In this document: piece after piece, positions 1 through 64,000 of the stretch
How the letters are laid out: each line of letters starts with the position of its first letter
How positions within the stretch are numbered: position 1 is the first letter of the stretch
Made by a program: the position numbers and the translations under genes
DNA from: Minutocellus sp. GHC0000111
Lineage: Eukaryota
Direction: 5' to 3'
Assembly (NCBI GenBank): GCA_977018835.1
Contig: OZ361259.1
Span: 310,001 to 374,000, forward strand
Length of the DNA: 64,000 nucleotides
The notes under the pieces: generated by a model
The model's database searches: none
The model's input: only the letters and a program-made list of their open reading frames with translations
Told to the model about the DNA's origin: nothing

Positions 1-1
1 C

Positions 2-646
2 CACGCGTGGACCTCGTACCAGTTGGAAGTCATCGAAGGGCACAAAAACTCGACTAAAGTCCGAGCCAGCAGCCAGTGGAAATGCCGCCTGGTACACCAT
101 CTCTCCCCGGCTGGTATCGGTCCGGCATGTGATCTTCCATACACGCCGCTCGGGTTCGTCGTCACTGGCCAGCCGGCAGTCGACAAATATTCCATCGCTC
201 CCGGCTGCATCAAGAGGTTCACGGAATGGGAGTGTGCGCATGCCACAGAAGCCTCCTCCGTCAGTCCGACATATGCCACTCCAGCTCGCGTAGTCTTCGC
301 TGGTGTCCTTCAATGCTGACAAAGAGATACCTCCCATGATGGCATCGTCGATGCGTTCAAAACTCATCGTGGCGTTGCCAGTCGCAAAATCAAACACCGT
401 TTGTAGATTGGCGTCTGCTTCGGCAAGTGGTACAGTACTTCCGCCCCGTTCAGTACCAGGACTGCGGCGATGAGGGTTAACTGGCAGCTCAGCACTATGG
501 GCACGTCGAGGTCTGAACGTTACTCCCGACTCCAGCATATCGCGGCCAACACGTCGAGGCGCCTGGGATCGGGAGGAGAGAGGCGAGAATGAAATGCATG
601 GTACGACAAGAAGCGCCGCCAAAGAAACAACGCAGTGCGTGACCAT
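2..646 (-). CDS. CIA30/NDUFAF1-domain protein with probable bipartite targeting peptide (3' end runs off the window)
   Basis: Manual translation from ATG at 646: MVTHCVVSLAALLVVPCISF-SP... followed by CIA30-like motifs RIDDAIMGGIS, GGGFCGMRT and VFVPFDDFQLVRG; frame is open to the window edge. Confidence 0.8.
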   Translation of the reverse strand, partial: MVTHCVVSLAALLVVPCISFSPLSSRSQAPRRVGRDMLESGVTFRPRRAHSAELPVNPHRRSPGTERGGSTVPLAEADANLQTVFDFATGNATMSFERIDDAIMGGISLSALKDTSEDYASWSGICRTDGGGFCGMRTLPFREPLDAAGSDGIFVDCRLASDDEPERRVWKITCRTDTSRGEMVYQAAFPLAAGSDFSRVFVPFDDFQLVRGPRV

Positions 647-830
647 GTTGGTGTAGCGTCAGTTATTGTATTTTAATACCGTATTTTAATACCGCAGCGT
701 TGGTGCGTAGGTATTGCTGACTGTATGCACTGATGGACTGACTTGCGTGTGGGGCGGGTGTTCGTGGTGCGCCGCTGGCCTGTGCTCTGTGGCGTGTGTA
801 ACAGCGTGCGTGTGCGTGGCCGATTCATTC

Positions 831-1026
831 ATCGTCGTTGCGTACGATACGTACGGTAGCTACATACATGTATTGGCGATGAAGCTCAACTGATCAACTG
901 ATAGGACCCCTACCACCTCATCTACTACATCGTCGTTGCGTACGATACGTACGGTAGCTACATACATGTATTGGCGATGAAGCTCAACTGATCAACTGAT
1001 AGGACCCCTACCACCTCATCTACTAC
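831..1026. repeat. Perfect 98-bp tandem duplication (831-928, 929-1026)
   Basis: ATCGTCGTTGCGTACGATACG...CCACCTCATCTACTAC occurs twice head-to-tail. Confidence 0.95.
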
Positions 1027-1906
1027 GTAGTATGTATCTCATCGTGGAAGACTTCACGCAGGGCTTTGTGTCTCTACTACCAGATAAATAATCCTGTTTC
1101 ATTTTTCTTGAAGTTGATCATCATTTCAAGGAGTTCACATGCAGAGCTCTGTAAACACACAACGAGGGTGAGTTAGTTGTTCAGTTCTTCTTGCACAATG
1201 CGCTCTTTGGTTAGAGAGCTTGAGAATGTCTTCCGAAAGGCCGAAGCGGTGCTAGTGCTGTCTTGTAAGTCGAGGGCCCTAATTGGGTTGGAGTCCAATT
1301 TCGGTTGGTACATCCAGAGGAAAAGTAATCCCTTCTCGTTTTGAACGCATTCAGCCGACGAGTAGGATCGCAAAGAATACATGTAGATCTGCGTTGGCCT
1401 AGCAATATAAAGTCAACTTTACTACTAACGCAATTGAAATGTCATTCCGTTTGTTTTCCCTCTTTCGACAACACCAGCATTTAGTTAGCTTCGTGCGCTT
1501 CGCTGACTCCTCACGCCCACACAGCTTAAAGAGGTCCGCCACGAAGATCACTGCTCTTCGAGTTACCATCGATTGAGGCAATGGTACTTCAAAGGTTTAC
1601 TACATATAAGAGCGAAGGTAACTCTTGCTACACACGACGCCCGCAATTTGACAGTAGATCAAAAGTTTTCTGGATCCCTTATTGTGATTGCTCTTCTCTT
1701 TGGTGTGTTCTTTTACATTCAGGTTTCAAGAACATACAAACTGCTTTCCACGCTCCCGACTGCACTGCCTCCGGGCGGGCGTTTATTCTCCCCGAAATAG
1801 TAACAAGTACCCATGGTCTCATCCTGCTCTAGGATGCCCTCTTGTTTTTCTGGAGATAATAGGATCTATTGCTGTCGGCGCTATTTTGGAGGTATCTCTT
1901 TATAGT

Positions 1907-4231
1907 CTAAGCCTCGGCGGCAGCAACCGCTTCCACTTGAATTTCTGCAGCGAGTTGTTCAACCCCCTTATCAAGATTATACCAGGCAGTTGGATACTCG
2001 CGAGCAAAAAAGGGGAAATGGACGTGGCTGTAGGACTTCATGCACATCTTCTTGTCTTCTGGCACAAAATAATAACTCTCCATGGTTCCATCCGCAGATC
2101 CCTCACGGTGGTGCTTATCGATGTAGTACCCTCGCATCCTATTGATCCAACCAGTAAAGGTGCTGTGGAATGTACCGTAGAATATTCTGCCCTTGGACGC
2201 TATTAATTGATCCAACATCCCGAAATTATTGGGATTCATGTCCTCGAATAGATGCATTACATCGTCCAAGAAGATCAAATCGTAGTGATCTCTTAATGGC
2301 TGGAAGAAGGCCTTGTCTCTTTCATCTGTCGCCACGAAAACAGTGGCATTCTCTGTTAGCTCGTTCATACTCTCTTTGTAAAGCACATCTGCATCTACAC
2401 GAGTGCGCTTGTATTGGAAGTCACCCCTTCGAATATGTACCGAGTCAAACAAACCATCCGGGTTGCCCTTGGGATCTCTTGCCCTTGCTCGATCTCGGAT
2501 AAAGTCGACGGCCCTGGCTGCCGCACATTGCATTTCATCTTTATACCGAAGATGGTCTCGGATGAAGCGCTTGGTCCACAGGTCTTGCAGCGCACTCTCA
2601 AAATAGAGAAAGGCATAGAAATGCACCAAGAGTCTCACTCGCATCTTATGGTAGCACATAAAATGGATGGCGGGAGCCTCCTGCATTTCTTCGTCGTATA
2701 TGCAAAGATCCCTCCCGAGCAAATTTTGTTGCATCCGATCTTGCGCCGAGCCCAGGACATCGGGGGCGCTCTGATCCTGTTCTTCCAGTCCCTTCCGACC
2801 ATGCTCGGCCATAATATTGGCGCGCATTTTGTGCAAATTTTCAATCTCGGTTGGTCCAGGCGCCGAAGGAAATGCCGCCAAACATTTGTCCGGCTTCCAC
2901 AGAGGCGTCAGCGTTACCTCTCGGAGGTATTCCTTTAGACTGGTAATCTCGTCCTTGCTTCCTCCATCCCAATTGGTGCGATTCCCCGGGGGATACAAGA
3001 CAATGCCCGTCGTTCGATTCTTCAAATTGCCCGACATTGCTTCGCGTTCCAAGAACTCCTCCATGGAGATAATGTCGAGGCCCTTGTGTTCATCGCTTAG
3101 GCTCTGAAGATGGTAGAAATCTCCAAAGCCAAAGTGTTTCTTATGTTCCTTGTCATCCTTGCCCAGAAGATACATTCGCTACTCCGGTGGCATTACCAGT
3201 GTCCGGCCCGTGGCATGGGCCAGAGCGACGACTGTTTCCATTGCCATTCGAATATTATTCCAGCCTCCTGTAGAATAAAGAAAGAGAGAAAGTCGAGTGA
3301 TTATTTATTTGAGCGAGAATGCAAAATGATACATGTGCAGAAACAGAATCACACAAGAGCGAGGACGTTGCAGCCTTATTTGTGGCGGAATTGTCCATGC
3401 ATGAAAATTGCAGCAAATGTGAACCAAAAACTCACCCCCATCGGGCTCGAACGTCATGTATTTGGTCTCCCCCTCCTTCTTGAAGGGGCTCACAAATTGA
3501 CTGTCGCTGGGAATGTCGCTCCAGTAGACCATTTCGGCTGCTACTTCGTCGGACGGTCCGCCGTGCTTGTCGCAGGACAGACCTCCGAGTGTATGGCCAT
3601 CTCCGATATGATTGGATGTGGTCTCTCTTTCATCCTTGGTATTTTCATCATCTCCCACTTCCACTCGACGGTCACCACCCTTGTTCAGCCACGGTTTCAT
3701 ACCTCCTGCCGCATCTTCATCATCTCCATCACCGCCACCCCTCACTGCCTTATCATATGCCGTTTCTTTCCCATTATCTTCGTCATCTCCGTGCCACACA
3801 TGTCCCAAATGATTCTCCAGCTGATGGACCTCCGTCTCCAGGACGTCCATGGCCGTGTTGAAATGCTTGGCCAAAAAAATTTCGGCCGCCCGCACCGATA
3901 CCTGCGCTGCTCCGCCGCCGGGAATTGTGTGGTGGGCGACGTTCAGTCCGATCGTGGCCGTCAGCGTCGTGACCAGCAGGAGAATGTACGTGCCGTTGCG
4001 CCGCTGGCTCCGCTCGCGAGAGGAACGTCCTCCTGCGGCACCACGTCCACCACGACTGCCACTGGCATTGCCTCCGGCGGAGGCGGAGGACATGGATCGG
4101 GAGGGGGGCAGCCCCCCCGCCGCCGCTGCTGCCGCCGCTCGTTTTTGTTCCATTTCCCTCTTTCGTCGCTCGGCCTCCTCCAGCCTTTGCAGGTGGGCCG
4201 AGGCCCCGTTGCCGTTGCTTGCCGGCCCCAT
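1907..4231 (-). CDS. GDP-fucose protein O-fucosyltransferase-like type II membrane protein; exons 4231-3436 and 3267-1907
   Basis: N-terminal TM segment; GT-AG intron 3435-3268 restores FEPDGGGWNNIRMAMET; motifs HIRRGDFQ, VFVATDE and GTFHSTFTGWINRMRG. Confidence 0.85.
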
Positions 4232-4646
4232 CGTACCGGTAGTTGCCAACGAAGTAAATGAGCCAAAGCAATGCAAAACGACACAAGATGTGTTTTGAGA
4301 GGGGCGTTTGGCTTCGGATACATCACGATGACGATCATTTTTCATGTTGAAAAAAAAAAACCGGAAGTGAAATTGTGTGAGGCGTCTGGGAGAGAAAAGA
4401 CCGCCCAGAACTCGCAGACACAGCCATCCGAAAGAGCGGAAGAAGCCCAAGCAGATTGACCATTGCTTCATTCATTCATCGTGGGCCACACATCTTTCTC
4501 GCGAAGCGAAGACCAACCATAATATTTAATCCGACCTTCCAGAGTCATTCATCGTCTCGTCTTATTACAGCTATATCCAGTCTCTCAAAGGATCTCAAGA
4601 GCTTGAACACAACATTGCTTACCATTTTGCCATACCATACAGTAGC

Positions 4647-5388
4647 ATGATGATCTCACACAAAATCAACTCTCCCCTGGGAAGCAACGACCTTGTCAAG
4701 CTGGTCGACAACGAGCAATGGGAGCTCGCGATCCAGCAGAGCAACAGCAACCGTCATCTAGCCGAGGCTTGGAGTGCACGTCCGGGCTTCTTCGAGGGCA
4801 TCAAAACCAGCGACGTATTGCCCATTCACATTGCCTGCGCGTCGTCCGACCGTGGAGGTCATCGACGCTCTGTACGAGGCCAACAGGATGAGTCTTCGGC
4901 AGAAGGAGTCGGCCTACCGCCGCATCCCCCTGCACATTGCCTGCCGATCCGATGCTTCTCCTGACGTCGTCAAGAGGTTGCTCAAGTACTATCCCGAGGG
5001 TGCTGCAGCCGACGACTCATTGGGCAGATTGCCCATCCATTACCGACTCAGCAACGGAGCCGACGATGAGACTATCGATGCCCTTCTCAAGTCCTGTCCC
5101 GGAAGTGCGCGGGCGTTTGATCGACGGGGATGGCTCCCTTTGCACGTGGCGGCCAGTGTCGGCGCCAGTCCGCACGTCATTCAGAATCTCGTCGAGGCCT
5201 ACCCCGATGACGTCCTCTTGGCCACCAACAAGGGCAGCACTCCCCGCCGATGCCTCAACATGGCACCGCACAGCCCCCACAGGGACGCCAACACCGCCTT
5301 CCTGAAAAAGATGGAGGTGGAAGAGCGATCCAAATTGGGCCGGAAGGCCGCCAAGCCGAACCGTGGTTCTGTTCGCGCCGTTGTGTAG
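4647..5388 (+). pseudogene. Ankyrin-repeat protein with a frameshift at ~4839
   Basis: Repeated LPIHIAC/IPLHIAC/LPLHVAA ankyrin-like motifs are split across two frames; restoring 2 bp in the (CG)n run at 4837-4841 joins ...HIACA to RRPTVEV... Confidence 0.75.
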
Positions 5389-5518
5389 ATTTAAAATGAG
5401 CAAGGCGTAAAGTAAAGTATAGTTTGGTGCGTTGCATGCTATTCCCAATATTTGTTACAGTAATGTGGGATGGCTTCCGCTCTCAATACATTGTGTTGCA
5501 CCCACGGAATGATATGGC

Positions 5519-6391
5519 TCATGGCCCCCCATTATCAGGGCGATACTTGTTCCAATCCACATTGTTGAAATCGAAATCAGTATGCTCAAACCAATTCGGC
5601 ACATCGAACGCAAAGGATATCGGCCCATGCTGCGACACGCACTCTCCCCACGACTTGTCTTGACAATCATCGGCCATGAGCGCGAGGGCCAACCAAACCC
5701 CAAAGAGTTGCAGCAAGAAGGCAATTATGGCCCACTGTATGCCAACGCACCGTGGGAGGCAACAAGGGCACTCCTGATAGCACGCATGCGCATCAGAGCC
5801 AATCACGGTCCTCTTGAGCAAGCCCGAATAGATGTCATATATGCTATACGTTCCGATAAACACCCCGTATAGTAAGATCACATAAGTCAGAATCGGACTA
5901 AAGGCAAACCATTCAATGAAAATGAATGCCAGTGTGACGACAGCATAACCGAGATTCAGATACACCATCGTTCGATTGGGGCTGTAGCACAATGATATCA
6001 ACAGGGCCGCAACGAATGCCGCGGCAGCACCCGTCGCCGTCTTGCGACCACCACTCATCACGATGAACACCATACCCCAGAAGGAGCAACCGATGTAACC
6101 CGCAGGAATGATCAAGATGCGACAACCACCGACGTACTCTGTGACGCCTCCCTCGTTCTCAAAGACACGAATCTTCCTCACATCGCCGCACGTGAGCCAC
6201 GTTGCAAGGGCGTGGCTCAGCTCGTGCAGGAAGGTGGCGATCATTCGCATTGGTTTCATGAGGTCGGACTGCCACGTGAGGAAGCAAAGGACGAGGTAGA
6301 TGGTGAACAGCACGAGAAATGCCGACTGACTGTCATTGCAGCACAAATCGCCACCCTCTCCTCCTCCCTGCCCACCACCATCTTCGGCCAT
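5519..6391 (-). CDS. Peptidase M50B-like intramembrane metalloprotease
   Basis: HELSH (HExxH) in a hydrophobic segment, ENEGGVT, PAGY, SDA motif, multiple TM helices. Confidence 0.85.
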   Translation of the reverse strand: MAEDGGGQGGGEGGDLCCNDSQSAFLVLFTIYLVLCFLTWQSDLMKPMRMIATFLHELSHALATWLTCGDVRKIRVFENEGGVTEYVGGCRILIIPAGYIGCSFWGMVFIVMSGGRKTATGAAAAFVAALLISLCYSPNRTMVYLNLGYAVVTLAFIFIEWFAFSPILTYVILLYGVFIGTYSIYDIYSGLLKRTVIGSDAHACYQECPCCLPRCVGIQWAIIAFLLQLFGVWLALALMADDCQDKSWGECVSQHGPISFAFDVPNWFEHTDFDFNNVDWNKYRPDNGGP

Positions 6392-7278
6392 GCCTACGCC
6401 TGGAGATGGCCTCCGACCTTCTTGGTATTGCTAATGAGAGTGGCGATGGCCTCGGACCTCAGACCTACGATACTCTGACCTTCCTTGAAGAAGCAATATG
6501 CGTGCAGTCAAACACGGCAAAATTGAAATGCTTGTATGACTTTCGTCAATTGCAATTTCAAATTTTATCGAAAGCTAAAGAGTGAGCGAGCTGGCTAATA
6601 TGTGGTGTTCGTCCCGCTAAAATTTTATCTATCATGATGAAAAGTTAGAACCAAATTCTGTTGAATAGGTAGCCTCATTTGCATCAGTAAGAACAAATAT
6701 CAATAACATAAATAAATTCGTGATTGTGAATGTTGTAGGATAAGATTGAGGGGTAGAGGTAAGGGTCGGTCAGCACTTGTAGATCTGTTCGACCGAGGTC
6801 TCGGTCTCTCCAAGCATTGGGATTGTTGGCCGGCACAAAGCCTTCGAAAGTAGCTGCCAGATTAAGTCTGAATGATTGGCTCCTTGTAGTTCTTCTTGGC
6901 ACGGCCACTTCTGTGTCTTCCTCGACCGTTGCTATTACAGGTGCTACTGCAGCATTAGTAAGAGCATTGATCATAGGGGACATGGTAGCGCGCTCGATGC
7001 TCTGATTCGAACGGGGAGACAATTCGTTGACAGCTACTTCAATGTCATCGGCAGTAAACGGCTCTGCAATGACGGTCTCGGTGAGGGAACATTGGGTGTA
7101 TGTTGGGCCATGACGAAAGTTACAGCTGTTGCAAAGGGGAGGTCGACTGAGGGGTGATAGGCACGGCGGGCCAAGGCATTCGATACATCGGCAATTCCCA
7201 CACACTGTAGGACCTCGATTGTTGCTCGGAGTCGATGAACACAAGAATTTCAGAACACCGAAGAGATCAACCGATAAT

Positions 7279-7659
7279 ATGGTAGAAAACGACGATAAGA
7301 AGGAGGAAGATCACAAGTGCAAATGCCCTGTAAATGAATGGGCGCGCCATGCCTTGTATGTTGGCGGAATGGTTGCCCTACACGCTGGCATGGGCGCCTC
7401 GGCGACGGTTGCGAACAAGCACGAGAAATGCCCTGTCTCGGAATGGGGCCGTCACCTCCTCTACGTAGGAGGGGCCGTAGTTCTTGCCGTCAAAGGACAT
7501 GCTTGTTGCAATGCCATTACAAGTGGTGATGCCAAATGCGACGCGGGCGAAATGGATTCTGAGAACAAGTGCCCGGTGAATGAATGGTGGAAGCACGCTG
7601 TGTACATTGGAGTTCTGACTGGAGCCGTCGCTTTGATCAATTCCAGAAAGAGCAAGTAG
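7279..7659 (+). CDS. Small membrane protein with three KCPV(N/S)EW-x2-H-x2-Y-x-G + hydrophobic repeats
   Basis: ATG at 7279; repeats KCPVNEWARHALYVGG, KCPVSEWGRHLLYVGG and KCPVNEWWKHAVYIGV, each followed by a hydrophobic stretch. Confidence 0.75.
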   Translation: MVENDDKKEEDHKCKCPVNEWARHALYVGGMVALHAGMGASATVANKHEKCPVSEWGRHLLYVGGAVVLAVKGHACCNAITSGDAKCDAGEMDSENKCPVNEWWKHAVYIGVLTGAVALINSRKSK

Positions 7660-7887
7660 ATCTACATGTAAGCGAGGCAAGACAGGAAATGATGGAAACA
7701 TTTATTGAAGGCACAATCATCAATGTTACGGACGCGAGGAGGAATTCCAATCTCCATTCACAAACATTTATGAAAGCATTGTGCTATCGGCACAATTATC
7801 AATGTTACGGACGTGGGGAGGAAGTCTAATCTCTATTTGTAATAATAATCAAATCTATTGTAGCTGCGCTGCATACCAGGAATGTAC

Positions 7888-9147
7888 TTAAACTTTTGGC
7901 ATCGATCTCATCATCTGCACTTGCGCCATGACCCCCTTCTGAGCTGCTGTTGACATATGCTGCATTGGCATTATCGGAAAAGGGTGCTCTAGTTCCACGC
8001 CGATCTCATCGATTCCGCACAGTACATATGCGGTGAGCGTACTCGTGAATACTACCGCAACAGGCGACACATTCGAACTAAATCCCAGTAACGCAAAGGG
8101 CAAAACGAGTAGGTACAGGCAGAGCAACCTACTTGTCATCCGGGAAAAGGTCGGGGGTATCGGTGAGCCCAAGATCCGATTGCAGGTACCGACGACAGTC
8201 TCCAAATCATGCAATCGATTTCCCATATGAAGATGCGTCGACATCGGCAGGGGTAAACTCACCTCAGTTCCAGTCTGGGCGAGGTAGATGAGACATCGAA
8301 TGCGACTTAGAATTGCAATGGGTCGTTCCGCATCTTGCTGGAGGAGCCATTCGGCCTCCTCGGGCGGTAGGACAGTGCGAATCACTTCCTCATCGTCTTC
8401 TCCTCGCAGACGGCCTTTGAGACACCACGGAAAAATGGCAAGGTATCGGCACATCAGGAGAGCAAGAGGACCATTGGTGGGTGCGACATACGCGCAAGCC
8501 ATGCCCGCAAGGGCTCTCGTGACGCGTGTCATCATGCCCCAAGCCTTTCGCGTATCCAGGACTCTATCCAAGGCCCGATTTGTCTTCAGTGTTAGCAGGA
8601 GCGCAATGGGCGAAGCAAAGGAGGCCAGCAAGCTCGACTTGAGCGATGCTTTTCGCAGATAATAGGTGATGGCAGGAAACTGTTGAGATACGAAGCACAC
8701 TACGGCCGACCAGATCGATACCAGCATCACAAAGGGCAGAACTGCATGTGCTGTCGTTGACGTATGCCAATTGAAAAAGTGTCGCCCATACCTTCTTAGG
8801 CTCCGCTGGCAGTGCCGTTCCCATTCGACATTCGTCCAAGACCTGGTGTAGCTCGAGTCGCGCGAGATGAGATAACACGGGGTCGTCAAGGTGTTGTTGA
8901 CGTGTGTAAATATCTTGCTGGTGTCATAAAGGAAGGCTTCAATCGCATCTTCATTGTCGAGCCACGAATTGGAAAAGTGAGACTGATCCCCATACCGCCC
9001 TGACGCAGTGAACCCGTGAAGAGGGATGAGTGCTCGGCCACGGGGCTGATATCTGTTTTGGTGAGAATTGTTAGCATCAACCGCAAAATCTGCGGAACTA
9101 ATGGCTGAGACGATGGCCGCCACAACAATACCCCTGGTGGCCACCAT
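7888..9147 (-). CDS. Bestrophin-like (UPF0187/VCCN1-type) anion channel with N-terminal signal peptide
   Basis: LLLTLKTNRALDR, CNRILGSPIPPTFSRMTSRLL and GIDEIGVELEHPF motifs; hydrophobic N-terminus from ATG 9147. Confidence 0.85.
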   Translation of the reverse strand: MVATRGIVVAAIVSAISSADFAVDANNSHQNRYQPRGRALIPLHGFTASGRYGDQSHFSNSWLDNEDAIEAFLYDTSKIFTHVNNTLTTPCYLISRDSSYTRSWTNVEWERHCQRSLRRYGRHFFNWHTSTTAHAVLPFVMLVSIWSAVVCFVSQQFPAITYYLRKASLKSSLLASFASPIALLLTLKTNRALDRVLDTRKAWGMMTRVTRALAGMACAYVAPTNGPLALLMCRYLAIFPWCLKGRLRGEDDEEVIRTVLPPEEAEWLLQQDAERPIAILSRIRCLIYLAQTGTEVSLPLPMSTHLHMGNRLHDLETVVGTCNRILGSPIPPTFSRMTSRLLCLYLLVLPFALLGFSSNVSPVAVVFTSTLTAYVLCGIDEIGVELEHPFPIMPMQHMSTAAQKGVMAQVQMMRSMPKV

Positions 9148-9410
9148 CTTGGTCAAAAAGAGCGAAAAATGAGCGGTGGAGGAGAAAAGGTAAGCACTAT
9201 TTGTGATATGATTAGTGCTTTTGTATTCACAAACGTTTGCTAAGGAGGTGGCACTAATATAGACTAAAACTAGTGACCAGCGATATTGCTTGCTTGATCT
9301 GCAAAATGCATTGAGACTTATGACTGAGCACCTGCTGACTGCTTCATTTCGTTGTTGAAACGGTTCAAAGAGCAATTAGCTACTAGGAAGTAGTATCTCT
9401 CGGGCCAACA

Positions 9411-10111
9411 ATGGCACAACAACCGCGAGAGGATCAAGCCGTGGCGCAATCCTTTGTCGACCTGGTGCAGCGCAAGATCGATCGATGACAAGGTGCTCAA
9501 GGCTCCCAGCGGAGAGGAGGGCAAACGGATGAAGGAGAGCGTCATGTATCCCGGGGCTTATTTGGGGGCAGCGGTGGGGCTGGCTCAGTTCGTCTTCCTG
9601 CGCAAGGCGCCGATTGCCATGATGCGACGGGCTGGTCAAACCAACTTTCAGGAGAGCGCCAAGATGAAGCCGTTTTCATTGCTGTTTGACGCGGTCCTTT
9701 CCACCGCCATGGCAGGGACCGTTTGGATCATGGCAACCGACAAAGACAAGGTGTTTAAAACTGCATCGGAACTTCCATTGGTTGAAGGTAGATCGGACGT
9801 ATCGGATGCACTGTGTGATGACTTCATCGCCCAGTACGAAACCATACGTCCTGAAATTTTGGCAAGATTACAGCGGCGAAAATGGACTGCAGGCAATATC
9901 GGACTTTGTGGCCAATTGCAAGAGACGACAGGCATTCGAACGACGTATTAGGAGAGAGTCTGGCTTGGGCCCAAACGATCCAGTTTCCATCTAAAGAGGA
10001 GGCGTGCCTCGAGATTTCGTGGACGACGACGACACTATTGGAGAAATGGCAGGAATAGACTGGGCAAGCACCGAAGGAGAAAGTGCCTGGTCTGGACAAA
10101 AGCCGAGCTAG
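9411..10111 (+). pseudogene. Disrupted hypothetical membrane protein
   Basis: Single coherent reading (MAQQPREDQ...LPLVEGRSDVSDALC...FWQDY...FVANCKRRQAFE...PVSI*RGGVPRD) broken by an ATCG duplication (9477-9484), a +1 shift near 9856 and an in-frame TAA at 9992-9994. Confidence 0.75.
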
Positions 10112-10270
10112 CTCAGTATCAAAGTTATTGGCCCATGAGGAACTGCAAATCGAAATGGGACAATACATTTATGAATTACACGTGATCTCGCCAATAGCGG
10201 GTATTGATAAAATAGTGTCTAAAGTTAGACATCCAGATCGATTACCTACCAAATGTGCAGAACACCTAAA

Positions 10271-11022
10271 TCATAGCTTCGACGTTAACTGCGGAGCCTG
10301 TGCCCGGCTCTTGCCTTCCACTTTCCTAGACATAATGGCAACCATATCTTTTTCCAACATGGGTGGTTTGTAAAGCCATTGGCCACCATCAACAATCAAG
10401 ACATCGCCGGTTACGAAGCTCCCGCTTCCTTCGCTGGATAAATACACAGCCGACATGCCAATGTCGAATCCCCTTCCCATTCGACCAAGGGGAATACCCT
10501 CGGATACCATTTCATTCATGTCGTCTCCATCGATCCCGGGAGACAGCTTGGTCATACCCGGCGTTCCCTCAATCGGTCCTGGCGCAATGCCGTTGACGCG
10601 AATGCCGTCAGCACCCCACTCGAGAGCGAGGCTTCTAGTAATGGAGTCCACGGCAGCCTTGGCAGCACTTGCATGCACTTGATACCACGTCGCCGGGCAC
10701 TGCAGCGTTGCAGATATATTAATGATAGAGCCATTGCCACTTGCTTTCAAGGCCTCGTATGCCGCATGAGACATATTGTATGTTCCAATGGTGTCGATCT
10801 CCAATACTGTCCTGAACCCCTTTGGTCGGAGGTCAGAAGCATTGGATAGAAAGTTCCCAGCTGCACCATTGATAACAATATCCACCCGACCAAATTTTTC
10901 CAACGCGTACGCAACAACATCCACACAGGCGTCAGGATCTCGGACATCGCAGGTTTTGTACAAACAAGGCCTTCCGGAATCGGCGGTGAGGGCCTCTGAC
11001 GCACGTGAGAGGAAACCCTCTC
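10271..11022 (-). pseudogene. DECR2: Peroxisomal 2,4-dienoyl-CoA reductase (SDR), 5'-truncated
   Basis: NGAAGNF, HASAAKAAVDSITRSLALEWG, VNGIAPGPI and C-terminal SKL (PTS1); the N-terminal TGGGSGIG NADPH-binding motif and ATG are absent and unrelated sequence begins at ~11023. Confidence 0.8.
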
Positions 11023-11397
11023 TCAGACTTTGCACATGGCTATCAAGGCGGTCGCCGACGGCAATGAAACTTGCACAGCAGGTAGACTAGATGATTGCGC
11101 ATTCGTGGGTGCAAGTGCGGTCGAATTTGGTTGCATGTTTGTTGAGGAACGGTTCGTCGAAGATGTGCTTTTTTGGGGCATCTTCGTGCATCTCGTCGAT
11201 CGAGACCGAAAATTCATTACAACCCTAACCCTCACAGTTAAAACACTCGAAAATGCTAGATGCAGTGCATTAAGAGGGCGCTGTCCATAATTTTCCCCGT
11301 TTTTAATCCCCTTTATTCTTATTTCTTATGACGAGCGAAGCATGACAAAAACTCGACCCCACCATGAGAATCGCCGCTCTGCCCCCTCTTCATTACG

Positions 11398-12627
11398 ATG
11401 AAGCGCAGCGCTGATAATAGTGCTGGCCCGGCCCACAACGCAGATACGCGGTTGCGGAAACTCAAGACAGATAACTCCGGTCGCCCGATTTTGCCTGTTG
11501 ACAAGAAGAAAGAGAAGGCGGAGGACAAAGCGAAAGACGCCGTTACCGAGACACTGGAGGGCCTCGCCGTCACGTTGGAGAACGACCCGAACGGACAAGG
11601 ACGAGAATTATGGAACAATCCCGGCGTCGGCCATGCACTTCAACATCTTGTCAAAGCAGTCGAGGCTCGCGCTGATAAGTATCATGTTCGGGATGATATT
11701 GATGTCGCTGCTGAGCGGCCCGGCCTCGTAGTTACCAACCTGTCCGTGGCTGATGTGAAGTTGAGGCTGACGGTCGGCATCGTCGATCAATTGCAAGATC
11801 CCATGTTTGACGCCGGACCTGAATTCTTCCCTATATTTCAACTTCATGGGAAACGGATCGATATTGGATCGGCTCTTGCTGCGCACGGCCGACCTTTCAA
11901 CACCACATCGCTTACTTTGCTTGATGGAAGCGGAAAGCTTATCGTCGCTCGTGTTGCCCTGACAATTACCGAAAAGGCCCGAAGTCTACAACAGGGCCAT
12001 GTGATCAAATTGACAAAGTTCCACCGATGGCATGTGGCTCCATATGATGACATACACTCTACTGCTGGGATTGGACTAGTTGATTTTGATATTGTTGGAA
12101 TGGGCCAACTTCTGCAGGTAGATGGTGGGCCATCAGCAGCGATCAGATCGGACACGGATGCTCTTGTTGCGGCCGTTTGTGAGGAAGCCGACGATGATCC
12201 GACGGCAGCGCCGGAGGCAGACACATTCGGTAATTGGGACGAGACCAGAGAGAGGCCGCCAATACCCCCTGCTTGCTGCACTGCCGCCAACCGAAGCTGC
12301 TCAATGTACGGCACACTCTTCTTTCAGAAATGCGTCTGCGAAGAAATGCTGGTGCCGACGGAGGAGGACCTGGAGGATATCGCTGACAAATACTACGCAA
12401 CCACCATGCCAGTCGAAGCCATGGCAAATAATTTGAAGAGGAACATGCTGTATTGGTACTATGCAACTGAGGTGTATCATGTGAGAGGTTGGCTTGATCG
12501 GAAGCCCTTGCCAACCTGTCTAGTCTTTTGCATCAGGTTCATTTATCCAAATGATAAAGGTGAACGATATGTTGGATTCATCCCTGGTCATCAAGATGAA
12601 GAGGAAGAAGAAGAGGAAAATGCATAA
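11398..12627 (+). CDS. Transposon accessory protein: RPA70N-like OB fold plus C-terminal KolX/P2X7-C-terminal-like Cys-rich domain
   Basis: Intact 409-aa ORF inside the TIRs; LTVGIV...PIFQL...LTLLDG...LQQGHVIKLTKF...LVDFDIVG resembles the RPA1 N-terminal OB fold; CC-x6-C...CVC...KRNMLY...RKPLPTCLVFCIRFIYP resembles the P2X7 tail/KolX signature. Confidence 0.7.
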   Translation: MKRSADNSAGPAHNADTRLRKLKTDNSGRPILPVDKKKEKAEDKAKDAVTETLEGLAVTLENDPNGQGRELWNNPGVGHALQHLVKAVEARADKYHVRDDIDVAAERPGLVVTNLSVADVKLRLTVGIVDQLQDPMFDAGPEFFPIFQLHGKRIDIGSALAAHGRPFNTTSLTLLDGSGKLIVARVALTITEKARSLQQGHVIKLTKFHRWHVAPYDDIHSTAGIGLVDFDIVGMGQLLQVDGGPSAAIRSDTDALVAAVCEEADDDPTAAPEADTFGNWDETRERPPIPPACCTAANRSCSMYGTLFFQKCVCEEMLVPTEEDLEDIADKYYATTMPVEAMANNLKRNMLYWYYATEVYHVRGWLDRKPLPTCLVFCIRFIYPNDKGERYVGFIPGHQDEEEEEEENA

Positions 12628-12731
12628 TCATTACCTCAACACATGTAGATAACAAGAATGTGCGTAGCACGTGAGTAACAGCACACAATAAATCCATTTT
12701 TATTTACAGTGATAAAATATTTTACACGTGT

Positions 12732-15046
12732 TTACAAGCTGCCATTTTCTCTCAGTATCGCCGGCATCCAAGAGCTAACATCATTTGCCGATACACCGAA
12801 GTTTGTCTTAGCTTTCTTATTATTTCTTGCAGATTTCTTGTTGCTGCCTGGGCTTCTGCGCTTCTTTCCGGCGTAAACGACAACGTCGTCAGCATCGTCG
12901 CATTGACATTCAGCCCGAGTGTGGCCAAGCTGCTTGCATTTCTGACACTGCTGGTCAATCTTCTTCTTGCGGCCAGGCTTTGCTGGTTTCGCCTTACCAG
13001 CAGCTAGGGCCCTGTTCTTCTTGTACACATAGTCCTTGTCGTCTTTCTCGCTTCTGTTTCGCAAGGCTGCTCGAAGGCGCTTGCTGTCGCTCTTGCTCTT
13101 TTTGTACTCATCGGTGCGCTTACGCGCAAGGTCGCCCTCGAGCTTCCGGTCAATTGCATCGAATCCATCTTTTCGGGTAGGAGAATCCCTCGATCCCAAC
13201 TTTCCAAGAACTCGCTCATTGAATTCCGTACCCAGTGACTTGTGGCCAGCGGCTCTACTTGTTGCATTTGGGTAGGCGTCTGAAGCAGTCAAATTCGGCC
13301 TTTTCCCCATCGTGAACTTCGTCACCATCCCGTTGAGCTGTTCGACGCCGGTGGTAGATTCCTTCTTGCAGTTGGAGTCGGCAGTATTCTTGTTGATTCT
13401 CTTGGTTATTTCAAGCGTCATCTTGCGAATCGTGTCGTCACTAATCTCCAATATGTCGCCATCGAATTGATTCCCCGAGCTCCATTCCTCATCGAGCTTG
13501 CCATCACTCCAATCAGGATGAGCAATGCTGAGGTGAATCCAATCACACGTGTTGGTGGTGCAAAAAGTGTGAATGCCACATTGGTGACGAACGACGGACT
13601 GGAGTTCTTTCTGAAGGAGGGCCAGATGACTTTGTTTTTCCTCCTCGGACACAGCACCATCGGGCTGATCGAGAACGCTGTGCTTGTACCGATCAGTAAT
13701 CTTCGAAATGTCCTGTTTCATCCGATTGATGCGTGGTCGGGGGATGGCATTAAAATTTTCAACTCCCAACATTCTCGGCCAGATGCTCCTCTGCCACACC
13801 GGGGGAGTAGGAAGAGTTGCGATAGCAGAAGCCATCATGGTCGTACAGGGCCAGTGTCTCATCCTTGCTCATGTTTTTGAGCTCAACTCGGCGTTATTGG
13901 ATTGCCGGCTTCCCGCCTCTCCCTCAATCTTGCATTGCAGGCTCTCACGCAACAGTGGCAGCTTGCCTGAGAGATTCCCTTGTCAACAACAAGGCCAGTT
14001 TCCTTGTCTACGGCAAATACCGCTGCAGCAGAGCCAGTGTAGCAATGGCCGTAGTCGCGTTTGAGGGCGCTGCCGTCTTGGGCCACCGTAACCACCGCCG
14101 CCGTGTGCATCTCGCCGCCTTGTTCAAACTCAACAGTCTTGCTGCTAGCGGCATGTGCTTTTGCCCTATTCTCGTCAATGATTTCATCAGCTGCTTCAAT
14201 AGCCGCTGCTCTGCATTTCTTTTCCACCTGTCGGGCATTCTTTTCGGTCGGATGGACGATGTCGGCCTTCGTGCAGAAATTCATGAAGCGACTTGCGCAC
14301 ATGGCCTCATCTTCCGCTGCCTCCATCAGCTCCAAGTTCATTCCAGCCTGACTTCTAGAATGCTTTCTGCCGGGGCACACAACTTCTGACCTCTGGCCGA
14401 TCCCAGTGCAAAAAGAAAAAGGTTGGTTGCATCTATCGCATCGCCATTCAAATGTAACGCCGAATCCACGCCGAACTGGCTCGGCCGAGAGATGCAGATT
14501 GCCGCACGATCGGTGGAGATTCTGTGCGAAATCACACAGCTGCTTCATCTCAACCACAATTCTTTTGCCGTTGAGCTGCACGCCGGTGATGTTGGGACGA
14601 TCGGTAGCGTTGGCGGTGGGAGTAGATGACCGACCGCCCGAAGAATTCTTGTCGGAACAATGTTTCAGTGTCGCGTTGAGATGGGGCCCATGCTTTTCAT
14701 CGTCCTGGAAGTAATTTTCAGGTGTGGTCGGCAGTGATCGCTTGCCATTGCGTTGAGAGCGTGGGCTGGCGTTATCGGCTATTCTGGAGAAGCGGTAGAA
14801 GGGCTTTGCAACGTCAAGGCCTGACATTTTCTCTGGACGTCGTCGTTGGATGTTGACCTCGTGTCGTGTTGGGACGTGTTGAAGAGATGATCGAACAAGA
14901 GAGATCTCTAAGCTCGGCGATGCGCCACCGCGCATCAAGATACGGTCAAGCTCATCAATAGTGTAGTAAGTACATCTGACGTCGTCTGGGAATGAGAGCA
15001 AGAGTGAGAGGATTGCCTCCTTGGCGTTAGCACGTGATGTTTCCAT
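12732..15046 (-). pseudogene. Kolobok/Mutator-like DDE transposase, frameshifted and internally deleted
   Basis: CG...RGFGVTFEWRCDRC; VTVAQDGSALKR (first Asp); DKETGLVVD...CHCC; short third-frame piece HDGFCYRNSSYSPGVAEEH (~13887-13762); HQCGIHTFC; TTGVEQLNG (catalytic Glu); C-terminal CxxCxxxGHxxxxC knuckle; no second-Asp (DGD-like)/CxxH segment found. Confidence 0.8.
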
Positions 15047-15518
15047 GGTTGTTTTTTTGTTTTGTGTCGGTTCTGGCGCAAGATGCGCTTTTTGATGAGA
15101 ACCTTACAAAAAGAACCCCAAATGAGGGAGACGTGCAAAAATACCCCAAACAAATATCCCCTTACCTCCCAACAGCAAAACTTCAAGATGTCTTCCCACC
15201 AGCACCACCAATGCTGGTTATGCGTCGGCCGAGACTAATTTCGGTTGATCCGACGATGATGTGTACGTCGACCATTATTATGTTTCTGAGGGAGAGTTGA
15301 TTCATCGAAGTTCCTCTGAACCAAGTGTTCCTGGAGGGATTTCCGACTTAATGCTGAAAGGAACGTCGATGACTCTTCGCCACTGTGGAGAGCGGCGGCC
15401 TTCGATGAGGAGCCCATCCTCACGTTGGAGTGCTAACTTTGGCCATGGTGCGAAGAAAAAACAGCACAAAACACGCATTTTGGGGGCTTCCTAAAAGTTA
15501 TGGACAGCGCCCTCTTAA

Positions 15519-16742
15519 AACATAAGTTAGCAACTGGAGGAAGGTTGTGTTCTATCTGTTCCTGACCGTTTTGCACCGCACTGAAGTGAGATAGCAAGGT
15601 CGGCATGAGCATCTCAACCTTAATGCCTCTAAGCATGTACTTGTTCATTCGGCTTACGGATCTCTGTATCAGAACGAACATGAATTTGTGCCTAATGAGT
15701 TGAGATGCTTTCAGTGAGATCCAGGATTTACAAGTAAGTTCCAGAGATGAACCAATTTTGCTGTTGTCCGTTCCAAAATGAAATCCTTGGTTCAACAAGT
15801 ATTGAAGAAACTTGATTGGTTCTCCATTAGAACAAAACCTTTTCTCCAGATGAAGCAAACGGTGACAGGTGGACAGAGCGTTGAAATCACCCTAAAAAAA
15901 TTGGCTCAGTTCCCCACACAGTGACGTGTAATTCTTGTGCTTGGAACATGTTGGTCTCCTGATCTTTTGAATGAATTCCTAGCATCAGGTATTTCAAACT
16001 TTAACCCATCACAAGATGCCATGCAAATGCTAAGATCAAACTGCTCGATGAGAAAAGACGGTGATGAGTCACTCTCGGCCACGACCAGATCAGCAATGTT
16101 GCGTTCTTCTTGTCCGAGAACAAATCTGGGACGGGATCTATTTCAGGCATGGACTTTTCATCGGCGGGTCCATCACACATCAAAACATAGTTTAGGCGAC
16201 TTCCTGGTGAAGCTGAAATGTCGACATTTTCACCAAGATGTCGAATGGTGGCTCTTTCTGCACGAACCACCTTTCTCCATCGTTGTTTGACAGATGTGTC
16301 CCCCCCATTGCTAAGAGACACCGAGGCACACGGGTTCCCTGTGTTGCGAGGAAACTCTGCTATGTCCTTCTTCTACTTGCTCCATGCCATTCGATAATCG
16401 GAGAAAATCTTGGAGGTTTTCATCACCATAATATCTATCTTTTATCCGAGAGAGAGAACAAGATCTGGTCCGTTTGCATCACAGAGCCATCCTCGAACAA
16501 AAGGTGCTGAAGACTTTGAAGAGAACATGTCTACATCAGTTTGTTCTCCAAACGTCCTCCCGAGAATCGCCTGAACGACTATGGACCCTGACAGCTTCAC
16601 TGACCCTCTCATTACTTTTGACGACATGTCTTCAAATGACTTGACAGTGAAACCAGAGCGATTCTTTTTCAATGCGTAGTCAGTCAAGGGGGAAGAACGC
16701 AAACTAGAGCGCAGCAAAAACTTGGCAATTGACAACTTAACC
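15519..16742 (-). pseudogene. Decayed Pol-beta-superfamily nucleotidyltransferase-like ORF (its 3' end continues at 11269-11023, beyond the Kolobok)
   Basis: Fragments in several frames: LSGSIVVQAILG...TDVDMF (GS...DxD), IADLVV...FDLSICMASCDG, RMNKYMLRGI; removing 11274-15518 fuses ...VANLCF-NALHLAF... in frame. Confidence 0.55.
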
Positions 16743-17203
16743 TGACGAAGAAAAGACGCATCATAAATGACAAAGGTTTCGTCAAAAGAATCATGTTTAT
16801 TACAAATTGTCTCACAAATTACCTTTTTTGGCTGTCGTTTTACTGGCAGGTTTTACAATTGTGTTAACAATTAACCCGACAGTAAAATAAGAGAAAAACA
16901 CATGACGCCGTCCCTTCCGTTCCCTTGTCTTCCCCTTTCTCCTCGAGCCCCCCCCCCCCTGGGATCAGTGAGCATTTATGCAGGCGAAACACTACAAACA
17001 TTCATAGAAGGCACTAACTATGCAGGCATGTAAGTCAGCAGGAGAAGAGTGCTGAAGGTGTGAAGTTGTATTACATCATTAACGAGGTTAGCACGCGCGT
17101 GGCAACACATGCACTTTCGACGGGAGCATCGATCTGGCTGCATGCTGTTGCCACCAGACCAGAGAGGTCTTTGGGTTCCAGCAAAAAGGTCAGGGGAAGC
17201 AAG

Positions 17204-18742
17204 ATGAGGCCAGGCCACGGGGGCCGCCTCATCCTCCGCCACAACAAGGGCGCACGTCCACCTCCATCACTGCGCGCCCCAAAAGCCTGGAAAGCAGTGG
17301 CAGCTGCGGCGATTGCTGTTCTTGTTTTGACACCATATCTCCTTTTTGTGCGCATAGGCCTGCTAGTAGCGGATGAGACTTTACCAGAGACTTCCATCAA
17401 TGATGTCTGCCGCGTTGCCAATGCGATGCAAGAACACCCTCTTCAGTTCGCCTCATACACGGCCAAGGGAGCGCACGATCCCATCGGGTGGCCGGAGCAT
17501 ATTCCTCACGTCTCCTCGTTGATATGTGATCGAATGCAGGGCGGTAGTAGTACTGACAAAATGAAGCGGGAAATCATCACCTCCTCGGGCACACCGGTTC
17601 GGTCCATCTTTTCATTCAAATCAGCCCGGAGTGGATCGACGTTCTTCACTTCAGTCGTTACAGATGTATTGAAAAATGCGGGTCGGCCAACGAAGAAGTA
17701 TTGGGAACCAAGCTTTTGCTCCAGCCTGCACAAGCACAGCTATGGCATATACAGGGAGGCGTCGTATCAGGCCGAATCGCTTCGGAAAATGTTGACGAGC
17801 AACTGCACAATCGATGCTGACTTTGGGTGCCGACCAGCCGGAATTTGCCAAGAAGAAGAAGAAGAAACGACCAAATCGCGAGCAGAGAGAGGGAGAGAGC
17901 CTGCCTACATTGTGGCGCTGAATCCACGATTTCTCAATCAGAGCATTGATTGGGTGGAGGCATTGGGTGGGATGGGAGATGCTCTGCGAATATTTTCTCT
18001 TCGGAGAACCAATCTAATCCTCATGGCATACAGCAAATTCCATCATGGTGTGTGCAAGGTGGGGAAACAATTCCAAAGAAATTGGTACGAAAGTAAAGGC
18101 GGCAATGGGGCAATGTTAGATGAGGATGAATTGCAGGAGCATCGCACGGGCGGTAAAAGACAATTCAGTTTTGCAACAATGCTTAAGTGCATTCACCACT
18201 GCGCGATAGGCGACCAAGAACTATCCATTTCAACTGCTTTTACTGCGGCAGCTGCGGCAAAATCCAGCCTCGACCCATACATCATCCTCTACGAGGATGT
18301 TTTGGCAAGTGGTTCGATTGTGCAAGACGGCATGCTCCGTCATCTTGGTCTTCTTCATGATGATCGTATGGGGAGTGATGCTTTACGAGATGGACAAGCT
18401 GGCGATGGAAACATTTTCCAAAACAATAGGACAGCAACGACCAAAATTCACTCAGACTCGCTTTGCAGCTATGGTGACGTCGACTGTTCAGAATTGGAAG
18501 TGGGGCTCAAAGCATCGAGGCCAGATGGATCAATGATGTATCCCTGCCTTTGGAAGCAGTACATCCGCGCTGACGAGGGGCTAACATGGAGTATGCCTCT
18601 TCTTCGGAATGGTTTGGTGAGCCTCGAAGGTGACTGCTTTCCGCTGGTTGCATTGGACGCAGGTAATGACGAAACATCAGGGAAGAGTGCCGGTACAAAG
18701 AGAAGAGCCCGGGCTGTTCAGGAGTTGCATCGATTTTCTTGA
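17204..18742 (+). CDS. Sulfotransferase-like (P-loop, Stf0-type) type II membrane protein
   Basis: N-terminal TM; PAPS-binding-like KSARSGSTFF, LRRTNLILMAYS and ILYEDV motifs. Confidence 0.65.
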   Translation: MRPGHGGRLILRHNKGARPPPSLRAPKAWKAVAAAAIAVLVLTPYLLFVRIGLLVADETLPETSINDVCRVANAMQEHPLQFASYTAKGAHDPIGWPEHIPHVSSLICDRMQGGSSTDKMKREIITSSGTPVRSIFSFKSARSGSTFFTSVVTDVLKNAGRPTKKYWEPSFCSSLHKHSYGIYREASYQAESLRKMLTSNCTIDADFGCRPAGICQEEEEETTKSRAERGREPAYIVALNPRFLNQSIDWVEALGGMGDALRIFSLRRTNLILMAYSKFHHGVCKVGKQFQRNWYESKGGNGAMLDEDELQEHRTGGKRQFSFATMLKCIHHCAIGDQELSISTAFTAAAAAKSSLDPYIILYEDVLASGSIVQDGMLRHLGLLHDDRMGSDALRDGQAGDGNIFQNNRTATTKIHSDSLCSYGDVDCSELEVGLKASRPDGSMMYPCLWKQYIRADEGLTWSMPLLRNGLVSLEGDCFPLVALDAGNDETSGKSAGTKRRARAVQELHRFS

Positions 18743-19192
18743 TTTATTTGGTGGCGTTTCCGGTACTGCTGGTACATGTAAATTGGTCTAACTACGTACC
18801 GGTAGCTACGTAGCCACATGTTACTCTATTACGCAGTCGGTCTAAACTAGCTACGTAGCACGTCAGTAGATCCAGTCTACCGTCTACGGTACTGGCAGTT
18901 CGCTCCACTTGCTTTTCCGGCTCAGTCCTTCTTGCTCCGTTCAGACGCAAGTCAGAAATCGATGACGATTTATGCTCCCAATTCCCACTCTCTACCACCA
19001 CCGCCATGGCCACAAATTATTCATTGCCTGTTGCGGCCTCGATCGCGTATCGTTGCATACGCGTCATACACGCATACTAGCTAGTACCTTGCAACCGCTG
19101 CCTGACTTCACGGCGAAGGAGCGGGTCTTCCCAAAGTGTAGTTCCAACGAGAAGCAATTGATCATTTGCTTAACTGGGAAAGAGGGCAAAAG

Positions 19193-20482
19193 ATGACAGC
19201 AATGCCAATCATATCAATGACTTTGGCGACTTTGTGCTTGGCCGGTACCGTAAATTTGATAAATGGGTTTGCCGGCATCAGCCCTTTGCCTTCGCCACCC
19301 ACTGCATTCCCTCGCAAGAGTGCGGCTGCATTCATGAGCAGCGAAGAATTTTATGGCAAAAAGGCTGAGACCAGCGCGTCTACTACTAGCGACGGAGACT
19401 TTACACAACCAGTCCGAGGCCGGAAGCGACGCGCTCTCCGTCGTGCTGTGCAAAAAGTATTCGATACGGCCCTCCTAATTGACGACGACGATGAATCCCC
19501 AAACGGAGATGGGCAGTACATGACAGATAAGGAGAAGACCGATGCGGTGTTTGATCGATTGGACACCGATGGTGACGGCACCTTGTCAAGGACTGAGCTT
19601 TCCAGCTATGGTCTTCAGTTAGGGTCTCTAAATGCCTTGGATGCCAATCGAGACGGGACCATTGATCGGCTAGAATTCGAACGCGCCGTGGAGATGCTTC
19701 AGGGTCGGATCAATACAAGTGGTCAGAAGGTTAGCGACACAGATGAACTCGTGGAGGAGCTCGAGGAGACGCTTGGCGATTTAGAACCGCTCGAACGGCA
19801 GGAGCTACGACTCGGTGGCTTTGAGCCCTACATTCTGGTCTCCGTTCTAACCGCCCAGGCCCCATTCGAGGAGATTTCCGACGTTGAAATCTCATGGGAT
19901 AAGCTCTTCAAGACCTCGTCCTTGTTGGATTTTTCCGGAGAGAGCTGGTACAGCATCGGCATCTTGCTTTCAGCGGCAGGTGCTACCATTACCGGCACCG
20001 TGGTATTCTCCCTTACCATCCTCTATGGCAAGACAGCATTGGGGATGGATCGCGACGACGACTATTATTCTTTCATGGATGGCACCGGTCTTCAGCGCTT
20101 TCGTGCCTTCCAAGCCTTCACCTATTCGCTCTTTCTCTTCAGCATTTCCGTCTTACTTGAGGTAACCATGCGATGCCCTGAAATCGCACGTCTCCCCGTC
20201 GCAGCAGCATCGGCAGCTTTCCTCTACTTTGGCAAAACGGAATACGATGCTATTATGAAGGCTGCAGCCCCAATGTTCGCTCCCAAACAGGCAGCCGCTC
20301 CAAAGAAAGAGGAGAGTCTGGAGGAGGAATCTACCAATGGCTCGAGGGTTGAAGCAAATGTAAGCGATGCAGTTAATGACGAAGAAGAAAGAATTGATGA
20401 GTGCTACCTAGAGGACTACGATCCAGCAACTGGGCAATGCAAGACAAAAGAGGAAAAGATTGCCGAGAAAGATAAGAGTTGA
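19193..20482 (+). CDS. EF-hand membrane protein with probable plastid-targeting presequence
   Basis: Signal peptide ending ING-FA; EF hands DTDGDGTLSRTE and DANRDGTIDRLE; C-terminal TM helices (VFSLTILYGKTALG). Confidence 0.75.
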   Translation: MTAMPIISMTLATLCLAGTVNLINGFAGISPLPSPPTAFPRKSAAAFMSSEEFYGKKAETSASTTSDGDFTQPVRGRKRRALRRAVQKVFDTALLIDDDDESPNGDGQYMTDKEKTDAVFDRLDTDGDGTLSRTELSSYGLQLGSLNALDANRDGTIDRLEFERAVEMLQGRINTSGQKVSDTDELVEELEETLGDLEPLERQELRLGGFEPYILVSVLTAQAPFEEISDVEISWDKLFKTSSLLDFSGESWYSIGILLSAAGATITGTVVFSLTILYGKTALGMDRDDDYYSFMDGTGLQRFRAFQAFTYSLFLFSISVLLEVTMRCPEIARLPVAAASAAFLYFGKTEYDAIMKAAAPMFAPKQAAAPKKEESLEEESTNGSRVEANVSDAVNDEEERIDECYLEDYDPATGQCKTKEEKIAEKDKS

Positions 20483-20691
20483 AAAGGTGATAACAGAGGA
20501 TTTTCCTACATGTACAGAAAAAGAAATCGTACTTGTCGCTACAGTAGATACAATATCCATTTCTCAAGAGGTCTCTTCGATCATACCATAAAATACATTT
20601 TCAAAAGTCTACCTTACATTCTTTACACATCTATCTACCCAATTGTTTCTTTCTACGTACATCAAACCGCAATAATACTGAAGTCACACAA

Positions 20692-22273
20692 TCAGTCAAG
20701 CCTTGTCTCGCTCATCTTGCGTAAATCTCGACACATGTTTTTATGGTGACTTTCGTTCGTTCCACCACCAATCTCAAGCAACTTTGCATCTCTGAACATT
20801 CGTTCAACATTGTACTCACCAACGTAGCCGTAGCCACCCATGAGCTGGATGGCCCTATCGGCGATAGTTTTGGCCATTGGGGCGCAATACAGCTTGACTC
20901 CATCGGCATCAAGACCGTTTCCATACGTCATCAAATCAAGGCCATTGCACAAACCATACACGTAGCATCGTCCCGCCATGTATTCGGCATAACTCTCGGC
21001 AACATGGCGCTGCATCTGTCCAAAGCTGTACAAATCCTTGCCAAATGCCTTCCGCTCAGCTGCGTATCGTTTCATGTCATCGATGCATCTGCGGGCAATG
21101 CCCAATGCCATTGCCGCGAGGGCTATGCGCTCAATCTCCAGATTCCTCATCATGCATAACGTTGCGCCATGGATCTCTCCCACAACATTATCTGATGGTA
21201 CGAGGACATTGTCAAATACCAGCTCTGCCGTCATACTGGCACGCATCCCGAGCTTATCTTCAATCTTCTGTCCGAGACTGAAACCTTCCATCCCCTTCTC
21301 GACGACGAATTGAGTAATGTCACCTCGGCCCTCTCCGGTTCGAGCGTATACCAGGAACACGTCACCTGTTTCCCTCCCATTCAGTGTTCCATTGGTGATC
21401 CACATTTTGGCTCCATTCAAAATATAACCACCGGCCTCCTCGTCGAGTTTGGCGGTGGTTTTCATTCCCAATACATCCGTACCAGCCGCAGGTTCACTCA
21501 TACACATGCCACAAATTTTGGTTCCATCACAAGCACTAGGGAGGAATCTGGCGCGCTGCTCATCTGACCCATTGACGGCCAAATTGTTGACAAATAAGAC
21601 GGAGTGGGCCAAGTAGGACAGGCAGAAGGCGGGGTCGCTGTACGATAATTCCTCATGGACGAGGGCACAGGCGGTGGCATCGAATCCCGTGCCGCCAGAG
21701 TCGTCTGGCGCGGTGAGGCCGAGTATACCCAGCCCCTCGGGATCGGCAGTGCCAAGCTTGCGGAATAGTGGAATGTTGAACTCTTCCCGCTTATTATACT
21801 CGATTGCCTGTGGTTCCACCTGTACGCGTGGAAGTGTTTGATGAGGAAATAACACATAGAAGAAAAATGACATTGCAACAAGGGCGAATGAGAATTGTTT
21901 TTGACAGCATGAAAAAAGAATTATGTGTGATTTTCCCACATTGTTGGTGCAACAAGAGCGATAAAGGTGCATCATATCTTTCCTCGTTATTGCAGAAAAG
22001 GTCCCTCGACCATTCCGAGGTCAACATTCTTCTTATTCTGTGCATTCATGAGAATTCTGATGCTTGACATCAAATGATTATTCTGCTTCATGAGTGCAGA
22101 ATAAATCGACGACACACCTCCTTTTCCACGAACGATCGCAGCATCGATCGAAGGGCGGTGTGCTCCTCCGTGGGATTGAACAAAGATGAGAGAGAAGACG
22201 ACGAGTGGGCCCTCCCTGCCATGGTTGGCGCCTGGCGCCCCAGAAGGCGGCGGCTACCTGAGATGACGAGCAT
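20692..22273 (-). CDS. IVD: Isovaleryl-CoA dehydrogenase, mitochondrial; exons 22273-22118 and 21819-20692
   Basis: MSEPAAGTD, LNGAKMWITNG, KLGMRAS and RDAKLLEIGGGT motifs; GT-AG intron 22117-21820 joins FVEKE-VEPQA. Confidence 0.9.
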
Positions 22274-22536
22274 GGTGCTGATGGGTCTGGATTTTTGTGC
22301 ATGCGATGAGAAATTTTCAGGTTTTAGTGGGTTTGGGAGCCCCCCAGAAATTTGAATTGTTTTGACTTACTCGACTCTAAAGAAGATGCCAAAAAATAAA
22401 TGGCCGGCTGGCTCGCGATGAACCGCCGTTGTTTCCTCTCGGCAAGATGGCCACATTTCCTTCGACCGCTTGTTGTGAGCCGTCTTCCGTCGTATCCCCC
22501 TTTTCTTTTCTCTCTACTACCAAAACCTATCCAACC

Positions 22537-24217
22537 ATGCGCGAGTGCATCTCGATCCATTTGGGCCAGGCCGGTATCCAGACCGGTAACCAGTGCTGGG
22601 AGCTTTACTGCCTCGAGCACGTGAGTAGAGTTTTTCCAATCTTGTGACGGTTACGGTTTGGGTTTATGTGCTGGTTTTTGGTGGTGTTTCATATGCCCAA
22701 GATACGTACCTTTTCCTTGCATCAAACTCCTCTAATCTTACCCCATTTCATTCTTGCCATGTCTATGCATCTTGCGCGCGCAGGGCATCGACCCCTCCGG
22801 CCGCATGTCCGGCGAGGGAGGCGTCAAGGCCGGAGACGATTCGTGCTCCACCTTCTTCGCCGAGACCGGTGAGGGCCGTCACGTCCCCCGTGCCGTCTAC
22901 GTCGATCTCGAGCCCTCCGTCTGCGACGAGGTCCGCACCGGCACCTACCGTCAGCTCTACCACCCCGAGCAGATCATTGCCGGCAAGGAGGATGTGAGTT
23001 GTAATATTCATGTGCTTGTTTGATCCGTCATTTGTTTATTTTTGAATGCATCGATTGGGTTATTTTGTCCAGCATCGGCATTGGCATACTTCCTACCTCC
23101 CATGAGTCCCTGTGCTCACATCACTTTTATATTTCAATTATTTGCATTATATTAGGCCGCCAACAACTACGCCCGTGGTCACTACACCATCGGCAAGGAG
23201 ATTGTCGACCAGGTCCTTGACCGCGTCCGCAAGCTTGCCGACAACTGCACCGGCCTTCAGGGCTTCCTCGTCTTCCACGCTACTGGCGGTGGTACCGGTT
23301 CCGGTCTTGGCTCTCTCCTCCTCGAGCGCTTGAGCGTCGATTACGGCCGCAAGTCCAAGCTTTCCTTTGCCGTCAGTCCCTCTCCCCAGGTCTCCACGGC
23401 CGTCGTTGAGCCCTACAACTCCGTCCTGTCGACCCATGCCCTCCTCGAGCACACCGACTGCACCTTCTGCCTTGACAACGAGGCTCTGTACGATGTGTGC
23501 CGTCGCAACCTAGACATTGAGCGTCCCACCTACACCAACCTCAACCGTCTCATCGCTCAGGTCATCTCCTCGTTGACCGCCTCCCTTCGCTTTGATGGCG
23601 CCCTCAACGTCGACGTTACCGAGTTCCAGACCAACCTCGTCCCCTACCCCCGCATCCACTTCATGCTCACCTCCTACGCCCCCATCATCTCCGCCGAGAA
23701 GGCCTACCACGAGCAGCTCTCCGTCGCTGAGATCACCAACTCCGTCTTCGAGCCCGCCTCCATGATGACCAAGTGCGATCCCCGCCACGGCAAGTACATG
23801 GCCTGCTGCCTCATGTACCGCGGCGACGTCGTCCCCAAGGACGTCAACCTCGCCGTCGCCACCATCAAGACCAAGCGCACCATCCAGTTCGTCGACTGGT
23901 GCCCCACCGGCTTTAAGTGCGGCATCAACTACCAGGCCCCCCAGCACGTGCCCGGTGGTGACGTCGCCGCCGTCAAGCGCGCCGTCTGCATGGTTGCCAA
24001 CACCACCGCCATCGCCGAGGCCCTTAGCCGCATCGACCACAAGTTCGACCTCATGTACGCCAAGCGTGCCTTCGTCCACTGGTACGTCGGTGAGGGTATG
24101 GAGGAGGGTGAGTTCTCCGAGGCCCGTGAGGATCTTGCCGCCCTCGAGAAGGACTACGAGGAGGTCGCTGGTGAGACCGAGGCCGATGGCGACGAGGACT
24201 TCGATGAGGAGTACTAA
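22537..24217 (+). CDS. TUBA: Alpha-tubulin; exons 22537-22620, 22784-22993, 23156-24217
   Basis: MRECISIH start, [12 protein letters not shown] across intron 2, GGGTGSG, C-terminal EEY; strong codon bias. Confidence 0.98.
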
Positions 24218-24530
24218 ATTGCACCGTCGAGTTTTCGGTCCCACAGGATGGATTTATCTGGGAATCCAACAAGAAAATGGAACAATTGGAACAGAGAGGT
24301 ACTGGGCGAATGTTTGATTCGGTTTCTCTGTGCGCGCCTCCTGATGTTACTTCTTATTCAAAGGTGGGAGTGCGTTGCATTATTTCAATTGCATTTATGA
24401 TAGCCCGAGGGCAAATGCTTTTTACTATTGCAGTTGGAATGGCTGCTTTTTAAACGAATAGTTCGGCACTTTGCATACTCTATCAACTACTGCTCTAATT
24501 TATGGCCACTCGCTCTATGAAAAGAGAGCT

Positions 24531-25712
24531 CTACGACAGGCGCAAGATATCCGGTAGCTCATCGGCTCTTGGGTAAGAGCTCTGTGCTCCTCGTTTCCTT
24601 ACCGACATGCTGGCCACACCGCACGCCTTGGTGGCTGCCTCACCCAAAGCCAGCCCAGCAGACAAGTATGCCGACAGCGATCCACAGAAGGAATCGCCGG
24701 CGCCTACCGTATCGACGACTGGTTCTGCATTACACGGCAAATCCGGAGGAGCACAAACCAATTCCGTTTGGACATCATTCTCGCCAGATTTGCTGACCAC
24801 CATTGCCCCACGGGCTCCAAGGGTTACAATGACGGCCTTGCTGACACCTCGAGCGAACAGTGTTTTGGCCATGGCCTCCTCATCGTCGGTCTTGGCCGAT
24901 TCCTCGCCCTGGCACAAACTTCTGAGTTCAGTCTCGTTCGGTATGACAATATCGGCATATTTGTAAAAATCAGAATCTAATTCCCATCCCTCTGGCGCTG
25001 GTGCTGGATTGAAAATAGTCGTAGCACCCACTTCCTTGGCTACCTTGAGTGCTTCCAGTGCCACTTCTGGCTTGATTTCCAACTGAACCACCACCGTCAT
25101 GGGGATTTGCTGTCCCCCCTCTTCTCCCTGCTTGTCCTTGGCCATTGACGTAATGGCCGACCGAACATCCGCGGAAGTCAGGGCATGGTTGGCGCCGGGT
25201 ATGACAATGATTTGATTGTCCCCGGTCTTGGTATCGACAATGATTTGTGCGACGCCCGTCGACACATCCGGTGCCACCACCGACGACTCGTCGTACCGGA
25301 GATTGACGTCGCGGAAGCTCCCCAAAAGCTCTGATCCGAAGGCGTCGGCCCCAACCTTGCACACCATGCTGACTGGCACGATGTCGAGGGCGGCGGCGGC
25401 AACGCCCTGGTTGGCACCCTTGCCCCCGAACGAGGTTTCGAAGGATTCGCCGAGGACCGTTTCCCCCGTCTTGGGAACTGTGGCCGTGTAGGCGGTGAGA
25501 TCTTGGTTTGCGGATCCCACCACAACGACCTGGCCCTTGGTGGTGGCGGCGGGAGAAGACATGTGCAATTGTAGCACGGCGGAGCTTGGCGGGGAAGAAA
25601 ATCTGGTAGATGAGGTACTGGCACCCGGGAGAATAAATCCTTGCGATAGTGGAAAAGTTGCGGCGAGTAGCGATGTATGGAGGAGGCCGATGTGTTGCGC
25701 TCGTATCTTCAT
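24531..25712 (-). CDS. RBKS: Ribokinase (PfkB family) with probable plastid-targeting presequence
   Basis: VVVGSANQD, GGKGANQ, NPAPA, PNETE and DTVGAGDSF motifs; signal peptide ending SQG-FI. Confidence 0.92.
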   Translation of the reverse strand: MKIRAQHIGLLHTSLLAATFPLSQGFILPGASTSSTRFSSPPSSAVLQLHMSSPAATTKGQVVVVGSANQDLTAYTATVPKTGETVLGESFETSFGGKGANQGVAAAALDIVPVSMVCKVGADAFGSELLGSFRDVNLRYDESSVVAPDVSTGVAQIIVDTKTGDNQIIVIPGANHALTSADVRSAITSMAKDKQGEEGGQQIPMTVVVQLEIKPEVALEALKVAKEVGATTIFNPAPAPEGWELDSDFYKYADIVIPNETELRSLCQGEESAKTDDEEAMAKTLFARGVSKAVIVTLGARGAMVVSKSGENDVQTELVCAPPDLPCNAEPVVDTVGAGDSFCGSLSAYLSAGLALGEAATKACGVASMSVRKRGAQSSYPRADELPDILRLS

Positions 25713-26364
25713 GGTGGAGGGAGATGGCAGTAGCAGTACCGCTGCGTGAGTAGCAAAAGAGTATCCAATTTTTCCTCAGCAAAAATTTATTTTGCTTGCG
25801 TCACAATCTAAAAAGACGCTCTTAGATTTTCGTGCGTTTTGACAAGAATTCTCTTTTCGGGTGCAGCTGTTCGTTCGGGTTTTCTTTGACAAAGGTTATG
25901 ATCGAAAAATAATATAACAAGTAATATGAAAACTCTGTACACATGAAAAATCTTCAAGAATCAAATTCCCGCCACGTCAGCTCTCTCAGCTCGGAAGTTC
26001 CGGGTTTCATGCTTGTTGTGCTGCTTGGACCGAAATCTTCCGCCGACCCATCACTTTGTTCCCCGAAGTATGAACCATTTTCTCGCCTGCAGTACTAGTA
26101 CTAGTACCATACTCTACTCGTTGGAATTCTTCGCATATCCGCATCTTCTCTCTCGAACGAAATCCATCGCATACTAGTATCTTCGTCAGCATCGCTCGCC
26201 GATCCATATCTGTTCCGATTTTTGTTTTCATTCATAACCAGAGGAAATCCAAGCATATCCAAAGCAGCGAAAGCAAAACCCAATACGACCCATCAACCAC
26301 CAACACTGGCGGATTTTGAATTATTACCACATAGGCCTCTAGAGATAATACAGCAAGCGCAACG

Positions 26365-28655
26365 ATGAGAATCCAATTAGGTTCCGCCGCAACTCTCCTC
26401 TTCATGGCATCGTCCGCTACCGTCTCGCATGGCTTCGCCGCCGTCAAGCGAGCCGGTGGCCGTCCTGCCATCCTCCCCGATCGGATCGACACGCCCAACC
26501 AGGTGTTTGAGCCACCGAAAAAGCAGTCCGGTTCGTCGTCGGCGCGGCTCATCATCCTGCAAATTACCGACGTGTACACCCTCGAGAACATTGCCAGCTT
26601 CAAGACCCTCGTCGAGGAGACCAAGGCCAACAATCCCGACGCCACGGTCGTGTCCATGCTGACCGGAGACTTTTTGAGTCCGTACCTGCTCAGTTCCGTC
26701 GATCGTGGGGCCGGCATGATGCATGCATTGGGCCGGATGGGACTGGACTACATCACCTGGGGCAACCACGAGGCCGATATGTAAGTTGTGCTCTGCAATT
26801 CGTTCGCATTGCTCTGCTTTTGTATTGTTTGGGCTGCAATGGTGCATCGCTCCTGGATCCATTCGCCACCATTCTCTTGTCCCATCAATTCTCTGCGTCT
26901 CACCCATCATCATCCAATCCATTCCCTCATTTATTTATTTGCATCCCACCCAATCTCCCAACCCACAGCGACCACAAATACGTCTGCCGCCACGTCCGAA
27001 ATTTCCCGGGCAAGTGGATCAACTCCAACATGCTGGATCACGACGCCATGGACTGCCAGGAGGAGTACGACGTCATCGAGCTCAAGTCGCCCGATGGCAA
27101 GAACAGCCGCAAGGTGGGCCTGTGTGCCGTCCTCTCGGACGATCCGGCACTCTACTCGCATTTCAAGGCCCCCGGTGCCTTTGGTGGGGCGACCATCACC
27201 GATCCCTGGAGTGCACTCACAAAATACAAGACTCTGCTCGAGGAAGAGGAGGGGTGCGATTTGGTCATTCCGCTTCAGCATTTATATGTCAATGACGACA
27301 TGAAGACGTGCAAGGAGTTTGACTTTCCCGTCATCCTTTCGGGTCACGATCACCACAAGGTCAAGGAGGTCATCGATGGGTCCTACCTCATCAAGCCCGG
27401 TATGAACGGCGACTATGCCACCGTCCTGGAAATTGAGTGGGACGACATCGAGGTCAAGGACCCCACCAAGATTGCCGCCACCTTCGTCAAGGTCGATGCC
27501 TGGGAGCCGGATCCGGTACTGCACGAGGAGAACGAACGCGCCTACGATGCATTAATACCACTGCGCAACACTGAATTGGCCAGCGTCCCGAAATCCTTCG
27601 AGCCGTTAACGTCTAACAACTCCCGTGGCAGCACCTGCACCATGGGCAAGTACATTTGCACCCTCTTGAAGAATGCCATGAACATTTCCCGCCGGCAAAT
27701 ACAATCCAGCGTCGATGCCGTCCTTTTGATGGGCGGTAACATTCGTGGCAATGCGGACTATCCCGAGGGCTCCTTCTTCTCCATGGAGGCACTCGAAGCG
27801 GAGGTAAAATCAAACGAAGTTGTCGGCGTCGTGCCCATGCCCGGATGGCTCCTTTCTGCGGGCGTTCAGGCCACTCATTCTGGAGATCCGATCCCGGGAT
27901 GGATGCAGTATGACGATGGGATTCAGCAGGACGAGACCGGTGCCGTCACTCATGTCAACGGAGAGCGATTAGAGGAGAACCGAATTTATCGTGTTGGTAA
28001 GTCATATGCCGGCCTACATTTGCTAGTTGGAGTCCTGGATTTTTTTGCTTCTTTTCTAATTCACAATCTAACTTTTTCTCAATACATACATCTTTCCATC
28101 TCAACAGCCACAAAGATTAGCGACGTGACCAATGGCCAAAGTCCACCATGGACCGAGTATTACACACAAAATGTCGCTGCTCTTCCTCCCAAGGGTGCTT
28201 ACACAAATATTCACGCCGAGCTCATGAGCTTCTTCGCAAGAAATATTTGGAGAAAGCTCTGGGACGCAATATCCGAGGAGATTGACGACGACAATTGCAG
28301 CATTGGTGCTAGGAACTTGGACGACTGCGAATCGGAGAAGCTCATTCAAGCCATGGACACCTCTGGCAACGGTCTTGTTTCGGTGGAGGATATTCATCGG
28401 TTACTCAAGGATAAGCTCGGCCTATCCGTTGATGAGCGAGAAATGACTCTGGCACAGTACGTCCATTCCTTCGCGGACACCAACGGCGACGGTACCGTCA
28501 CCAAGACGGACTTTGAACTGTTCATTCAAGATATGGAGCAAAATTACGACGAGGAGGAGAAGATCTGGCGATTACCATTCCCTCGTCCTCCGATCGAAAT
28601 TGCCGGGACGGTCTTTGAGGCCCATGCTCCATCTGTATTGTCACTGACTGTGTAA
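26365..28655 (+). CDS. 5'-nucleotidase/metallophosphoesterase with C-terminal EF hands; introns 26781-26968 and 27997-28107
   Basis: ITDVY, TGDFLSP, GNHE and SGHDH motifs; EF hands DTSGNGLVSVED and DTNGDGTVTKTD; signal peptide ending SHG-FA. Confidence 0.88.
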
Positions 28656-29057
28656 ATCACGACGATATTGCTTGCACTCAGTAGACTCCAAACAAAAAGA
28701 GAGATATGTAGATCATTCAAGCCGCAGCGTTCATTCATAGTTGGACATTGTCTGAACTGCGCCCATCCATATCCAACCAACTTAGGCAAACGAACAGCAT
28801 AGGAAATATATGTTTAGGCCAACCAAATGTAAATAATAACAACAATTTTGATGACCGACTTGAAGCTATAACTTTACATGTATTGTCACTTCCGAAAGAA
28901 ATGCTATGCATGAGCTAGTCTTCCCCTTCTTTGATCGAAATGAAAAGCACACGAAAATTGCCTCGTGCTACCCAATCCAGGTGCCATCGCTCATATCATC
29001 ATCTATCGTGTAGCATACAGTCCTGTAGCTCTAGGCTTGTAACACCCATCAGCCTAC

Positions 29058-31232
29058 CTACGAAGTCGTACCCTCAAGGAGATGACGAAACAGATGGTTG
29101 TGACGCGATGGATTCACGAACATACCTCTGTGGCGGTTCAGGAGCGATCCGTAGTTCCTACCATATGTAAGTCGTTGGCCATCTTTGTCCTTGTAAAGAG
29201 ACTCAATTACGTGACGACGAGTAATAATCTGGTCAGGATTGTTGGTAGGTGGCGTAGTGTCCTCCATGAATTCAACCACTTCCGGACGAGCAACATACTC
29301 GGCAACACGAGATTTCATCTGCCGATAGCGTTCGAGTACGACAGGGACTGCCTCACGCATTACCTCGGTTGTTGGGTTGTCCCAGGACTTCCTATAGAAA
29401 GAAGTATTGGACCCATCAGCCCAAGTTTCGGCGTACCAGCGTTCACGCCAAACTACTTTGGCAAGCTCACGGAGCAATCCAAAATTCTCTTCCCCTTCGT
29501 CTGGCACCGCTAGGAACGAAAAGATGGTATCAAACGAACAGCCAGAACGAAACCAAAGGATCCTCTCGCAAATGTCACCACTGGTCGGAGATGCATGGGC
29601 GTCCAGCCACTCAATATTTCCACTGGAATAGGGGAAAGTCACGTTGAGCTGACCCGAAGCCTCACTTGCAGCGTACGCATAGATTGCCCGCTGAATGTCA
29701 TCCGAACTGCCAGACAGCATGGCAAGGTAATCGGCCGAAGAAGTGCGAAGAAGTCCCTTCGACGCGGCAAGAGTATACACACGTCTCATCTCATCTGCCG
29801 TCTCTCTGATCCTCTTCTTACTCACGCTGCTAACAAATCCGAACAGACTCGAAAGGAGCTCATTCGAAAGGCCGCATTGGAACGTTGCGGATGCATTCCC
29901 ATAGCTCTCCCTCCATTCCACCTCCAAGGCGAGACCCTTGTGCTCATAGTCCTCGAGTTGTTCCGAGAGTTGCTCGTAGATTTCCTTCATCTTGGCAAGC
30001 TTCTTGGAGGAACGTTCGTTCTGAGCGGCCCTGTACCTCTGAGTTTCGATCTGGTTCCGGGCGGAGATGAAGGCATTGTCCTTGCTCTCGGCGTCCTTGT
30101 GAGTTTCGACCAGCGATTTGATGACGGCGTCCTCATCGTCGTCGGCTTCGTCATCCACCTCCTTGAGAATTTGGTTGAGGATGGACGTGCGGTCATCGGC
30201 CCTACGATATGATTTTTCGATCTGCTTGATATCACGGGTGGTAACAACTGGGCCCTGACGCTGGCCCTGTGAATCGTAGAAGGGCACATCGAGGGTACGT
30301 TCGTCGACCTGTTCGTTGGAGGAGGCAAAGTGTGAGTAGGGGATGCTCGTGGTGAGGCCTTTGACACAGTCCTTGCAAATACAGAGACCAAAGGGACGGG
30401 TGGTGTAGTGAGCAGTCGCGAGGTTGGCGTGCTTCTGCGTCCGAATGTTGTACCCCCAGCAGTCCGACAGATTCTCACATCTCCTGCCGTTGATGAGCCT
30501 GTATAGTAGGGCCAGGTGAAGAGAAAGTATGACGTTGTGAGCAATGGTGAACGTAATATGACACCGAAAGGCCAAATTTATTCCCATCACAGGAGAAATT
30601 AATGGTAGAAACGAACTTGGGCCCTTTATTTTTTACAGTATATTCCGATGAATTCGAATCGACAATACGTCGAAAAAAGGTAGCCGACAACAATTGTAAG
30701 AAACGTATAAACTCCAGCGTAGTATAGTAGTACTCACCTCAACATACGAACGGCCGACGGCAGAAAGATGGACCTCTTCTCGATCCGTCGGATCAGATCC
30801 CTCATGATCTCCCTCGAATTGCCCCCGCAGTACACCGAGGACTTGACCACAACCTCTCGGGTAAGAAAGGGATGAGATCGTTTGGAAACGCAATACAGCG
30901 CGAAGAGACTCTTTGGGCTGTCCGACAGGAGATCGACGACGAGGGGCATCACGCCCTGCTCGACCAGGACCTCGAAGCGGGGCAGACGCTGCTTGGCCTC
31001 GAGGCGGCGCTTCTTGGCCTTGGCCCGGCGAGTTTCCTTGGCGGCCACCAGGGCTGCCTCGGCCTCGTCGATGCTGTCGTTAGTTTTGTATTTTTCCGCC
31101 GGCCTGGAGCTGGAGCTGGCCGCCACCATTGCCATCGCTGGTATTGGTGTTGGCTGCACTGTCACCACCAATGGCGTCATCGGCATCGACGTGGGGTGCA
31201 GCGGTCGATCGTCGTTTGCGGAGCGTCGGCAT
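29058..31232 (-). CDS. Hypothetical protein (F-box-like N-terminal part, Cys motif); intron 30737-30499; possible frameshift near 31105
   Basis: GT-AG splicing joins PSAVRMLR-LINGRRCE; PFGLCICKDC; the best ATG (31232, MPTLRKRRS) is out of frame with the main ORF. Confidence 0.6.
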
Positions 31233-31238
31233 GGTTGA

Positions 31239-31262
31239 CCCTAACCCTAACCCTAACCCTAA
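31239..31262. repeat. Interstitial telomere-like repeat (CCCTAA)4
   Basis: CCCTAACCCTAACCCTAACCCTAA read directly. Confidence 0.95.
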
Positions 31263-31457
31263 CGAAAAAGCACGAAATCTGGAAAACTGGGGGATCTCTT
31301 GATTCTCGCCAAATATGGGGGATCGTCGCCCAGGCGAGTGAGTGCTTTTCCATTTTCCATCTTCCTTCATAAATCGTGCCAAACCATGGGATTTGGATGA
31401 GCCATACTATAGACTAGAGTAACCACAACGACGAAACAACCAATTCAATCCCTCCCG

Positions 31458-32582
31458 ATGCTCTCCCCATTCATCCTCTTACCGCTCCTCTTTGGCCTTG
31501 CCAACGCTGGTGCCGACGGCGAAGCAGCGCAATCAGGCTGCCCCGCTACCGAACCGGAGGCGTGGAGTCCCTGCCAGCCCGACCAGGCGGGAGTCAGCTG
31601 CAACCTCGGGGAGGAGTACGGAGGCGATCAATACTGCTGGAAGGACTGCGACGGCAACGTCTGGACGCACCTGTGCGCCGGTGGTCCCGATCTGCCCCCG
31701 CCCCAACAACCAGAAGAAAAGCCGCCGGTCACCCCCAACGAATTCGAATGCAGCTCCCTCACCGACTGTGCGTCGTGCCTGGACCATCCGGCGTGCGACG
31801 CCTGGTCGCGTGGATTAGGTTGCTTTTCGACGTGCTCGTACGATTCCAATGATCCCCAGAGCTTCAATGTGGCCGACGCGCCCTGCTACAACGCAGGTAA
31901 CGGCGGCTGTGAGGCCGAGAGCACCAACGATGCCGACTATCGGCTGTGCTCCCAGCAGACCACCTGCGACGGATGCAGGAATACCAGCAAATCCGGCGGG
32001 GGTTCGTGTCTGTGGATGGCAACTGACTTTGGCGGCGATGGAAGTGATGGATTTTGCACCAGCTCGCAGGGTATGATGTGCTGCCCCGTCGAAACCTGCC
32101 CCGCCACTACTGCGCCTGGCGATGCAACTGAAACAGGCGATAATGTTTCCGATACAGTGGTGGAGGAACAGGAGGGACAATTCGACGACATTATCGCCGA
32201 CTGCGGGGCCGAGATTGGAGCGGGCATTGCCCGCTTCACAACCAGCCAGGAGCCGGCCTGCGAGGGATTCGATCCCATGAGCCTGTTGGCCGGTGATCTT
32301 CCCATCCCCGACAATTGTGAGGAAGGCGCCGAGCTGGTGTGCGGCGTACTGGTCGGTTGCTGCGACCAAGAGATTGTGGACATTGCCTCGTGCGCGGCCA
32401 GGAGCAATTTTGGTCTGGATTGTGATATCGATTGCAGTGGTGCCGACGAAGGATCTACTCCGACGCCTGCTCCCGGTACGACTAGCGGTGGGACTGGTAT
32501 TAAAGCAGTACATGTAACGTCGTCTGGCACACTTGGGCTCCTCTTTGCTGTTGGCGGCGCCCTTGCTGGGCGGTATGTGTAG
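31458..32582 (+). CDS. Secreted or cell-surface Cys-rich protein with PSI-like repeats, probable GPI anchor
   Basis: Signal peptide; CSSLTDCASCL...CDAW and CSQQTTCDGC...CLW repeats; Ser/Thr/Gly linker and hydrophobic C-terminus. Confidence 0.75.
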   Translation: MLSPFILLPLLFGLANAGADGEAAQSGCPATEPEAWSPCQPDQAGVSCNLGEEYGGDQYCWKDCDGNVWTHLCAGGPDLPPPQQPEEKPPVTPNEFECSSLTDCASCLDHPACDAWSRGLGCFSTCSYDSNDPQSFNVADAPCYNAGNGGCEAESTNDADYRLCSQQTTCDGCRNTSKSGGGSCLWMATDFGGDGSDGFCTSSQGMMCCPVETCPATTAPGDATETGDNVSDTVVEEQEGQFDDIIADCGAEIGAGIARFTTSQEPACEGFDPMSLLAGDLPIPDNCEEGAELVCGVLVGCCDQEIVDIASCAARSNFGLDCDIDCSGADEGSTPTPAPGTTSGGTGIKAVHVTSSGTLGLLFAVGGALAGRYV

Positions 32583-33056
32583 ATTCTTGCGGCAGGCGGC
32601 TAGATATTTGCAGCTCTCTATTTTATTTATACCTAAGGCAGAGCGGCCGGAGACATAAGCATATGCACCAATCGCATCACGGTTCAAATGATGTTTGTTT
32701 CAGAGCAATTTCTTCACAGTGCGGAAAGCTTCAAACCCGAAAGGCGCTTCTGTTCTCCTCTTAATTAACTTAGGAAAGTCTAGTAGATGCACTGCCCTTT
32801 CACTAACTATGGAATCCCAATAATTTTCACTAATGCAACGTCTGGAATAGAGTAGATCTAGCTACGCAGATCTACCGGTACAGGGGTCTGGCGACAGTCC
32901 AGCATTTTGTTGACCGCCGCAAGGGCAGATCTCCCGAAATCCAAATAAAATAGATCTAAGCCCCTCTATGCTAAAAGATATTTCAATATCGAATCCACGC
33001 CTTTGTTAGGCACTCACTGCACACAAAAGTAAGTGACGGGAAGAACACTGGGCATC

Positions 33057-33971
33057 ATGATGACGATGAGAGTATCTTTTCTCTGCCTTGCATCGCTGCT
33101 TGGTATCTCGCACGCCAATAATTTGCCCCGCCTGATTGCCCTCGAAGAAGACAGAAACTTTTGTCTGTCGACTGCTGACAACAACCCCAGGCCGGGCGAT
33201 ACCGTCACCTTTCGACGATGCGACTCCAACGCCAAGGGCCAGTACTTCCTCTTTGATAATCGTGGCCAGTGGCAACCAAACGAAGCCCCAGATCTTTGCG
33301 TCGTTGTTGTTCCTCGCAACGTGCCGCAAGCCGGTGATCGCCTCGAGCTCGCTTCTTGTACCGGCAACCAAGCTCAGGACTGGTTCTTCGATGATTCCGG
33401 CCATAATGAGCTGCAAGCGCGGAACAGCGACAGAGTTTGTGCCACGTATTCGGGATCATCAACAAGCAACGGGTCGAGGGCCGTGATGGAACGGTGCACT
33501 GGTGGACAGAGCCAGAGCTTTGACTTTAAATACGACAACCCAGATCGACCGGGAGGAGACTGGGAACAGCTTCGTATGAGGCGGAATCCCACTACGTGCA
33601 TATCAGTTGATAGAGGAAAGGTGTCGGCAGGAGGCGTCCTCAAGACGGACCGTTGCGATCGAAGCAATCGAGCACAGCACTGGCGTTTTCAGGACGATAG
33701 CACGTGGCGACCGAGGGAGATTACAGATCTCTGCGTTGTGCTCGAGCAAGTGCAGTCGAGGGAGGCCCTCGTATTGCGCGATTGCACCACATCACGCTTT
33801 CGCAGGTGGCATTATAATGAAAACGACCTCTTCGAGATCACGCCTCAGCGAGATTCGACCCTTTGCGTTGCACGAGATAACTCCAACTTCTTGGGAGTGT
33901 CCGAATGTCGCAGGCTTAGTCGAAGTGAACGAGAGTGGGAGCTGAATGAAGTTGACTTAAGATATCGATAA
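33057..33971 (+). CDS. Secreted ricin B-type (beta-trefoil) lectin-domain protein, two domains
   Basis: Signal peptide; repeated C-x...C-D...Q-x-W/F units (GQYF, AQDW, SQSF, AQHW). Confidence 0.85.
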   Translation: MMTMRVSFLCLASLLGISHANNLPRLIALEEDRNFCLSTADNNPRPGDTVTFRRCDSNAKGQYFLFDNRGQWQPNEAPDLCVVVVPRNVPQAGDRLELASCTGNQAQDWFFDDSGHNELQARNSDRVCATYSGSSTSNGSRAVMERCTGGQSQSFDFKYDNPDRPGGDWEQLRMRRNPTTCISVDRGKVSAGGVLKTDRCDRSNRAQHWRFQDDSTWRPREITDLCVVLEQVQSREALVLRDCTTSRFRRWHYNENDLFEITPQRDSTLCVARDNSNFLGVSECRRLSRSEREWELNEVDLRYR

Positions 33972-34049
33972 TTATTCATTTGTAACATTTAGGGCATTGT
34001 ATGTTATAATCAATATTGTATGATTATGCAATACATGTGTGTGTAGACT

Positions 34050-34763
34050 CTATATGTCGTAACTCTTCTCCATCTCTCTCACTGCGAGCACAAAGGCAAT
34101 GCAAAACGCAACATCCGCTCCAGGCGCGACGGTGAGGTAGAAATCTTGCGTCGTGTCCTCCAGACTCTTGTATCCGATGAAGCGCTGCAGCTCCAGAGGA
34201 CTCATAAAGTTGGCAATGGGGATGCCACCGGATTTGTAGTCCCCATCCCTCCAGATGGCGCACTTGCCCTGAAAGATGGTCGCCTTTCCGACGATGTCGA
34301 CCATCTCGTCCATGCAGCCCTTATGGGCCTTGTTCCGGATCGTCGTCTTCTGCTTGGTGTTGCCAATGTTGGACCTGACCTTGAACAGGACCTTGGTCTT
34401 GTCCTTCTTGATCTTGTGGACGTCCTTGGGATCGTCGATGCCACGGCAATCAAAGACGAGCTGATCGTCGTTGAGTGGGTTCCACCACACCTTGTCTGCG
34501 ATGGCAAACAGGGGCTTGTCGTCCCGTCCGTACACGAGCTTGAGGTTGCTCAGGCTGAGGCTGTGGCCCTTGACGGAGAACCACGTGTCGCCCTTGGTAT
34601 CCTTGATGTTCATGGTGTCGCCGGACCAGGAGAACTTGGTTTTGAGATGGAGCGCCACGACCTCTCCGTCGTTGGACAAATACTGATCGTCTCCAAAGAC
34701 GGATATCTTCTTGTCCTGTGGAAGTGCCTTCACCTCGACGTCGTACTTGTGAGAGGCGGCCAC
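34050..34763 (-). CDS. LURP-one/Tubby-C-like protein; begins at GTG (probable mutated ATG)
   Basis: LHLKTKFSWSGDTMNIKD...F.VKG and C-terminal YLTVAPGADVAFCIAFVLAV motifs; an in-frame TGA lies upstream with no intervening ATG. Confidence 0.75.
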   Translation of the reverse strand: MAASHKYDVEVKALPQDKKISVFGDDQYLSNDGEVVALHLKTKFSWSGDTMNIKDTKGDTWFSVKGHSLSLSNLKLVYGRDDKPLFAIADKVWWNPLNDDQLVFDCRGIDDPKDVHKIKKDKTKVLFKVRSNIGNTKQKTTIRNKAHKGCMDEMVDIVGKATIFQGKCAIWRDGDYKSGGIPIANFMSPLELQRFIGYKSLEDTTQDFYLTVAPGADVAFCIAFVLAVREMEKSYDI

Positions 34764-35151
34764 TTTGCTCTTACTGCTGCTGCTCAGTATGGTGTTGGCG
34801 TTGTTGTTTGTTTTGCGTCAAGTAGAAATATGGCGGGAGGGATGTTATGAATGAGTGAGAGTTTGCTACTTTTTGACTTGCACAGTTCTGCGAACCGAAC
34901 CCTCGGTGTGGAAAAGCTCGCGCGGATCTGCTTTAGAGGGATATGGTTTTGCGAGTATAATAAAGCCCAAAACGCAAATGACCGCGCAAGAAGATTCGAG
35001 TTGCGCGCGCGGCGCATCAAGCATCGCACATCGACGCGAAGGATCGTCACAAGTGAAATCCAACAACACGAAAACCGGCAGAGCCAACCTCCAGTTGCTG
35101 CATCCGATCCCGCGATCACCGCTACTCCCACTCGCACACCCAATCACAATC

Positions 35152-37837
35152 ATGTCCGCCTCCCCCGCCAAGAAGAAGGTGAAGCAGGAAGCCCTCGACG
35201 CCGCCCTGTCCGTCATGACGGACGCCGCCAATCCGGCCCTGTGCGACGTCACCATCGTCTGCACTACCGATGACCACCAGGCCGCCTACTGGACCAAGCG
35301 GCTGTCCGAGGGGGTTTGCCACTCGCCCTCCTCTACCTCTGCCGACGACTCCTCGCCCTTCCCCCTCGTCCTGGCCGTGTCTGAGGACTGGTCCGCCGGC
35401 GGTGCCGGAAACGGCCTCGGCACTCTTCATGCCTACACCAAGGCCGCCAAGGTGGCCAAGGACCGGCACGGAGTCGACCTCGACACCCAGCTGCGGGAGG
35501 GCAAGATTTCGGCCGCCCTCTGCCACACGGCCGGGAAGGGCACCCGCCTGGCGCCCCTGCCGGCCAGCGAGAACAACAACAAGCCTGGAGTGGTGAGTGG
35601 TGTAATGGTTGGGAGGCAGTGGTGCATGTTAGAGCAAACTCAACTTTGCACATAAATCATCATGTGCCGATAATTGATTTTTGACACTCCGGTCATTTGT
35701 TTATTTGCGGCATTGCAATTGCAATTGCATTTGTGAAGGGAGTCTTGGAAATGTCGGGCGGCCAATCACCACACACATGCACATGTGCACACACACATGT
35801 TAGTCCCAAAATGCGCACTGTCCCAGTTCGCGAACTGGGATCCCAGTTTGCGAACTAGGACTTATTTGTCCCAGTTTGGAAACTGGGATCACAGGCACAA
35901 TCTCAGTTTGCAAACTGGGATCAATCGAGAAATGATGAATGTTTAGCATGGATGATGTCGCCTTTGCTTCTCCTCGCTTAATTTTTTCATAGTGAAGCAA
36001 CACAGCCCAAACCTAGTCCAGACGTCCAGACGACATTAGTGCCGGAGCTGACACTCAATAAATTGGCATTAGCTGATGCTAAACACACACAGTGAATAAA
36101 TAACAATGTCTAGCTAGCTGCTTCTGGCAAACATAAGTCATGAACTGTACATGCATCTGTGCTATGCCGGCATCATGTTGCTACTGTACCAGTGCATGTA
36201 GCTTGCAAATTCAAGATATGATGCACAGTGCAACTTGTGTTGTAGATAGATCTACCAGTGCATAATCATTGTGCATGAGCCAACACCGGCAGTTACCATT
36301 CTGACACTTGCCGAGAATGCCAGTTTCCAAACTGGTATTCATTTTTGTTCCAGTTCGCGAACTCGTCTGGTTCCCAAATTCGGATTGGCGTGTTTATCTC
36401 AGTTTCCATTCTGGTAGTATCAGTGCGCAAACTGAGATCCTAGTTTGGGAACTGGGGCCCAGTGCGCAAACTGGGATAAATGAATCTCAGTTCGCAAACT
36501 GGGATCCCAGTTCGCGAACTGGGACAGTGCGCATTTTGGGACTAACATATACATATCGTTGCTTGCATTCATCTCACCGTTCATGATCTCATTTTGTGCT
36601 CCTGCCCGTCCGATAGAAACTCCCCGTCTGCCACAAGCTGAGCGACGGATCGTTCGAGCCCATGACCGTCCTGGAGGCCGTCGTCAAGCAGACGGGCATC
36701 TACGCCCCGTCCCGCAAGGGACGTCTGTCGGTGTTCTGGGGCGACCAGGTATTCATCCCCTCGGCCGCCTTCTCCTACGCCCCGACCCACCACGTCGACA
36801 TCATGTGCACCCTCCTCGGCGACACGGCCCCGACGGCCGAGGAGTGGTCCGAGCAGGGACTCGACAAGTACGGCGTCATTGCCGTGTCCAAGGGGGAGGG
36901 ACGGGATGCCGCCCAGGTGGAGAAGGTCGACCATGCCACGGCCGTCAAGATGCTGCAAAGTCTCGGTGACATTGGTCAGGTCGGACCCAGCCTGGGTTCC
37001 TTCTCCGTTTCGGCCTCCATGCTCGAAGCGCTCTGTGCGGAGTATGCCTCGGAGTTATCCGCCAAGGCTGGAAAGTTCGACACCGACCCCCACTTTTGGA
37101 TGCCCCTGACGTTGCCCGAGGAGGCCTACGTGTCCCTCATGGGCCAAAAGGGAGTCGATGCCGCCGTATCCAAGGCCCATCACGAGCGCATGGCCAAGAT
37201 GAAGGCCGCGTTCGACCTTGGGACCATGGGCCTGTTCGGTGCCGTCGACGTTGGGTCCGATGCCGCCTGGTGGGACTACGGTCAGCTCAAGTTGTATTAC
37301 AAGAACAACATTAGTCTGACCGACTTTGACGACAAGACGGCCGACCTGTACCGTCGCTTTCTGGGTGTCAAGGCGGCCAAGGAGAACTCGACGATCGGTG
37401 ATGCCGTCAAGGTTGATGACAAGTCCTGCGTCTTTTCCTCGACGGTCAAGGACTCTGGTTCGATTACCAATTCGGTGTTGGCGTCTGTGAATGCTCTGAG
37501 TGTGGAGGCAGATGGTGCCATCATTGTCAACTGCCCCGCCAAGTCGATCAAGGCTGGCAAGAACGCGGTCCTGTACAACATCGTGGATGACTCCGAGGAG
37601 GGCATCGTCGCTGGAGAGGGAGATGTCATTGTGAGCGTCACCGAGGAGGATGGTACCATGATGGAGTTGAAGAGCAAGCATTCCATTTGTGGCGGCAAGG
37701 CCTGGAAGCAGGTTCTGGATGGCAACACCATGTCGTTCGAGGACGTCCATGGCAAGAACAAGGATGCCAACGTGTCGGCTATTGAGACCAAGAGGAAGCA
37801 CCTTCACAAGCAGGCAAGTGCGTCGTTCGGCATCTAA
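35152..37837 (+). CDS. Nucleotide-sugar pyrophosphorylase-like protein; intron 35593-36616 contains a MITE
   Basis: HTAGKGTRLAPL (NTP-transferase N-terminal motif), FWGDQ and WWDYGQ; splicing joins NNKPGV-KLPVC in frame. Confidence 0.75.
35797..36548. mobile_element. 752-bp non-autonomous TIR element (MITE) with palindromic subterminal repeats
   Basis: 60-bp perfect TIRs (35797-35856, 36489-36548); many copies of CCCAGTTyGCrAACTGGG near both ends; TSD not resolved. Confidence 0.9.
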
Positions 37838-38047
37838 AATTTCGCTTTATGAATCGACTTTGCACGATGCATGGCGCGATATATTATGATAATAGATTGC
37901 TGCATGATCTGGATGGCTTTTTCCAATATTGCAAGATGGGGTCTTTAGATATATTACTAAACTCTTAGACGAACGCATCACACTCGCACGAGGAGCTATC
38001 GTACGAAAATTACCACATACATGAGGAACCACTGCATAGCTACGTAG

Positions 38048-38713
38048 CTAGCTCTCCTTCAAAGTTTTCTCCGTATCCCTGGCCCATTTCGGCACATCCT
38101 TCTCAGCCGCCAGTCTCAACGCCTTGGCCGCGGCAGCATTGCCCATGTCCGGCATGCCCGATTCCGGCTGCGTTTTGTAGGTTTCCGTCCACGCTGCGTC
38201 GCTCTGGCCGAGCTCAATTTCTACGCCCTGTCCCACCACATACGACGAACAGGTAAGGACGAATCCCTTCTTGCGCAAGTTGTCACCGACGGCTGGTGCG
38301 AGACCATCGTCTCCACGCACAATGCTCGACGATCCCTCCTTGACCAGACCGGAGCAAGTCAGGCAATTGCCACGTTGGCAATCGAACGGCAATGAAGACA
38401 TTGACAGGGACGATCGATTCCGTTCGAGCGCCATTAGAATCGTTTCGTGTGGTTGCACGAAAACACTTGCCGTCCGCCCCTCGTGTGATATCTCCACCAT
38501 GTGCCCTTCTACTCTTGGTGCTGGTGCCGGTGTTGTTGTGGCGTCGGCGTCCGTTTCCGCAGATGTGGCATCACCCGCTCGATCTGCAGCTGGCAAGCGT
38601 AAGCAGCGAGGCCGCCTGAGATCACGAGGAATTGGCCTGGCCATAAATGAGTCCGCGGCCGGAGGCATGCACACAGCCACTGCTGCAGTAATTGGTATTA
38701 GACGAGCCTTCAT
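38048..38713 (-). CDS. 2Fe-2S ferredoxin-domain protein, probably plastid-targeted
   Basis: CQRGNCLTC...VLTC cluster motif; signal peptide ending ADS-FM. Confidence 0.85.
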   Translation of the reverse strand: MKARLIPITAAVAVCMPPAADSFMARPIPRDLRRPRCLRLPAADRAGDATSAETDADATTTPAPAPRVEGHMVEISHEGRTASVFVQPHETILMALERNRSSLSMSSLPFDCQRGNCLTCSGLVKEGSSSIVRGDDGLAPAVGDNLRKKGFVLTCSSYVVGQGVEIELGQSDAAWTETYKTQPESGMPDMGNAAAAKALRLAAEKDVPKWARDTEKTLKES

Positions 38714-38814
38714 TACTTCATTGCTGACAAATGATAACGAAACGGCTTCGCTCGAAAGCTGCAATGTGGTATGGCGCCGTTCTTGGCTGGTCTGCTAGGC
38801 CTACGTACGGGCTC

Positions 38815-39053
38815 TAGTCTTAGGGAAACCTGGGGGGACTTTCCGGGTTACCCCTAAACCTGGGATTTCCCCCAGGATTTCTGAGTTTGCCCCCCGCCCC
38901 TACGCACGTGTTACTAGTAGTAGCTACTATTAAGAATTCCTCGTACATGGGGGCATTTTGCCGTTTTTCCGAGGGACCCCAGGATCCCAGGTTAATCCTG
39001 GGGGTTTGCCCCCCAGTATTTCTGGAAATTACCCCCAGGTTTCCCTATGACTA
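38815..39053. mobile_element. 239-bp hAT-type MITE
   Basis: 22-bp TIRs TAGTC(T/A)TAGGGAAACCTGGGGG with 1 mismatch; perfect 8-bp TSD ACGGGCTC at 38807-38814 and 39054-39061. Confidence 0.92.
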
Positions 39054-39314
39054 ACGGGCTCGTAGTTTGGTTGTTTTTTGGTTGGCTCTCGGGAAGGTCC
39101 GGAATTCAGGTGTTGTTACCACACTACAAGCGTGAAAAGCGAATGTTCAGCATAGAGTCTATGGCGAATGATTGAGTTCCATACCCTCATCTTCCCGCGC
39201 CGGCCACTGACGCATCGAAATGCTTCCAAATGCTTCGAGAGCCTGATTGATCATCGTACTCGTTCGAGCCTGATTGATCATACTTCTTGCTGTCGTCTTG
39301 CATTTCACAATTTA

Positions 39315-39773
39315 ATGGGAAACATGACCATGCACACCCAGGCTCTGAGAGCCACCGCCACCCTCAGCATTCTGCTATGGAGCAAAGTCGCGTTTACAAA
39401 TCTTGGTTTGGGTGGGGCGAAAAATAATGCCGGAGGCAGAGCACCCGAGGATACCAGAAATCGGCAGATGAGGTAACCGAGGAGGCCAAGGTTGCCCAAT
39501 AACAATGATCTAGAGAACATTCCCTACACCATGGTCCTGGCCTGGGGCTCCATGTTTTGCATTTTCTTTATGGAGGATGAATCCGTTCGAGATCAGCACG
39601 CCATGGCACAAATCATTCTGTACAGCTTGTTTGTTGTGGCGAGGATTGGTCATTCGATCGCATATGCAAAGGGACTTGCATATCCACGAACTGCCGTTTG
39701 GATGCTGGGATTTATGTGCACATTCGCCATCGGCATCAACGGAGCTGTTGCATCGTTCGGTGTGATTTCCTAA
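39315..39773 (+). pseudogene. MAPEG / microsomal glutathione S-transferase-like gene with two deletions
   Basis: GGRAPEDT, NNDLENIPY and VARIGHSIAY motifs in different frames; shifts at ~39455 and ~39500; the usual R-x-x-R segment before NDLEN is missing. Confidence 0.8.
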
Positions 39774-39972
39774 CTTTTTTTTTTCATTTGTTTGGGCCAG
39801 TTTGGATCGAATATGCTTCTCCTGCAAGAAAGAGAACAGGCACACATACGCAAATTCTGCAGATACTTGATGCGAACTATGTAGATTACAAGGTAGCTGA
39901 AAATGTGAGTACATATTCTAATATACTTATGCAATTATAATAACACATACTGTACAGTGTAAGGTGTATATG

Positions 39973-40929
39973 CTACCGTGATATCATCTCAGTCGATGGC
40001 ATCCCCTCTTGTTGTTCGTCGTTCTGAAAGCCATCGCCAGTGGTGTCACTCGTATTGGTTCCAGGGCTGGCATTCCCCACCTCGATATCGGTGACTTGAG
40101 GGAGAGCCTGCGGCACACCGATGCTCATTCGACTGGCATAGTACGGTCCAAGTGCCAGCTCCATCACACGGTCGCGTCCCAATACCTCCATCGCTGCTTC
40201 CTTCATTTGGTCACTGGTGATCATATTCTTACGGCAGCATGGGCACCCATCGTGGCGCTGGAGCCAGTCCAACAAACACTCCTTGTGAAACATGTGGTTG
40301 CAGTCTTCGCCCACAAAGACCTCGTCGGCATCGTCGTAATTATCGATGCATATTGCACAGGCTGTGTAGCTGTCGCTCTGAAATGGGTCATCTGCCACTG
40401 GTTCCTGTGATGGTGATGGTAGAGGCGTTTGTTGTGATTCGATATCTTGTTGCGTTGAATTGTCTGGGCTGGCGGTATTGTTACTACTTGTAGCGGCTGA
40501 CCTTTCTTTGGTGTCGGCATCGGCATTATGCCCATCACCTGTACCAACTGCTGCCATCTGCTTATATGTCTCATATGCCTTCCCCACAAGCATCTTATCC
40601 AACACCGATCGGCGCTCTGCGTCCGTCATGCCCGTCAGTCCAGCATCTCGCGCAACCTCCCCACCCTCCACATGCCTCAGCTCGTCCGTGTGCAACGCTC
40701 TCATCGCCGCGCAGCACCCACATCGTTGGCAGATGCGATCACATACCAAGGCACCGACGTAGACCAATGTAATCAGGGCTATTAGGATGGCAATTCCCGT
40801 AAGAAAGAGAATTGCGACATCCTTGGCGACCTGGGTATAATCAGTGGGGTTTGTGGAGGAAGTGCTTACAATTCCACCCTCATACTTGTCCCCGGTCGAA
40901 TACTTGCCAAAGTCGTAGTCTGAGGACAT
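39973..40929 (-). CDS. TM + RING-H2 E3 ubiquitin ligase (ATL-like)
   Basis: N-terminal TM; CAIC...CNHMFHKECLLDWL...CPCCR. Confidence 0.88.
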   Translation of the reverse strand: MSSDYDFGKYSTGDKYEGGIVSTSSTNPTDYTQVAKDVAILFLTGIAILIALITLVYVGALVCDRICQRCGCCAAMRALHTDELRHVEGGEVARDAGLTGMTDAERRSVLDKMLVGKAYETYKQMAAVGTGDGHNADADTKERSAATSSNNTASPDNSTQQDIESQQTPLPSPSQEPVADDPFQSDSYTACAICIDNYDDADEVFVGEDCNHMFHKECLLDWLQRHDGCPCCRKNMITSDQMKEAAMEVLGRDRVMELALGPYYASRMSIGVPQALPQVTDIEVGNASPGTNTSDTTGDGFQNDEQQEGMPSTEMISR

Positions 40930-41436
40930 GCTGGTTGTTGTGAGATCAAAGTGTGGCCAATAGAGCTAGGAGAGTGCTTGGCCGTTTCGTCGTTTCGTTG
41001 CGTGTAAGTTGAGATCGAGTTGGAACTTGAAATGCGTCTGTCGACAACTCACTGCGACGGGTCGGTCGGGTCGTATCAAATCTCTGGGAGGAAAAGGGCC
41101 GTCGGGTGGGGAAAATAATCAGTCCGATTTTGTCCTCTGGAAAAATCCCGCACGGTCGATAGATAATCGGCGAAATGATACGCGTCTTGGCGGGTATCCA
41201 AGTATGGTATTCACGCAAGAGAGAGTGTGGGGGGCTGCTATTTGAAGCTATGAGAGAGAGTAGCAGTGTTCGACTTCGGTTCTGCATGCGACTATGCCCA
41301 TGACTCATTCATGGTCTCATCAGCATCTCATCATTTATTCAATCCCCTTTGTGGGTACCGCACGGTGGGGATGAGCTGGCGACGGTGGTTAGCAGCAGGC
41401 ACTAAAACTGCATTCCTGTAGTGCCCAGTTTTTCTG

Positions 41437-41490
41437 CTGACCACCACCTTCGCCTCCTCTCGTCTGACCACCACCTTCGCCTCCTCTCGT
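41437..41490. repeat. Perfect 27-bp tandem duplication
   Basis: CTGACCACCACCTTCGCCTCCTCTCGT x2. Confidence 0.9.
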
Positions 41491-41797
41491 CTCAACTGAC
41501 CAAGCCACAACCATCTGCGATTGCTGCCGTTGCAATTGCTAAGTCAGCTTACGGTACCGGCTCCCAGAGCCTGTCTCTCTCTCTCAGTAGTTAGTTAGTT
41601 TTAAATTCCCTCAAACCGCCTCCTCACCCTCTAAGAAGTTTCATTTACCGCCGGCCGGATTTCTTTCACATGTTATTATGCCACGTCATCTGGAAAGACC
41701 ATCCACTTTCCTCAGCTCCAGCCAGGCGGTTTTCTCACGCGATGGCGAAGGCACCCGCAAATTAAATACACTCCATTAGCCCACGCGCCACCCTAAA

Positions 41798-43170
41798 ATG
41801 AACGACGGCACCGCCGGCGCCGCCGCCGACTACGTGCACTCCTCCATCCCCGGCCGCCTTCTGGCCAGCTCCAACGGAGTAATCTCCCGAGCACTCAACA
41901 ACCTGTCTTACACGGCGGACGACCGTGCTGGAACCGGTGCCACGTGTTCGTCCACGGCCGCCCTGGGTGGTCTGGCCTACTCGGACCTGCCGTGCGAATG
42001 CGGTCCCGACGGACGTCTGTTGGGGTCGGCCGCAGCATATATTCTGAAATGGACCAAGGTGGCCATCAAGAAGACGGCCAATGCGTACCTTTCTAGCCCA
42101 ATTCTTTTGGCGTTGCTACCGCTTTTAGTCGGTTGTGCCGTTGGGTTTGTCGTGGCATGGTGGTGGCTCGGAGGGAGCAGCTGTAGCAAAGACAAGAATA
42201 TTGATGGACAAACGAGGACTCATCACAAGAAAGGAATTTTGGTCAGTGGTCAAAGTAGTCGAGCCTGGGATTTTCGGTCATCAATACTCCTACTGACCAC
42301 GGCGACACAAGCAATGCTGGAATCATCGGTGCACGCAGTCACCACATCATACTGCTCCAAGAACGAGAACGAAAATGACAATGACACCGAATTGGCGCGA
42401 CGAGAAGACGCGACTCGGCGGCAACTTTCCAGCAATGCCAACACGACACGGGAAGCGACGTGCCTCTCTCCTCGGTACCTAAGCACATCGCCGTCATCAT
42501 GGATGGCAATCGTCGGTACGGACGGCAGCGGTACGGCAGTGCCACGCGAGGACATTGGGATGGGTCCAAAACCCTCGCCGACTTTGCCGAATGGTGCATT
42601 GCCGAGGGGGTGAAGGTTCTGACGGTTTATGCCTTCTCGACGGAAAATTGGGATCGCGATCCTGACGAGGTTGCCGCTCTCATGGCGAAATTTGTACGGT
42701 ATTGCGACGAATTGAGAGAGGAGGCGCTGGTACGGGGCATACGGCTGCGGGTCTTGTCCACCGAGACTGATCGGATACCACCCGACGTGGCAGCGGGATT
42801 GAAGCGCATGGTGGAGGAGACTGCGCACTGTGACAGGTTTTTGATGAACATTTGTCTGAGTTATGGAAGTCGTGGAGAGATTGTCAACGCGTGTCGATCT
42901 GTGGCCACCGATGTGCAGCAAGGGGAGCTCCATGCCTCGGATATTACCGAACACACATTTGGGAAGCGATTATTGATGAGCGATTGTCCTGATCCCGACA
43001 TTGTCATGCAAACAAGTGGAGAGATGAGGATAAGCAACTTCCTGCTTTGGCAGATGGCTTATTCTGAAATGTTTTTCCTTGAAAAGACGTGGCCGGAACT
43101 CACGAAGCAGGATTTAGTTGAGGTGATACAAGACTTTGCCAATGGAAGGCAACGGCGATTCGGAAAGTGA
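41798..43170 (+). pseudogene. cis-prenyltransferase (UPPS/DHDDS family) with a frameshift at ~42454
   Basis: PKHIAVIMDGNRRY, YAFSTENW and SGEMRISNFLLWQ motifs; N-terminal TM part is in another frame (GAA/AGC share one A); conserved RTSGE reads QTSGE (43009-43011). Confidence 0.8.
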
Positions 43171-43259
43171 ATTCATATATAGGAATCAGGCTTTTGCTTT
43201 CTTTGCTCATTGAAGTTCACAATATAAGCTTATCATTATCATATACTGTAGAAGAAACC

Positions 43260-45836
43260 TTAGCGGCACATGACACTTCCCAGCGCATTCCACTCCCAGT
43301 GGCTGAGCCGGCCGTCGCCGTTTTGATCTAGAATTTGCCACATTTCATCCCCATCGATTGGTTCGGCACCGGGAGGTAAATTATTGCTCACCTTTTCAAC
43401 TGCCGATTCCCATTCCTCCCTCGATATCCATCCCTCATGAGAAACATCAATCAGGGCAAATATGGCCTGCAGCCAGGAATTATTCTGGCCGTAGTCCGTG
43501 CAATCATCGGCTTCGCGGTCCTCGGCTGCAAACTTGTCGAGCGTATCGAGGATATTGATGCTCACCGGCAGTTCATCGGGGGCTAAATCTGGCTCCAGAG
43601 CCAGGGCAAGTGCCCGTCGCGGTGCATCTTGCAGCAAACCCTCCCCCCTCAAATTCAAGGTCCGAAAGAGTGCATCAATAGTATCCTCAAAGGGGAGCGA
43701 GTCAATGTCCTCCCCGAGCCAAATGGATAGATCCTTTAGCTCCTTCTCAAATGCAACTCGTCGGGTAGCGATGGCAGCTCTAAGTGATCGGCGCAAGGCG
43801 ATGGCATCCACCTTGGCTACCAACTTCATTTCGTCCCGCTTCAACAAATCTTCAAAACTCAGCAACGGATCGTCATCGTCCGTGGCGTACCTCACTATGC
43901 GATGTCGATAGCCTGGCATCAGTGTCAAAATTGCCCCATGGTTGAACCCCTGCTTGTAAGGATATCGCGATGCCGAAAACACGGTGAAGAACTCCAATGG
44001 CGGGTCATTGCCACCGGCGTTGTTTGTTTCTGACGGAGCAATCTCATATCGAGCACATCCCTTTTGGACTGGCTCGTGCGATCGTACCAGACGTTTCAAC
44101 CCACTCGACGTCAAGAATTGACGAATGATGTTGGCATCAAATCTGTATCCAGCTCCGCGACTTACATTGGGACTCCAGACCGCCGTGGCGGATGACGCTG
44201 TACCGGTCCTCTTCGAAAAATTTGGAGTCGTCGAGGCGAGCGAGGAATTGAGCAACGATCCGTCAAACTCGTCGAACTCCGGATCACTCCACACCATGGC
44301 CTCGACGATCTCCTCGACGGCATGATCTTGCTCACAGAGGCTCTCGAAGTGCTCACTACCGCTGCTGCCGCTACTGTTGCTGCCAATACTCTCACTCTCC
44401 CAGTCAATCCCCTTGTAATCGGCATGCGTTCGTATGGTCCTTGACACACCACATCCATCCCACCTGACAGTGTCTCGGATCATGTTAAGATCAATCCCCG
44501 GCGGGGGAGGTCCGCCGTGAACAATAAAGGAATCTTTCTCCACCACCGTCGCCAACGGCAGACTCATGAAGAAGTCATCCAACAGCGCCGAAAGCCGATC
44601 ACGAAACACCGATCCTCCGTACTTGTATTGAATTTCGGCCATGAGCCCGTACGCCACGCTGAGGGCAATGTCCTCGTGGTTGCCGCGGTTGACGGTGACA
44701 ATGTCGGGATAGGCCAACGACAGTGCGCATACGGTGGCAATGACCTCGACGCCGTTGTCTCCCCGATCGGCCAAATCGCCGTTGAATACAATTCGATTGG
44801 TCGGTGACGGCTCTCCGGTCAGGCCCAGGCCCGCCTCGCAGTCGGACAACGAGGCGTGCAGATCTCCCACCACGTGGATCTTGTCGTTGCTGGCCAAGGG
44901 TGGTATTGACACAATGCTCGGTCGCTGGCGGTAGTGTTCGGTGGCTGCTCGGAGCAACGATTCGATAGTCGACAGGTCGATCCGACGTCCACGTCTTGTC
45001 GAACGCAGCATGCTGGCAATGTCCTTCCGAGTGGGTTGGGTTGGATCAGACAACCGGAAGAAGGCCGGATCGGACGTATGGCCGTTGGTGGATAGGTTGG
45101 GCAGATGCTGCGCCGCCGTGCCGATTATTGGTCCTTCTGCCCCTGCAACTCCTAACTTGGCTGCTGATGATTCCATATCTTGCAAATCCACGCCGGGAGC
45201 CGGACGGGGCAGCAGCACCTCGAGGGACGAGACCAAGCGCGACACCCGCACGCCTTCGGCCTCTCGGGCCTTCTCCAGCGCCGCCAATAGCTGCCACGCC
45301 CCGTCGTGCAGTGCCTCGGCGTCCGTTGTGGTTGTGGTTGTGGCTGAGGATTTGGTTGTTGCTGTCTTGGCTGTGGACATTGTTGTCGATGAGAACCATC
45401 TGCTACTGCAGTGCATGCGCGTGCGAGGGCAGTCGAGCCTGCCCCATGATGTGCCAAATGCTGCACCTGTGCTCATTGCAGCGCTTGTTCGCATGTTCTC
45501 AGCGAGCATTGCCCTCCCGTCGGCAGAAGCAACCGCAGCAGCAGCAGCATTCTCATGGACACTCCTCCTACTACCGGCGCCACCGCCATACGAGTATGCC
45601 CCTCCTGCTCCTGCTTGTGCCGGACGTGCCGATTCGCTCCATGCATTGTTGATATTGTTGTTATTAGATGTGGCGATGGAAGATGAGGAACAGAGACATA
45701 CGCGGCAGGATCGGCCAACTTGGGATGGGCGTCGACTTGCGGCGACGTGACTATGTAGGAAGGATCGGCGCATTGCTTGGAAGAGAGGAGCACTGGCAGA
45801 AGCAGCGGCGGAGCGGGGGGCGGCCGTCGCCATCAT
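43260..45836 (-). CDS. PPP-family Ser/Thr phosphatase with C-terminal EF hands (PPEF/rdgC-like)
   Basis: GDLHA, NGDLADRG, RGNHE, HGG, RSHE and TVFSASRY motifs; EF hand DQNGDGRLSHWE; long low-complexity N-terminus. Confidence 0.85.
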   Translation of the reverse strand: MMATAAPRSAAASASAPLFQAMRRSFLHSHVAASRRPSQVGRSCRVCLCSSSSIATSNNNNINNAWSESARPAQAGAGGAYSYGGGAGSRRSVHENAAAAAVASADGRAMLAENMRTSAAMSTGAAFGTSWGRLDCPRTRMHCSSRWFSSTTMSTAKTATTKSSATTTTTTDAEALHDGAWQLLAALEKAREAEGVRVSRLVSSLEVLLPRPAPGVDLQDMESSAAKLGVAGAEGPIIGTAAQHLPNLSTNGHTSDPAFFRLSDPTQPTRKDIASMLRSTRRGRRIDLSTIESLLRAATEHYRQRPSIVSIPPLASNDKIHVVGDLHASLSDCEAGLGLTGEPSPTNRIVFNGDLADRGDNGVEVIATVCALSLAYPDIVTVNRGNHEDIALSVAYGLMAEIQYKYGGSVFRDRLSALLDDFFMSLPLATVVEKDSFIVHGGPPPPGIDLNMIRDTVRWDGCGVSRTIRTHADYKGIDWESESIGSNSSGSSGSEHFESLCEQDHAVEEIVEAMVWSDPEFDEFDGSLLNSSLASTTPNFSKRTGTASSATAVWSPNVSRGAGYRFDANIIRQFLTSSGLKRLVRSHEPVQKGCARYEIAPSETNNAGGNDPPLEFFTVFSASRYPYKQGFNHGAILTLMPGYRHRIVRYATDDDDPLLSFEDLLKRDEMKLVAKVDAIALRRSLRAAIATRRVAFEKELKDLSIWLGEDIDSLPFEDTIDALFRTLNLRGEGLLQDAPRRALALALEPDLAPDELPVSINILDTLDKFAAEDREADDCTDYGQNNSWLQAIFALIDVSHEGWISREEWESAVEKVSNNLPPGAEPIDGDEMWQILDQNGDGRLSHWEWNALGSVMCR

Positions 45837-46013
45837 TGTTGCTGTTGAGGAACCCGGATCGGATCGCGAGCAGCCAACTCTCACATCCGATGGCGCGGCG
45901 GCCTGGGCGGTGCTGACTTGCTACTAGACTAGTATCCGGTGCTCTCGTGCCATCATCCAATTCATGAGTTGCTCAGCAGGCCGTCCCTAGTTAGCATCAC
46001 CATTCATCGAGCG

Positions 46014-49000
46014 ATGGCCTCGCTGGCAGTACACGCGGCGATCGTTGCGCCGTCCGAGCCGCTGCACCGACAACAACAACAACAACAGCAACGGAAACCA
46101 ACAAGAACGAGAATGAGAACGAGGCCGCCGCAAGACGACAACGATGGCAACAACGACGACAGCGACGACGATGTCGACGAGGCATCAACGAGCAGCTGGT
46201 GCTGCACCGACGACAACGACGGCAACAACGAGGGGGAGATGGCGGGTCGGCAGATCGACCACAGCGGCGGCGGCAGCAATACCAGCAGCAGGTGTCGGAA
46301 GTGCACCGGCGATACCACGTGCAGTGGCGGCGCGCGAACCGCCCCCCTCCCTGGACGCCTCTCGCCGGCCCCACTGCACACACCGCCGCCACCCCCACCG
46401 CCACTGCTCCTCCTACCATCGATGCTCCTGCTGCCATTAACACTGCTCCTACTCACCCTCTGTCCAACACCCACAAGCGCCACGCTCTATCTCCATACAA
46501 CATCCTCGGACGGATACGCCATCCAAACTCCGTACCCGTCGGAGCCGGCCCGCTTCGGCCGGGTGTTCGACGGGTCCATCACCGGTCCGGGCAACTTGTT
46601 CCTGCCGCCTCATGGCGTGGATTCGAAGTTGTGCAGCATTAGCATTGACGTGGATGGGGGGGGGATAATGAGGGGGTTGGCTCGCGGGCCGATGATGGCA
46701 ATGGGGATGGAGACGGTGGTGGGAATGTAGATGAAGGGGAGGGCGCCAGACGGCGGCTGAGCGTTGACTTGACCGCCGCCGGACCAACGGTGGATCGGTT
46801 GCGAAGAAACGGTCATCATCATCATCATTATCATGATCGCCACTATCGCCCTCAGCATCGACGACGACTGCTCGATCAAACGAACGGTGAGGGAGCACCG
46901 ACAGCTCCTGCCGCGGGGATGGTGATGGACTACATGGAGGGTCTGCTGCCGGTAGTAGAGATGGAGACTGGGGCAGAAGAAGAGTTTTATCCAGAATCCA
47001 CCAACCGCCTGCGGCATCGCTACCTCATGATGGCCTCGTCGGGCGGCGATAACAATGTGCTGGGTGATGATTGGGATGGTGATGTTGGTGATAACGACAA
47101 TACTGTTGGTGGCGACGGTGCCACAGTTGACGAGTGGGGCGACAAACACAACCCTTCTCGGCAAAGCCGGGACCTGCACGAGCAGTACGACGACGGCACC
47201 GATAGGAACGACGGCCACAACGGCCATCCCTACAATACGTCCCCGACGTCCCGCTCCTCGGCGGGGTGGGACCAGCCCCGTCCGATCGCGTTGCTGGTGG
47301 AGCGGGGGGGATGCACCTTCCACGAGAAGGCGGTGAATGCCATGCGGCTCAACCGACGGTTGTTGCGGGAGGCCGTCCTGCTCAGCAGGGATGGGCATGG
47401 TCGGACCGACGATGTTGATGCCGATATTGGTGACGATGAGGATGAGGAGGATGGGGCCAACCGCAAGAGGGTGTACGAATTTCCCGACAAGGGCGGTGCC
47501 GATATGGACAACACGGACGATGCTGCCGACGGCAATGGTGATGGAAGGAGGCTGGAGAGAAGAAGGGTGGAAGCCCATCGAACACTGCAACCAGATGCCG
47601 ACGCCACCGATACCTACGATCAGGATGCCATCATCGAAGAGGGCCTGGACTCGGTCCAGCGCGACATGGACAAGTCCGAGGTGGGGACGGCCCGCCCGTC
47701 GGATCTGATGGGCGACGGAGGATCCCCGTCCAGCGGATACGGCAATATCGGTGGCAGCGGCAATGGCAACACCAACAACATCTTTGTCGAATTGCCCACC
47801 CTCCGCATCGATTACCTCGTGGTGTACAACGACGAGGTCAACTCTGCATACGGGAAGGAGGATGACCTGGTCCTGATGGACCGACCGAGCAACACCCAAG
47901 ATGTCGACAGGGTCGATGTCGGATTGGTCTTCATCAGTCGAAGGAGTGGCCTTGACCTCCGGAGACGGATGGACGAGCTGTCATCGACAGAGTATGGAAC
48001 GACCGTTCCTTGGCCAAGTGGCCTGACCACCGATTATGACAAGCACGACAACGATGGTGACGGAGAGGATGACATTCCGGCATACTATTTAACGGCCAGG
48101 GATATGTTCCCCTCCACGGCCACGGAGAATGGCGGATGGTTCCTTCCCATCTCCGTCGATCAGAAGAAGGAGCTCGGGCCGTACGGCACCGCCGGATGGA
48201 CCCGGGGATCGACCACGCGAGATAGCTTTTATTGGATCCGATTCGTGCTGATTGCACTTCTCATCGTCACACCTGTTATGAGGGGATGCTTCGTTTGGCA
48301 CGGTGCCGGTGGCAGGGTGCAGTTCCGCCGTAACGATGCAGGTCGGATCGTGGGTCTACACATAGTTCAACCCACGGGAAGTTGGATCACTGGCTGGGAC
48401 GATGGTGGTTGGGAAGAAGGAGATGCCGAACGGCGGAGGGATCGCATTCGGAAAATGACGCAAGATGAGGTGATGGGCCTACCCGAGATTGAGTACACCG
48501 CCAGTACAGATGAAGACACTGACGAGGGCAATGGTGAGGACGATGGCGATGACTTGGAGGGTGGAGACGCTACTACTAGCAAGCAAGATGATCTTGACGA
48601 CATAAATATCTCCTCGTCGGATTCCCACTCACAAGAACCAGAAGCAACAGCATCAGGCAATGAATCGGCAATTTCTAGCGAGAACTCTCCAGCCACAAAG
48701 ACTACTTGCACTTCCTGTTCCATCTGCATCGATGACTTTGAACCGGGAGAAAAGATTCGGCTTCTCCCGCGCTGCGGACATGCCTTCCATACCGACTGCA
48801 TTTTGCCGTGGCTAACAGAGCGCAGTGGTTCTTGCCCGCTTTGCAAAAGAAATGTAATGGGAGATGGAAGCGATGGTCTTGAAGAAAGTAGTGCTGATGA
48901 ACATGACTCAAACAGCATCATCGATGGAGAAGATGATGCGGAGGAAAGAGCGATAGAGAACGAGGATGAAGACGTAGAGGAGGGTCGAGCAGATAGCAGA

Positions 49001-49138
49001 CAACGGCCTCAAGATTCTCGCGCGACGAGAGCATCGATCTCAAGTTCCAATTCGAGTGGAGCCATCCAGACTTCAAATTCTGCTAGGACGAGGCGAGCTC
49101 GGCGACGATGGAGAAACGGTCTCGATTCAGGTGCTTAA
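46014..49138 (+). CDS. PA-domain/TM/RING-H2 protein (RMR/RNF13-like); frameshift in the G9 run at 46656-46664
   Basis: PARFG, IALLVERGGCTF.EKA.NA, TM, CSICIDDF...CGHAFH..CILPWL...CPLCK; changing the G-run length joins the two ORFs. Confidence 0.8.
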
Positions 49139-49346
49139 TCTAATGAGTGATTAGATAATTGTACAATAGAAGCAAGACTAACACACAAGTGTAGGTTCTA
49201 TCTAACACCATATGCCTCATTGCCGATTTATCTGTGCCACCACCGCTGATGCCAGTGATGATGTACGGCGCTCTCGGTGATAGATGAATTCGGATATTTG
49301 ACTGCCAATTGTCCACTTCCACGTGCCATGCAATACTGCTTCCCCT

Positions 49347-50524
49347 TTAGCTATCCCCCAACCTACGTCCACCACCACCCCAGTTATGACCTCTCGAAGC
49401 GCTCCCACCGCCACCACTGCTGCTTCCTGCTGCTGGATCGTTCGGTGTGCGGACATTGCCAGGTCTCGCGAACCCGCCACTTCCACCACTGCCGCCGCCG
49501 CCGCGACCACCATGCCCACCAGCAGGGGCGACGGGTGGGACATAGTTACCAATGCCGAGCTGATCAATAAGGAACTGAGGCGTGTGGAGCAAATCCTTTC
49601 CATAAACAAGAGGATACACATCGACGAGGAAGTAGTAAACGTGTCCAAGGCCAATACCCACCAAGATGTCCCAGTACGGATTGCCAAGGAGGACTGGAAA
49701 TGGTGTGTGCGGGACGAGAAAGGAATTGTGAGTACGGAGGCTGAATGCGATGCTGAACGACATGGCAAAAAACTCATACATCAATTATGCCGCAATGTGT
49801 TAGACAGTGGATCACAATGGGCTGGTCTTACCATTCAGAGCCAAGTAGGCAAAGGGCAAGTCTGTGTAAAAAGAGTTGAAAAGGAAGTGCACCACAGAAG
49901 AATGGTCAAGTGAGTGGGCGAACAGGTCCAATATTCAATTCAATAACAGGGAACAACATATTGCAATGTTGCAGGGCTGGGTCATCAATCCAAACAAAAG
50001 TTACACTCACACATGCCCTTGACCGGAACGCCCCATATGTTGGCATCGACATTCGGGTTCTTCCTGCCCCATACGTAGAGGACGTAAAACGTCAGATTCC
50101 TCGTAAAGAGCGGTGCGATCGGGATCAGCCCACCGAGCAGATGGAACGCCGCCACGCACCCGAACATGCCGAACAGGAGACAGAAGAGATAGTCGGCCGT
50201 CCCCCCGCCGGCTCCGGTGTTGTACGGTCCGCCGCCCTCGTACTGCTTGGAGAACTGGTAGAGCATATAAAGTCCCATGAGGGTGTTGATGCTGAACGAA
50301 CCCACGTACAGGAACGAAGTTGCCAGGCGCCACACGTGGAAGGAACTTTTGATCGAGCCAAAGTCATAAATCAGCATGTACGGGCTGACGATGCCAAAGT
50401 TCCCGGCCAGAGTGAATCCGGCGGCACCACCGAACCAGTAGCGGGTGATGAGTGGGAGGGAGTTGAACCAGTCGGATATGCCCGGGGTGTCGTTCATCCC
50501 GGCGGCTTGGTTGGCGGGAGGCAT
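49347..50524 (-). CDS. DER1: Derlin (Der1-like ERAD component); exons 50524-50011, 49861-49832, 49693-49347
   Basis: LPLITRYW, VWRLAT, YVWGRKNP, spliced KGM-YLPFAYLALN-VLLG, GIGLGHVYYFL and C-terminal WGGGGRRLG (SHP box). Confidence 0.92.
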
Positions 50525-50925
50525 GGTGTGATAGGAATCGGTGTGCAAGCAATTCAAGGCAAAGGCCGTTGTGCCATCGTTAGATCCAGCTGGCAGCAAA
50601 ATGACTCGAAATCGCAAAATCGAAGCAGGCGAGGGTCAATTTCCATTACGTAAGAATGACCACATTCCGGCAGGCCGAGCGAGGCCTGAGAGGACAGACA
50701 CAGAGTCGGACGGACCACCAGCAGATCGAACACTGAGAAGTGAAAAGCTGCACTCTCGATGGTACCATTGTTACCATGACATCCCATGTCCAACTAAGAT
50801 TTACCCTACTCTCCTCTCCTCCGGACAAACGTAGATCTACGTGTAGATCTACTTAAACTCATAACGACCACCAGCACCACCACCAGATCTCTTCTTCACC
50901 ATCCAACGTTCAATAAAAATCCTAT

Positions 50926-52681
50926 TTAGTAACCCTCTTCTTTTTCCTTTTGTTTCACTTTCGCGTATCCCGAGTCACTCTTATCTTCCCGCACATGTGC
51001 CTTTCCAGACCTTGAATCCACAACGCATGCCATGATTAGCCAAAAACAGCAGCATAGAGCCCAGAACAAGGCTGAGAGGGCAAAAATATTGTAGGCCAGG
51101 GCGTGGGCCTTCTCGGGAGATGCTGCACCCTTTTCTGCTGTTTCATCAATCATCCCACTCGTCAGATATCCCACCAATGGCGCACCGAGTACTGAAGCAG
51201 ATATCTATGTTGAAAATGAAGGGTAAATCAGTGCCGGCACGGTACATGTATTGTTAGGGTTAGAAAGAAAAACAAATCAAAGGTATTGCATGTAAATGTG
51301 CATGTGCCCTGCATTGTCATTCAACTGACTCTGAGAACAAGGCAGCATGTATGTGACCAAACTCACCATCTCTAGGAGCAACCAGAGCGAGACAATCTGA
51401 GCCCTCTCCGATGGATTCCGAGCCATCTCGGCTGTCATCGGGCGGAGAACTCCCGCACGAGGCCATCCGGCGATGACAAAAAAGACATTTACCCAAAAGA
51501 ATATGCTCTTGTAGGTGGTGGAAAATAGAAACATACCGTAGGCAGTAGTTCCCAATGCTTTACTGGTGAGCGCGACATATATCCGACCTCGGGGCAGATG
51601 AGCAAACCTATCACCGCTTATTCCCTTGGAAAACTGGATGGACACGATTTGCTCTCTCGATAGGCCGCGCCACTCATAAAGCAGTAATAGGAAGCTCATC
51701 ATATCCCAGGGAATGCCGCCAAATATACCTTGACCTACCAGACAGAGGAATGCAGGTATTCGGGTAATTCGTCGGACAATTTGTCCCAGCGTCATCTTCT
51801 TCTTATCGTCGCCCCCAGTGCTCTTGCTATCCGCCTTTCCAACACCAGTATGGCCTGTCACGACCAACATGCGCGGAGTCAATATTGCCGCAAATAGAGA
51901 TAGTAGACCGATCGCAAGATATGGCATCTGCCAATTCGAGAACCAAATTATTGATGCAGCGGCAAAAGTACCAGCGAGCTTCTCGGCTAGTCCCATTACT
52001 GTGGATATGTGTGCGTTCAGAGGGACGAGAGGAAACAGAGCATGAGAGACCAATAACAAGAGCATTAACCTACACGAACCCACACGATGGTATCACAGAC
52101 CTTCCCTTTAAATATACTGCGCATGACTCACATCCAAAGGCTCTACCGAGCATATTGCTCGGTACGAACTCAACCAGCAGTGTCTGACTCAAAGGCATTA
52201 TGCTCGCTACAGCACCACCATTGATGCTTCGGAACAAAGCCTGTGCCATCACACTGGACCCAGCCACGGCAAGTCCCAATGTTGATATGCCCCACAAAGC
52301 ACAGGCCCACGCGAGAATTATTGGTGCTTGCTTGATGCTGTATCTGCGGACGCACCAGCTCCATAGCGGTAGAGAAAGAGCGTATGAAAGGTTGGAAAAC
52401 ATGGAGAAGTAGCCGAGGGTTTCCACCGACATACCAAGCTGCTTCTCGAGCATAGGGAAGGAGGAGGCCAGCAGGCCCTTATCAGCAGAATCAAGGGCAG
52501 CAATCATTATGACAATGAATGTAGGAAGGCTGAGGATGGATCGAATGGCATTGAAGCTCTTGAAGGGTAAAATGGACAGTGCCGATGACCGTGGGGCGTT
52601 CTTGCCAACGGTCGAGCCAAAATCAGCGCCGCCATCCTCCTCGTCGTAATCACTTCCGCCCTGATGCCGGCGCTGCTGCAT
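50926..52681 (-). CDS. MFS transporter (spinster-like), paralog 1, with a 30-bp in-frame deletion at ~51612
   Basis: AALDSADKGLL, GIFGGIPWDMM; ISG-DRFAH here versus ISGTIGTPLGGFLGDRFAH in paralog 2; two introns. Confidence 0.82.
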
Positions 52682-53648
52682 GGCAGAGGCACCTTCGAAG
52701 AACAACTCAGGGCGGCGGCTGATCGCGAATTTCCATCATCTGCTGGTGCCGCAGAACTTCGGCGTGCCAAAAAGATTCTTCTACACCTGCTGACAATCTA
52801 AAGATACGCAACAACCACCGTCACGAGATGTTGCATCAACTAAAGTGGCTTGAACCATGCTCAAAGATGAGGGTCGGGGTGCGTGGGAGGGCGCCTCCAT
52901 CGTTGACTTCATCAGTCACTTGGGTTTTGTTACCTTGCCTTCTGTGATTGGTCCAGGTAGCCGAAGAGAGAAGGCTCCGGGTGCCTTGTTCGGAGCTCAA
53001 AGATGAGGCTTGCTGAGCAACGAGATTTGAGCTAGATGCATCAATGACGCAAGTTGATAGACAAGGCACGATCAAGATCAAGAGGAAAGAGAGAGCAGAA
53101 CGACAGGACGAACGAACTCACTCTTCTTGGTAAAGCAGGAGCTGCATCGACTGAGAAGAGGATATCGAGTATCGCTCGATTCTTTTTTTTTCCGCCAAAT
53201 TGTTGTTTTACTTGCAATTACAACACAATTTACTAGATCTACGAGGGTGGATGCCTGGGAGGGTCCATGCGATACGAGATAGATGAGGCGACTGGACTTG
53301 GTTCGAAGGTACTTCGCGCGGTTTGCGCCGCCGCCGCCGCCGCAAACGCCCGCGCCATCAGACGAGAGGTGGCGGGGCGGGGCATGCAAGAGTCGAAGAG
53401 AAAGCCGGCACATCGCAACGATTCCTCTCTTTGATCCAAGCCCGACTACACATGTACTAAGTTGAGGTGCTAACAACTACTTCTAGATAGCCAGGCTCCT
53501 GTAAACTTTTGTAGTTCAATAGATCCAGTAGATTGCATATACTACCGGTAATTTGTTCAAAGTTGCCCGTGCCGTGTGTGAAAAATTCTACGGTACAATA
53601 CATGTGTAGATCTAGACTCTACATATGTACATGGTCGAACAAAAACCC

Positions 53649-55692
53649 TCATGCAACCTGAAGAAGCTCGATGCCCCTGCCCATTGTTTTACTGCTGGCG
53701 ATTGCCTCTGGCTTACCCACCGCGTCTTCGCGTTGACTAAGCTCGGCATATTCTACACCTCCCTTGCCACTTCGCACACCACTGGTAGTATTTGAATCCA
53801 CAAAGTATGCCATGAGGCACCAGAAGCAGCAGCATAGAATCCAGAACAAGGTCGAGAGAACGAAAATATTGTAGGCCAGTGCATTAGCCTTTTCGGGTGA
53901 TGCCATGCCCTTTTCTGTGGTTTCGTCGATCATCCCACTCGTCAGGTACCCCACCAATGGTGCACCGAAGATCGCTGCTGCGGTCTTTGGCGTTAATTGA
54001 AGAAAAGAAAGGTCCAAAACGAAATTGTTAGTGAAACAACGACACATAACTATATCGACGCCCGATCTGAATTGATGAATAAATTATTGCTCCATAACCT
54101 CCCAGAATGCATGCGCATGAGGAAGCGCAGCGCTCTCCCTTTAGAGAAGGAGCCATCCGGAGTCACGGCGGGGCGCATTGTCTGCGCTCCACCATGTGTG
54201 ACGGTCCGTTGGTTTGCTTTCGCACACTATAGGAAAACTTTCTGCCCACTGGAAAAAGGACGAAGGCCTAGTAACGGTGCTTTGCTCTGCTCTTCTGACT
54301 GACGGATACATACAAATGAATGCGTTCGGCAGCACACTCACCTTTTCCAACAGCAACCAGAGGGAAACAATTTGGGCTCTCTCTGACGGGTTTTGTGCCA
54401 TCTCGGCACATATGGGTCGATTTGCTGCGGCAGTTGTCCACCCCGCAACTAGATGGAATAGGTTGAACCAAAAGAATATGCTCTTGTAGGTAGTTGAGAA
54501 CAAGAATATACCAAACGATATCGTTCCAAGTACAACGCTGGTGAGCGCGACATATATTCGACCTCGGGGCAAATGAGCGAATCGATCCCCGAGGAAACCG
54601 CCCAGGGGCGTCCCAATGGTACCGCTGATGCCCTGGGTGAATTGAATGGACACAATTTGCTCTCTCGATAGGCCGCGCCATTCAAACAAAAGTAGCAGGA
54701 AGCTCATCATGTCCCAGGGAATCCCACCGAATATGCCTTAACCTACAAGGCAGAGGAATGCTGGTATTCGGGTAATTCGACGGACAATTTGTCCCAGCGT
54801 CATTTTCTTCTTGTTGCCATCCTCGTCGCGTTTCTCCTTGTCATCACCGTGACCAGATACGGCCAGAAACCGCTGAGCAAATGATGCGGCGACGAGCGAC
54901 AGCACACCGACAGCAAAGTAGGGCATCTGCCAGTTCGAGAACCAAATTATTGAAGCCGAAGCGATGGTGCCGGCAAGCTTCTCGGCAAGGCCCATCACTG
55001 TTAATGAGAGAAAATGTTGCGCAGTTGGTTCATATTGTGAGAAACAATACAATGCATGGCACATTATATTGTAGGGATCCCTAGTTTGCAAGTATAGTAC
55101 AAGTATAATACACGTCGATCATATCAAACTCACGTCCAAAGGCTCTACCGAGCATGTTGCCCGGGACAAACTCCACGAGCAGCATCTGGCTCAGGGGTAG
55201 GATGCTGGCCACGGCACCACCATTGATACTCCGAAAGAGCGCCTGAGCACCGACACTGGAACCCGCCACGGCAATTCCCAACGTCGATGCCCCCCAAAGG
55301 GCACAAGAACCGGCCAGTATCGACGGCGATCGTTGGATGCTGTATCTGTGGACGCACCATCCCCATAACGGTAGGGCGAACGAGTACGACAGGTTGGTAA
55401 AGAGGGAGAAGTAGCCGAGGGTTTCCACCGACATACCCAGCTGCTTCTCGAGCATGGGGAAGGAGGAGGCCAGCAGGCCCTTGTCGGCGGAGTCCAGGGC
55501 GGCGATGACGATGATGATGAAGGTGGGAAGGTTGAGGACGGACCGGACGGCGGCCAGGGTTGCTCTCAGTGATTGGAGGGTGTTGGTCCAAAAGGAGAGG
55601 GGAGCTGGGGCGCCGGCTGCCGATGAGCCGAAATCATCGCCGTCATCCTTCCACATGTCGTTGCTGCCGCCCGGTCTTCGACGTTGTTGCAT
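53649..55692 (-). pseudogene. MFS transporter (spinster-like), paralog 2, with a nonsense codon
   Basis: Colinear with paralog 1; CLVG-TAA-GIFGG at 54738-54740 where paralog 1 has CAA (Gln). Confidence 0.85.
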
Positions 55693-56214
55693 CGTTTGGC
55701 CTCTAACTGACAACTAATGTGCTGGTACTACGTAGTAGGTTGTTTGTGTCAACGAATTTGCGGCCAACGAAATTGACGCACGTCACGCTTTCTCTCTTTC
55801 TCTCTTTCAGGCGAAGATAATAAAGCTGCGATTCGTCTCGGAGGACGCTACCTCTTATGCGCCAAGTAGCTCGGCCGAAGAAGCGAAGGGGGTTTATGCC
55901 CTCTCGCTCGGCGCCATTCTTTTTGTAGGACTATGCAAGCCGTCGCGTCATGGTTTCAGCCATTGGTTGCTCATGATATGTTTTGAGCATGCAGGTGCAT
56001 GGCGAGCCATGATGAGCCATCATAGCCGGTTGATGGACGGACTTGCGCGCTCTGCACTGCAGTCTGCATGCAGCAGCTATGTAGCTCAGCAGCTCTCGAT
56101 TTTGCCGATGCCAAGCAGCATTTCACAACTCAACTCAACTCAACTCGTGACGCGTACTCTGGCTAGTATCGGCCGTCACGTGTCGCCCATTTCATCCAGT
56201 AATTTACCATCATC

Positions 56215-57564
56215 ATGTCCAGCAGCAGTAGTACTCTCATGCCAACTGACAAGCCGACGCCAGCGGCGGCAATCGGCAACCTTCCGATCCCACCCATATC
56301 ATCGCTACCACCGGAGATGCAATACAAAACCTCGGACGATGCCCATGGCAACAAGACGGTCATCCTGGGCATCGAGGGATCGGCCAACAAGATTGGCGTC
56401 GGCGTCCTCCAATACGATCCCAATACAGACACGTACGAAACGCTGTCCAACCCCCGCAAGACGTACATCAGTCCGGCCGGGATGGGTTTTCTCCCCCGAG
56501 AGACGGCGTGGCATCATCAGCATCACGTCGTGGCGCTGGTACGGGCGGCTCTGACGGAGGCCTATCCGGACGAGTCACAACCGCAGCGACATTTGAGCGG
56601 CATTGCCTTCACCAAGGGACCTGGGATGGGCGGTCCCCTCCGCTCTTGTGCCGTTGCCGCTCGTACTCTATCGTTGATGTGGGACGTGCCATTGATCGGT
56701 GTCAACCACTGCGTCGGTCATATCGAGATGGGACGGGTCGCCTGCCACAGTCCCAATCCAGTTGTTTTGTGCGTCAGTGGAGGAAACACCCAGGGTACGT
56801 GCGTCGTGCGCTGGTCTGCAACGATATCTATCGCTTAGGTATTTTCTTGACAAAACTTCCGTTTTTTTATGTTCAAATACATGATTTGCTCACTCAAATC
56901 TCTTTACTCTCTATGCTTCATGCAAATATTTCATTTCAGTCATCGCTTACTCGGATCAACGATATCGCATATTCGGAGAAACCATTGATATTGCCATTGG
57001 AAATTGTTTGGATCGGTTTGCACGGGTGATTGGACTGAGCAACGACCCTTCGCCGGGATACAATATCGAACAGTTGGCCAAGGAATGCAGACGAGATACC
57101 TTGGTGGACATGCCTTATGTTGTCAAGGGAATGGACGTGTCCTTCTCTGGAATTCTAACGTACGTGGAAACCGAAGCCAAGAAGCTTTTGGCGCCAGATT
57201 CCAACATTACCAAGGCCGATCTGTGCTATTCTCTGCAGGAGACCCTGTTTGCCATGCTCGTCGAGATTACCGAGCGAGCAATGGCTCACACGGGGCAGAA
57301 TCAAGTGCTGATTGTGGGTGGGTGGGATGCAACAAGCGTCTCCAAGAAATGATGGCCGACATGGTGCGAGAACGAGGTGGCACACTCTGTGCCATGGATG
57401 CCCGCTACTGCATCGATAACGGTGCCATGATTGCACAGGCGGGCATCTTTGCGCTGCAGTTCGGCCAACAGACCAAGCTGGAGGACAGCTGGTGCACCCA
57501 AAGATATGGGACGGATGCTGTGAAGACAACGTGGCGAGAAGGCGTTCAATGGCATCATACATAA
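56215..57564 (+). pseudogene. OSGEP: Kae1/OSGEP tRNA t6A threonylcarbamoyltransferase; intron 56795-56939; frameshift at ~57322
   Basis: GIEGSANKIGVG, VNHCVGHIEMG, SGGNTQ-VIAY and IDNGAMIA motifs; IVGG|VGCN is split between frames. Confidence 0.9.
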
Positions 57565-57631
57565 GTACCTAGGTAAGTCTAAAGAGTGATTTCACGAGAG
57601 AGCAGACACCCCCTCCGCGATGTTTCGTAAA

Positions 57632-57718
57632 CATTGTACCAACTTCCTTTTATTGATGATCCTTACTCAGAAGGGTATTGTAGACCATAATCAACAATAA
57701 AAGGAAGTTGGTACAATG
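57632..57718. repeat. Inverted repeat / hairpin with 29-bp arms (1 mismatch) and a 29-nt loop
   Basis: CATTGTACCAACTTCCTTTTATTGATGAT (57632-57660) versus ATCAACAATAAAAGGAAGTTGGTACAATG (57690-57718). Confidence 0.92.
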
Positions 57719-59216
57719 ATCTTGGTGCTCTTTTAGCACATGATATAGATATACGGTATTAGAGTGTTTCTTTTGGTACACTATTGTTTGAAAATTTATT
57801 TTTATGTCGTAGAATACACTTGTGCTGTTTCAAGAAAGAAAAAATACATCAAACTTTATAACGAAACAAAACCCATTTCGTTCAACGAATGGGGCCACAA
57901 CATGTGTCGCCGACGTGCCTCCCATTGAGAACAATCAAGACTACGGGGCACCATACCCTTGTAATAGCCTTTCACAACACTGTGGTGCAGCAGGAGACTT
58001 GCAATTACTTTTTTGAGCCTTGAAAAATTCGTTCGCGTTAGACCCGATTTTTTCGACAGTTTCCGACGTTCCATCACGACCATGTTCGCCCGATGTACAG
58101 CACCACCCCGGCCATCGCATACACTCTGACCACCTAGATGCCTTCCTGAATATTACTGGAAGGGATTTTTGGGCGATAGCGGTGCGTCGGTGCGTGCCTG
58201 TACCGCGAAATGTGGCCCAGCGCCATTACCACCCCCATTACACCACCCATCCGAAAGTTGGTCCGGATGCTTTTATGCGGTCCATGCACCACTTCCGTTG
58301 CACTGAGCCGTCGACGCTTCACCCATATATATACCAAGCGCATTTGAGTGGGGGGTGGTGGCATTTCTTGACAATTCATAGAGAAAACTATTCCCAAAGT
58401 CCCGTGTCTGATGTCGGCACCAGATTTCACCTTCATTGCTTCTGCCGCCCGAGAGGAACGAAACCGGAGAAAGCGGCCAAACCAACACGTGAGATCGATG
58501 GATGTAATATAGAATGAGCATCGTGCGTGCTGATATTGCGTGAAGGAACAGTGGTTGAGGCTTGAAGGGGGTTGTAGTTGGGGAGTTGCTACTTTCAGAT
58601 GTTTTTGCTTTCCATGGTGACGGCCACAATGATACAAAGATGGGGCCCAATATCGACCCTCTGGCGCAAACTTGCTCCCAATATTACCCAAGTGAAAGTA
58701 ATGCCGGTCAGGGAGGATTGAAATGGATGTAGACAAGCATCAGCCATCATTCTTTGCCATTTTGAAAATTTCTGGGCATGAGGAGATGTTGCTAAAATAG
58801 CACATGATGTACGAATGAGTTTGCTTTCAAGTATGCAATACTCACCTAACGCATGTAGTTGGCGTATACATCGGTTGGCTTGGAGTTATTTATCGTTATA
58901 CCATCATTTGGTGGCCTTCTTGTGGAGATGAATTCTCCTTGCTTTCGCCGTGTTGAGAGAGGCCATTTAGTGGGTTCATTTTTGCATTGGCTGAACCCAA
59001 GTCAAACCAGCACATCTTGTGGTTGCCGTTGCTTTGTCGACTTGTCGATCGTATCGCCGTCATTGCTCTCGAAGGCCAACGCAACACGATATTATCCACG
59101 TATATCTCGCTTTGACGTACCTTGCCTTGCTCATTGTTGCTCCAGTTTGCTGGCCAAATCAAATCGTCGTTTGTTCGACCATATTTTTGTTGTTTATTTA
59201 CTTGTCGACCTGAACA

Positions 59217-60694
59217 ATGACCGACGAAAAGAAGCTAACGCAGCACGAAAAGGACCACCCGTACGGCACCACGTTGTTGGCGAGGGTGAGTCAAATTAGC
59301 AAATCACTGCACATTTTTTTACGTGTTGAGACTGCAGTGCCATACAATCTCACCCTCCGTTCTATATCTTTAATGCTCTTACATCTCGCCAGGACAAACC
59401 GGAGAACCGAAAGCAGTGGGGAGACAACATTGGATACATCGACGTTGAACCATCGGAATGCGACCCCGAGACCGGCAAATGTCCGTACTACACCTACAAG
59501 GCCGACGCCACCCGCGAGGGCGGGGCGCTGGAAACCCCCATCCACATGCTCATCGCCTCGTTCCGCGACCAGCTGTGTCCCCGCACGCTGCACAATGCCT
59601 TCAACCGGGCCGAGAATCCCCACCGCATCTACATACGCGTCATTGAGCAGACCGAGGAGGGGTCGGACCTCATCGACGATGCCGGTTGCTGGGCCCGCTA
59701 CTGCGAGGACTACAACACCAACTGCCAGGAGTACAAGGACAACGTCCGCACGGTCCACGTCAATGCCAAGGATGCCAAGGGCCCGACCGACGCCAGGTCC
59801 AAGCTCAGTGCCATGGTCAACTACGACTACGTCCACCGGGACGAGCCCGACCAGCTCGACTTTCACAGGGTGGAATTGCAGGACTTTTGCATGCAGATTG
59901 ATTCGCATATGGACTTTTCCGACAACTACGATACGGAGCTCATATTCATGTGGCACCGGACCGAGAATGACTATGCCGTGTTGAGCACGTACGTGGCCGA
60001 CATTTCGCAGAACAATCAGGGCATCCGAGTTGTGCCCAATCTATGCATGGTGACTTTCACTTCGACCATACGGAATTGGGGAACGAAGGAATGTCGGAAT
60101 ATGATCCGACCCAAGATGACCAATGCCATGTGGGGAGCGGGACTTTCCTTCCACCGATGTCACGCCGAACTGAATGTCCCGGTAGACCCGTATCTGGACG
60201 GAGTGTTCGATGGAGAGGAGGGTAGCCGTGGACTGCGATTCTTCACCCACGGATACGACGTTTATGCACCGGACGTGGTTTTGGTAACGCACGATTATCA
60301 CACTCATCAGGGCAACCCGGTGGTCCATACCTGGGGACGCCATCGTGGTGCGGAAGCCGATGGTGATGAGAAAGAAAAAGTATTCAAGTTCCGAGAGGAT
60401 ATCGAACGAGAGAGATCCAAAGTGCAGACCAAGGGCACGAAACGAGTGAACATGATGCTGGGCATTGGCCATTCTAGGTGGAATGAACAAGAGGAGGCAG
60501 AGATTGAGCAGATTCGCAAGAGTCGTTACGGCATTGGTAACAAACGGACATTGGAGCAGGCCAGCAAGTTTTCTGGTATTGACCTTGCTGGGAAGAAGAT
60601 GGTGGAAAATAAGTGCGGTAATCTCAAGTGGGTTCCGTTTGCCAAGAGTCCTGATTATGGCGTCGGAGAAACTCTATCGTCTTTAAGTATCTAG
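59217..60694 (+). CDS. GT60-like GlcNAc transferase (Skp1 Gnt1-related); intron 59286-59392
   Basis: IASFRDQLC, AKGPTDAR, MQIDSHMDF, WGAGLSF and FDGEE...RFFTHGYDVYAP motifs. Confidence 0.85.
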
Positions 60695-60698
60695 CTAG

Positions 60699-62372
60699 CT
60701 AGTGCGTAGCAGCTGACATAGCCAACACCTTCAAATCTTTCATGATATCACACACAGCAAAAGAGCGATCAGCGTGCGAATCTACACCCACAATATGCCG
60801 TCTCTGCGCCAAATCATCTTTGCCCTCGGGTTCCTCGTCATCTTCATCAAAACCATGCACGACATTGCAAGGCATTTCCAGTGTCAAAAAGTCATATTGG
60901 TTGCTTGCACTTTCTCTTCTGCTGCCGCCGGCCTCACTGGAAGGAGTCGACACATGCTTCTTTACCGTCAAAACAATTTTGCACGTTGTAGCTACCTTGA
61001 CCAGATCAGTGTGCATACTAATGGGACAGCCCAACGGCAAGCAAATGCCAAGGGAGACCGAGTCGGTACATCCGGGCTCAACGCGAACGTGTGAAGAATC
61101 AAAGGCATACGATCGCGTCCGGCGGCTGGTGCCGTCTTCGTTGAGTGCATACTCCTCGCCGTGAAGGAATGCCGAAACTCTGTAGCACGGAAGGAGGGAG
61201 GTGGAGGAATCCTTTTCACTGGTACCACCATCGCCTTCTGCGGTGGATGATCTTCTTCGCAGTACTACATCTTCGGCAAAGTCGCAGCGGATCATCGCTG
61301 TCCCTCCAGGTCGCATGGTGGTCGTCCCCACGAGCGTCAGGACGCAGCACGGTATGCCATCTTGATTGACAATTCGCAACGATTTGACGTCGGAGCTCCC
61401 ACCAGCCGTTGAGCACAGACCAAAGTCTCGATCGACCGATAACTTGGCTGGCTGATGAAATTCGGTGGGAGGCACGTAGCGTATTGGTTGAATTGTAGTC
61501 GTTCCTTGATTGCCATCATCTTGACCAACGCCAGCAGTTGCATCGGCATTGGCATTGGGATGGCAGCGCGACATTACTTCCAATGTGCCAACCTTGACCC
61601 TGGCTCCCAGCGAATTGTGCCCACCCGACAATGCACCGATGCCTCCATATGGACACTGAGTGACAGCAAAGGGAGCCTGTACCAGTATGGTTTCATCGCC
61701 TTCGTATGGCCCAGTCTCGATGCAAACAACCGCCGAATAAAAGTACCGTGCCGTTGCTGTTGACGCCGACGGCGGGGCATCATCGGGCAACGTCGATCGG
61801 AACGTAAAGGCCATCTCACGCCGTTGGCGCTTCTTCCCACCCGACTGTGCTGCATCTCCATTTTCGGCACTGCCACCGCCACTGCCCGCGGCCAGCAGAT
61901 CGACGACGTTGGTGGCATAGAAGCACACCGTCTGTCCCCCCTCCAGGTGCACCCCGTCGGCGCAGTCGCCAAAGACCGACCGGACGGCCCGGTCCTCCGC
62001 CCCCTCGGGCAGGTGGTGCGGGCTGGCCAAGGCCGGATGACGCCCGTACAGGCCACGGAGACTGTCGGCGTCGTGCCAGCGCGGATCGATCCGGGCGTGG
62101 CCCGACAGGTACAGCCTTGCCGAGTGGGGGTGAAACTCATTGGCATTGTTGGTGCTGTTGGCATCATCGTCCCAGGATAGGTGGACGGTACCAACGACGA
62201 CTCCTCCGGCACGATATCTTGGTCGGGACAGGTGGAGCCTCACGTCGACGAGATCGGGGGCTGCTGATGCTGGTCCGTGCGACTGGTGCTGATTCTTGTG
62301 CTGGGCGACAGTATGCGTGTTTGCCGCCGCCTGGCGGATATCTGGTTTATTGCCACTGTCGGTCATCGTCAT
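60699..62372 (-). CDS. RGP1-like (arrestin-fold) protein
   Basis: YRAGGVVVGTV, YLSGHARIDPRW, FRSTLPDDAPPS...ARYFY and LPLGCPISMHTDLV patterns typical of Rgp1/arrestin-like proteins. Confidence 0.6.
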   Translation of the reverse strand: MTMTDSGNKPDIRQAAANTHTVAQHKNQHQSHGPASAAPDLVDVRLHLSRPRYRAGGVVVGTVHLSWDDDANSTNNANEFHPHSARLYLSGHARIDPRWHDADSLRGLYGRHPALASPHHLPEGAEDRAVRSVFGDCADGVHLEGGQTVCFYATNVVDLLAAGSGGGSAENGDAAQSGGKKRQRREMAFTFRSTLPDDAPPSASTATARYFYSAVVCIETGPYEGDETILVQAPFAVTQCPYGGIGALSGGHNSLGARVKVGTLEVMSRCHPNANADATAGVGQDDGNQGTTTIQPIRYVPPTEFHQPAKLSVDRDFGLCSTAGGSSDVKSLRIVNQDGIPCCVLTLVGTTTMRPGGTAMIRCDFAEDVVLRRRSSTAEGDGGTSEKDSSTSLLPCYRVSAFLHGEEYALNEDGTSRRTRSYAFDSSHVRVEPGCTDSVSLGICLPLGCPISMHTDLVKVATTCKIVLTVKKHVSTPSSEAGGSRRESASNQYDFLTLEMPCNVVHGFDEDDEEPEGKDDLAQRRHIVGVDSHADRSFAVCDIMKDLKVLAMSAATH

Positions 62373-62691
62373 CAACGGAGATCGACCGAGAATGTGCCAG
62401 GTGCTCACCAGCACATCTCGTGGGAGGTTTATTGAAATACAAAAATACTTTTGGTTTTTCAGAAAATGAGGTCTCAAGCATGCTAAAAAGCAGTACATAA
62501 AATTTGAACAGACCTAAACTCCCATCACAGAGCTGACGATGCCCAGCCGCCGCTTCAGGTTGGCGCTCCCTCCACTTATTTGATTCGATTCGATTCATTC
62601 GTTCAAGTCCCATAGCTACAACATCACGTCAACTCACCAGACCAGCTGCTCTCTCGAAATCGCTCTGACAAACAAAGCAAAAATAAATAAG

Positions 62692-63257
62692 ATGAGCAAT
62701 CGCAATGCCGACGTGGAGGCGGCCAGCCTCCTGAACAACCGGCGGCAGGGGCAGGGGAACGCAGCAGCCGCAGATGGCAATGGTGGCCCACCAGTCCAGG
62801 CCGTTGGGACTCTCCCCCCAACCACCCGTACCACAAAATGAAGCGCACGGCGATAATGGGTGCCGCCATCTGGGGCCTGCACGAGTTTGGCGTCTATCAT
62901 GCCGTCCTGCGCAGTCCGGACGTGTCGCACGAGTGGTTCAAGGTCGGGCTGGGAGCATCGATTGCCATGCTCATTATCAAATCGTACGTCGAGCTATACG
63001 AAGGAAAGACGAGGAAACGACGGGTCAACTACGAGAACTACCGGCAGGTCACGCACGCGGTCATCCTTCTCATCCTCCTGGCGTCGGTGTCGTTCCATGC
63101 GGCTCTCTGGCCTCATTATGGTGGATTCAAAACCATTCTCATCATGATTATGTTTGGCTATGGGGTGTTGCTGCAGGCGGCATTGCTGGTACCGACCTGG
63201 GTGCAAAATTTGGTCGGAGCGGCCTTGATGACCTTCTTCATTCAGCAATATGCATAA
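62692..63257 (+). pseudogene. TMEM128-like 4-TM protein with a probable frameshift near 62830
   Basis: MSNRNADVEAASLL... N-terminus ends at TGA out of frame with the TM body (VNYENY, ALWPHYG); an internal ATG at 62838 could still give a shorter product. Confidence 0.55.
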
Positions 63258-63432
63258 GCAAGTGGATGGATAGATGGATGGATGGGCGACAGGTTACTTT
63301 TGATCGCTGGCCGTTACAACCTATATCATTATTCTAAAGGTTGGAGTTGTATCGTCTACTGAGCGCGGGCTTTTTAAGTGCACTGTGGCGCATTATTGAT
63401 AATATCAGTACTATCTAGCTACGTAGTGGTTG

Positions 63433-64000
63433 CTATTGCTCCCCGTTGCCTTCATGTACCAACACCGCCGGCATGTGACATCCATCATCCGGTCGATAAA
63501 TTGGTCGGGCAGTTCTCAGTGCTCCCGTCACGCCATAGCTCCACGCCTTGTGAATCACAACGGCATCGCTCTCCCCTATCAAATGTCAGTCCAGAAATCC
63601 TTCTGCCAAGTCTTCCACTGACGGATTCGCTTGCGTCTTGGTATGAGCCCCGCGAGAGGTCGTTGTTATCACTCGTCTAGCGTAGGTCTGACCTTTGCTT
63701 GATGTCAATTTCTCCCCACCAAATTTCGACTCGATGTCCCTTCGAACATATGGTGAATCACTAATCACATTCCAAACAATGCCAGTAAAACTACGATCCA
63801 ATGCAAAGGTGCCGTCGATGTAGTTTTTCTCAACTGTCTTGGCGCACTGGATGGACTTCTCCAAGTCAACTTCCATGCCTGCAATGTCTTTCGCCGACGA
63901 TTCCTCACCTGGCTTGGCATCGGCGCGACCAGTACGGTAATATACTGTGACTACCAGGTTGTTAGTATCCTGGAGTGCTGGGAAGATGTCGGATTGGAGT
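63433..64000 (-). pseudogene. 3' part of a fucosyltransferase-like gene with a nonsense codon at 63586-63588
   Basis: VTVYYRTG, WNVISDS and FLD*HLIGESD...SYGVTGALR; the TGA sits where Trp (TGG) is expected and the frame continues to TAG at 63433-63435. Confidence 0.65.

Follow-up and report, generated by a model that had tools for sequence, protein, structure and literature searches.

Both haplotypes of a diploid diatom carry broken genes in a 64-kb window, as expected of complementary decay in a clonal lineage

The window, by which we mean the whole 64-kb stretch of DNA analysed here, is one haplotype (H1) of a diploid Cymatosiraceae-like diatom, and the syntenic 3,030,164-bp contig (3.03 Mb) is its partner haplotype (H2). 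Both are broken, mostly in different genes, and the explanation we favor, at a probability of roughly 0.6, is Meselson-type, complementary decay of both haplotypes in a clonal diploid. A first-pass annotation had read the lesions as real, selection as relaxed and transposable elements (TEs) as gathering, on a single degenerating haplotype or homeolog; the lesions are indeed mostly real and the next two points also stand, and the single degenerating copy beside a healthy one is what fails. Among the three origins it offered, Meselson-type decay fits best. All observations come from 64 kb of an 819-kb contig.

Two allelic haplotypes in one genotype

We compared the window, outside 23000-39099 and 57601-64000, with five of 24 listed sequencing runs: X1, X3, X5, X6 and X8 (X6 and X8 are Illumina RNA). 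Single-copy depth in X1 and X3 is ~150-180 and allele-specific depth ~75-100. These half-depth alleles, together with a syntenic partner contig that matches the run alleles, identify two allelic haplotypes in one diploid genotype. The 3.03-Mb contig is H2 because its RING-H2 allele (P0235) has exactly the six amino-acid changes seen as substitutions in the X1 contig (6/6); likewise, the N-terminus of the H2 DECR2 protein (P0167) is the one predicted from the +2 at 11004 in the runs. Twelve window genes have an allele on this contig or in the runs, and gene order is common to the window and H2 over at least 47 kb and to the window and a relative, L001, for three genes. The intact TMEM128-like allele (P0185) lies on a different contig (1,879,304 bp) from the remaining H2 alleles. 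H1 and H2 are mutual nearest sequences in four of six protein groups (M50B, RING, DECR2, ribokinase); for the O-fucosyltransferase (O-FucT) and TMEM128, a third sequence is nearer to H1 or H2 than these are to each other.

Both H1 and H2 alleles are found again in runs from four studies (2015-2024), of which two carry the label sponge metagenome. Sponge association is read from the labels of two of the five compared runs (X5, X6); X8 is labelled marine metagenome, and X1 and X3 carry codes. Lesion alleles are likewise spread across separate studies, with the 9411 gene +1 in X6, the DECR2 +2 in X5, and the MFS-2 stop and MFS-1 −1 in X8. Because the run contigs are unphased mosaics that keep one allele per site, what the four studies share is single alleles, and phase and clonality are inferred. 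An exact 22-base pattern search of JGI metagenome contigs gave no matches, and a protein scan returned two loci, one a syntenic relative at ~81% DNA identity. In an exact protein look-up, 9 of 20 window or cluster proteins found no match (the ankyrin, cis-prenyltransferase, LURP, DECR2 internal-start, 17204, 19193, phosphatase, 31232 and lectin genes), so the H2 state of these nine is not readable from proteins.

Broken genes on H1 and H2

The features discussed below are as follows (changes are given for H1 except where H2 is named).

1907..4231, minus strand: O-FucT gene, two exons (PF10250); in-frame TAG at 3179-3181, Gln in relatives
4647..5388, plus strand: ankyrin-repeat gene; −2 at ~4839, heterozygous; intact in relative L001
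6586..7236: high-copy element, 651 bp, absent from the other allele (joint 6585-7237 in X1, X3, X5)
9411..10111, plus strand: the 9411 gene, 231 aa, of unknown function; 4-bp duplication at ~9478, +1 A at ~9855, TAA at 9992-9994
10271..11023, minus strand: DECR2 (peroxisomal 2,4-dienoyl-CoA reductase); codons 1-50 lost on H1, +2 at 11004 on H2
11025..16968: H1-only block of 5,944 bp replacing 170 bp (joint and depths)
11270-15518: Mutator-like element within that block; 25-bp terminal inverted repeats (I8), PF20700
24531..25712, minus strand: ribokinase-like PfkB gene; intact on H1 (393 aa), H2 product 189 aa (P0217, P0229)
29058..31232, minus strand: the 31232 gene, two exons, of unknown function; probable shift in an A run near 31090, from sequence only
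34050..34790, minus strand: LURP-one-like gene (PF04525, E 4.5e-05, just under the cut-off); lacks ATG at the expected start
39330..39773, plus strand: MAPEG-type gene; −4 at 39454, −20 at 39499 and a stop between the two
39973..40929, minus strand: RING-H2 gene; intact on both haplotypes, links run alleles to the 3.03-Mb contig
41798..43170, plus strand: cis-prenyltransferase (PF01255); −1 at ~42465
44409..45389: dense synonymous-rich H1/H2 tract inside a phosphatase gene; 12/12 listed codon changes synonymous
46014..49138, plus strand: RMR-like RING gene; frame break at a G9 run (~46660-46668), H2 reads through (P0254, P0249, P0250, P0253)
50921..52681, minus strand: MFS-1; 33-bp in-frame deletion on H1 at ~51615
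53649..55692, minus strand: MFS-2; TAA at 54738-54740, transcribed and spliced
56215..57564, plus strand: OSGEP/Kae1 (PF00814); −1 G at 57319
62692..63257, plus strand: TMEM128-like gene (PF20479); −1 in a C run near 62818
63440..64000, minus strand: 3′ end of a FucT-like gene; TGA at 63586-63588

The MAPEG-type and FucT-like labels are those of the first-pass annotation, which like the FucT-like stop drew on the sequence alone. All 13 lesion sites that it listed were located. For seven of these 13 genes (ankyrin, 9411, MAPEG, cis-prenyltransferase, MFS-1, MFS-2, OSGEP), the window allele is present in run contigs spanning the site, for two of the genes in Illumina RNA from separate studies. 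The DECR2 insertion is supported indirectly, and the RMR and TMEM128 frame breaks are confirmed against homologs, with homopolymer base counts taken from the assembly sequence. The lesions are neither chance nor general assembly noise, because 19 of 33 gene models have no visible frame break and, among the listed cluster members, 10 of 14 other O-FucT and 8 of 15 9411-cluster sequences are full length without the breaks. A frameshift suspected in the isovaleryl-CoA dehydrogenase gene was rejected, as the gene splices to one open frame.

Several of these lesions are carried by single contigs. X1 contig 4678-6497 equals the window with 0 differences across the ankyrin −2; an X6 RNA piece of this gene is two letters longer, and X3 has five gap letters (places not listed). 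The X1 contig at 9251-11024 holds all three 9411 lesions, since it has 0 substitutions and its sole gap lies elsewhere; the +1 is transcribed, as Illumina RNA from X6 spans 9604-10140 with 0 gaps. Both MAPEG deletions are in X3 contig 39162-41348 (0 gaps), and the OSGEP −1 is in X1 contig 55408-57585 (0 gaps). The MFS-2 CAA>TAA change is in spliced Illumina RNA from X8 (54342-54997, 0 differences).

Three of the proposed lesions required revision. The MFS-1 deletion is real (X3 50596-52432, 0 gaps) and measures 33 bp rather than 30 (11 codons against the MFS-2 paralog). In the cis-prenyltransferase the −1 is borne out (X3 41655-44408, sole gap at 41706), and the RTSGE>QTSGE change (Arg>Gln, 43010) is unconfirmed because all three covering runs (X1, X3, X5) have G where the window has A. 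For the LURP gene, the sequence makes an ATG>ATA change at ~34788-34790 more likely than the GTG start named earlier. The TAG of the O-FucT gene, read in the assembly sequence, is an additional lesion, outside the 4647..64000 part that had been annotated.

An intact syntenic copy is present for most lesions. On H2, the 9411 gene is intact (P0020, 3,030,164-bp contig), as are the MAPEG-type gene (4 and 20 letters restored in X1, X5 and X8) and OSGEP (+G in X3, X5 and X8), both also transcribed. The cis-prenyltransferase is likely intact there, with one extra letter in an X1 piece (place not listed).

H2 has breaks of its own. DECR2 is broken on both haplotypes by different lesions: the +2 at 11004 on H2 is seen in three runs and in P0167, and the proposed 5′ loss on H1 is supported indirectly, from half depth and from the other-allele joint (11024 joined to 16969 with 170 letters between, 3/4 runs), its own junction being absent from the listed rows. 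For MFS-1, the other allele restores only 32 bp (29 letters + 3 overlapping, the same in X1, X5 and X8) and is frameshifted. The ribokinase is likely broken on H2, and the O-FucT gene, whose H2 product also starts after the TAG site, is likely broken on both haplotypes; these two H2 breaks follow from gene-caller start choices.

Breaks thus affect 14 of 33 gene models on H1 (~4 in ten) and 4 of 16 genes with information on H2 (2 shown, 2 likely), with no difference between haplotypes (Fisher P 0.35). Seven of ten H1-broken genes are intact or likely intact on H2. Private amino-acid changes are also found on both haplotypes (O-FucT, 3 and 2; RING, 3 and 2), so that with the H1 lesions and the H2 frameshifts of DECR2 (+2) and MFS-1 (−1), both haplotypes are gathering private mutations.

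Selection and mobile elements

Relaxed selection, also proposed in the first-pass annotation, is evident in an H1/H2 pN/pS of 1.1-1.4 (14 nonsynonymous : 4 synonymous; a small sample of 18 codons, with the synonymous call at 39487 read by hand), versus 0.05-0.09 between species. The codons are from X1 contig 39100-44408, the only one with all 28 substitutions listed, and 14/18 has a P of 0.002-0.012 under an omega of 0.3. The two frame-intact genes alone give 9:2 nonsynonymous:synonymous. Omega between the window and L001 is 0.087 and 0.054, at a saturated between-species dS (1.1 and 2.3). The pN/pS of polymorphism is normally above that of divergence. Stop gains on one haplotype number 4, with 3.9-4.6 expected without selection.

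H1/H2 divergence outside dense tracts is 0.56% (28 in 5,003 bp). Isolated changes are 21 nonsynonymous : 7 synonymous, versus 1:18 in tracts chosen by eye from 40 of 282 and 40 of 157 rows (Fisher P 2.7e-6). The stretch 44409-44523 alone holds 12 synonymous changes in 115 bp, and we regard the tract in 44409..45389 as older polymorphism. The coding differences between H1 and H2 thus look unselected, save for dense, almost purely synonymous older tracts. Strong divergence is also found in the N-terminal part of RMR and in the product of the 31458 gene (16 differences).

The proposed accumulation of mobile elements is seen as heterozygous insertions (the 651-bp element and the 5,944-bp block) and as the high-copy Mutator-like element, which has roughly 70-150x single-copy depth in X1. 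The unique part of the 11025..16968 block has a depth of 90 versus ~150 in X1 (about half). A joint at 46296-49484 (side 25) was set aside as an artefact of a GCC repeat.

Clonal decay, its alternatives and known systems

Theory holds that clonal diploids shelter recessive damage until their chromosome copies complement each other; to our knowledge, few clear cases involve gene breakage on a mass scale. Breaks on both haplotypes, mostly in different genes, are likely the result of a long-clonal lineage, in which the partner copy shelters recessive mutations and nothing purges them. Meiosis and outcrossing would be lacking to expose the lesions, and selection would act only for one working copy. 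On this view, needed genes such as OSGEP would stay intact on one side, and dispensable genes (DECR2, MFS-1, probably O-FucT) would lose both copies. Losing heterozygosity would be costly where lethal alleles complement each other, and this cost would hold the two haplotypes together; the dense synonymous tracts would be polymorphism from a sexual ancestor. The decay is probably genome-wide, and a small population within a sponge host may accelerate it. One point counts against clonality: diatom mitotic recombination occurs in more than 4 of 100 divisions (10.1101/2020.11.08.373134), and H1/H2 divergence implies roughly 6 million divisions at the Phaeodactylum rate (PMC6604790), over which heterozygosity should be erased unless its loss is selected against.

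An unlikely alternative is a non-recombining region of limited extent that is permanently heterozygous (mating-type, inversion or balanced-lethal supergene), both arrangements of which decay in a diatom that is sexual in other respects. At the 64-kb scale it accounts equally well for two-sided decay, TE insertions and the recurrence of one haplotype pair across many samples, and the separate contig of the TMEM128 allele may reflect a rearrangement. However, by the Pfam hits of 52 ORFs on this stretch of an 819-kb contig, none of the 33 models is a mating or sex gene, gene order is kept against both H2 and L001, and the high copy number of the Mutator-like element concerns the genome as a whole. 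Centric diatoms are mostly reported to be monoecious, which also counts against a local mating-type region.

An allodiploid or hybrid with fixed heterozygosity and two fractionating subgenomes could account for the patches of strong divergence (44409-44523, the RMR N-terminal part, the 31458 gene product), but is quite unlikely at 0.56% divergence elsewhere and a depth of two copies, not four. A single decaying homeolog does not fit because the copies are mutually nearest in most genes, as expected of alleles, and they are not evenly and deeply diverged homeologs each nearer to a different parent. A within-species hybrid origin would merge into the clonal-diploid explanation.

One-sided decay, with H1 Y-like or silenced and H2 healthy, could draw on the lower H2 count, in which reads show only two breaks, and on the seven of ten H1-broken genes that H2 retains; it is very unlikely because H2 is broken too, its DECR2 and MFS-1 frameshifts each appearing in three runs, and given the private changes on both sides and the transcription of H1 alleles (X6, X8). 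Consensus errors of an unpolished assembly, to which the homopolymer context of several lesions (G9, C6, A5), the A at 43010 (0/3 runs) and a protein (P0165) one residue off the window, on a contig as long as the one that holds the window, would point, are refuted as a general explanation by the window alleles in the runs, and may apply singly to RMR, TMEM128, the 31232 gene or 43010.

The clonal-diploid explanation can be tested directly on the phased assembly and the deep runs of several years that exist for this organism. They would allow tests of which genes can be lost on both copies, of selection against loss of heterozygosity and of the onset of shrinkage in a eukaryotic symbiont nucleus. 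If genome-wide, this would be an exceptionally strong example of gene decay in the absence of sex. An assembly of only one haplotype would give a badly distorted picture of the gene content of this diatom. Our literature search found no such mass breakage in diatoms and no description of this decay in Cymatosiraceae or a sponge diatom (subscription journals and supplements may hold one). The nearest named sequence is from Arcocellulus cornucervis (Cymatosiraceae), a different species that shares 90% clusters with two window genes and has both proteins intact (amino-acid identity 89% for TMEM128, P0176, and 88-94% for the 35152 gene, P0275). The available text of PMC11410982 mentions a near-complete genome of a sponge-symbiotic diatom and does not speak of gene decay.

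Trypanosoma brucei gambiense group 1 is likewise a clonal diploid protist whose homologous chromosomes mutate independently after entry to a new niche, with a Meselson effect in a lineage of <10,000 years and loss of heterozygosity as compensation (PMC4739771). In contrast, the diatom keeps heterozygosity and has some 25-40% of genes broken per haplotype. The asexual L-clade of Thalassiosira pseudonana (PMC6043606) is also a diatom clone of sexual ancestry, in which low- and high-SNP regions form a patchwork, but it shows loss of heterozygosity, and its available text contains no reciprocal gene decay nor the terms 'Meselson', 'pseudogene' or 'loss of function'. Permanently heterozygous mating-type chromosomes in anther-smut fungi, like other supergenes (PMC5962589, 10.1101/2022.08.03.502670), share sheltered load and TE build-up where recombination stopped, but they are local, belong to sexual species and are tied to mating-type genes, none of which is seen in the window.

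We tentatively suggest, at less than even odds, a diatom, clonal and associated with sponges, in which the entire diploid nuclear genome is becoming functionally haploid by reciprocal loss, with about a third of genes dead per haplotype, heterozygosity locked by complementary lethals and transposons expanding. Recently host-restricted bacterial symbionts in early genome decay (e.g. Sodalis-like) have in common with it many fresh pseudogenes with 1-3 hits each and expanded mobile elements; their genomes are haploid, with losses confined to dispensable genes. Unlike these, the diatom is a diploid eukaryote in which a needed gene (OSGEP) is also broken on one copy, and it would, if the suggestion is right, represent the opening stage of genome reduction in a eukaryotic algal symbiont.

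Source material and haplotypes

The window DNA is eukaryotic and gene-dense, with GC of about 0.48–0.61 and GT-AG introns. The named matches of its DECR2 gene are diatoms (Eucampia 67%, Cyclotella 64%, Thalassiosira 63%), and two window genes share 90% clusters with Arcocellulus cornucervis, which together indicate, by sequence, a Cymatosiraceae-like diatom. Part of 1500–11400 is present in 20 of 24 listed runs from nine studies. We compared the window over 3000–22999 and 39100–57600 with contigs from five sequencing runs: X1 and X3 (organism A, study P1, 2024), X5 (sponge metagenome, P2, 2024), X6 (sponge metagenome RNA, P3, 2015; Illumina) and X8 (marine metagenome RNA, P4, 2018; Illumina).

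In X1 and X3, depth is ~150–180 at shared places versus 75–100 at allele-specific places, as for a diploid; we denote the window's haplotype H1 and its allelic partner H2. Cluster look-ups place alleles of O-FucT, M50B, bestrophin, the 9411 gene, DECR2, ribokinase, the 31458 gene, Fer2, RING and RMR on one 3,030,164-bp contig. This contig carries the allele seen in the runs, because database protein P0235 differs from the window RING at the same six residues given by the X1 substitutions, and P0167 has just the out-of-frame N-terminus expected from a +2 at 11004. Proteins encoded by the window are catalogued on an 819,234-bp ENA contig. P0165, listed on a contig of that length, nevertheless differs from window DECR2 (10274–11035) by one residue, Asn for Asp; the X1 contig matches the window there, unlike P0165.

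Lesions on both haplotypes

Of the 33 gene models in the H1 sequence, 14 are damaged by a broken frame, a stop, a lost start or a deletion, comprising the 13 lesioned genes of the first-pass annotation and one outside its list:

3179–3181: in-frame TAG in the O-FucT gene, from the sequence

For seven of the 13 (ankyrin, the 9411 gene, MAPEG, the cis-PT −1, MFS-1, MFS-2 and OSGEP), run contigs across the lesion site carry the window allele, with the MFS-1 deletion measuring 33 bp and not the 30 bp first reported. Frame breaks in RMR and TMEM128 are supported by homolog comparison, and the 31232 gene, LURP and the FucT-like end gene are candidates counted among the 14. The proposed RTSGE>QTSGE change in cis-PT is doubtful: none of the three covering runs has the window's A at 43010. 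X1 or X3 may have supplied reads for the assembly itself; the Illumina RNA run X6 also carries the 9411 +1, however, and X8 has the MFS-2 stop in spliced Illumina transcripts. The lesions are mostly real, and assembly error is largely ruled out as a general explanation, with a very small probability.

The suggested search for an intact syntenic copy succeeded for several H1-broken genes. H2 is intact for the 9411 gene (P0020), MAPEG (+4 and +20 restored in X1, X5 and X8), OSGEP (+G in X3, X5 and X8) and RMR at the G run (P0254); the intact TMEM128 allele, P0185, sits on a third contig, and ankyrin and cis-PT are judged intact by net length of the pieces. At RMR 46954–46975 the H2 product has ~27 more acidic residues than that of H1, so either H1 has lost additional sequence in frame or H2 has gained it.

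H2 carries damage of its own. DECR2 is frameshifted (X1, X3, X5) at a place where its relatives stay open in the same frame as the window, and the other MFS-1 allele restores 32 of the 33 missing bases; X1, X5 and X8 agree on these letters (record length 1869 versus 1837 for the window). Gene-caller starts suggest that ribokinase (189 aa, the shortest of 15 members, versus 393 aa on H1) and O-FucT are also broken; the H2 O-FucT product begins past the stop site, like H1, and 10 of the 14 other listed members begin before it. Broken genes thus number 4/16 on H2, two of them from gene-caller starts, versus 14/33 on H1 (Wilson intervals 10–49% and 27–59%, P = 0.35). The idea of a single degenerating haplotype beside a healthy one is not supported, given the DECR2 and MFS-1 damage, and one-sided decay is largely ruled out as very improbable. 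X6 RNA spans 11004 without the +2; therefore a transcript in the intact DECR2 frame exists there, which may come from the rearranged H1 copy or from another, third allele.

Mobile and repeated DNA

The reported accumulation of transposable elements is borne out by the first three features below.

Mobile and repeated features of the window
Inside the DECR2 block: Mutator-like element, 25-bp terminal inverted repeats
6586–7236: high-copy insert, absent from the other allele
41349–41654: high-copy insert, absent from the other allele
35797–36548: 752-bp element with 91-bp inverted ends, in an intron of the 35152–37837 gene
38815–39053 and 57632–57718: small elements with inverted ends
830–1025 (98 bp) and 41437–41490 (27 bp): exact tandem duplications

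For DECR2, the remaining gene of the 13, the evidence is the other allele, which joins 11024 to 16969 with 170 letters between, and the insert shows half depth over its unique part. Depth, a rough copy guide only, is 11,000–23,500 for the Mutator-like element versus ~150 in X1. The window's copy is likely dead, because its frame is split at 13885, where copies elsewhere are one base shorter in 4/4 runs. The DECR2 insert is composite, more than a plain transposon insertion, since its first 245 bp (11025–11269) resemble the 5′ end of another gene and X1 and X3 continue differently, as loose ends, at 11256. Telomere-type CCCTAA runs at 11221–11232, where the foreign piece attached to DECR2 begins, and at 31239–31262, just upstream of the 31232 gene, may be promoter boxes or repair scars.

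Selection, age and mechanism

The X1 contig over 39100–44408 yields 28 H1/H2 substitutions, all listed, which change 18 codons (14 nonsynonymous, 4 synonymous; 39487 read by hand; pN/pS 1.1–1.4). The 14:4 count fits no selection (P = 0.36–0.56) and is unlikely at omega 0.3 (P = 0.002–0.012); the frame-intact RING and phosphatase genes together give 9:2. In the comparison with the syntenic relative L001, where dS is saturated, ankyrin has an omega of 0.087 and M50B one of 0.054. Two dense tracts picked by eye, 18007–18073 and 44409–44523, among 40 of 282 and 40 of 157 rows, hold 1 nonsynonymous and 18 synonymous changes versus 21 and 7 among isolated changes (P = 2.7e-6). Most simply, the tracts would hold old polymorphism that selection has filtered, and the remaining differences would be young mutations that it has not. 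Over 40,949 coding bases, change of 0.28% per haplotype would give 3.9–4.6 stop gains if selection were absent; four are read in the sequence, one a candidate. At 4.77e-10 mutations per site and generation (PMC6604790), 0.56% divergence corresponds to at most ~5.9 million divisions, a bound calculated from a single 5-kb stretch with the rate of a different species.

Over 39100–44408 the X1 contig has 7 indel events per 28 substitutions; PMC6604790 gives 0.033 indels per substitution in Phaeodactylum. Slippage in short repeats accounts for many lesions, and weakened mismatch repair is our guess. At 22838–22840, alpha-tubulin exon 2 encodes Cys (DDSC) at a residue that is Phe (DDSF) in the two best solved alpha-tubulins; the X3 contig agrees with the window, and the Cys may be a damaging missense change in a frame-intact gene. 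In the frame-intact 35152–37837 gene, His, Cys and Pro replace the Tyr, Tyr and Thr of Arcocellulus P0275.

Alleles of both haplotypes recur in P1–P4, from 2015 to 2024. Our leading reading, held with moderate confidence, is two-sided decay in a probably clonal diploid; the boldest reading, genome-wide reciprocal decay in a sponge symbiont, is less likely (probability about 0.35). In a clonal diploid the partner copy would shelter recessive damage, and selection would retain one copy of needed genes while dispensable genes go on both sides. One such needed gene would be OSGEP/Kae1, which other eukaryotes cannot live without. Complementary lethals would put a cost on losing heterozygosity, and this would explain how heterozygosity persists despite the high rate of mitotic recombination described in diatoms (10.1101/2020.11.08.373134). 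A local, permanently heterozygous region, which would yield the same picture within 64 kb, is unlikely. An allodiploid origin agrees with the dense tracts but not with the 0.56% background, and we consider it improbable.

Our literature search, mostly at listing level, found no description of such decay in a diatom. The window's decay resembles the Meselson effect of T. b. gambiense (PMC4739771), of which it is a candidate case, and also has a likeness to the asexual T. pseudonana clade (PMC6043606).

Follow-up and report, generated by a model that had tools for sequence, protein, structure and literature searches.

A non-autonomous element of a probable Kolobok family whose second protein is predicted to fuse an OB fold to a KolX-related tail

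The element located between positions 11274 and 15514 of the window (the whole stretch of 64,000 nucleotides of Minutocellus sp. DNA analysed here) is very probably a non-autonomous member of a TTAA-flanked Kolobok family that has amplified recently, likely in a diatom, and whose second gene encodes a predicted OB domain followed by a KolX-related tail. An earlier note on this DNA had described a fully delimited Kolobok-type transposon. That description holds for the ends but not for the element itself, since the window copy is a non-autonomous deletion derivative of relatives that encode an intact transposase.

Results

Termini and flanks of the element

The element is 4,241 bp long, and its termini, GA...TC, are of the RR...YY type. 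The features that delimit it are as follows.

11270..11273, no strand: TTAA, left putative target-site duplication, from the window sequence; contigs from other loci match through the TTAA and diverge beyond it
11274..11294, plus strand: left terminal inverted repeat, 17 bp perfect, 20 of 21 positions matching, first bases GA
15494..15514, minus strand: right terminal inverted repeat, last bases TC
15515..15518, no strand: TTAA, right putative target-site duplication, from the window sequence and other-locus contigs

The terminal inverted repeats (TIRs; 17 bp perfect, 21 bp with one mismatch), the TTAA on both sides and the GA...TC ends are thus as the earlier note had claimed. The TIRs form the sole long inverted pair between positions 10500 and 16500 (25 nt including the TTAA, 96%). 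Twenty mononucleotide shuffles of the window gave 0–6 inverted 17-mer matches each, and therefore a 21-bp perfect inverted pair bracketing the transposase is not a product of chance. At other copies, TTAA stood at the end of the match on all five distinct foreign flanks, which came from six contigs and were found among the 24 of 72 loose ends listed. This evidence derives from one contig comparison covering four sequencing runs, including run X1; it leaves the two flanks of each other copy unpaired, and an empty allele carrying a single TTAA was not found among the contig pieces listed.

The transposase gene of the window copy and its intact relative

The transposase gene runs on the minus strand from an ATG at 15046 to a stop at 12732 and converges with ORF2. 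The two tail-to-tail ORFs of the earlier note are indeed convergent genes, but the transposase consists here of three pieces in three frames and not of a single ORF.

14777..15046, minus strand: predicted winged-helix domain, residues 1–90, in place of a THAP domain, from the model of the relative P0041
13886..15046, minus strand: transposase 5' piece, residues 1–387, with the N-domain, a zinc ribbon and the first catalytic D; TpA-hypermutated zone (PF20700, E 1e-14)
13885..13885, minus strand: one extra base causing a frameshift, left out by the contigs of all four runs
13768..13884, minus strand: transposase middle piece, residues 388–426, second half of the CCHC finger
13766..13767, minus strand: junction of an internal deletion of ~215 bp, residues 428–498 gone; supported by a contig of run X1 with its loose end at 13766 and by five 428-aa relatives that stop there
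12732..13766, minus strand: transposase 3' piece, residues 499–842 of P0041, with the inner zinc finger, the catalytic E and the C-terminal knuckle; out of frame
12906..12947, minus strand: C-terminal CCHC zinc knuckle (PF00098, E 0.011, below cut-off)

The deletion takes out 71 codons that are present in sister copies, including those of the second catalytic Asp and the DxxH signature. Judged from its sequence, the window-copy transposase is dead, owing to the deletion and the 1-bp insertion, both overlooked in the earlier note. The extra base at 13885 represents either a private mutation or an assembly error. Introns were ruled out as the cause of the split, because in relatives the 71 lost residues are encoded and the extra base is absent; the 3' piece is 98.8% identical to P0016 and P0041. 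Five of the 15 listed relatives (428 aa) end at the same deletion point, and the break shared by several copies suggests that the deletion form has been copied in trans.

The family includes an intact 842-aa member, P0041, with the motifs QDG at 323, CxxC at 363 followed by H403 and C407, DGD at 451, DFNH at 481, H...H..C...C at 559–572 and VEQLNG at 638. This layout fits the scheme in section 10 of PMC9587614 and, by eye, the rows of its Data S5. The DDD/E triad and the C/DxxH signature are present by motif and conserved in alignment A2; the CCHC finger after the first D (CxxC...H...C, 363–407) is invariant in the same alignment, and a further zinc finger, again by motif, separates DxxH from the last E. 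PF20700 ("Mutator-like transposase") was the only Pfam match above the cut-off (E 3e-20 for P0041), and the C-terminal CCHC knuckle reported earlier was found again.

The transposase N-terminus had been described as an ~90-aa helical segment without a THAP-like motif. The absence of THAP stands, as there is no Pfam THAP match and no Cys/His pattern conserved in alignment A5, and the segment itself models as a winged helix. The pLDDT of the P0041 model is 60–74 over residues 1–60, and 41 of the 50 VIA rows listed align from residue 1 to about residues 90–120, with a best Z of 7.2, under 8. On the basis of this model, the N-terminal winged helix is likely to be DNA-binding. Both protein models, of ORF2 and of the transposase, have low overall confidence (mean pLDDT 47.6 and 46.7); the catalytic core came out unfolded in the full-length transposase model, whose top Foldseek match was Hermes (E 0.037), and sequence searches with the transposase profiles gave no relative of solved structure.

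The ORF2 accessory protein

The second gene is intact in the window copy and encodes a predicted three-part protein.

11398..12627, plus strand: ORF2, intact 409-aa accessory protein with a helical N-terminal part, OB fold and KolX-like tail
11746..12141, plus strand: predicted OB fold, residues 117–248, closest to the RPA70N/Rfa1 N-terminal OB
12253..12582, plus strand: Cys-rich KolX/P2X7-ballast-like domain, about residues 286–395

The earlier note had taken ORF2 for a second KolX ORF. Its last ~110 residues are KolX-related, but the middle of the protein is a predicted OB fold that had gone unseen. The OB fold was recovered by Foldseek (E 1.1e-4, probability 1.0) and by VIA (Z 10.9, rmsd 3.0, 110 of 130 residues aligned). 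Sub-threshold signals point the same way: Rep-A_N matched 3 of 118 ORF2 homologues at E ≤ 0.05, below the cut-off, and OB families were among the Atlas leads at 0.84–0.88. The tail has a pLDDT below 50 and is thus unmodelled, and an Atlas search with it gave nothing useful. At the profile level, A3 matched P2X7 residues 539–593 in the PDB over about 55 residues (E 2.5e-5), and P2RX7_C matched 41 of the 118 homologues at E ≤ 0.05, three of them above the cut-off. Pfam gave no match for the window's own ORF2, nor did a six-sequence ORF2 profile find one in the PDB.

The ORF2 family comprises 251 representatives. Five Cys columns are kept across it, and both domains are covered by 38 of 148 ORF2-family matches. 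Three family proteins, one of them from a Minutocellus transcript, run into the antisense of the transposase, which indicates linkage of the two genes in those cases as well. Structure models and sequence profiles together predict that in ORF2 an RPA70N-like OB fold is joined to a tail related to KolX. We know of no function for KolX.

These data bear on a more conventional reading, in which the element is an ordinary Kolobok of the Kol0 lineage, or of the family deposited from Fragilariopsis cylindrus, and ORF2 is a KolX with an unnoticed N-terminal extension. KolX is what defines Kol0, and Kolobok_1_FraCyl is listed as "_2p", implying that it has another protein. However, no THAP domain is present here, and the available text of PMC9587614 assigns the CCHC finger after the first D to KolobokP, E, D, 5 and solitary families but does not list it under Kol0. 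Compared by eye, the core of the F. cylindrus family has other spacing and other inserts than P0041, and our literature search gave no paper on a Kolobok with an OB fold. We consider this reading unlikely.

Abundance and age of the family

Among long contigs, the ORF2 cluster has 71 members at 99% and the transposase cluster 170 members. The window ORF2 differs by one residue from the commonest sequence, P0019, and 19 of 20 ORF2 copies are 0–4 residues away from it, which argues for a recent spread of the family. Summed contig depth in run X1 was ~7,900 over ORF2 versus 59–110 on the flanks, a contrast that is not a copy number; the element also occurs as contigs in RNA runs, by itself no sign of transcription. 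Locus scans found nothing in metagenome contigs with alignments A2 and A1, in viral contigs with the TIR, A2, A1 and A4, or in phage records with P0041.

TpA changes among the copies

The copies carry TpA to TpG/CpA changes concentrated in the 5' half of the transposase. Counts were taken from protein sequences read against the codons of the window copy, the ORF2 and transposase samples being different copies. Frame-shifted tails of P0040, P0042, P0043, P0005, P0008 and P0027 (transposase, ORF2) were masked; ORF2 tails were masked only in the Tyr-cell and compatibility analysis, transposase tails also in the TA-site and polarity counts. In copy P0023, 24 of 53 visible TA sites were changed versus 2 of 336 other A/T sites (p 2e-21). 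At eight Tyr sites both Cys and His occur among the copies, so that changes have arisen on both strands. Of the 16 variable Tyr sites within residues 1–427, the window copy has Cys or His at 7; of the six within residues 499–842, it has them at none. Across copies, 47% of Tyr cells were changed in the transposase 5' half (86/182, or 120/216 with Tyr sites 62, 119 and 370, which are fixed in the family) versus 12% in the 3' half. In ORF2, 10 of 11 Tyr were changed in one copy and none of 211 cells in the other 21 sequences. The column count alone is weak evidence, since a control model based on AT context also "explains" 39 of 74 columns.

We regard it as improbable that this pattern reflects reversed CpG decay, sequencing error, or old inherited polymorphism that gene conversion has shuffled. 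CG also yields TG and CA; nevertheless, the nearest outgroup agrees with TA as the ancestral state in 32 of 47 columns and with CG in 7, and outgroups keep Tyr, Ile or Thr rather than Arg. On this polarity, an origin of the Tyr changes in CpG decay was rejected. Incompatibility among TA characters is lower than after shuffling (127 of 246 pairs versus 152 ± 7), so the TpA changes are partly inherited; this degree of shared ancestry counts in favour of an inherited polymorphism. The TA depletion of the transposase is mild, with an observed/expected ratio of 0.40 versus 0.60–0.65 in the flanks, and one host ORF is equally low (0.36), which makes composition by itself ambiguous. Against these alternatives also stand the loss of the invariant Tyr of CYRNS in one copy, the confinement of the ORF2 changes to a single copy, the adjacent TG/CA alternatives in Illumina contigs of other samples, and the recovery of ORF2 in one full-depth contig of 1,106 bp without a common variant, whereas the 5' half is fragmented. 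A host defence is likely to lie behind the TA to TG/CA changes. Our literature search found TpA hypermutation in print only for Bigelowiella, in one preprint.

Discussion

Assignment to the Kolobok superfamily

The TTAA at the window locus and on the five distinct flanks, the RR...YY ends and the core motifs of P0041 support the assignment to Kolobok proposed in the earlier note. MuDR/MULE elements have variable target-site duplications of 8–10 bp. Being palindromic, TTAA could be read either as a duplication or as the tip of the TIR, and in the latter case the element might be a MULE, as the name of its sole significant Pfam match, PF20700, would suggest. DxxH is common to MuDR and Kolobok, and ISCth4 appeared as a weak Foldseek row (E 0.26). 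Yet no direct repeat of 8–10 bp is present either outside or inside the TTAA at the window locus, and TTAA is fixed at other loci. Moreover, P0041 has a finger motif between DxxH and E that MuDR, P and hAT lack according to the available text of PMC9587614, and the element carries a KolX-related gene. A MULE is thus very improbable. Our literature search found no paper on whether PF20700 separates MULE from Kolobok. A piggyBac element with a captured KolX-like gene is highly improbable in view of the Kolobok-type GA...TC ends, of the presence of PF20700 and DxxH with no match to a piggyBac Pfam family, and of the five Cys columns of the ORF2 family, most of which piggyBac proteins lack.

Proposed mechanism and significance

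As a member of the Kolobok family described here, the window copy probably owes its movement to cut-and-paste transposition by the 842-aa transposase that intact sister copies encode. By analogy with the DDE family, this enzyme would bind the TIRs, probably through its winged helix, excise the element and insert it at TTAA. The OB-KolX protein may serve as an adaptor, contacting proteins of host replication or repair, or else single-stranded DNA, where the element is excised or inserted. We tentatively favour the protein-adaptor role, with somewhat less than even confidence, because the nearest structural matches are N-terminal OB domains of RPA, which bind proteins. A host adenine-directed mutator may act on inserted copies. 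The broadest reading, an undescribed and widespread algal Kolobok lineage in which a winged-helix transposase is paired with an RPA70N-like OB-ballast protein co-opting host replication or repair factors, and in which the host responds with an adenine-directed mutator that targets the promoter-proximal half of the transposase gene, is doubtful as a whole. The predicted OB-ballast fusion constitutes a testable lead on KolX function and carries the P2X7-ballast family beyond animals. With young, near-identical copies, an intact transposase and a TpA gradient within the element, the family is good material for studying what guides the mutator.

Comparison with known systems

TpA hypermutation has been described for integrated viral DNA of Bigelowiella natans (bioRxiv 10.64898/2026.01.13.699255). 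The available text of that preprint resembles the present case in A-to-G changes after T on either strand, giving TpG/CpA, and in patchiness between copies or lines. It differs in that we deal with a repeated DNA transposon of a stramenopile, with a gradient within one element, deduced by comparing copies and not from de novo changes.

Residues 117–248 of ORF2 find their best structural match in the N-terminal OB folds of RPA70N and Rfa1 (Z 10.8–10.9), at 13–16% identity, the OB folds of MCM10 and Teb1 being 1–2 Z units behind.

Neither this type of element nor its occurrence in diatoms is new, and a stramenopile Kolobok has been reported before, from the diatom Fragilariopsis cylindrus in PMC9587614. 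As far as the available text of that survey (Kojima and Bao 2022) goes, our family shares with the superfamily the TTAA flanks, the RR...YY ends, a DDE core with DxxH, a zinc finger between DxxH and E, a CCHC finger after the first D and a second gene. It differs from the elements described there in carrying a KolX-related gene beside a CCHC-type core, a predicted OB fold in the second protein, a predicted N-terminal winged helix and a C-terminal knuckle. As in Kol0 (available text of PMC9587614 and PMC6004289), the second protein ends in a homologue of the P2X7 cytoplasmic ballast; unlike in Kol0, THAP (C2CH) is lacking and ORF2, 409 aa long, includes a predicted OB domain. Only the last ~55 residues of the P2X7 ballast are matched, the upstream Cys spacing being unmatched. 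On its architecture, the distinct lineage suggested in the earlier note is plausible.

Ends and gene layout of the element

The element is 4,241 bp long between two TTAA (window 11274–15514), begins with GA and ends with TC. Its inverted repeat is perfect over 17 bp and matches at 20 of 21 positions overall.

Features of the element (window coordinates)
11270–11273, TTAA, left flank (sequence)
11398–12627, + strand, ORF2, encoding a 409-aa accessory protein
15046 to 12732, − strand, transposase gene, convergent with ORF2
15515–15518, TTAA, right flank (sequence)

The flanks, GA...TC termini, 17-bp repeat with one mismatch in 21 and tail-to-tail genes described in the earlier note are all present in the window sequence. 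No second copy was found within the 64-kb window. Among the 24 loose-end rows listed of 72, six contigs joined the element ends to five distinct foreign flanks, with TTAA kept in all. TTAA is the presumed target-site duplication, the left and right flanks of other copies being unpaired and no empty site appearing among those rows.

The element is a Kolobok transposon

In the available part of PMC9587614, the defining features of Kolobok elements are duplicated TTAA, termini of the type RR...YY and a DDE core containing C/DxxH. Kolobok also has, according to that part, a zinc finger lying between DxxH and E that is absent from MuDR, P and hAT; the first D is followed by a CCHC finger in the KolobokP, E, D, 5 and solitary families. 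Both fingers are present by motif in P0041, an intact 842-aa relative of the transposase, which matched PF20700 ('Mutator-like', E 3e-20) in Pfam and neither THAP nor piggyBac. The comparison with Kolobok reference sequences was made by eye, on Data S5 parts 103–105 of PMC9587614. The TTAA, the RR...YY-type ends and the core and finger motifs of P0041 agree with the Kolobok identity first noted, and the element is a real Kolobok.

Five sequences share a conserved transposase N-terminus (90 residues) that shows no Cys/His pattern, and Pfam reported no THAP, confirming the noted lack of a THAP-like C2CH motif. The P0041 N-terminal domain was modelled as helix-strand-helix-helix-hairpin with low confidence (mean pLDDT 46.7; 60–74 over residues 1–60). 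Of the 50 structural matches, 41 fall on this domain. ESCRT-II, Fur/Zur, PadR and cullin domains, all of them winged helices, rank first, and the best Z, 7.2, lies under the caution line of 8. The C-terminal CCHC knuckle is visible as had been claimed, but it scores weakly in Pfam and varies among relatives.

ORF2 combines a predicted OB fold with a KolX-like tail

ORF2 alone had no Pfam match. Order in its model is confined to residues 110–245, closest to the N-terminal OB domain of RPA70/Rfa1 (Foldseek E 1.1e-4; Z 10.9, rmsd 3.0 and 110 aligned in a structure comparison of the model), with MCM10 and Teb1 ranking shortly after. A profile search gave 251 representatives at 50% clustering; among 148 homologues examined, the OB part was covered by 43 and the tail by 123, with 38 of them spanning both. 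Pfam searches (E<=0.05) on 118 of the 150 listed homologues found P2RX7_C in 41, three of them above cut-off, and Rep-A_N in three, none above cut-off. In the PDB, a tail profile of 45 sequences had no match other than P2X7 (E 2.5e-5, residues 539–593), and the full ORF2 profile returned P2X7 first and RPA70N second, with weak E. The earlier assignment of this gene to KolX, the P2X7 ballast-related second protein of Kol0-lineage Kolobok, therefore stands for the tail but not for residues 110–245, which model as an OB fold.

Reading through from ORF2 into transposase antisense was seen in 3 of 184 proteins tested, one being a Minutocellus transcript. Residue 332 (window about 12391) is Tyr in the element's family and Cys in 43 of 54 wider family members; a likely zinc ligand is missing there.

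A dead copy and an amplified deletion form

The window copy is dead. Its transposase gene is split over three frames and misses residues 428–498 (P0041 numbering; about 215 bp). By motif, both the DxxH signature (DFNH 481) and the second catalytic Asp (DGD 451) of P0041 fall in this missing segment; P0041, of the same 90% cluster, is open over 842 aa. Base 13885 is absent from contigs of four runs, and one contig of run X1 continues at 13766 into sequence missing from the window.

The same junction ends 5 of the 15 listed members of the 170-member transposase cluster (428 aa each); one of the 15 is full-length. The deletion form itself was thus amplified and, since its protein lacks the catalytic centre, it would have moved in trans. 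Further internal deletions of differing extents occur in P0018, P0058, P0066, P0017 and P0052, from the element's family and related families.

A young family marked by TpA hypermutation

The element belongs to a young family with many copies. Its ORF2 cluster comprises 71 members, with one sequence on 22 contigs, and 19 of 20 copies lie within 0–4 residues of P0019, the commonest ORF2 sequence. Summed contig depth in run X1 was about 7,900 over ORF2 versus 59–110 on the flanks, depth not being equal to copy number. A diatom is the likely host, as ORF2 had named relatives in just two species, Minutocellus polymorphus (with 63% identity to the cluster representative) and Extubocellulus spinifer. 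P0013/P0009, a sister family (60% transposase, 52% ORF2), is probably a second Kolobok family of the same assembly; Tyr-to-Cys/His changes are few in it, making up 3 of the 58 differences to P0048, a transposase relative, beyond residue 140.

Across 16 family transposases and the window pieces, Tyr-to-Cys/His, Ile-to-Thr/Met/Val, Thr-to-Ala and Val-to-Ala changes abound at the variable columns. In P0023, one ORF2 copy, 24 of 53 visible TA sites were changed (TA to TG/CA) versus 2 of 336 other A/T sites (p 2e-21); the remaining 19 copies had three such changes altogether. Outgroups fit ancestral TA in 32 of 47 columns and ancestral CG in 7 of 47, which fixes the direction of change. Changed cells numbered 86/182 at the 16 variable Tyr sites of transposase residues 1–427, 5/40 in residues 499–842 and 0/211 in ORF2 excluding P0023, all being protein-level counts on different copies per region with non-independent cells. 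The window copy follows the same slope (7/16 and 0/6 Tyr sites in the two transposase regions), and its ORF2 carries one Ile-to-Thr change. Tree-incompatible character pairs (127/246) were many yet fewer than in shuffles (152 +/- 7); the hits are thus recurrent and partly inherited.

Surroundings in the window

Left of the element, a ~230-bp stretch (11026–11256) has loose ends at both limits and raised depth (about 1,200–2,700 in the 10974–11147 bin versus 110–198 beside it). It is likely a fragment of another repeat, and the Kolobok may therefore adjoin or sit inside another mobile element.

Other features of the window
10271–11086, − strand, short-chain dehydrogenase gene (adh_short_C2, E 1e-42)
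35797–36548, MITE-like non-coding element, 750 bp, whose terminal inverted repeat is perfect and long (about 60 bp)
52070–52735 and 55081–55713, − strand, two similar ORFs (compared by eye)
57632–57718, perfect inverted repeat, 24 bp, ~39-bp spacer

The dehydrogenase match begins at profile position 36, and the 5' part of the gene enters the 11026–11256 repeat. Contigs of runs X1 and X4 carry 2-base insertions at 11004 and 11066 within this gene, which may be an allele that was disrupted or may reflect errors in the assembly. Subterminal repeats are numerous inside the MITE-like element (CpG o/e 0.62, CpA o/e 1.48), and the two similar ORFs look like paralogues in tandem that encode a membrane transporter.

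Proposed mechanism and comparison with known systems

Beyond its observed ends, copies, motifs, breaks, domain homologies and mutation pattern, membership of the DDE family suggests that the element would insert by cut-and-paste into TTAA, its transposase probably binding the inverted repeats through the predicted winged helix. A host mutator would strike copies after insertion, preferentially close to the transposase promoter. ORF2 may serve as an adaptor that engages host proteins of replication or repair, the somewhat likelier of its putative roles; it may instead bind single-stranded DNA or do something else.

The same TpA signature has been measured in Bigelowiella natans, where the part of the report available proposes an adenine deaminase (bioRxiv 10.64898/2026.01.13.699255); our literature search found no paper on TpA hypermutation in diatoms. 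Kolobok presence in diatoms is already known, the available part of PMC9587614 including Fragilariopsis cylindrus among the hosts. THAP is 'usually' present in Kolobok according to the accessible text of PMC6004289. Kolobok with KolX is described in print, and our search found no paper joining Kolobok with an OB fold. On sequence and models, the element appears new in architecture, with a KolX-related tail plus predicted OB fold, a predicted winged helix instead of THAP and a CCHC-type core.

Follow-up and report, generated by a model that had tools for sequence, protein, structure and literature searches.

An intact open reading frame of 409 amino acids (ORF-A) lies tail-to-tail with a broken transposase gene in a 64,000-nt stretch of Minutocellus sp. 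GHC0000111 (assembly GCA_977018835.1, contig OZ361259.1, positions 310,001 to 374,000), hereafter called the window. The locus raises the question of what kind of element carries this gene, to which known proteins its domains are related, and what such a protein may contribute to transposition. The features of the locus are the following, with positions counted within the window.

11270-15518: TTAA-flanked element of 4,249 bp, with ORF-A and a convergent Kolobok-type transposase
11270-11273: left TTAA target-site duplication; loose contig ends at 11268-11270 in X1, X5, X9, X12 and X20
11274-11294, plus strand: left terminal inverted repeat, beginning 5'-GA (RR)
11398-12627, plus strand: ORF-A, accessory gene of 409 aa, intact, with a helical N-domain, an OB fold and a KolX/ballast domain
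11503-11691, plus strand: small helical N-terminal domain, aa ~36-98, with helices predicted at 36-61, 67-72 and 78-94
11755-12117, plus strand: RPA70N-like OB fold, aa ~120-240, from structure and family-profile matches
12118-12267, plus strand: acidic linker of low model confidence, aa 241-290, net charge -10
12268-12582, plus strand: KolX/P2X7-ballast-like Cys domain, aa ~291-395, from profile and structure matches
12732-15046, minus strand: Kolobok-type DDE transposase, convergent with ORF-A and broken in the window copy
13766-13767, minus strand: internal deletion point of the transposase, where residues 434-500 of the relative P0043 have no match in the window (tblastn gap)
13885, minus strand: extra base shifting the frame of the transposase, absent from contigs of X1, X5, X7, X9, X13 and X17 (6 of 8 runs)
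14986-15165, minus strand: 180-nt GT..AG intron-like segment at the 5' end of the transposase, spanning the ATG at 15046
15494-15514, minus strand: right terminal inverted repeat, ending TC-3' (YY)
15515-15518: right TTAA target-site duplication; loose contig ends at 15518-15520 in X1, X9, X12 and X13

X1, X5 and the like denote public sequencing runs, and the contigs of 8 of the 24 listed runs were compared with the window. The inverted arms of the element are 25 nt long counting the TTAA, and 96% complementary. Inside the TTAA the termini read GA..TC, that is RR..YY, and it is by TTAA duplications with RR..YY termini that Kolobok is set apart from piggyBac (PMC9587614). A piggyBac identity is ruled out by these termini and by the DxxH motif of the transposase.

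When the contigs of the eight runs were mapped to the window, the flanks differed at both ends of the element, and no empty insertion site was seen among them. The 90% cluster of the ORF-A protein holds 71 near-identical members. One variant (P0016), from which the ORF-A of the window is a single residue away, is present on 22 contigs, and of 16 further full-length variants 15 carry 1-5 residue changes. The varied flanks, the large cluster, the 22-contig variant and the few residue differences therefore identify a young, multicopy mobile element. The designation of ORF-A as a transposon accessory protein, made in the first-pass annotation from the letters alone, is borne out by the terminal inverted repeats, the TTAA ends, the convergent transposase and the many different flanks.

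Contig depths of about 7,900 versus 59 in X7 and of 830-1,800 versus 8-12 in X9 were recorded, contrasts which do not equal copy numbers. Contigs from RNA libraries span ORF-A, which is not a proof of its transcription.

The transposase of the window matches PF20700 (E 1e-14). Its intact relatives P0043 (853 aa) and P0044 (896 aa) carry, in this order, a first Asp, a CCHC finger, a second Asp, the DxxH motif, an H-x2-G-x-H finger and the final Glu. These Kolobok catalytic features are also found in the metagenome loci from JGI described below, and the zinc finger between C/DxxH and the last Glu reads H-x2-G-x-H-x2-C in the window, in P0043 and P0044 and in all 10 loci aligned. In the window copy the second catalytic Asp and the DxxH motif are deleted, both being included in the missing P0043 residues 434-500. 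Longer forms break off at 13766 in X5, X7 and X9, and contigs of X17 and X20 are continuous like the window. As for the extra base at 13885, no compared run is listed with it. The joint 14985-15166 of the intron-like segment, with CT..AC ends, occurs in X1 (RNA) and X9, with a short side of 24-28 letters. The window copy is non-autonomous, with its second gene intact. The broken state of this transposase had not been remarked in the first-pass annotation.

ORF-A contains, uninterrupted in its 409 residues, the motifs on which its original description was based. The protein alone gave no match to Pfam at E<=5 and a single, unrelated one among PDB sequences (E 0.84), and a profile of 12 sequences matched nothing relevant. 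Word-based protein searches returned the close family only (12 and 17 matches), and a first metagenome scan with close-family patterns returned no relative. Since the single-sequence searches were empty, both domain likenesses needed a family profile and folding in order to be detected. The full-library profile search gave 228 clusters (50% identity) at E<=0.001. Among the best 150 of these 228 clusters, both domains are present in 56 of the 59 homologues of at least 300 aa, a count which is partly circular, 52 of them having gone into the making of the profiles; four of the other seven hold both. The 83 shorter proteins outside the alignment (57 with the Cys domain only, 19 with both) may be fragments or OB-less forms alike, and in one protein (P0057) the OB domain stands without the Cys domain. 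The named relatives are all diatoms, i.e., Minutocellus polymorphus (P0030, ~60% identical) and Extubocellulus spinifer (P0064). Relatives of ORF-A were absent from phage records, viral contigs and GTDB genomes.

That residues ~120-240 form an OB fold is well supported by modelling. The AlphaFold model of ORF-A was built from 12 sequences and has a mean pLDDT of 51, reaching ~60-79 in most blocks of the barrel. Searched with Foldseek, it gave 14 matches at E<=0.001, 12 of them to RPA70N or Rfa1N and two to archaeal Rpa1, a count to be read in view of the many RPA70N entries in the PDB. Comparison by VIA placed RPA70N first (Z 10.9, rmsd 3.1, 109 aligned), followed by Rfa1N (10.6), MCM10 (10.0, which counts as tied with RPA70N, and 9.3) and archaeal Rpa1 (9.1). 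Family profiles from 38, 65 and 118 sequences matched human RPA70N with E values of 0.06, 0.02 and 0.0036, respectively, and at E<=10 the same profiles listed no other OB fold among 177,635 PDB sequences. The Pfam family Rep-A_N (PF04057) was matched by 5 of 75 homologues at E<=0.1, all under its cut-off (best 20.2 vs 26.7 bits), and three of these five also match P2RX7_C. The Atlas search gave leads, and no more than leads, in the OB clan, the best named family being Rep-A_N at 0.88. The L-T/S-x-G, P-I/V-L-Q-V and D-G motifs are shared by RPA70N/Rfa1N and the alignments of the ORF-A family. The derivation of the fold from the N-terminus of RPA1 is likely and not proven, because the sequence match is modest (E 0.0036-0.06, with Rep-A_N below its cut-off) and because the ssDNA-binding OB fold of MCM10 is tied with RPA70N by Z.

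RPA70N has a very weak affinity for ssDNA, and acidic peptides dock to it in a groove lined with the arginines R31, R41, R43 and R91 (PMC10479964). In the ORF-A family the most conserved residues of the domain are structural (L124, T125, G127, P145, D176, G177 and G200) and the groove columns vary. In detail, the equivalents of R31, R41, R43 and R91 are K/R in 12, 32, 37 and 36% of the family rows, against a background of 11%, in a groove register that comes from one HMMER alignment and could be off by a strand step. All four are kept as K/R in none of the 58 rows, three in seven rows, and one at most in 40. In the window protein the equivalents of R41, R43 and R91 are T, S and T, those of R31 and R81 are basic, and R185 has been gained in the groove. 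Basic residues are frequent in other OB columns, namely 168 (58% K/R), 185 on strand 3 (60%) and 204 (59%), and positions 212-213 are often aromatic (213 in 58%). The median net charge of the OB region is +1 (range -4 to +8, 58 rows).

In the C-terminal Cys domain, C294, C301, C312, C374, G364, P372 and the basic residues R348 and R380 are near-invariant in 60 diverse rows, as are K347 and R368 in the same domain. A further Cys stands at position 332 in 47 of 57 rows (Tyr in the window) and at position 314 in 27 of 59. Given the four near-invariant cysteines and the variable position 332, the domain is more likely to bind one zinc than two. Three family profiles match P2X7 541-593 (E 3.4e-4, 1.8e-5 and 5.8e-4). 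Of 118 members, 40 match Pfam P2RX7_C at E<=0.05 (best 3.9e-6), the window protein itself not being among them. Residues 285-400, folded alone from a 118-row alignment (pLDDT 91), gave a single match of Z>=5 among 48,161 chains, i.e., rat P2X7 473-595 (6u9v; rmsd 3.8, 102 aligned, 24% identity), a match over the full P2X7 domain with a Z of 5.7 that is middling and yet clearly exceeds that of the next row (3.2). In Foldseek, P2X7 took 10 of the 11 top rows, but with E values of 0.45-1.7 (TM 0.58 at E 0.45). Of the 49 weak rows of the structural comparison (Z 2.0-3.2), three are BEN DNA-binding domains, a lead only. For the C-terminal part, the Atlas search returned giant-virus clusters only, at 0.78-0.79 and under the lead level.

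At the level of motifs, the third P2X7 motif, once relaxed to fit the sequences of the family, was found in 9 of 10 proteins checked and in none of 200,000 shuffles. The strict form, (L/I/V)PSC(C/S)x3IRx2(F/Y)Px5Y(S/T)G, was found in none of the 10. The second P2X7 motif persists as CC-x6-C in the close family, the first is absent, and PxWCxCx2C is absent from all 10. Both likenesses proposed for ORF-A at the outset have thus held: an RPA70N-like OB fold at ~120-240 is borne out by Foldseek and VIA on the AlphaFold model and by the family profiles, and a C-terminus resembling KolX and the P2X7 tail by the profile match of E 1.8e-5 and the top structural match.

A third, small domain precedes the OB fold and had not been remarked in the first-pass annotation. 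Its conserved columns are P, W, L-R-x-F and Y/F-P. Family profiles matched it weakly to the dimerisation domain of the Hsc70-interacting protein (PDB 4j8c, E 0.21-0.68), and Pfam HipN was matched by one of 75 homologues (E 0.033), a weak lead only.

The scan of JGI metagenomes gave 27 ORF-A loci, with a convergent transposase in 15 by tblastn and in 21 by a profile built from 10 JGI loci and the window. The tail-to-tail transposase is present in 21 of the 23 loci that have at least 350 bases downstream, and in 21 of 27 overall. Out of the six loci without it, four have <350 bases downstream and two (L011 and L027) are true misses. This pairing holds across relatives that are just 20-45% identical. 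Two loci, L010 (4,668 bp) and L019 (4,842 bp, with arms of 457 nt), are complete TTAA-GG..CC-TTAA elements. In another (L001), ORF-A lies between long inverted arms together with only a small transposase remnant.

The trees of the accessory protein and the transposase, from 11 pairs, have nearly all groupings in common (Mantel Spearman 0.85, 0 of 5000 permutations), in a set where two of the 11 pairs are near-duplicates and physical linkage alone yields co-divergence. Two of four pairs were unsaturated, and in these dN/dS stands at 0.22 and 0.14 in the OB fold, at 0.08 and 0.07 in the Cys domain and at 0.40 and 0.26 in the N-domain. By these comparisons of sequences, the fusion is ancient and both its domains are under purifying selection. 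A reading of the homologues as single-copy host genes unlinked to transposases is contradicted by the linkage in 21 of 23 testable loci.

Compared with described families, the element behaves, by its sequence features, as a two-gene Kolobok and shows the Kolobok features that are testable. The nearest parallel is Kol0 (Kolobok0, type Kolobok-1_XT), the second gene of which encodes KolX, a protein of unknown function (Kojima and Bao 2022, PMC9587614). KolX of Kol0 shares with ORF-A the place as second gene on a TTAA, RR..YY Kolobok and a ballast-fold domain matching P2X7 473-595; ORF-A differs by the RPA70N-like OB fold and the helical N-domain. The KolX of Kol0 has seven conserved cysteines, which make a two-zinc ballast, and P2X7 likewise has seven, whereas the ORF-A family has the four near-invariant ones and the fifth of position 332, and lacks PxWCxCx2C. 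The transposases of ORF-A elements possess a second CCHC finger after the first Asp, a finger that PMC9587614 lists for KolobokP, E, D, 5 and solitary families. Kol0 is absent from that list, which is not a closed one. For Kol0 only animals are named in the text of PMC9587614, whereas the named sources of ORF-A are diatoms. We do not place the element in Kol0, given that the pattern of seven cysteines in KolX is missing and that the second CCHC finger is present.

The ballast or ZCD domain of P2X7 (PF20478; Rump et al. 2020, PMC7016195) has the same fold by the top structural match. The third motif, LPxCxxxxIRxxYP..Y.G, is kept, and so are the equivalents of R546, Y550 and R578 (R348 is K/R in 100% and R380 in 96% of rows). 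For the GDP site this means that the equivalents of R546 and R578 are kept in the ORF-A family and those of H547, R574 and K583 are not; in ZCDs outside deuterostomes, likewise, only the equivalents of R546 and R578 are described as kept (PMC7016195). The domain of ORF-A is not fused to a channel, its first cysteine cluster is missing, and an extra C-x-C follows the second cluster. In respect to RPA itself, ORF-A lacks DBD-A, B and C as well as the RPA trimer core, and the basic groove is not conserved.

Helitrons use the ssDNA-binding OB folds of an RPA70-like protein. They are rolling-circle elements with an ssDNA intermediate, whereas ORF-A is found on a cut-and-paste DDE element and bears just the N-terminal fold of docking type, joined to KolX. 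The Helitron protein is, like ORF-A, a transposon-encoded relative of the large RPA subunit (PMC4344730). Truncated KolX is carried by piggyBac-2_GrCh and piggyBac-14_PI (Data S6 of PMC9587614), which provide KolX-like tails outside animals; they are short and by eye have no OB fold. Kolobok-1_FraCyl from the diatom Fragilariopsis (PMC9587614) is also a diatom Kolobok with a CCHC finger, but its core motifs round the first Asp differ by eye.

Five types of Kolobok accessory protein were listed in 2022, namely DEDDh, lambda exonuclease, His-Me finger, RecQ and KolX (PMC9587614). The term "RPA" does not occur in the main text of that paper, nor "RPA70" in the main text of PMC3627910. No description of a KolX-OB fusion was found in literature listings, in the starts of abstracts or among the terms of the supplement of PMC9587614, leaving aside Repbase Reports, most subscription journals and the KolX alignment that exists as a figure only (Figure S6). 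The suggestion that this architecture had not been described agrees with the literature searched, Repbase Reports aside. The two-gene Kolobok with KolX is already known; the novelty is best read as a Kolobok lineage whose KolX has gained a domain derived from RPA70N.

On balance, the whole is probably best explained by an intact accessory gene of a multicopy Kolobok-type transposon, combining a KolX-like, predicted zinc-binding domain with a likely RPA1-derived OB fold and likely serving as an adaptor in the transposition complex. The architecture, an RPA70N-like OB fold with a KolX/P2X7-tail-like domain, and the class of the element are held with high confidence. The mechanism of the adaptor is put forward tentatively. 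The Cys domain would bind one zinc through its four near-invariant cysteines, and its conserved K/R residues may contact DNA or the transposase. The OB fold, having kept the RPA70N barrel with a re-tooled groove, would dock a protein partner that differs by lineage. The simplest partner would be the co-evolving transposase of the element, or else a host repair factor acting where excision leaves a gap, and not checkpoint proteins at large by mimicry of RPA. The small N-domain may dimerise the protein and thus bridge the two ends, and broken copies such as that of the window would still encode the cofactor. It is the conserved core with a variable groove, as fits a docking module with a lineage-changing partner, that favours the adaptor.

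Most structural neighbours ranked under RPA70N bind nucleic acid (MCM10 at Z 10.0, Teb1, RADX, RPA DBD-A at 8.4), and together with the K/R columns 168, 185 and 204, the aromatic column 213 and the precedent of Helitrons with their RPA70-like protein (PMC4344730) they point to a binder of ssDNA. The OB fold would then bind the short TTAA overhangs, or donor ends after resection, and guide their repair, with KolX anchoring it to the transposase. This is a rather unlikely alternative, as among the listed OB folds of the PDB the profile matches only RPA70N, which itself binds ssDNA very weakly (PMC10479964), and a single OB fold with a median net charge of +1 does not favour strong binding. The peptide-docking groove leads to another possibility, in which the domain is a decoy of RPA70N, soaking up acidic peptides of the ATRIP, MRE11 and RAD9 types and damping checkpoint signalling at the breaks made by the transposon. 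RPA70N-peptide complexes do top both fold searches, and the window protein is basic where RPA70N has R31 and R81, and at R185. A decoy aimed at conserved host motifs should, however, have a conserved groove, and K/R occupies the positions of the four key arginines in 12-37% of rows, no row out of 58 keeping all four. The lack of conservation of the groove arginines and the median charge argue against a faithful decoy of the ATRIP/MRE11 type, and we regard it as improbable.

An intact ORF-A beside a dead transposase, and L001 with ORF-A and a mere remnant, could also be expected from an anti-silencing or transcription factor, with KolX binding the DNA of the element and the OB fold engaging chromatin proteins so that copies stay expressed. 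The three BEN domains in the weak structural rows and the near-invariant K347, R348, R368 and R380 are in line with this. The BEN matches (Z<=3.2) are, however, within background, no domain of chromatin type was found, and in copies as young as these, with 1-5 changes in 15 of 16 variants, an intact ORF needs no selection; the chances of this explanation are as slight as those of the decoy. The slightest of all are those of a host gene, either carried along as cargo or domesticated in single copy, that does nothing for the element. The 6 of 27 loci without a transposase (four with <350 bases downstream) and the OB fold without a Cys domain in P0057 would suit it, but the same layout in 21 of 23 testable loci, the near-congruent trees, dN/dS values well below 1 and the 71 near-identical members speak against it. 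The host-gene reading is largely refuted by the conserved transposase linkage.

KolX, a protein without a known function, is the proposed source of the ballast domain of the P2X7 receptor. A natural fusion of KolX to an RPA70N-like fold, kept for long, is a Rosetta-stone clue to a nuclear role of KolX at DNA breaks. The fusion further marks out a Kolobok lineage by an accessory domain outside the five types listed in 2022. As the family is young and abundant and intact relatives of the transposase exist, the accessory role is testable directly in a diatom transposition assay. A further-reaching and rather speculative scenario, which we hold to be doubtful, is that an algal Kolobok lineage long ago took over from RPA1 its checkpoint-docking domain and joined this to KolX, thus making its own RPA-like platform that recruits repair or checkpoint factors at its break. 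If this is true, the KolX proteins would be adaptors bound to the transpososome, coupling transposition to repair, and the same would hold for the ancestor of the P2X7 tail.

Among the JGI metagenome loci with relatives of ORF-A, the accessory gene of the TTAA-flanked Kolobok-type element, two (L019 and L001) each contain an element of note:

L019:6392-11233, complete relative element with 457-nt perfect TIRs
L001:425-3217, element carrying long inverted arms in two segments (194 and 139 nt)

The TIRs of the former contain 50-nt internal repeats at a spacing of 180 nt, and the element is adjoined by an open frame of 1,668 codons (L019:1231-6234). In the latter, the arms enclose an intact accessory gene together with just a small transposase remnant.

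The domains of ORF-A are also found in other arrangements within its protein family. In P0057, the OB domain follows an unrelated hydrophobic N-terminus and the Cys domain is absent. P0120 carries Rho_N/SAP-like repeats ahead of the OB and Cys domains, and in P0193 the Cys domain is preceded by a long region in which no OB fold was detected. As for the KolX-like Cys domain itself, BEN DNA-binding domains recurred among its weak structural matches (BEND3, Z 3.2; BANP, 2.5; NACC1, 2.0) when the predicted model of window 12250-12597 was used as the query, with all of these Z values lying within background.

Two further members, P0045 and P0047, are chimeric frames in which the start of ORF-A is fused to antisense transposase sequence, and are additional internal-deletion derivatives of the ORF-A element family. 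Among the copies of ORF-A, P0020 has 27 residue differences and 15 sister copies have 1-5. Nearly all of the P0020 replacements (Y>H/C, I>V/T, T>A, N>D/S) are those expected from A>G or T>C changes in the DNA; the copy may have been hypermutated, or the differences may be an artefact of sequencing.

In the window, the following features flank the element:

10271-11020 (-), short-chain dehydrogenase gene (match to PF13561 at E 1.4e-42 over profile positions 37-234)
11029-11256 and 16738-16950, two additional repeats, one on either side of the element (in several runs contigs are deeper here and have loose ends)

The dehydrogenase gene, beside the repeat at ~11029, lacks its N-terminal part, and a pattern search of the window gave no match for the glycine-rich start. 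The gene may be disrupted or its first exon may be distant.

At the 5′ end of the transposase gene, a 180-nt GT..AG segment (window 14986-15165, minus strand) is spliced out in contigs of the RNA run X1 and of a second public run, X9. Its removal takes away the first ATG of the transposase, yet the intact relative P0043 retains this stretch as conserved coding sequence, which suggests that the transposase is under splice-based control.
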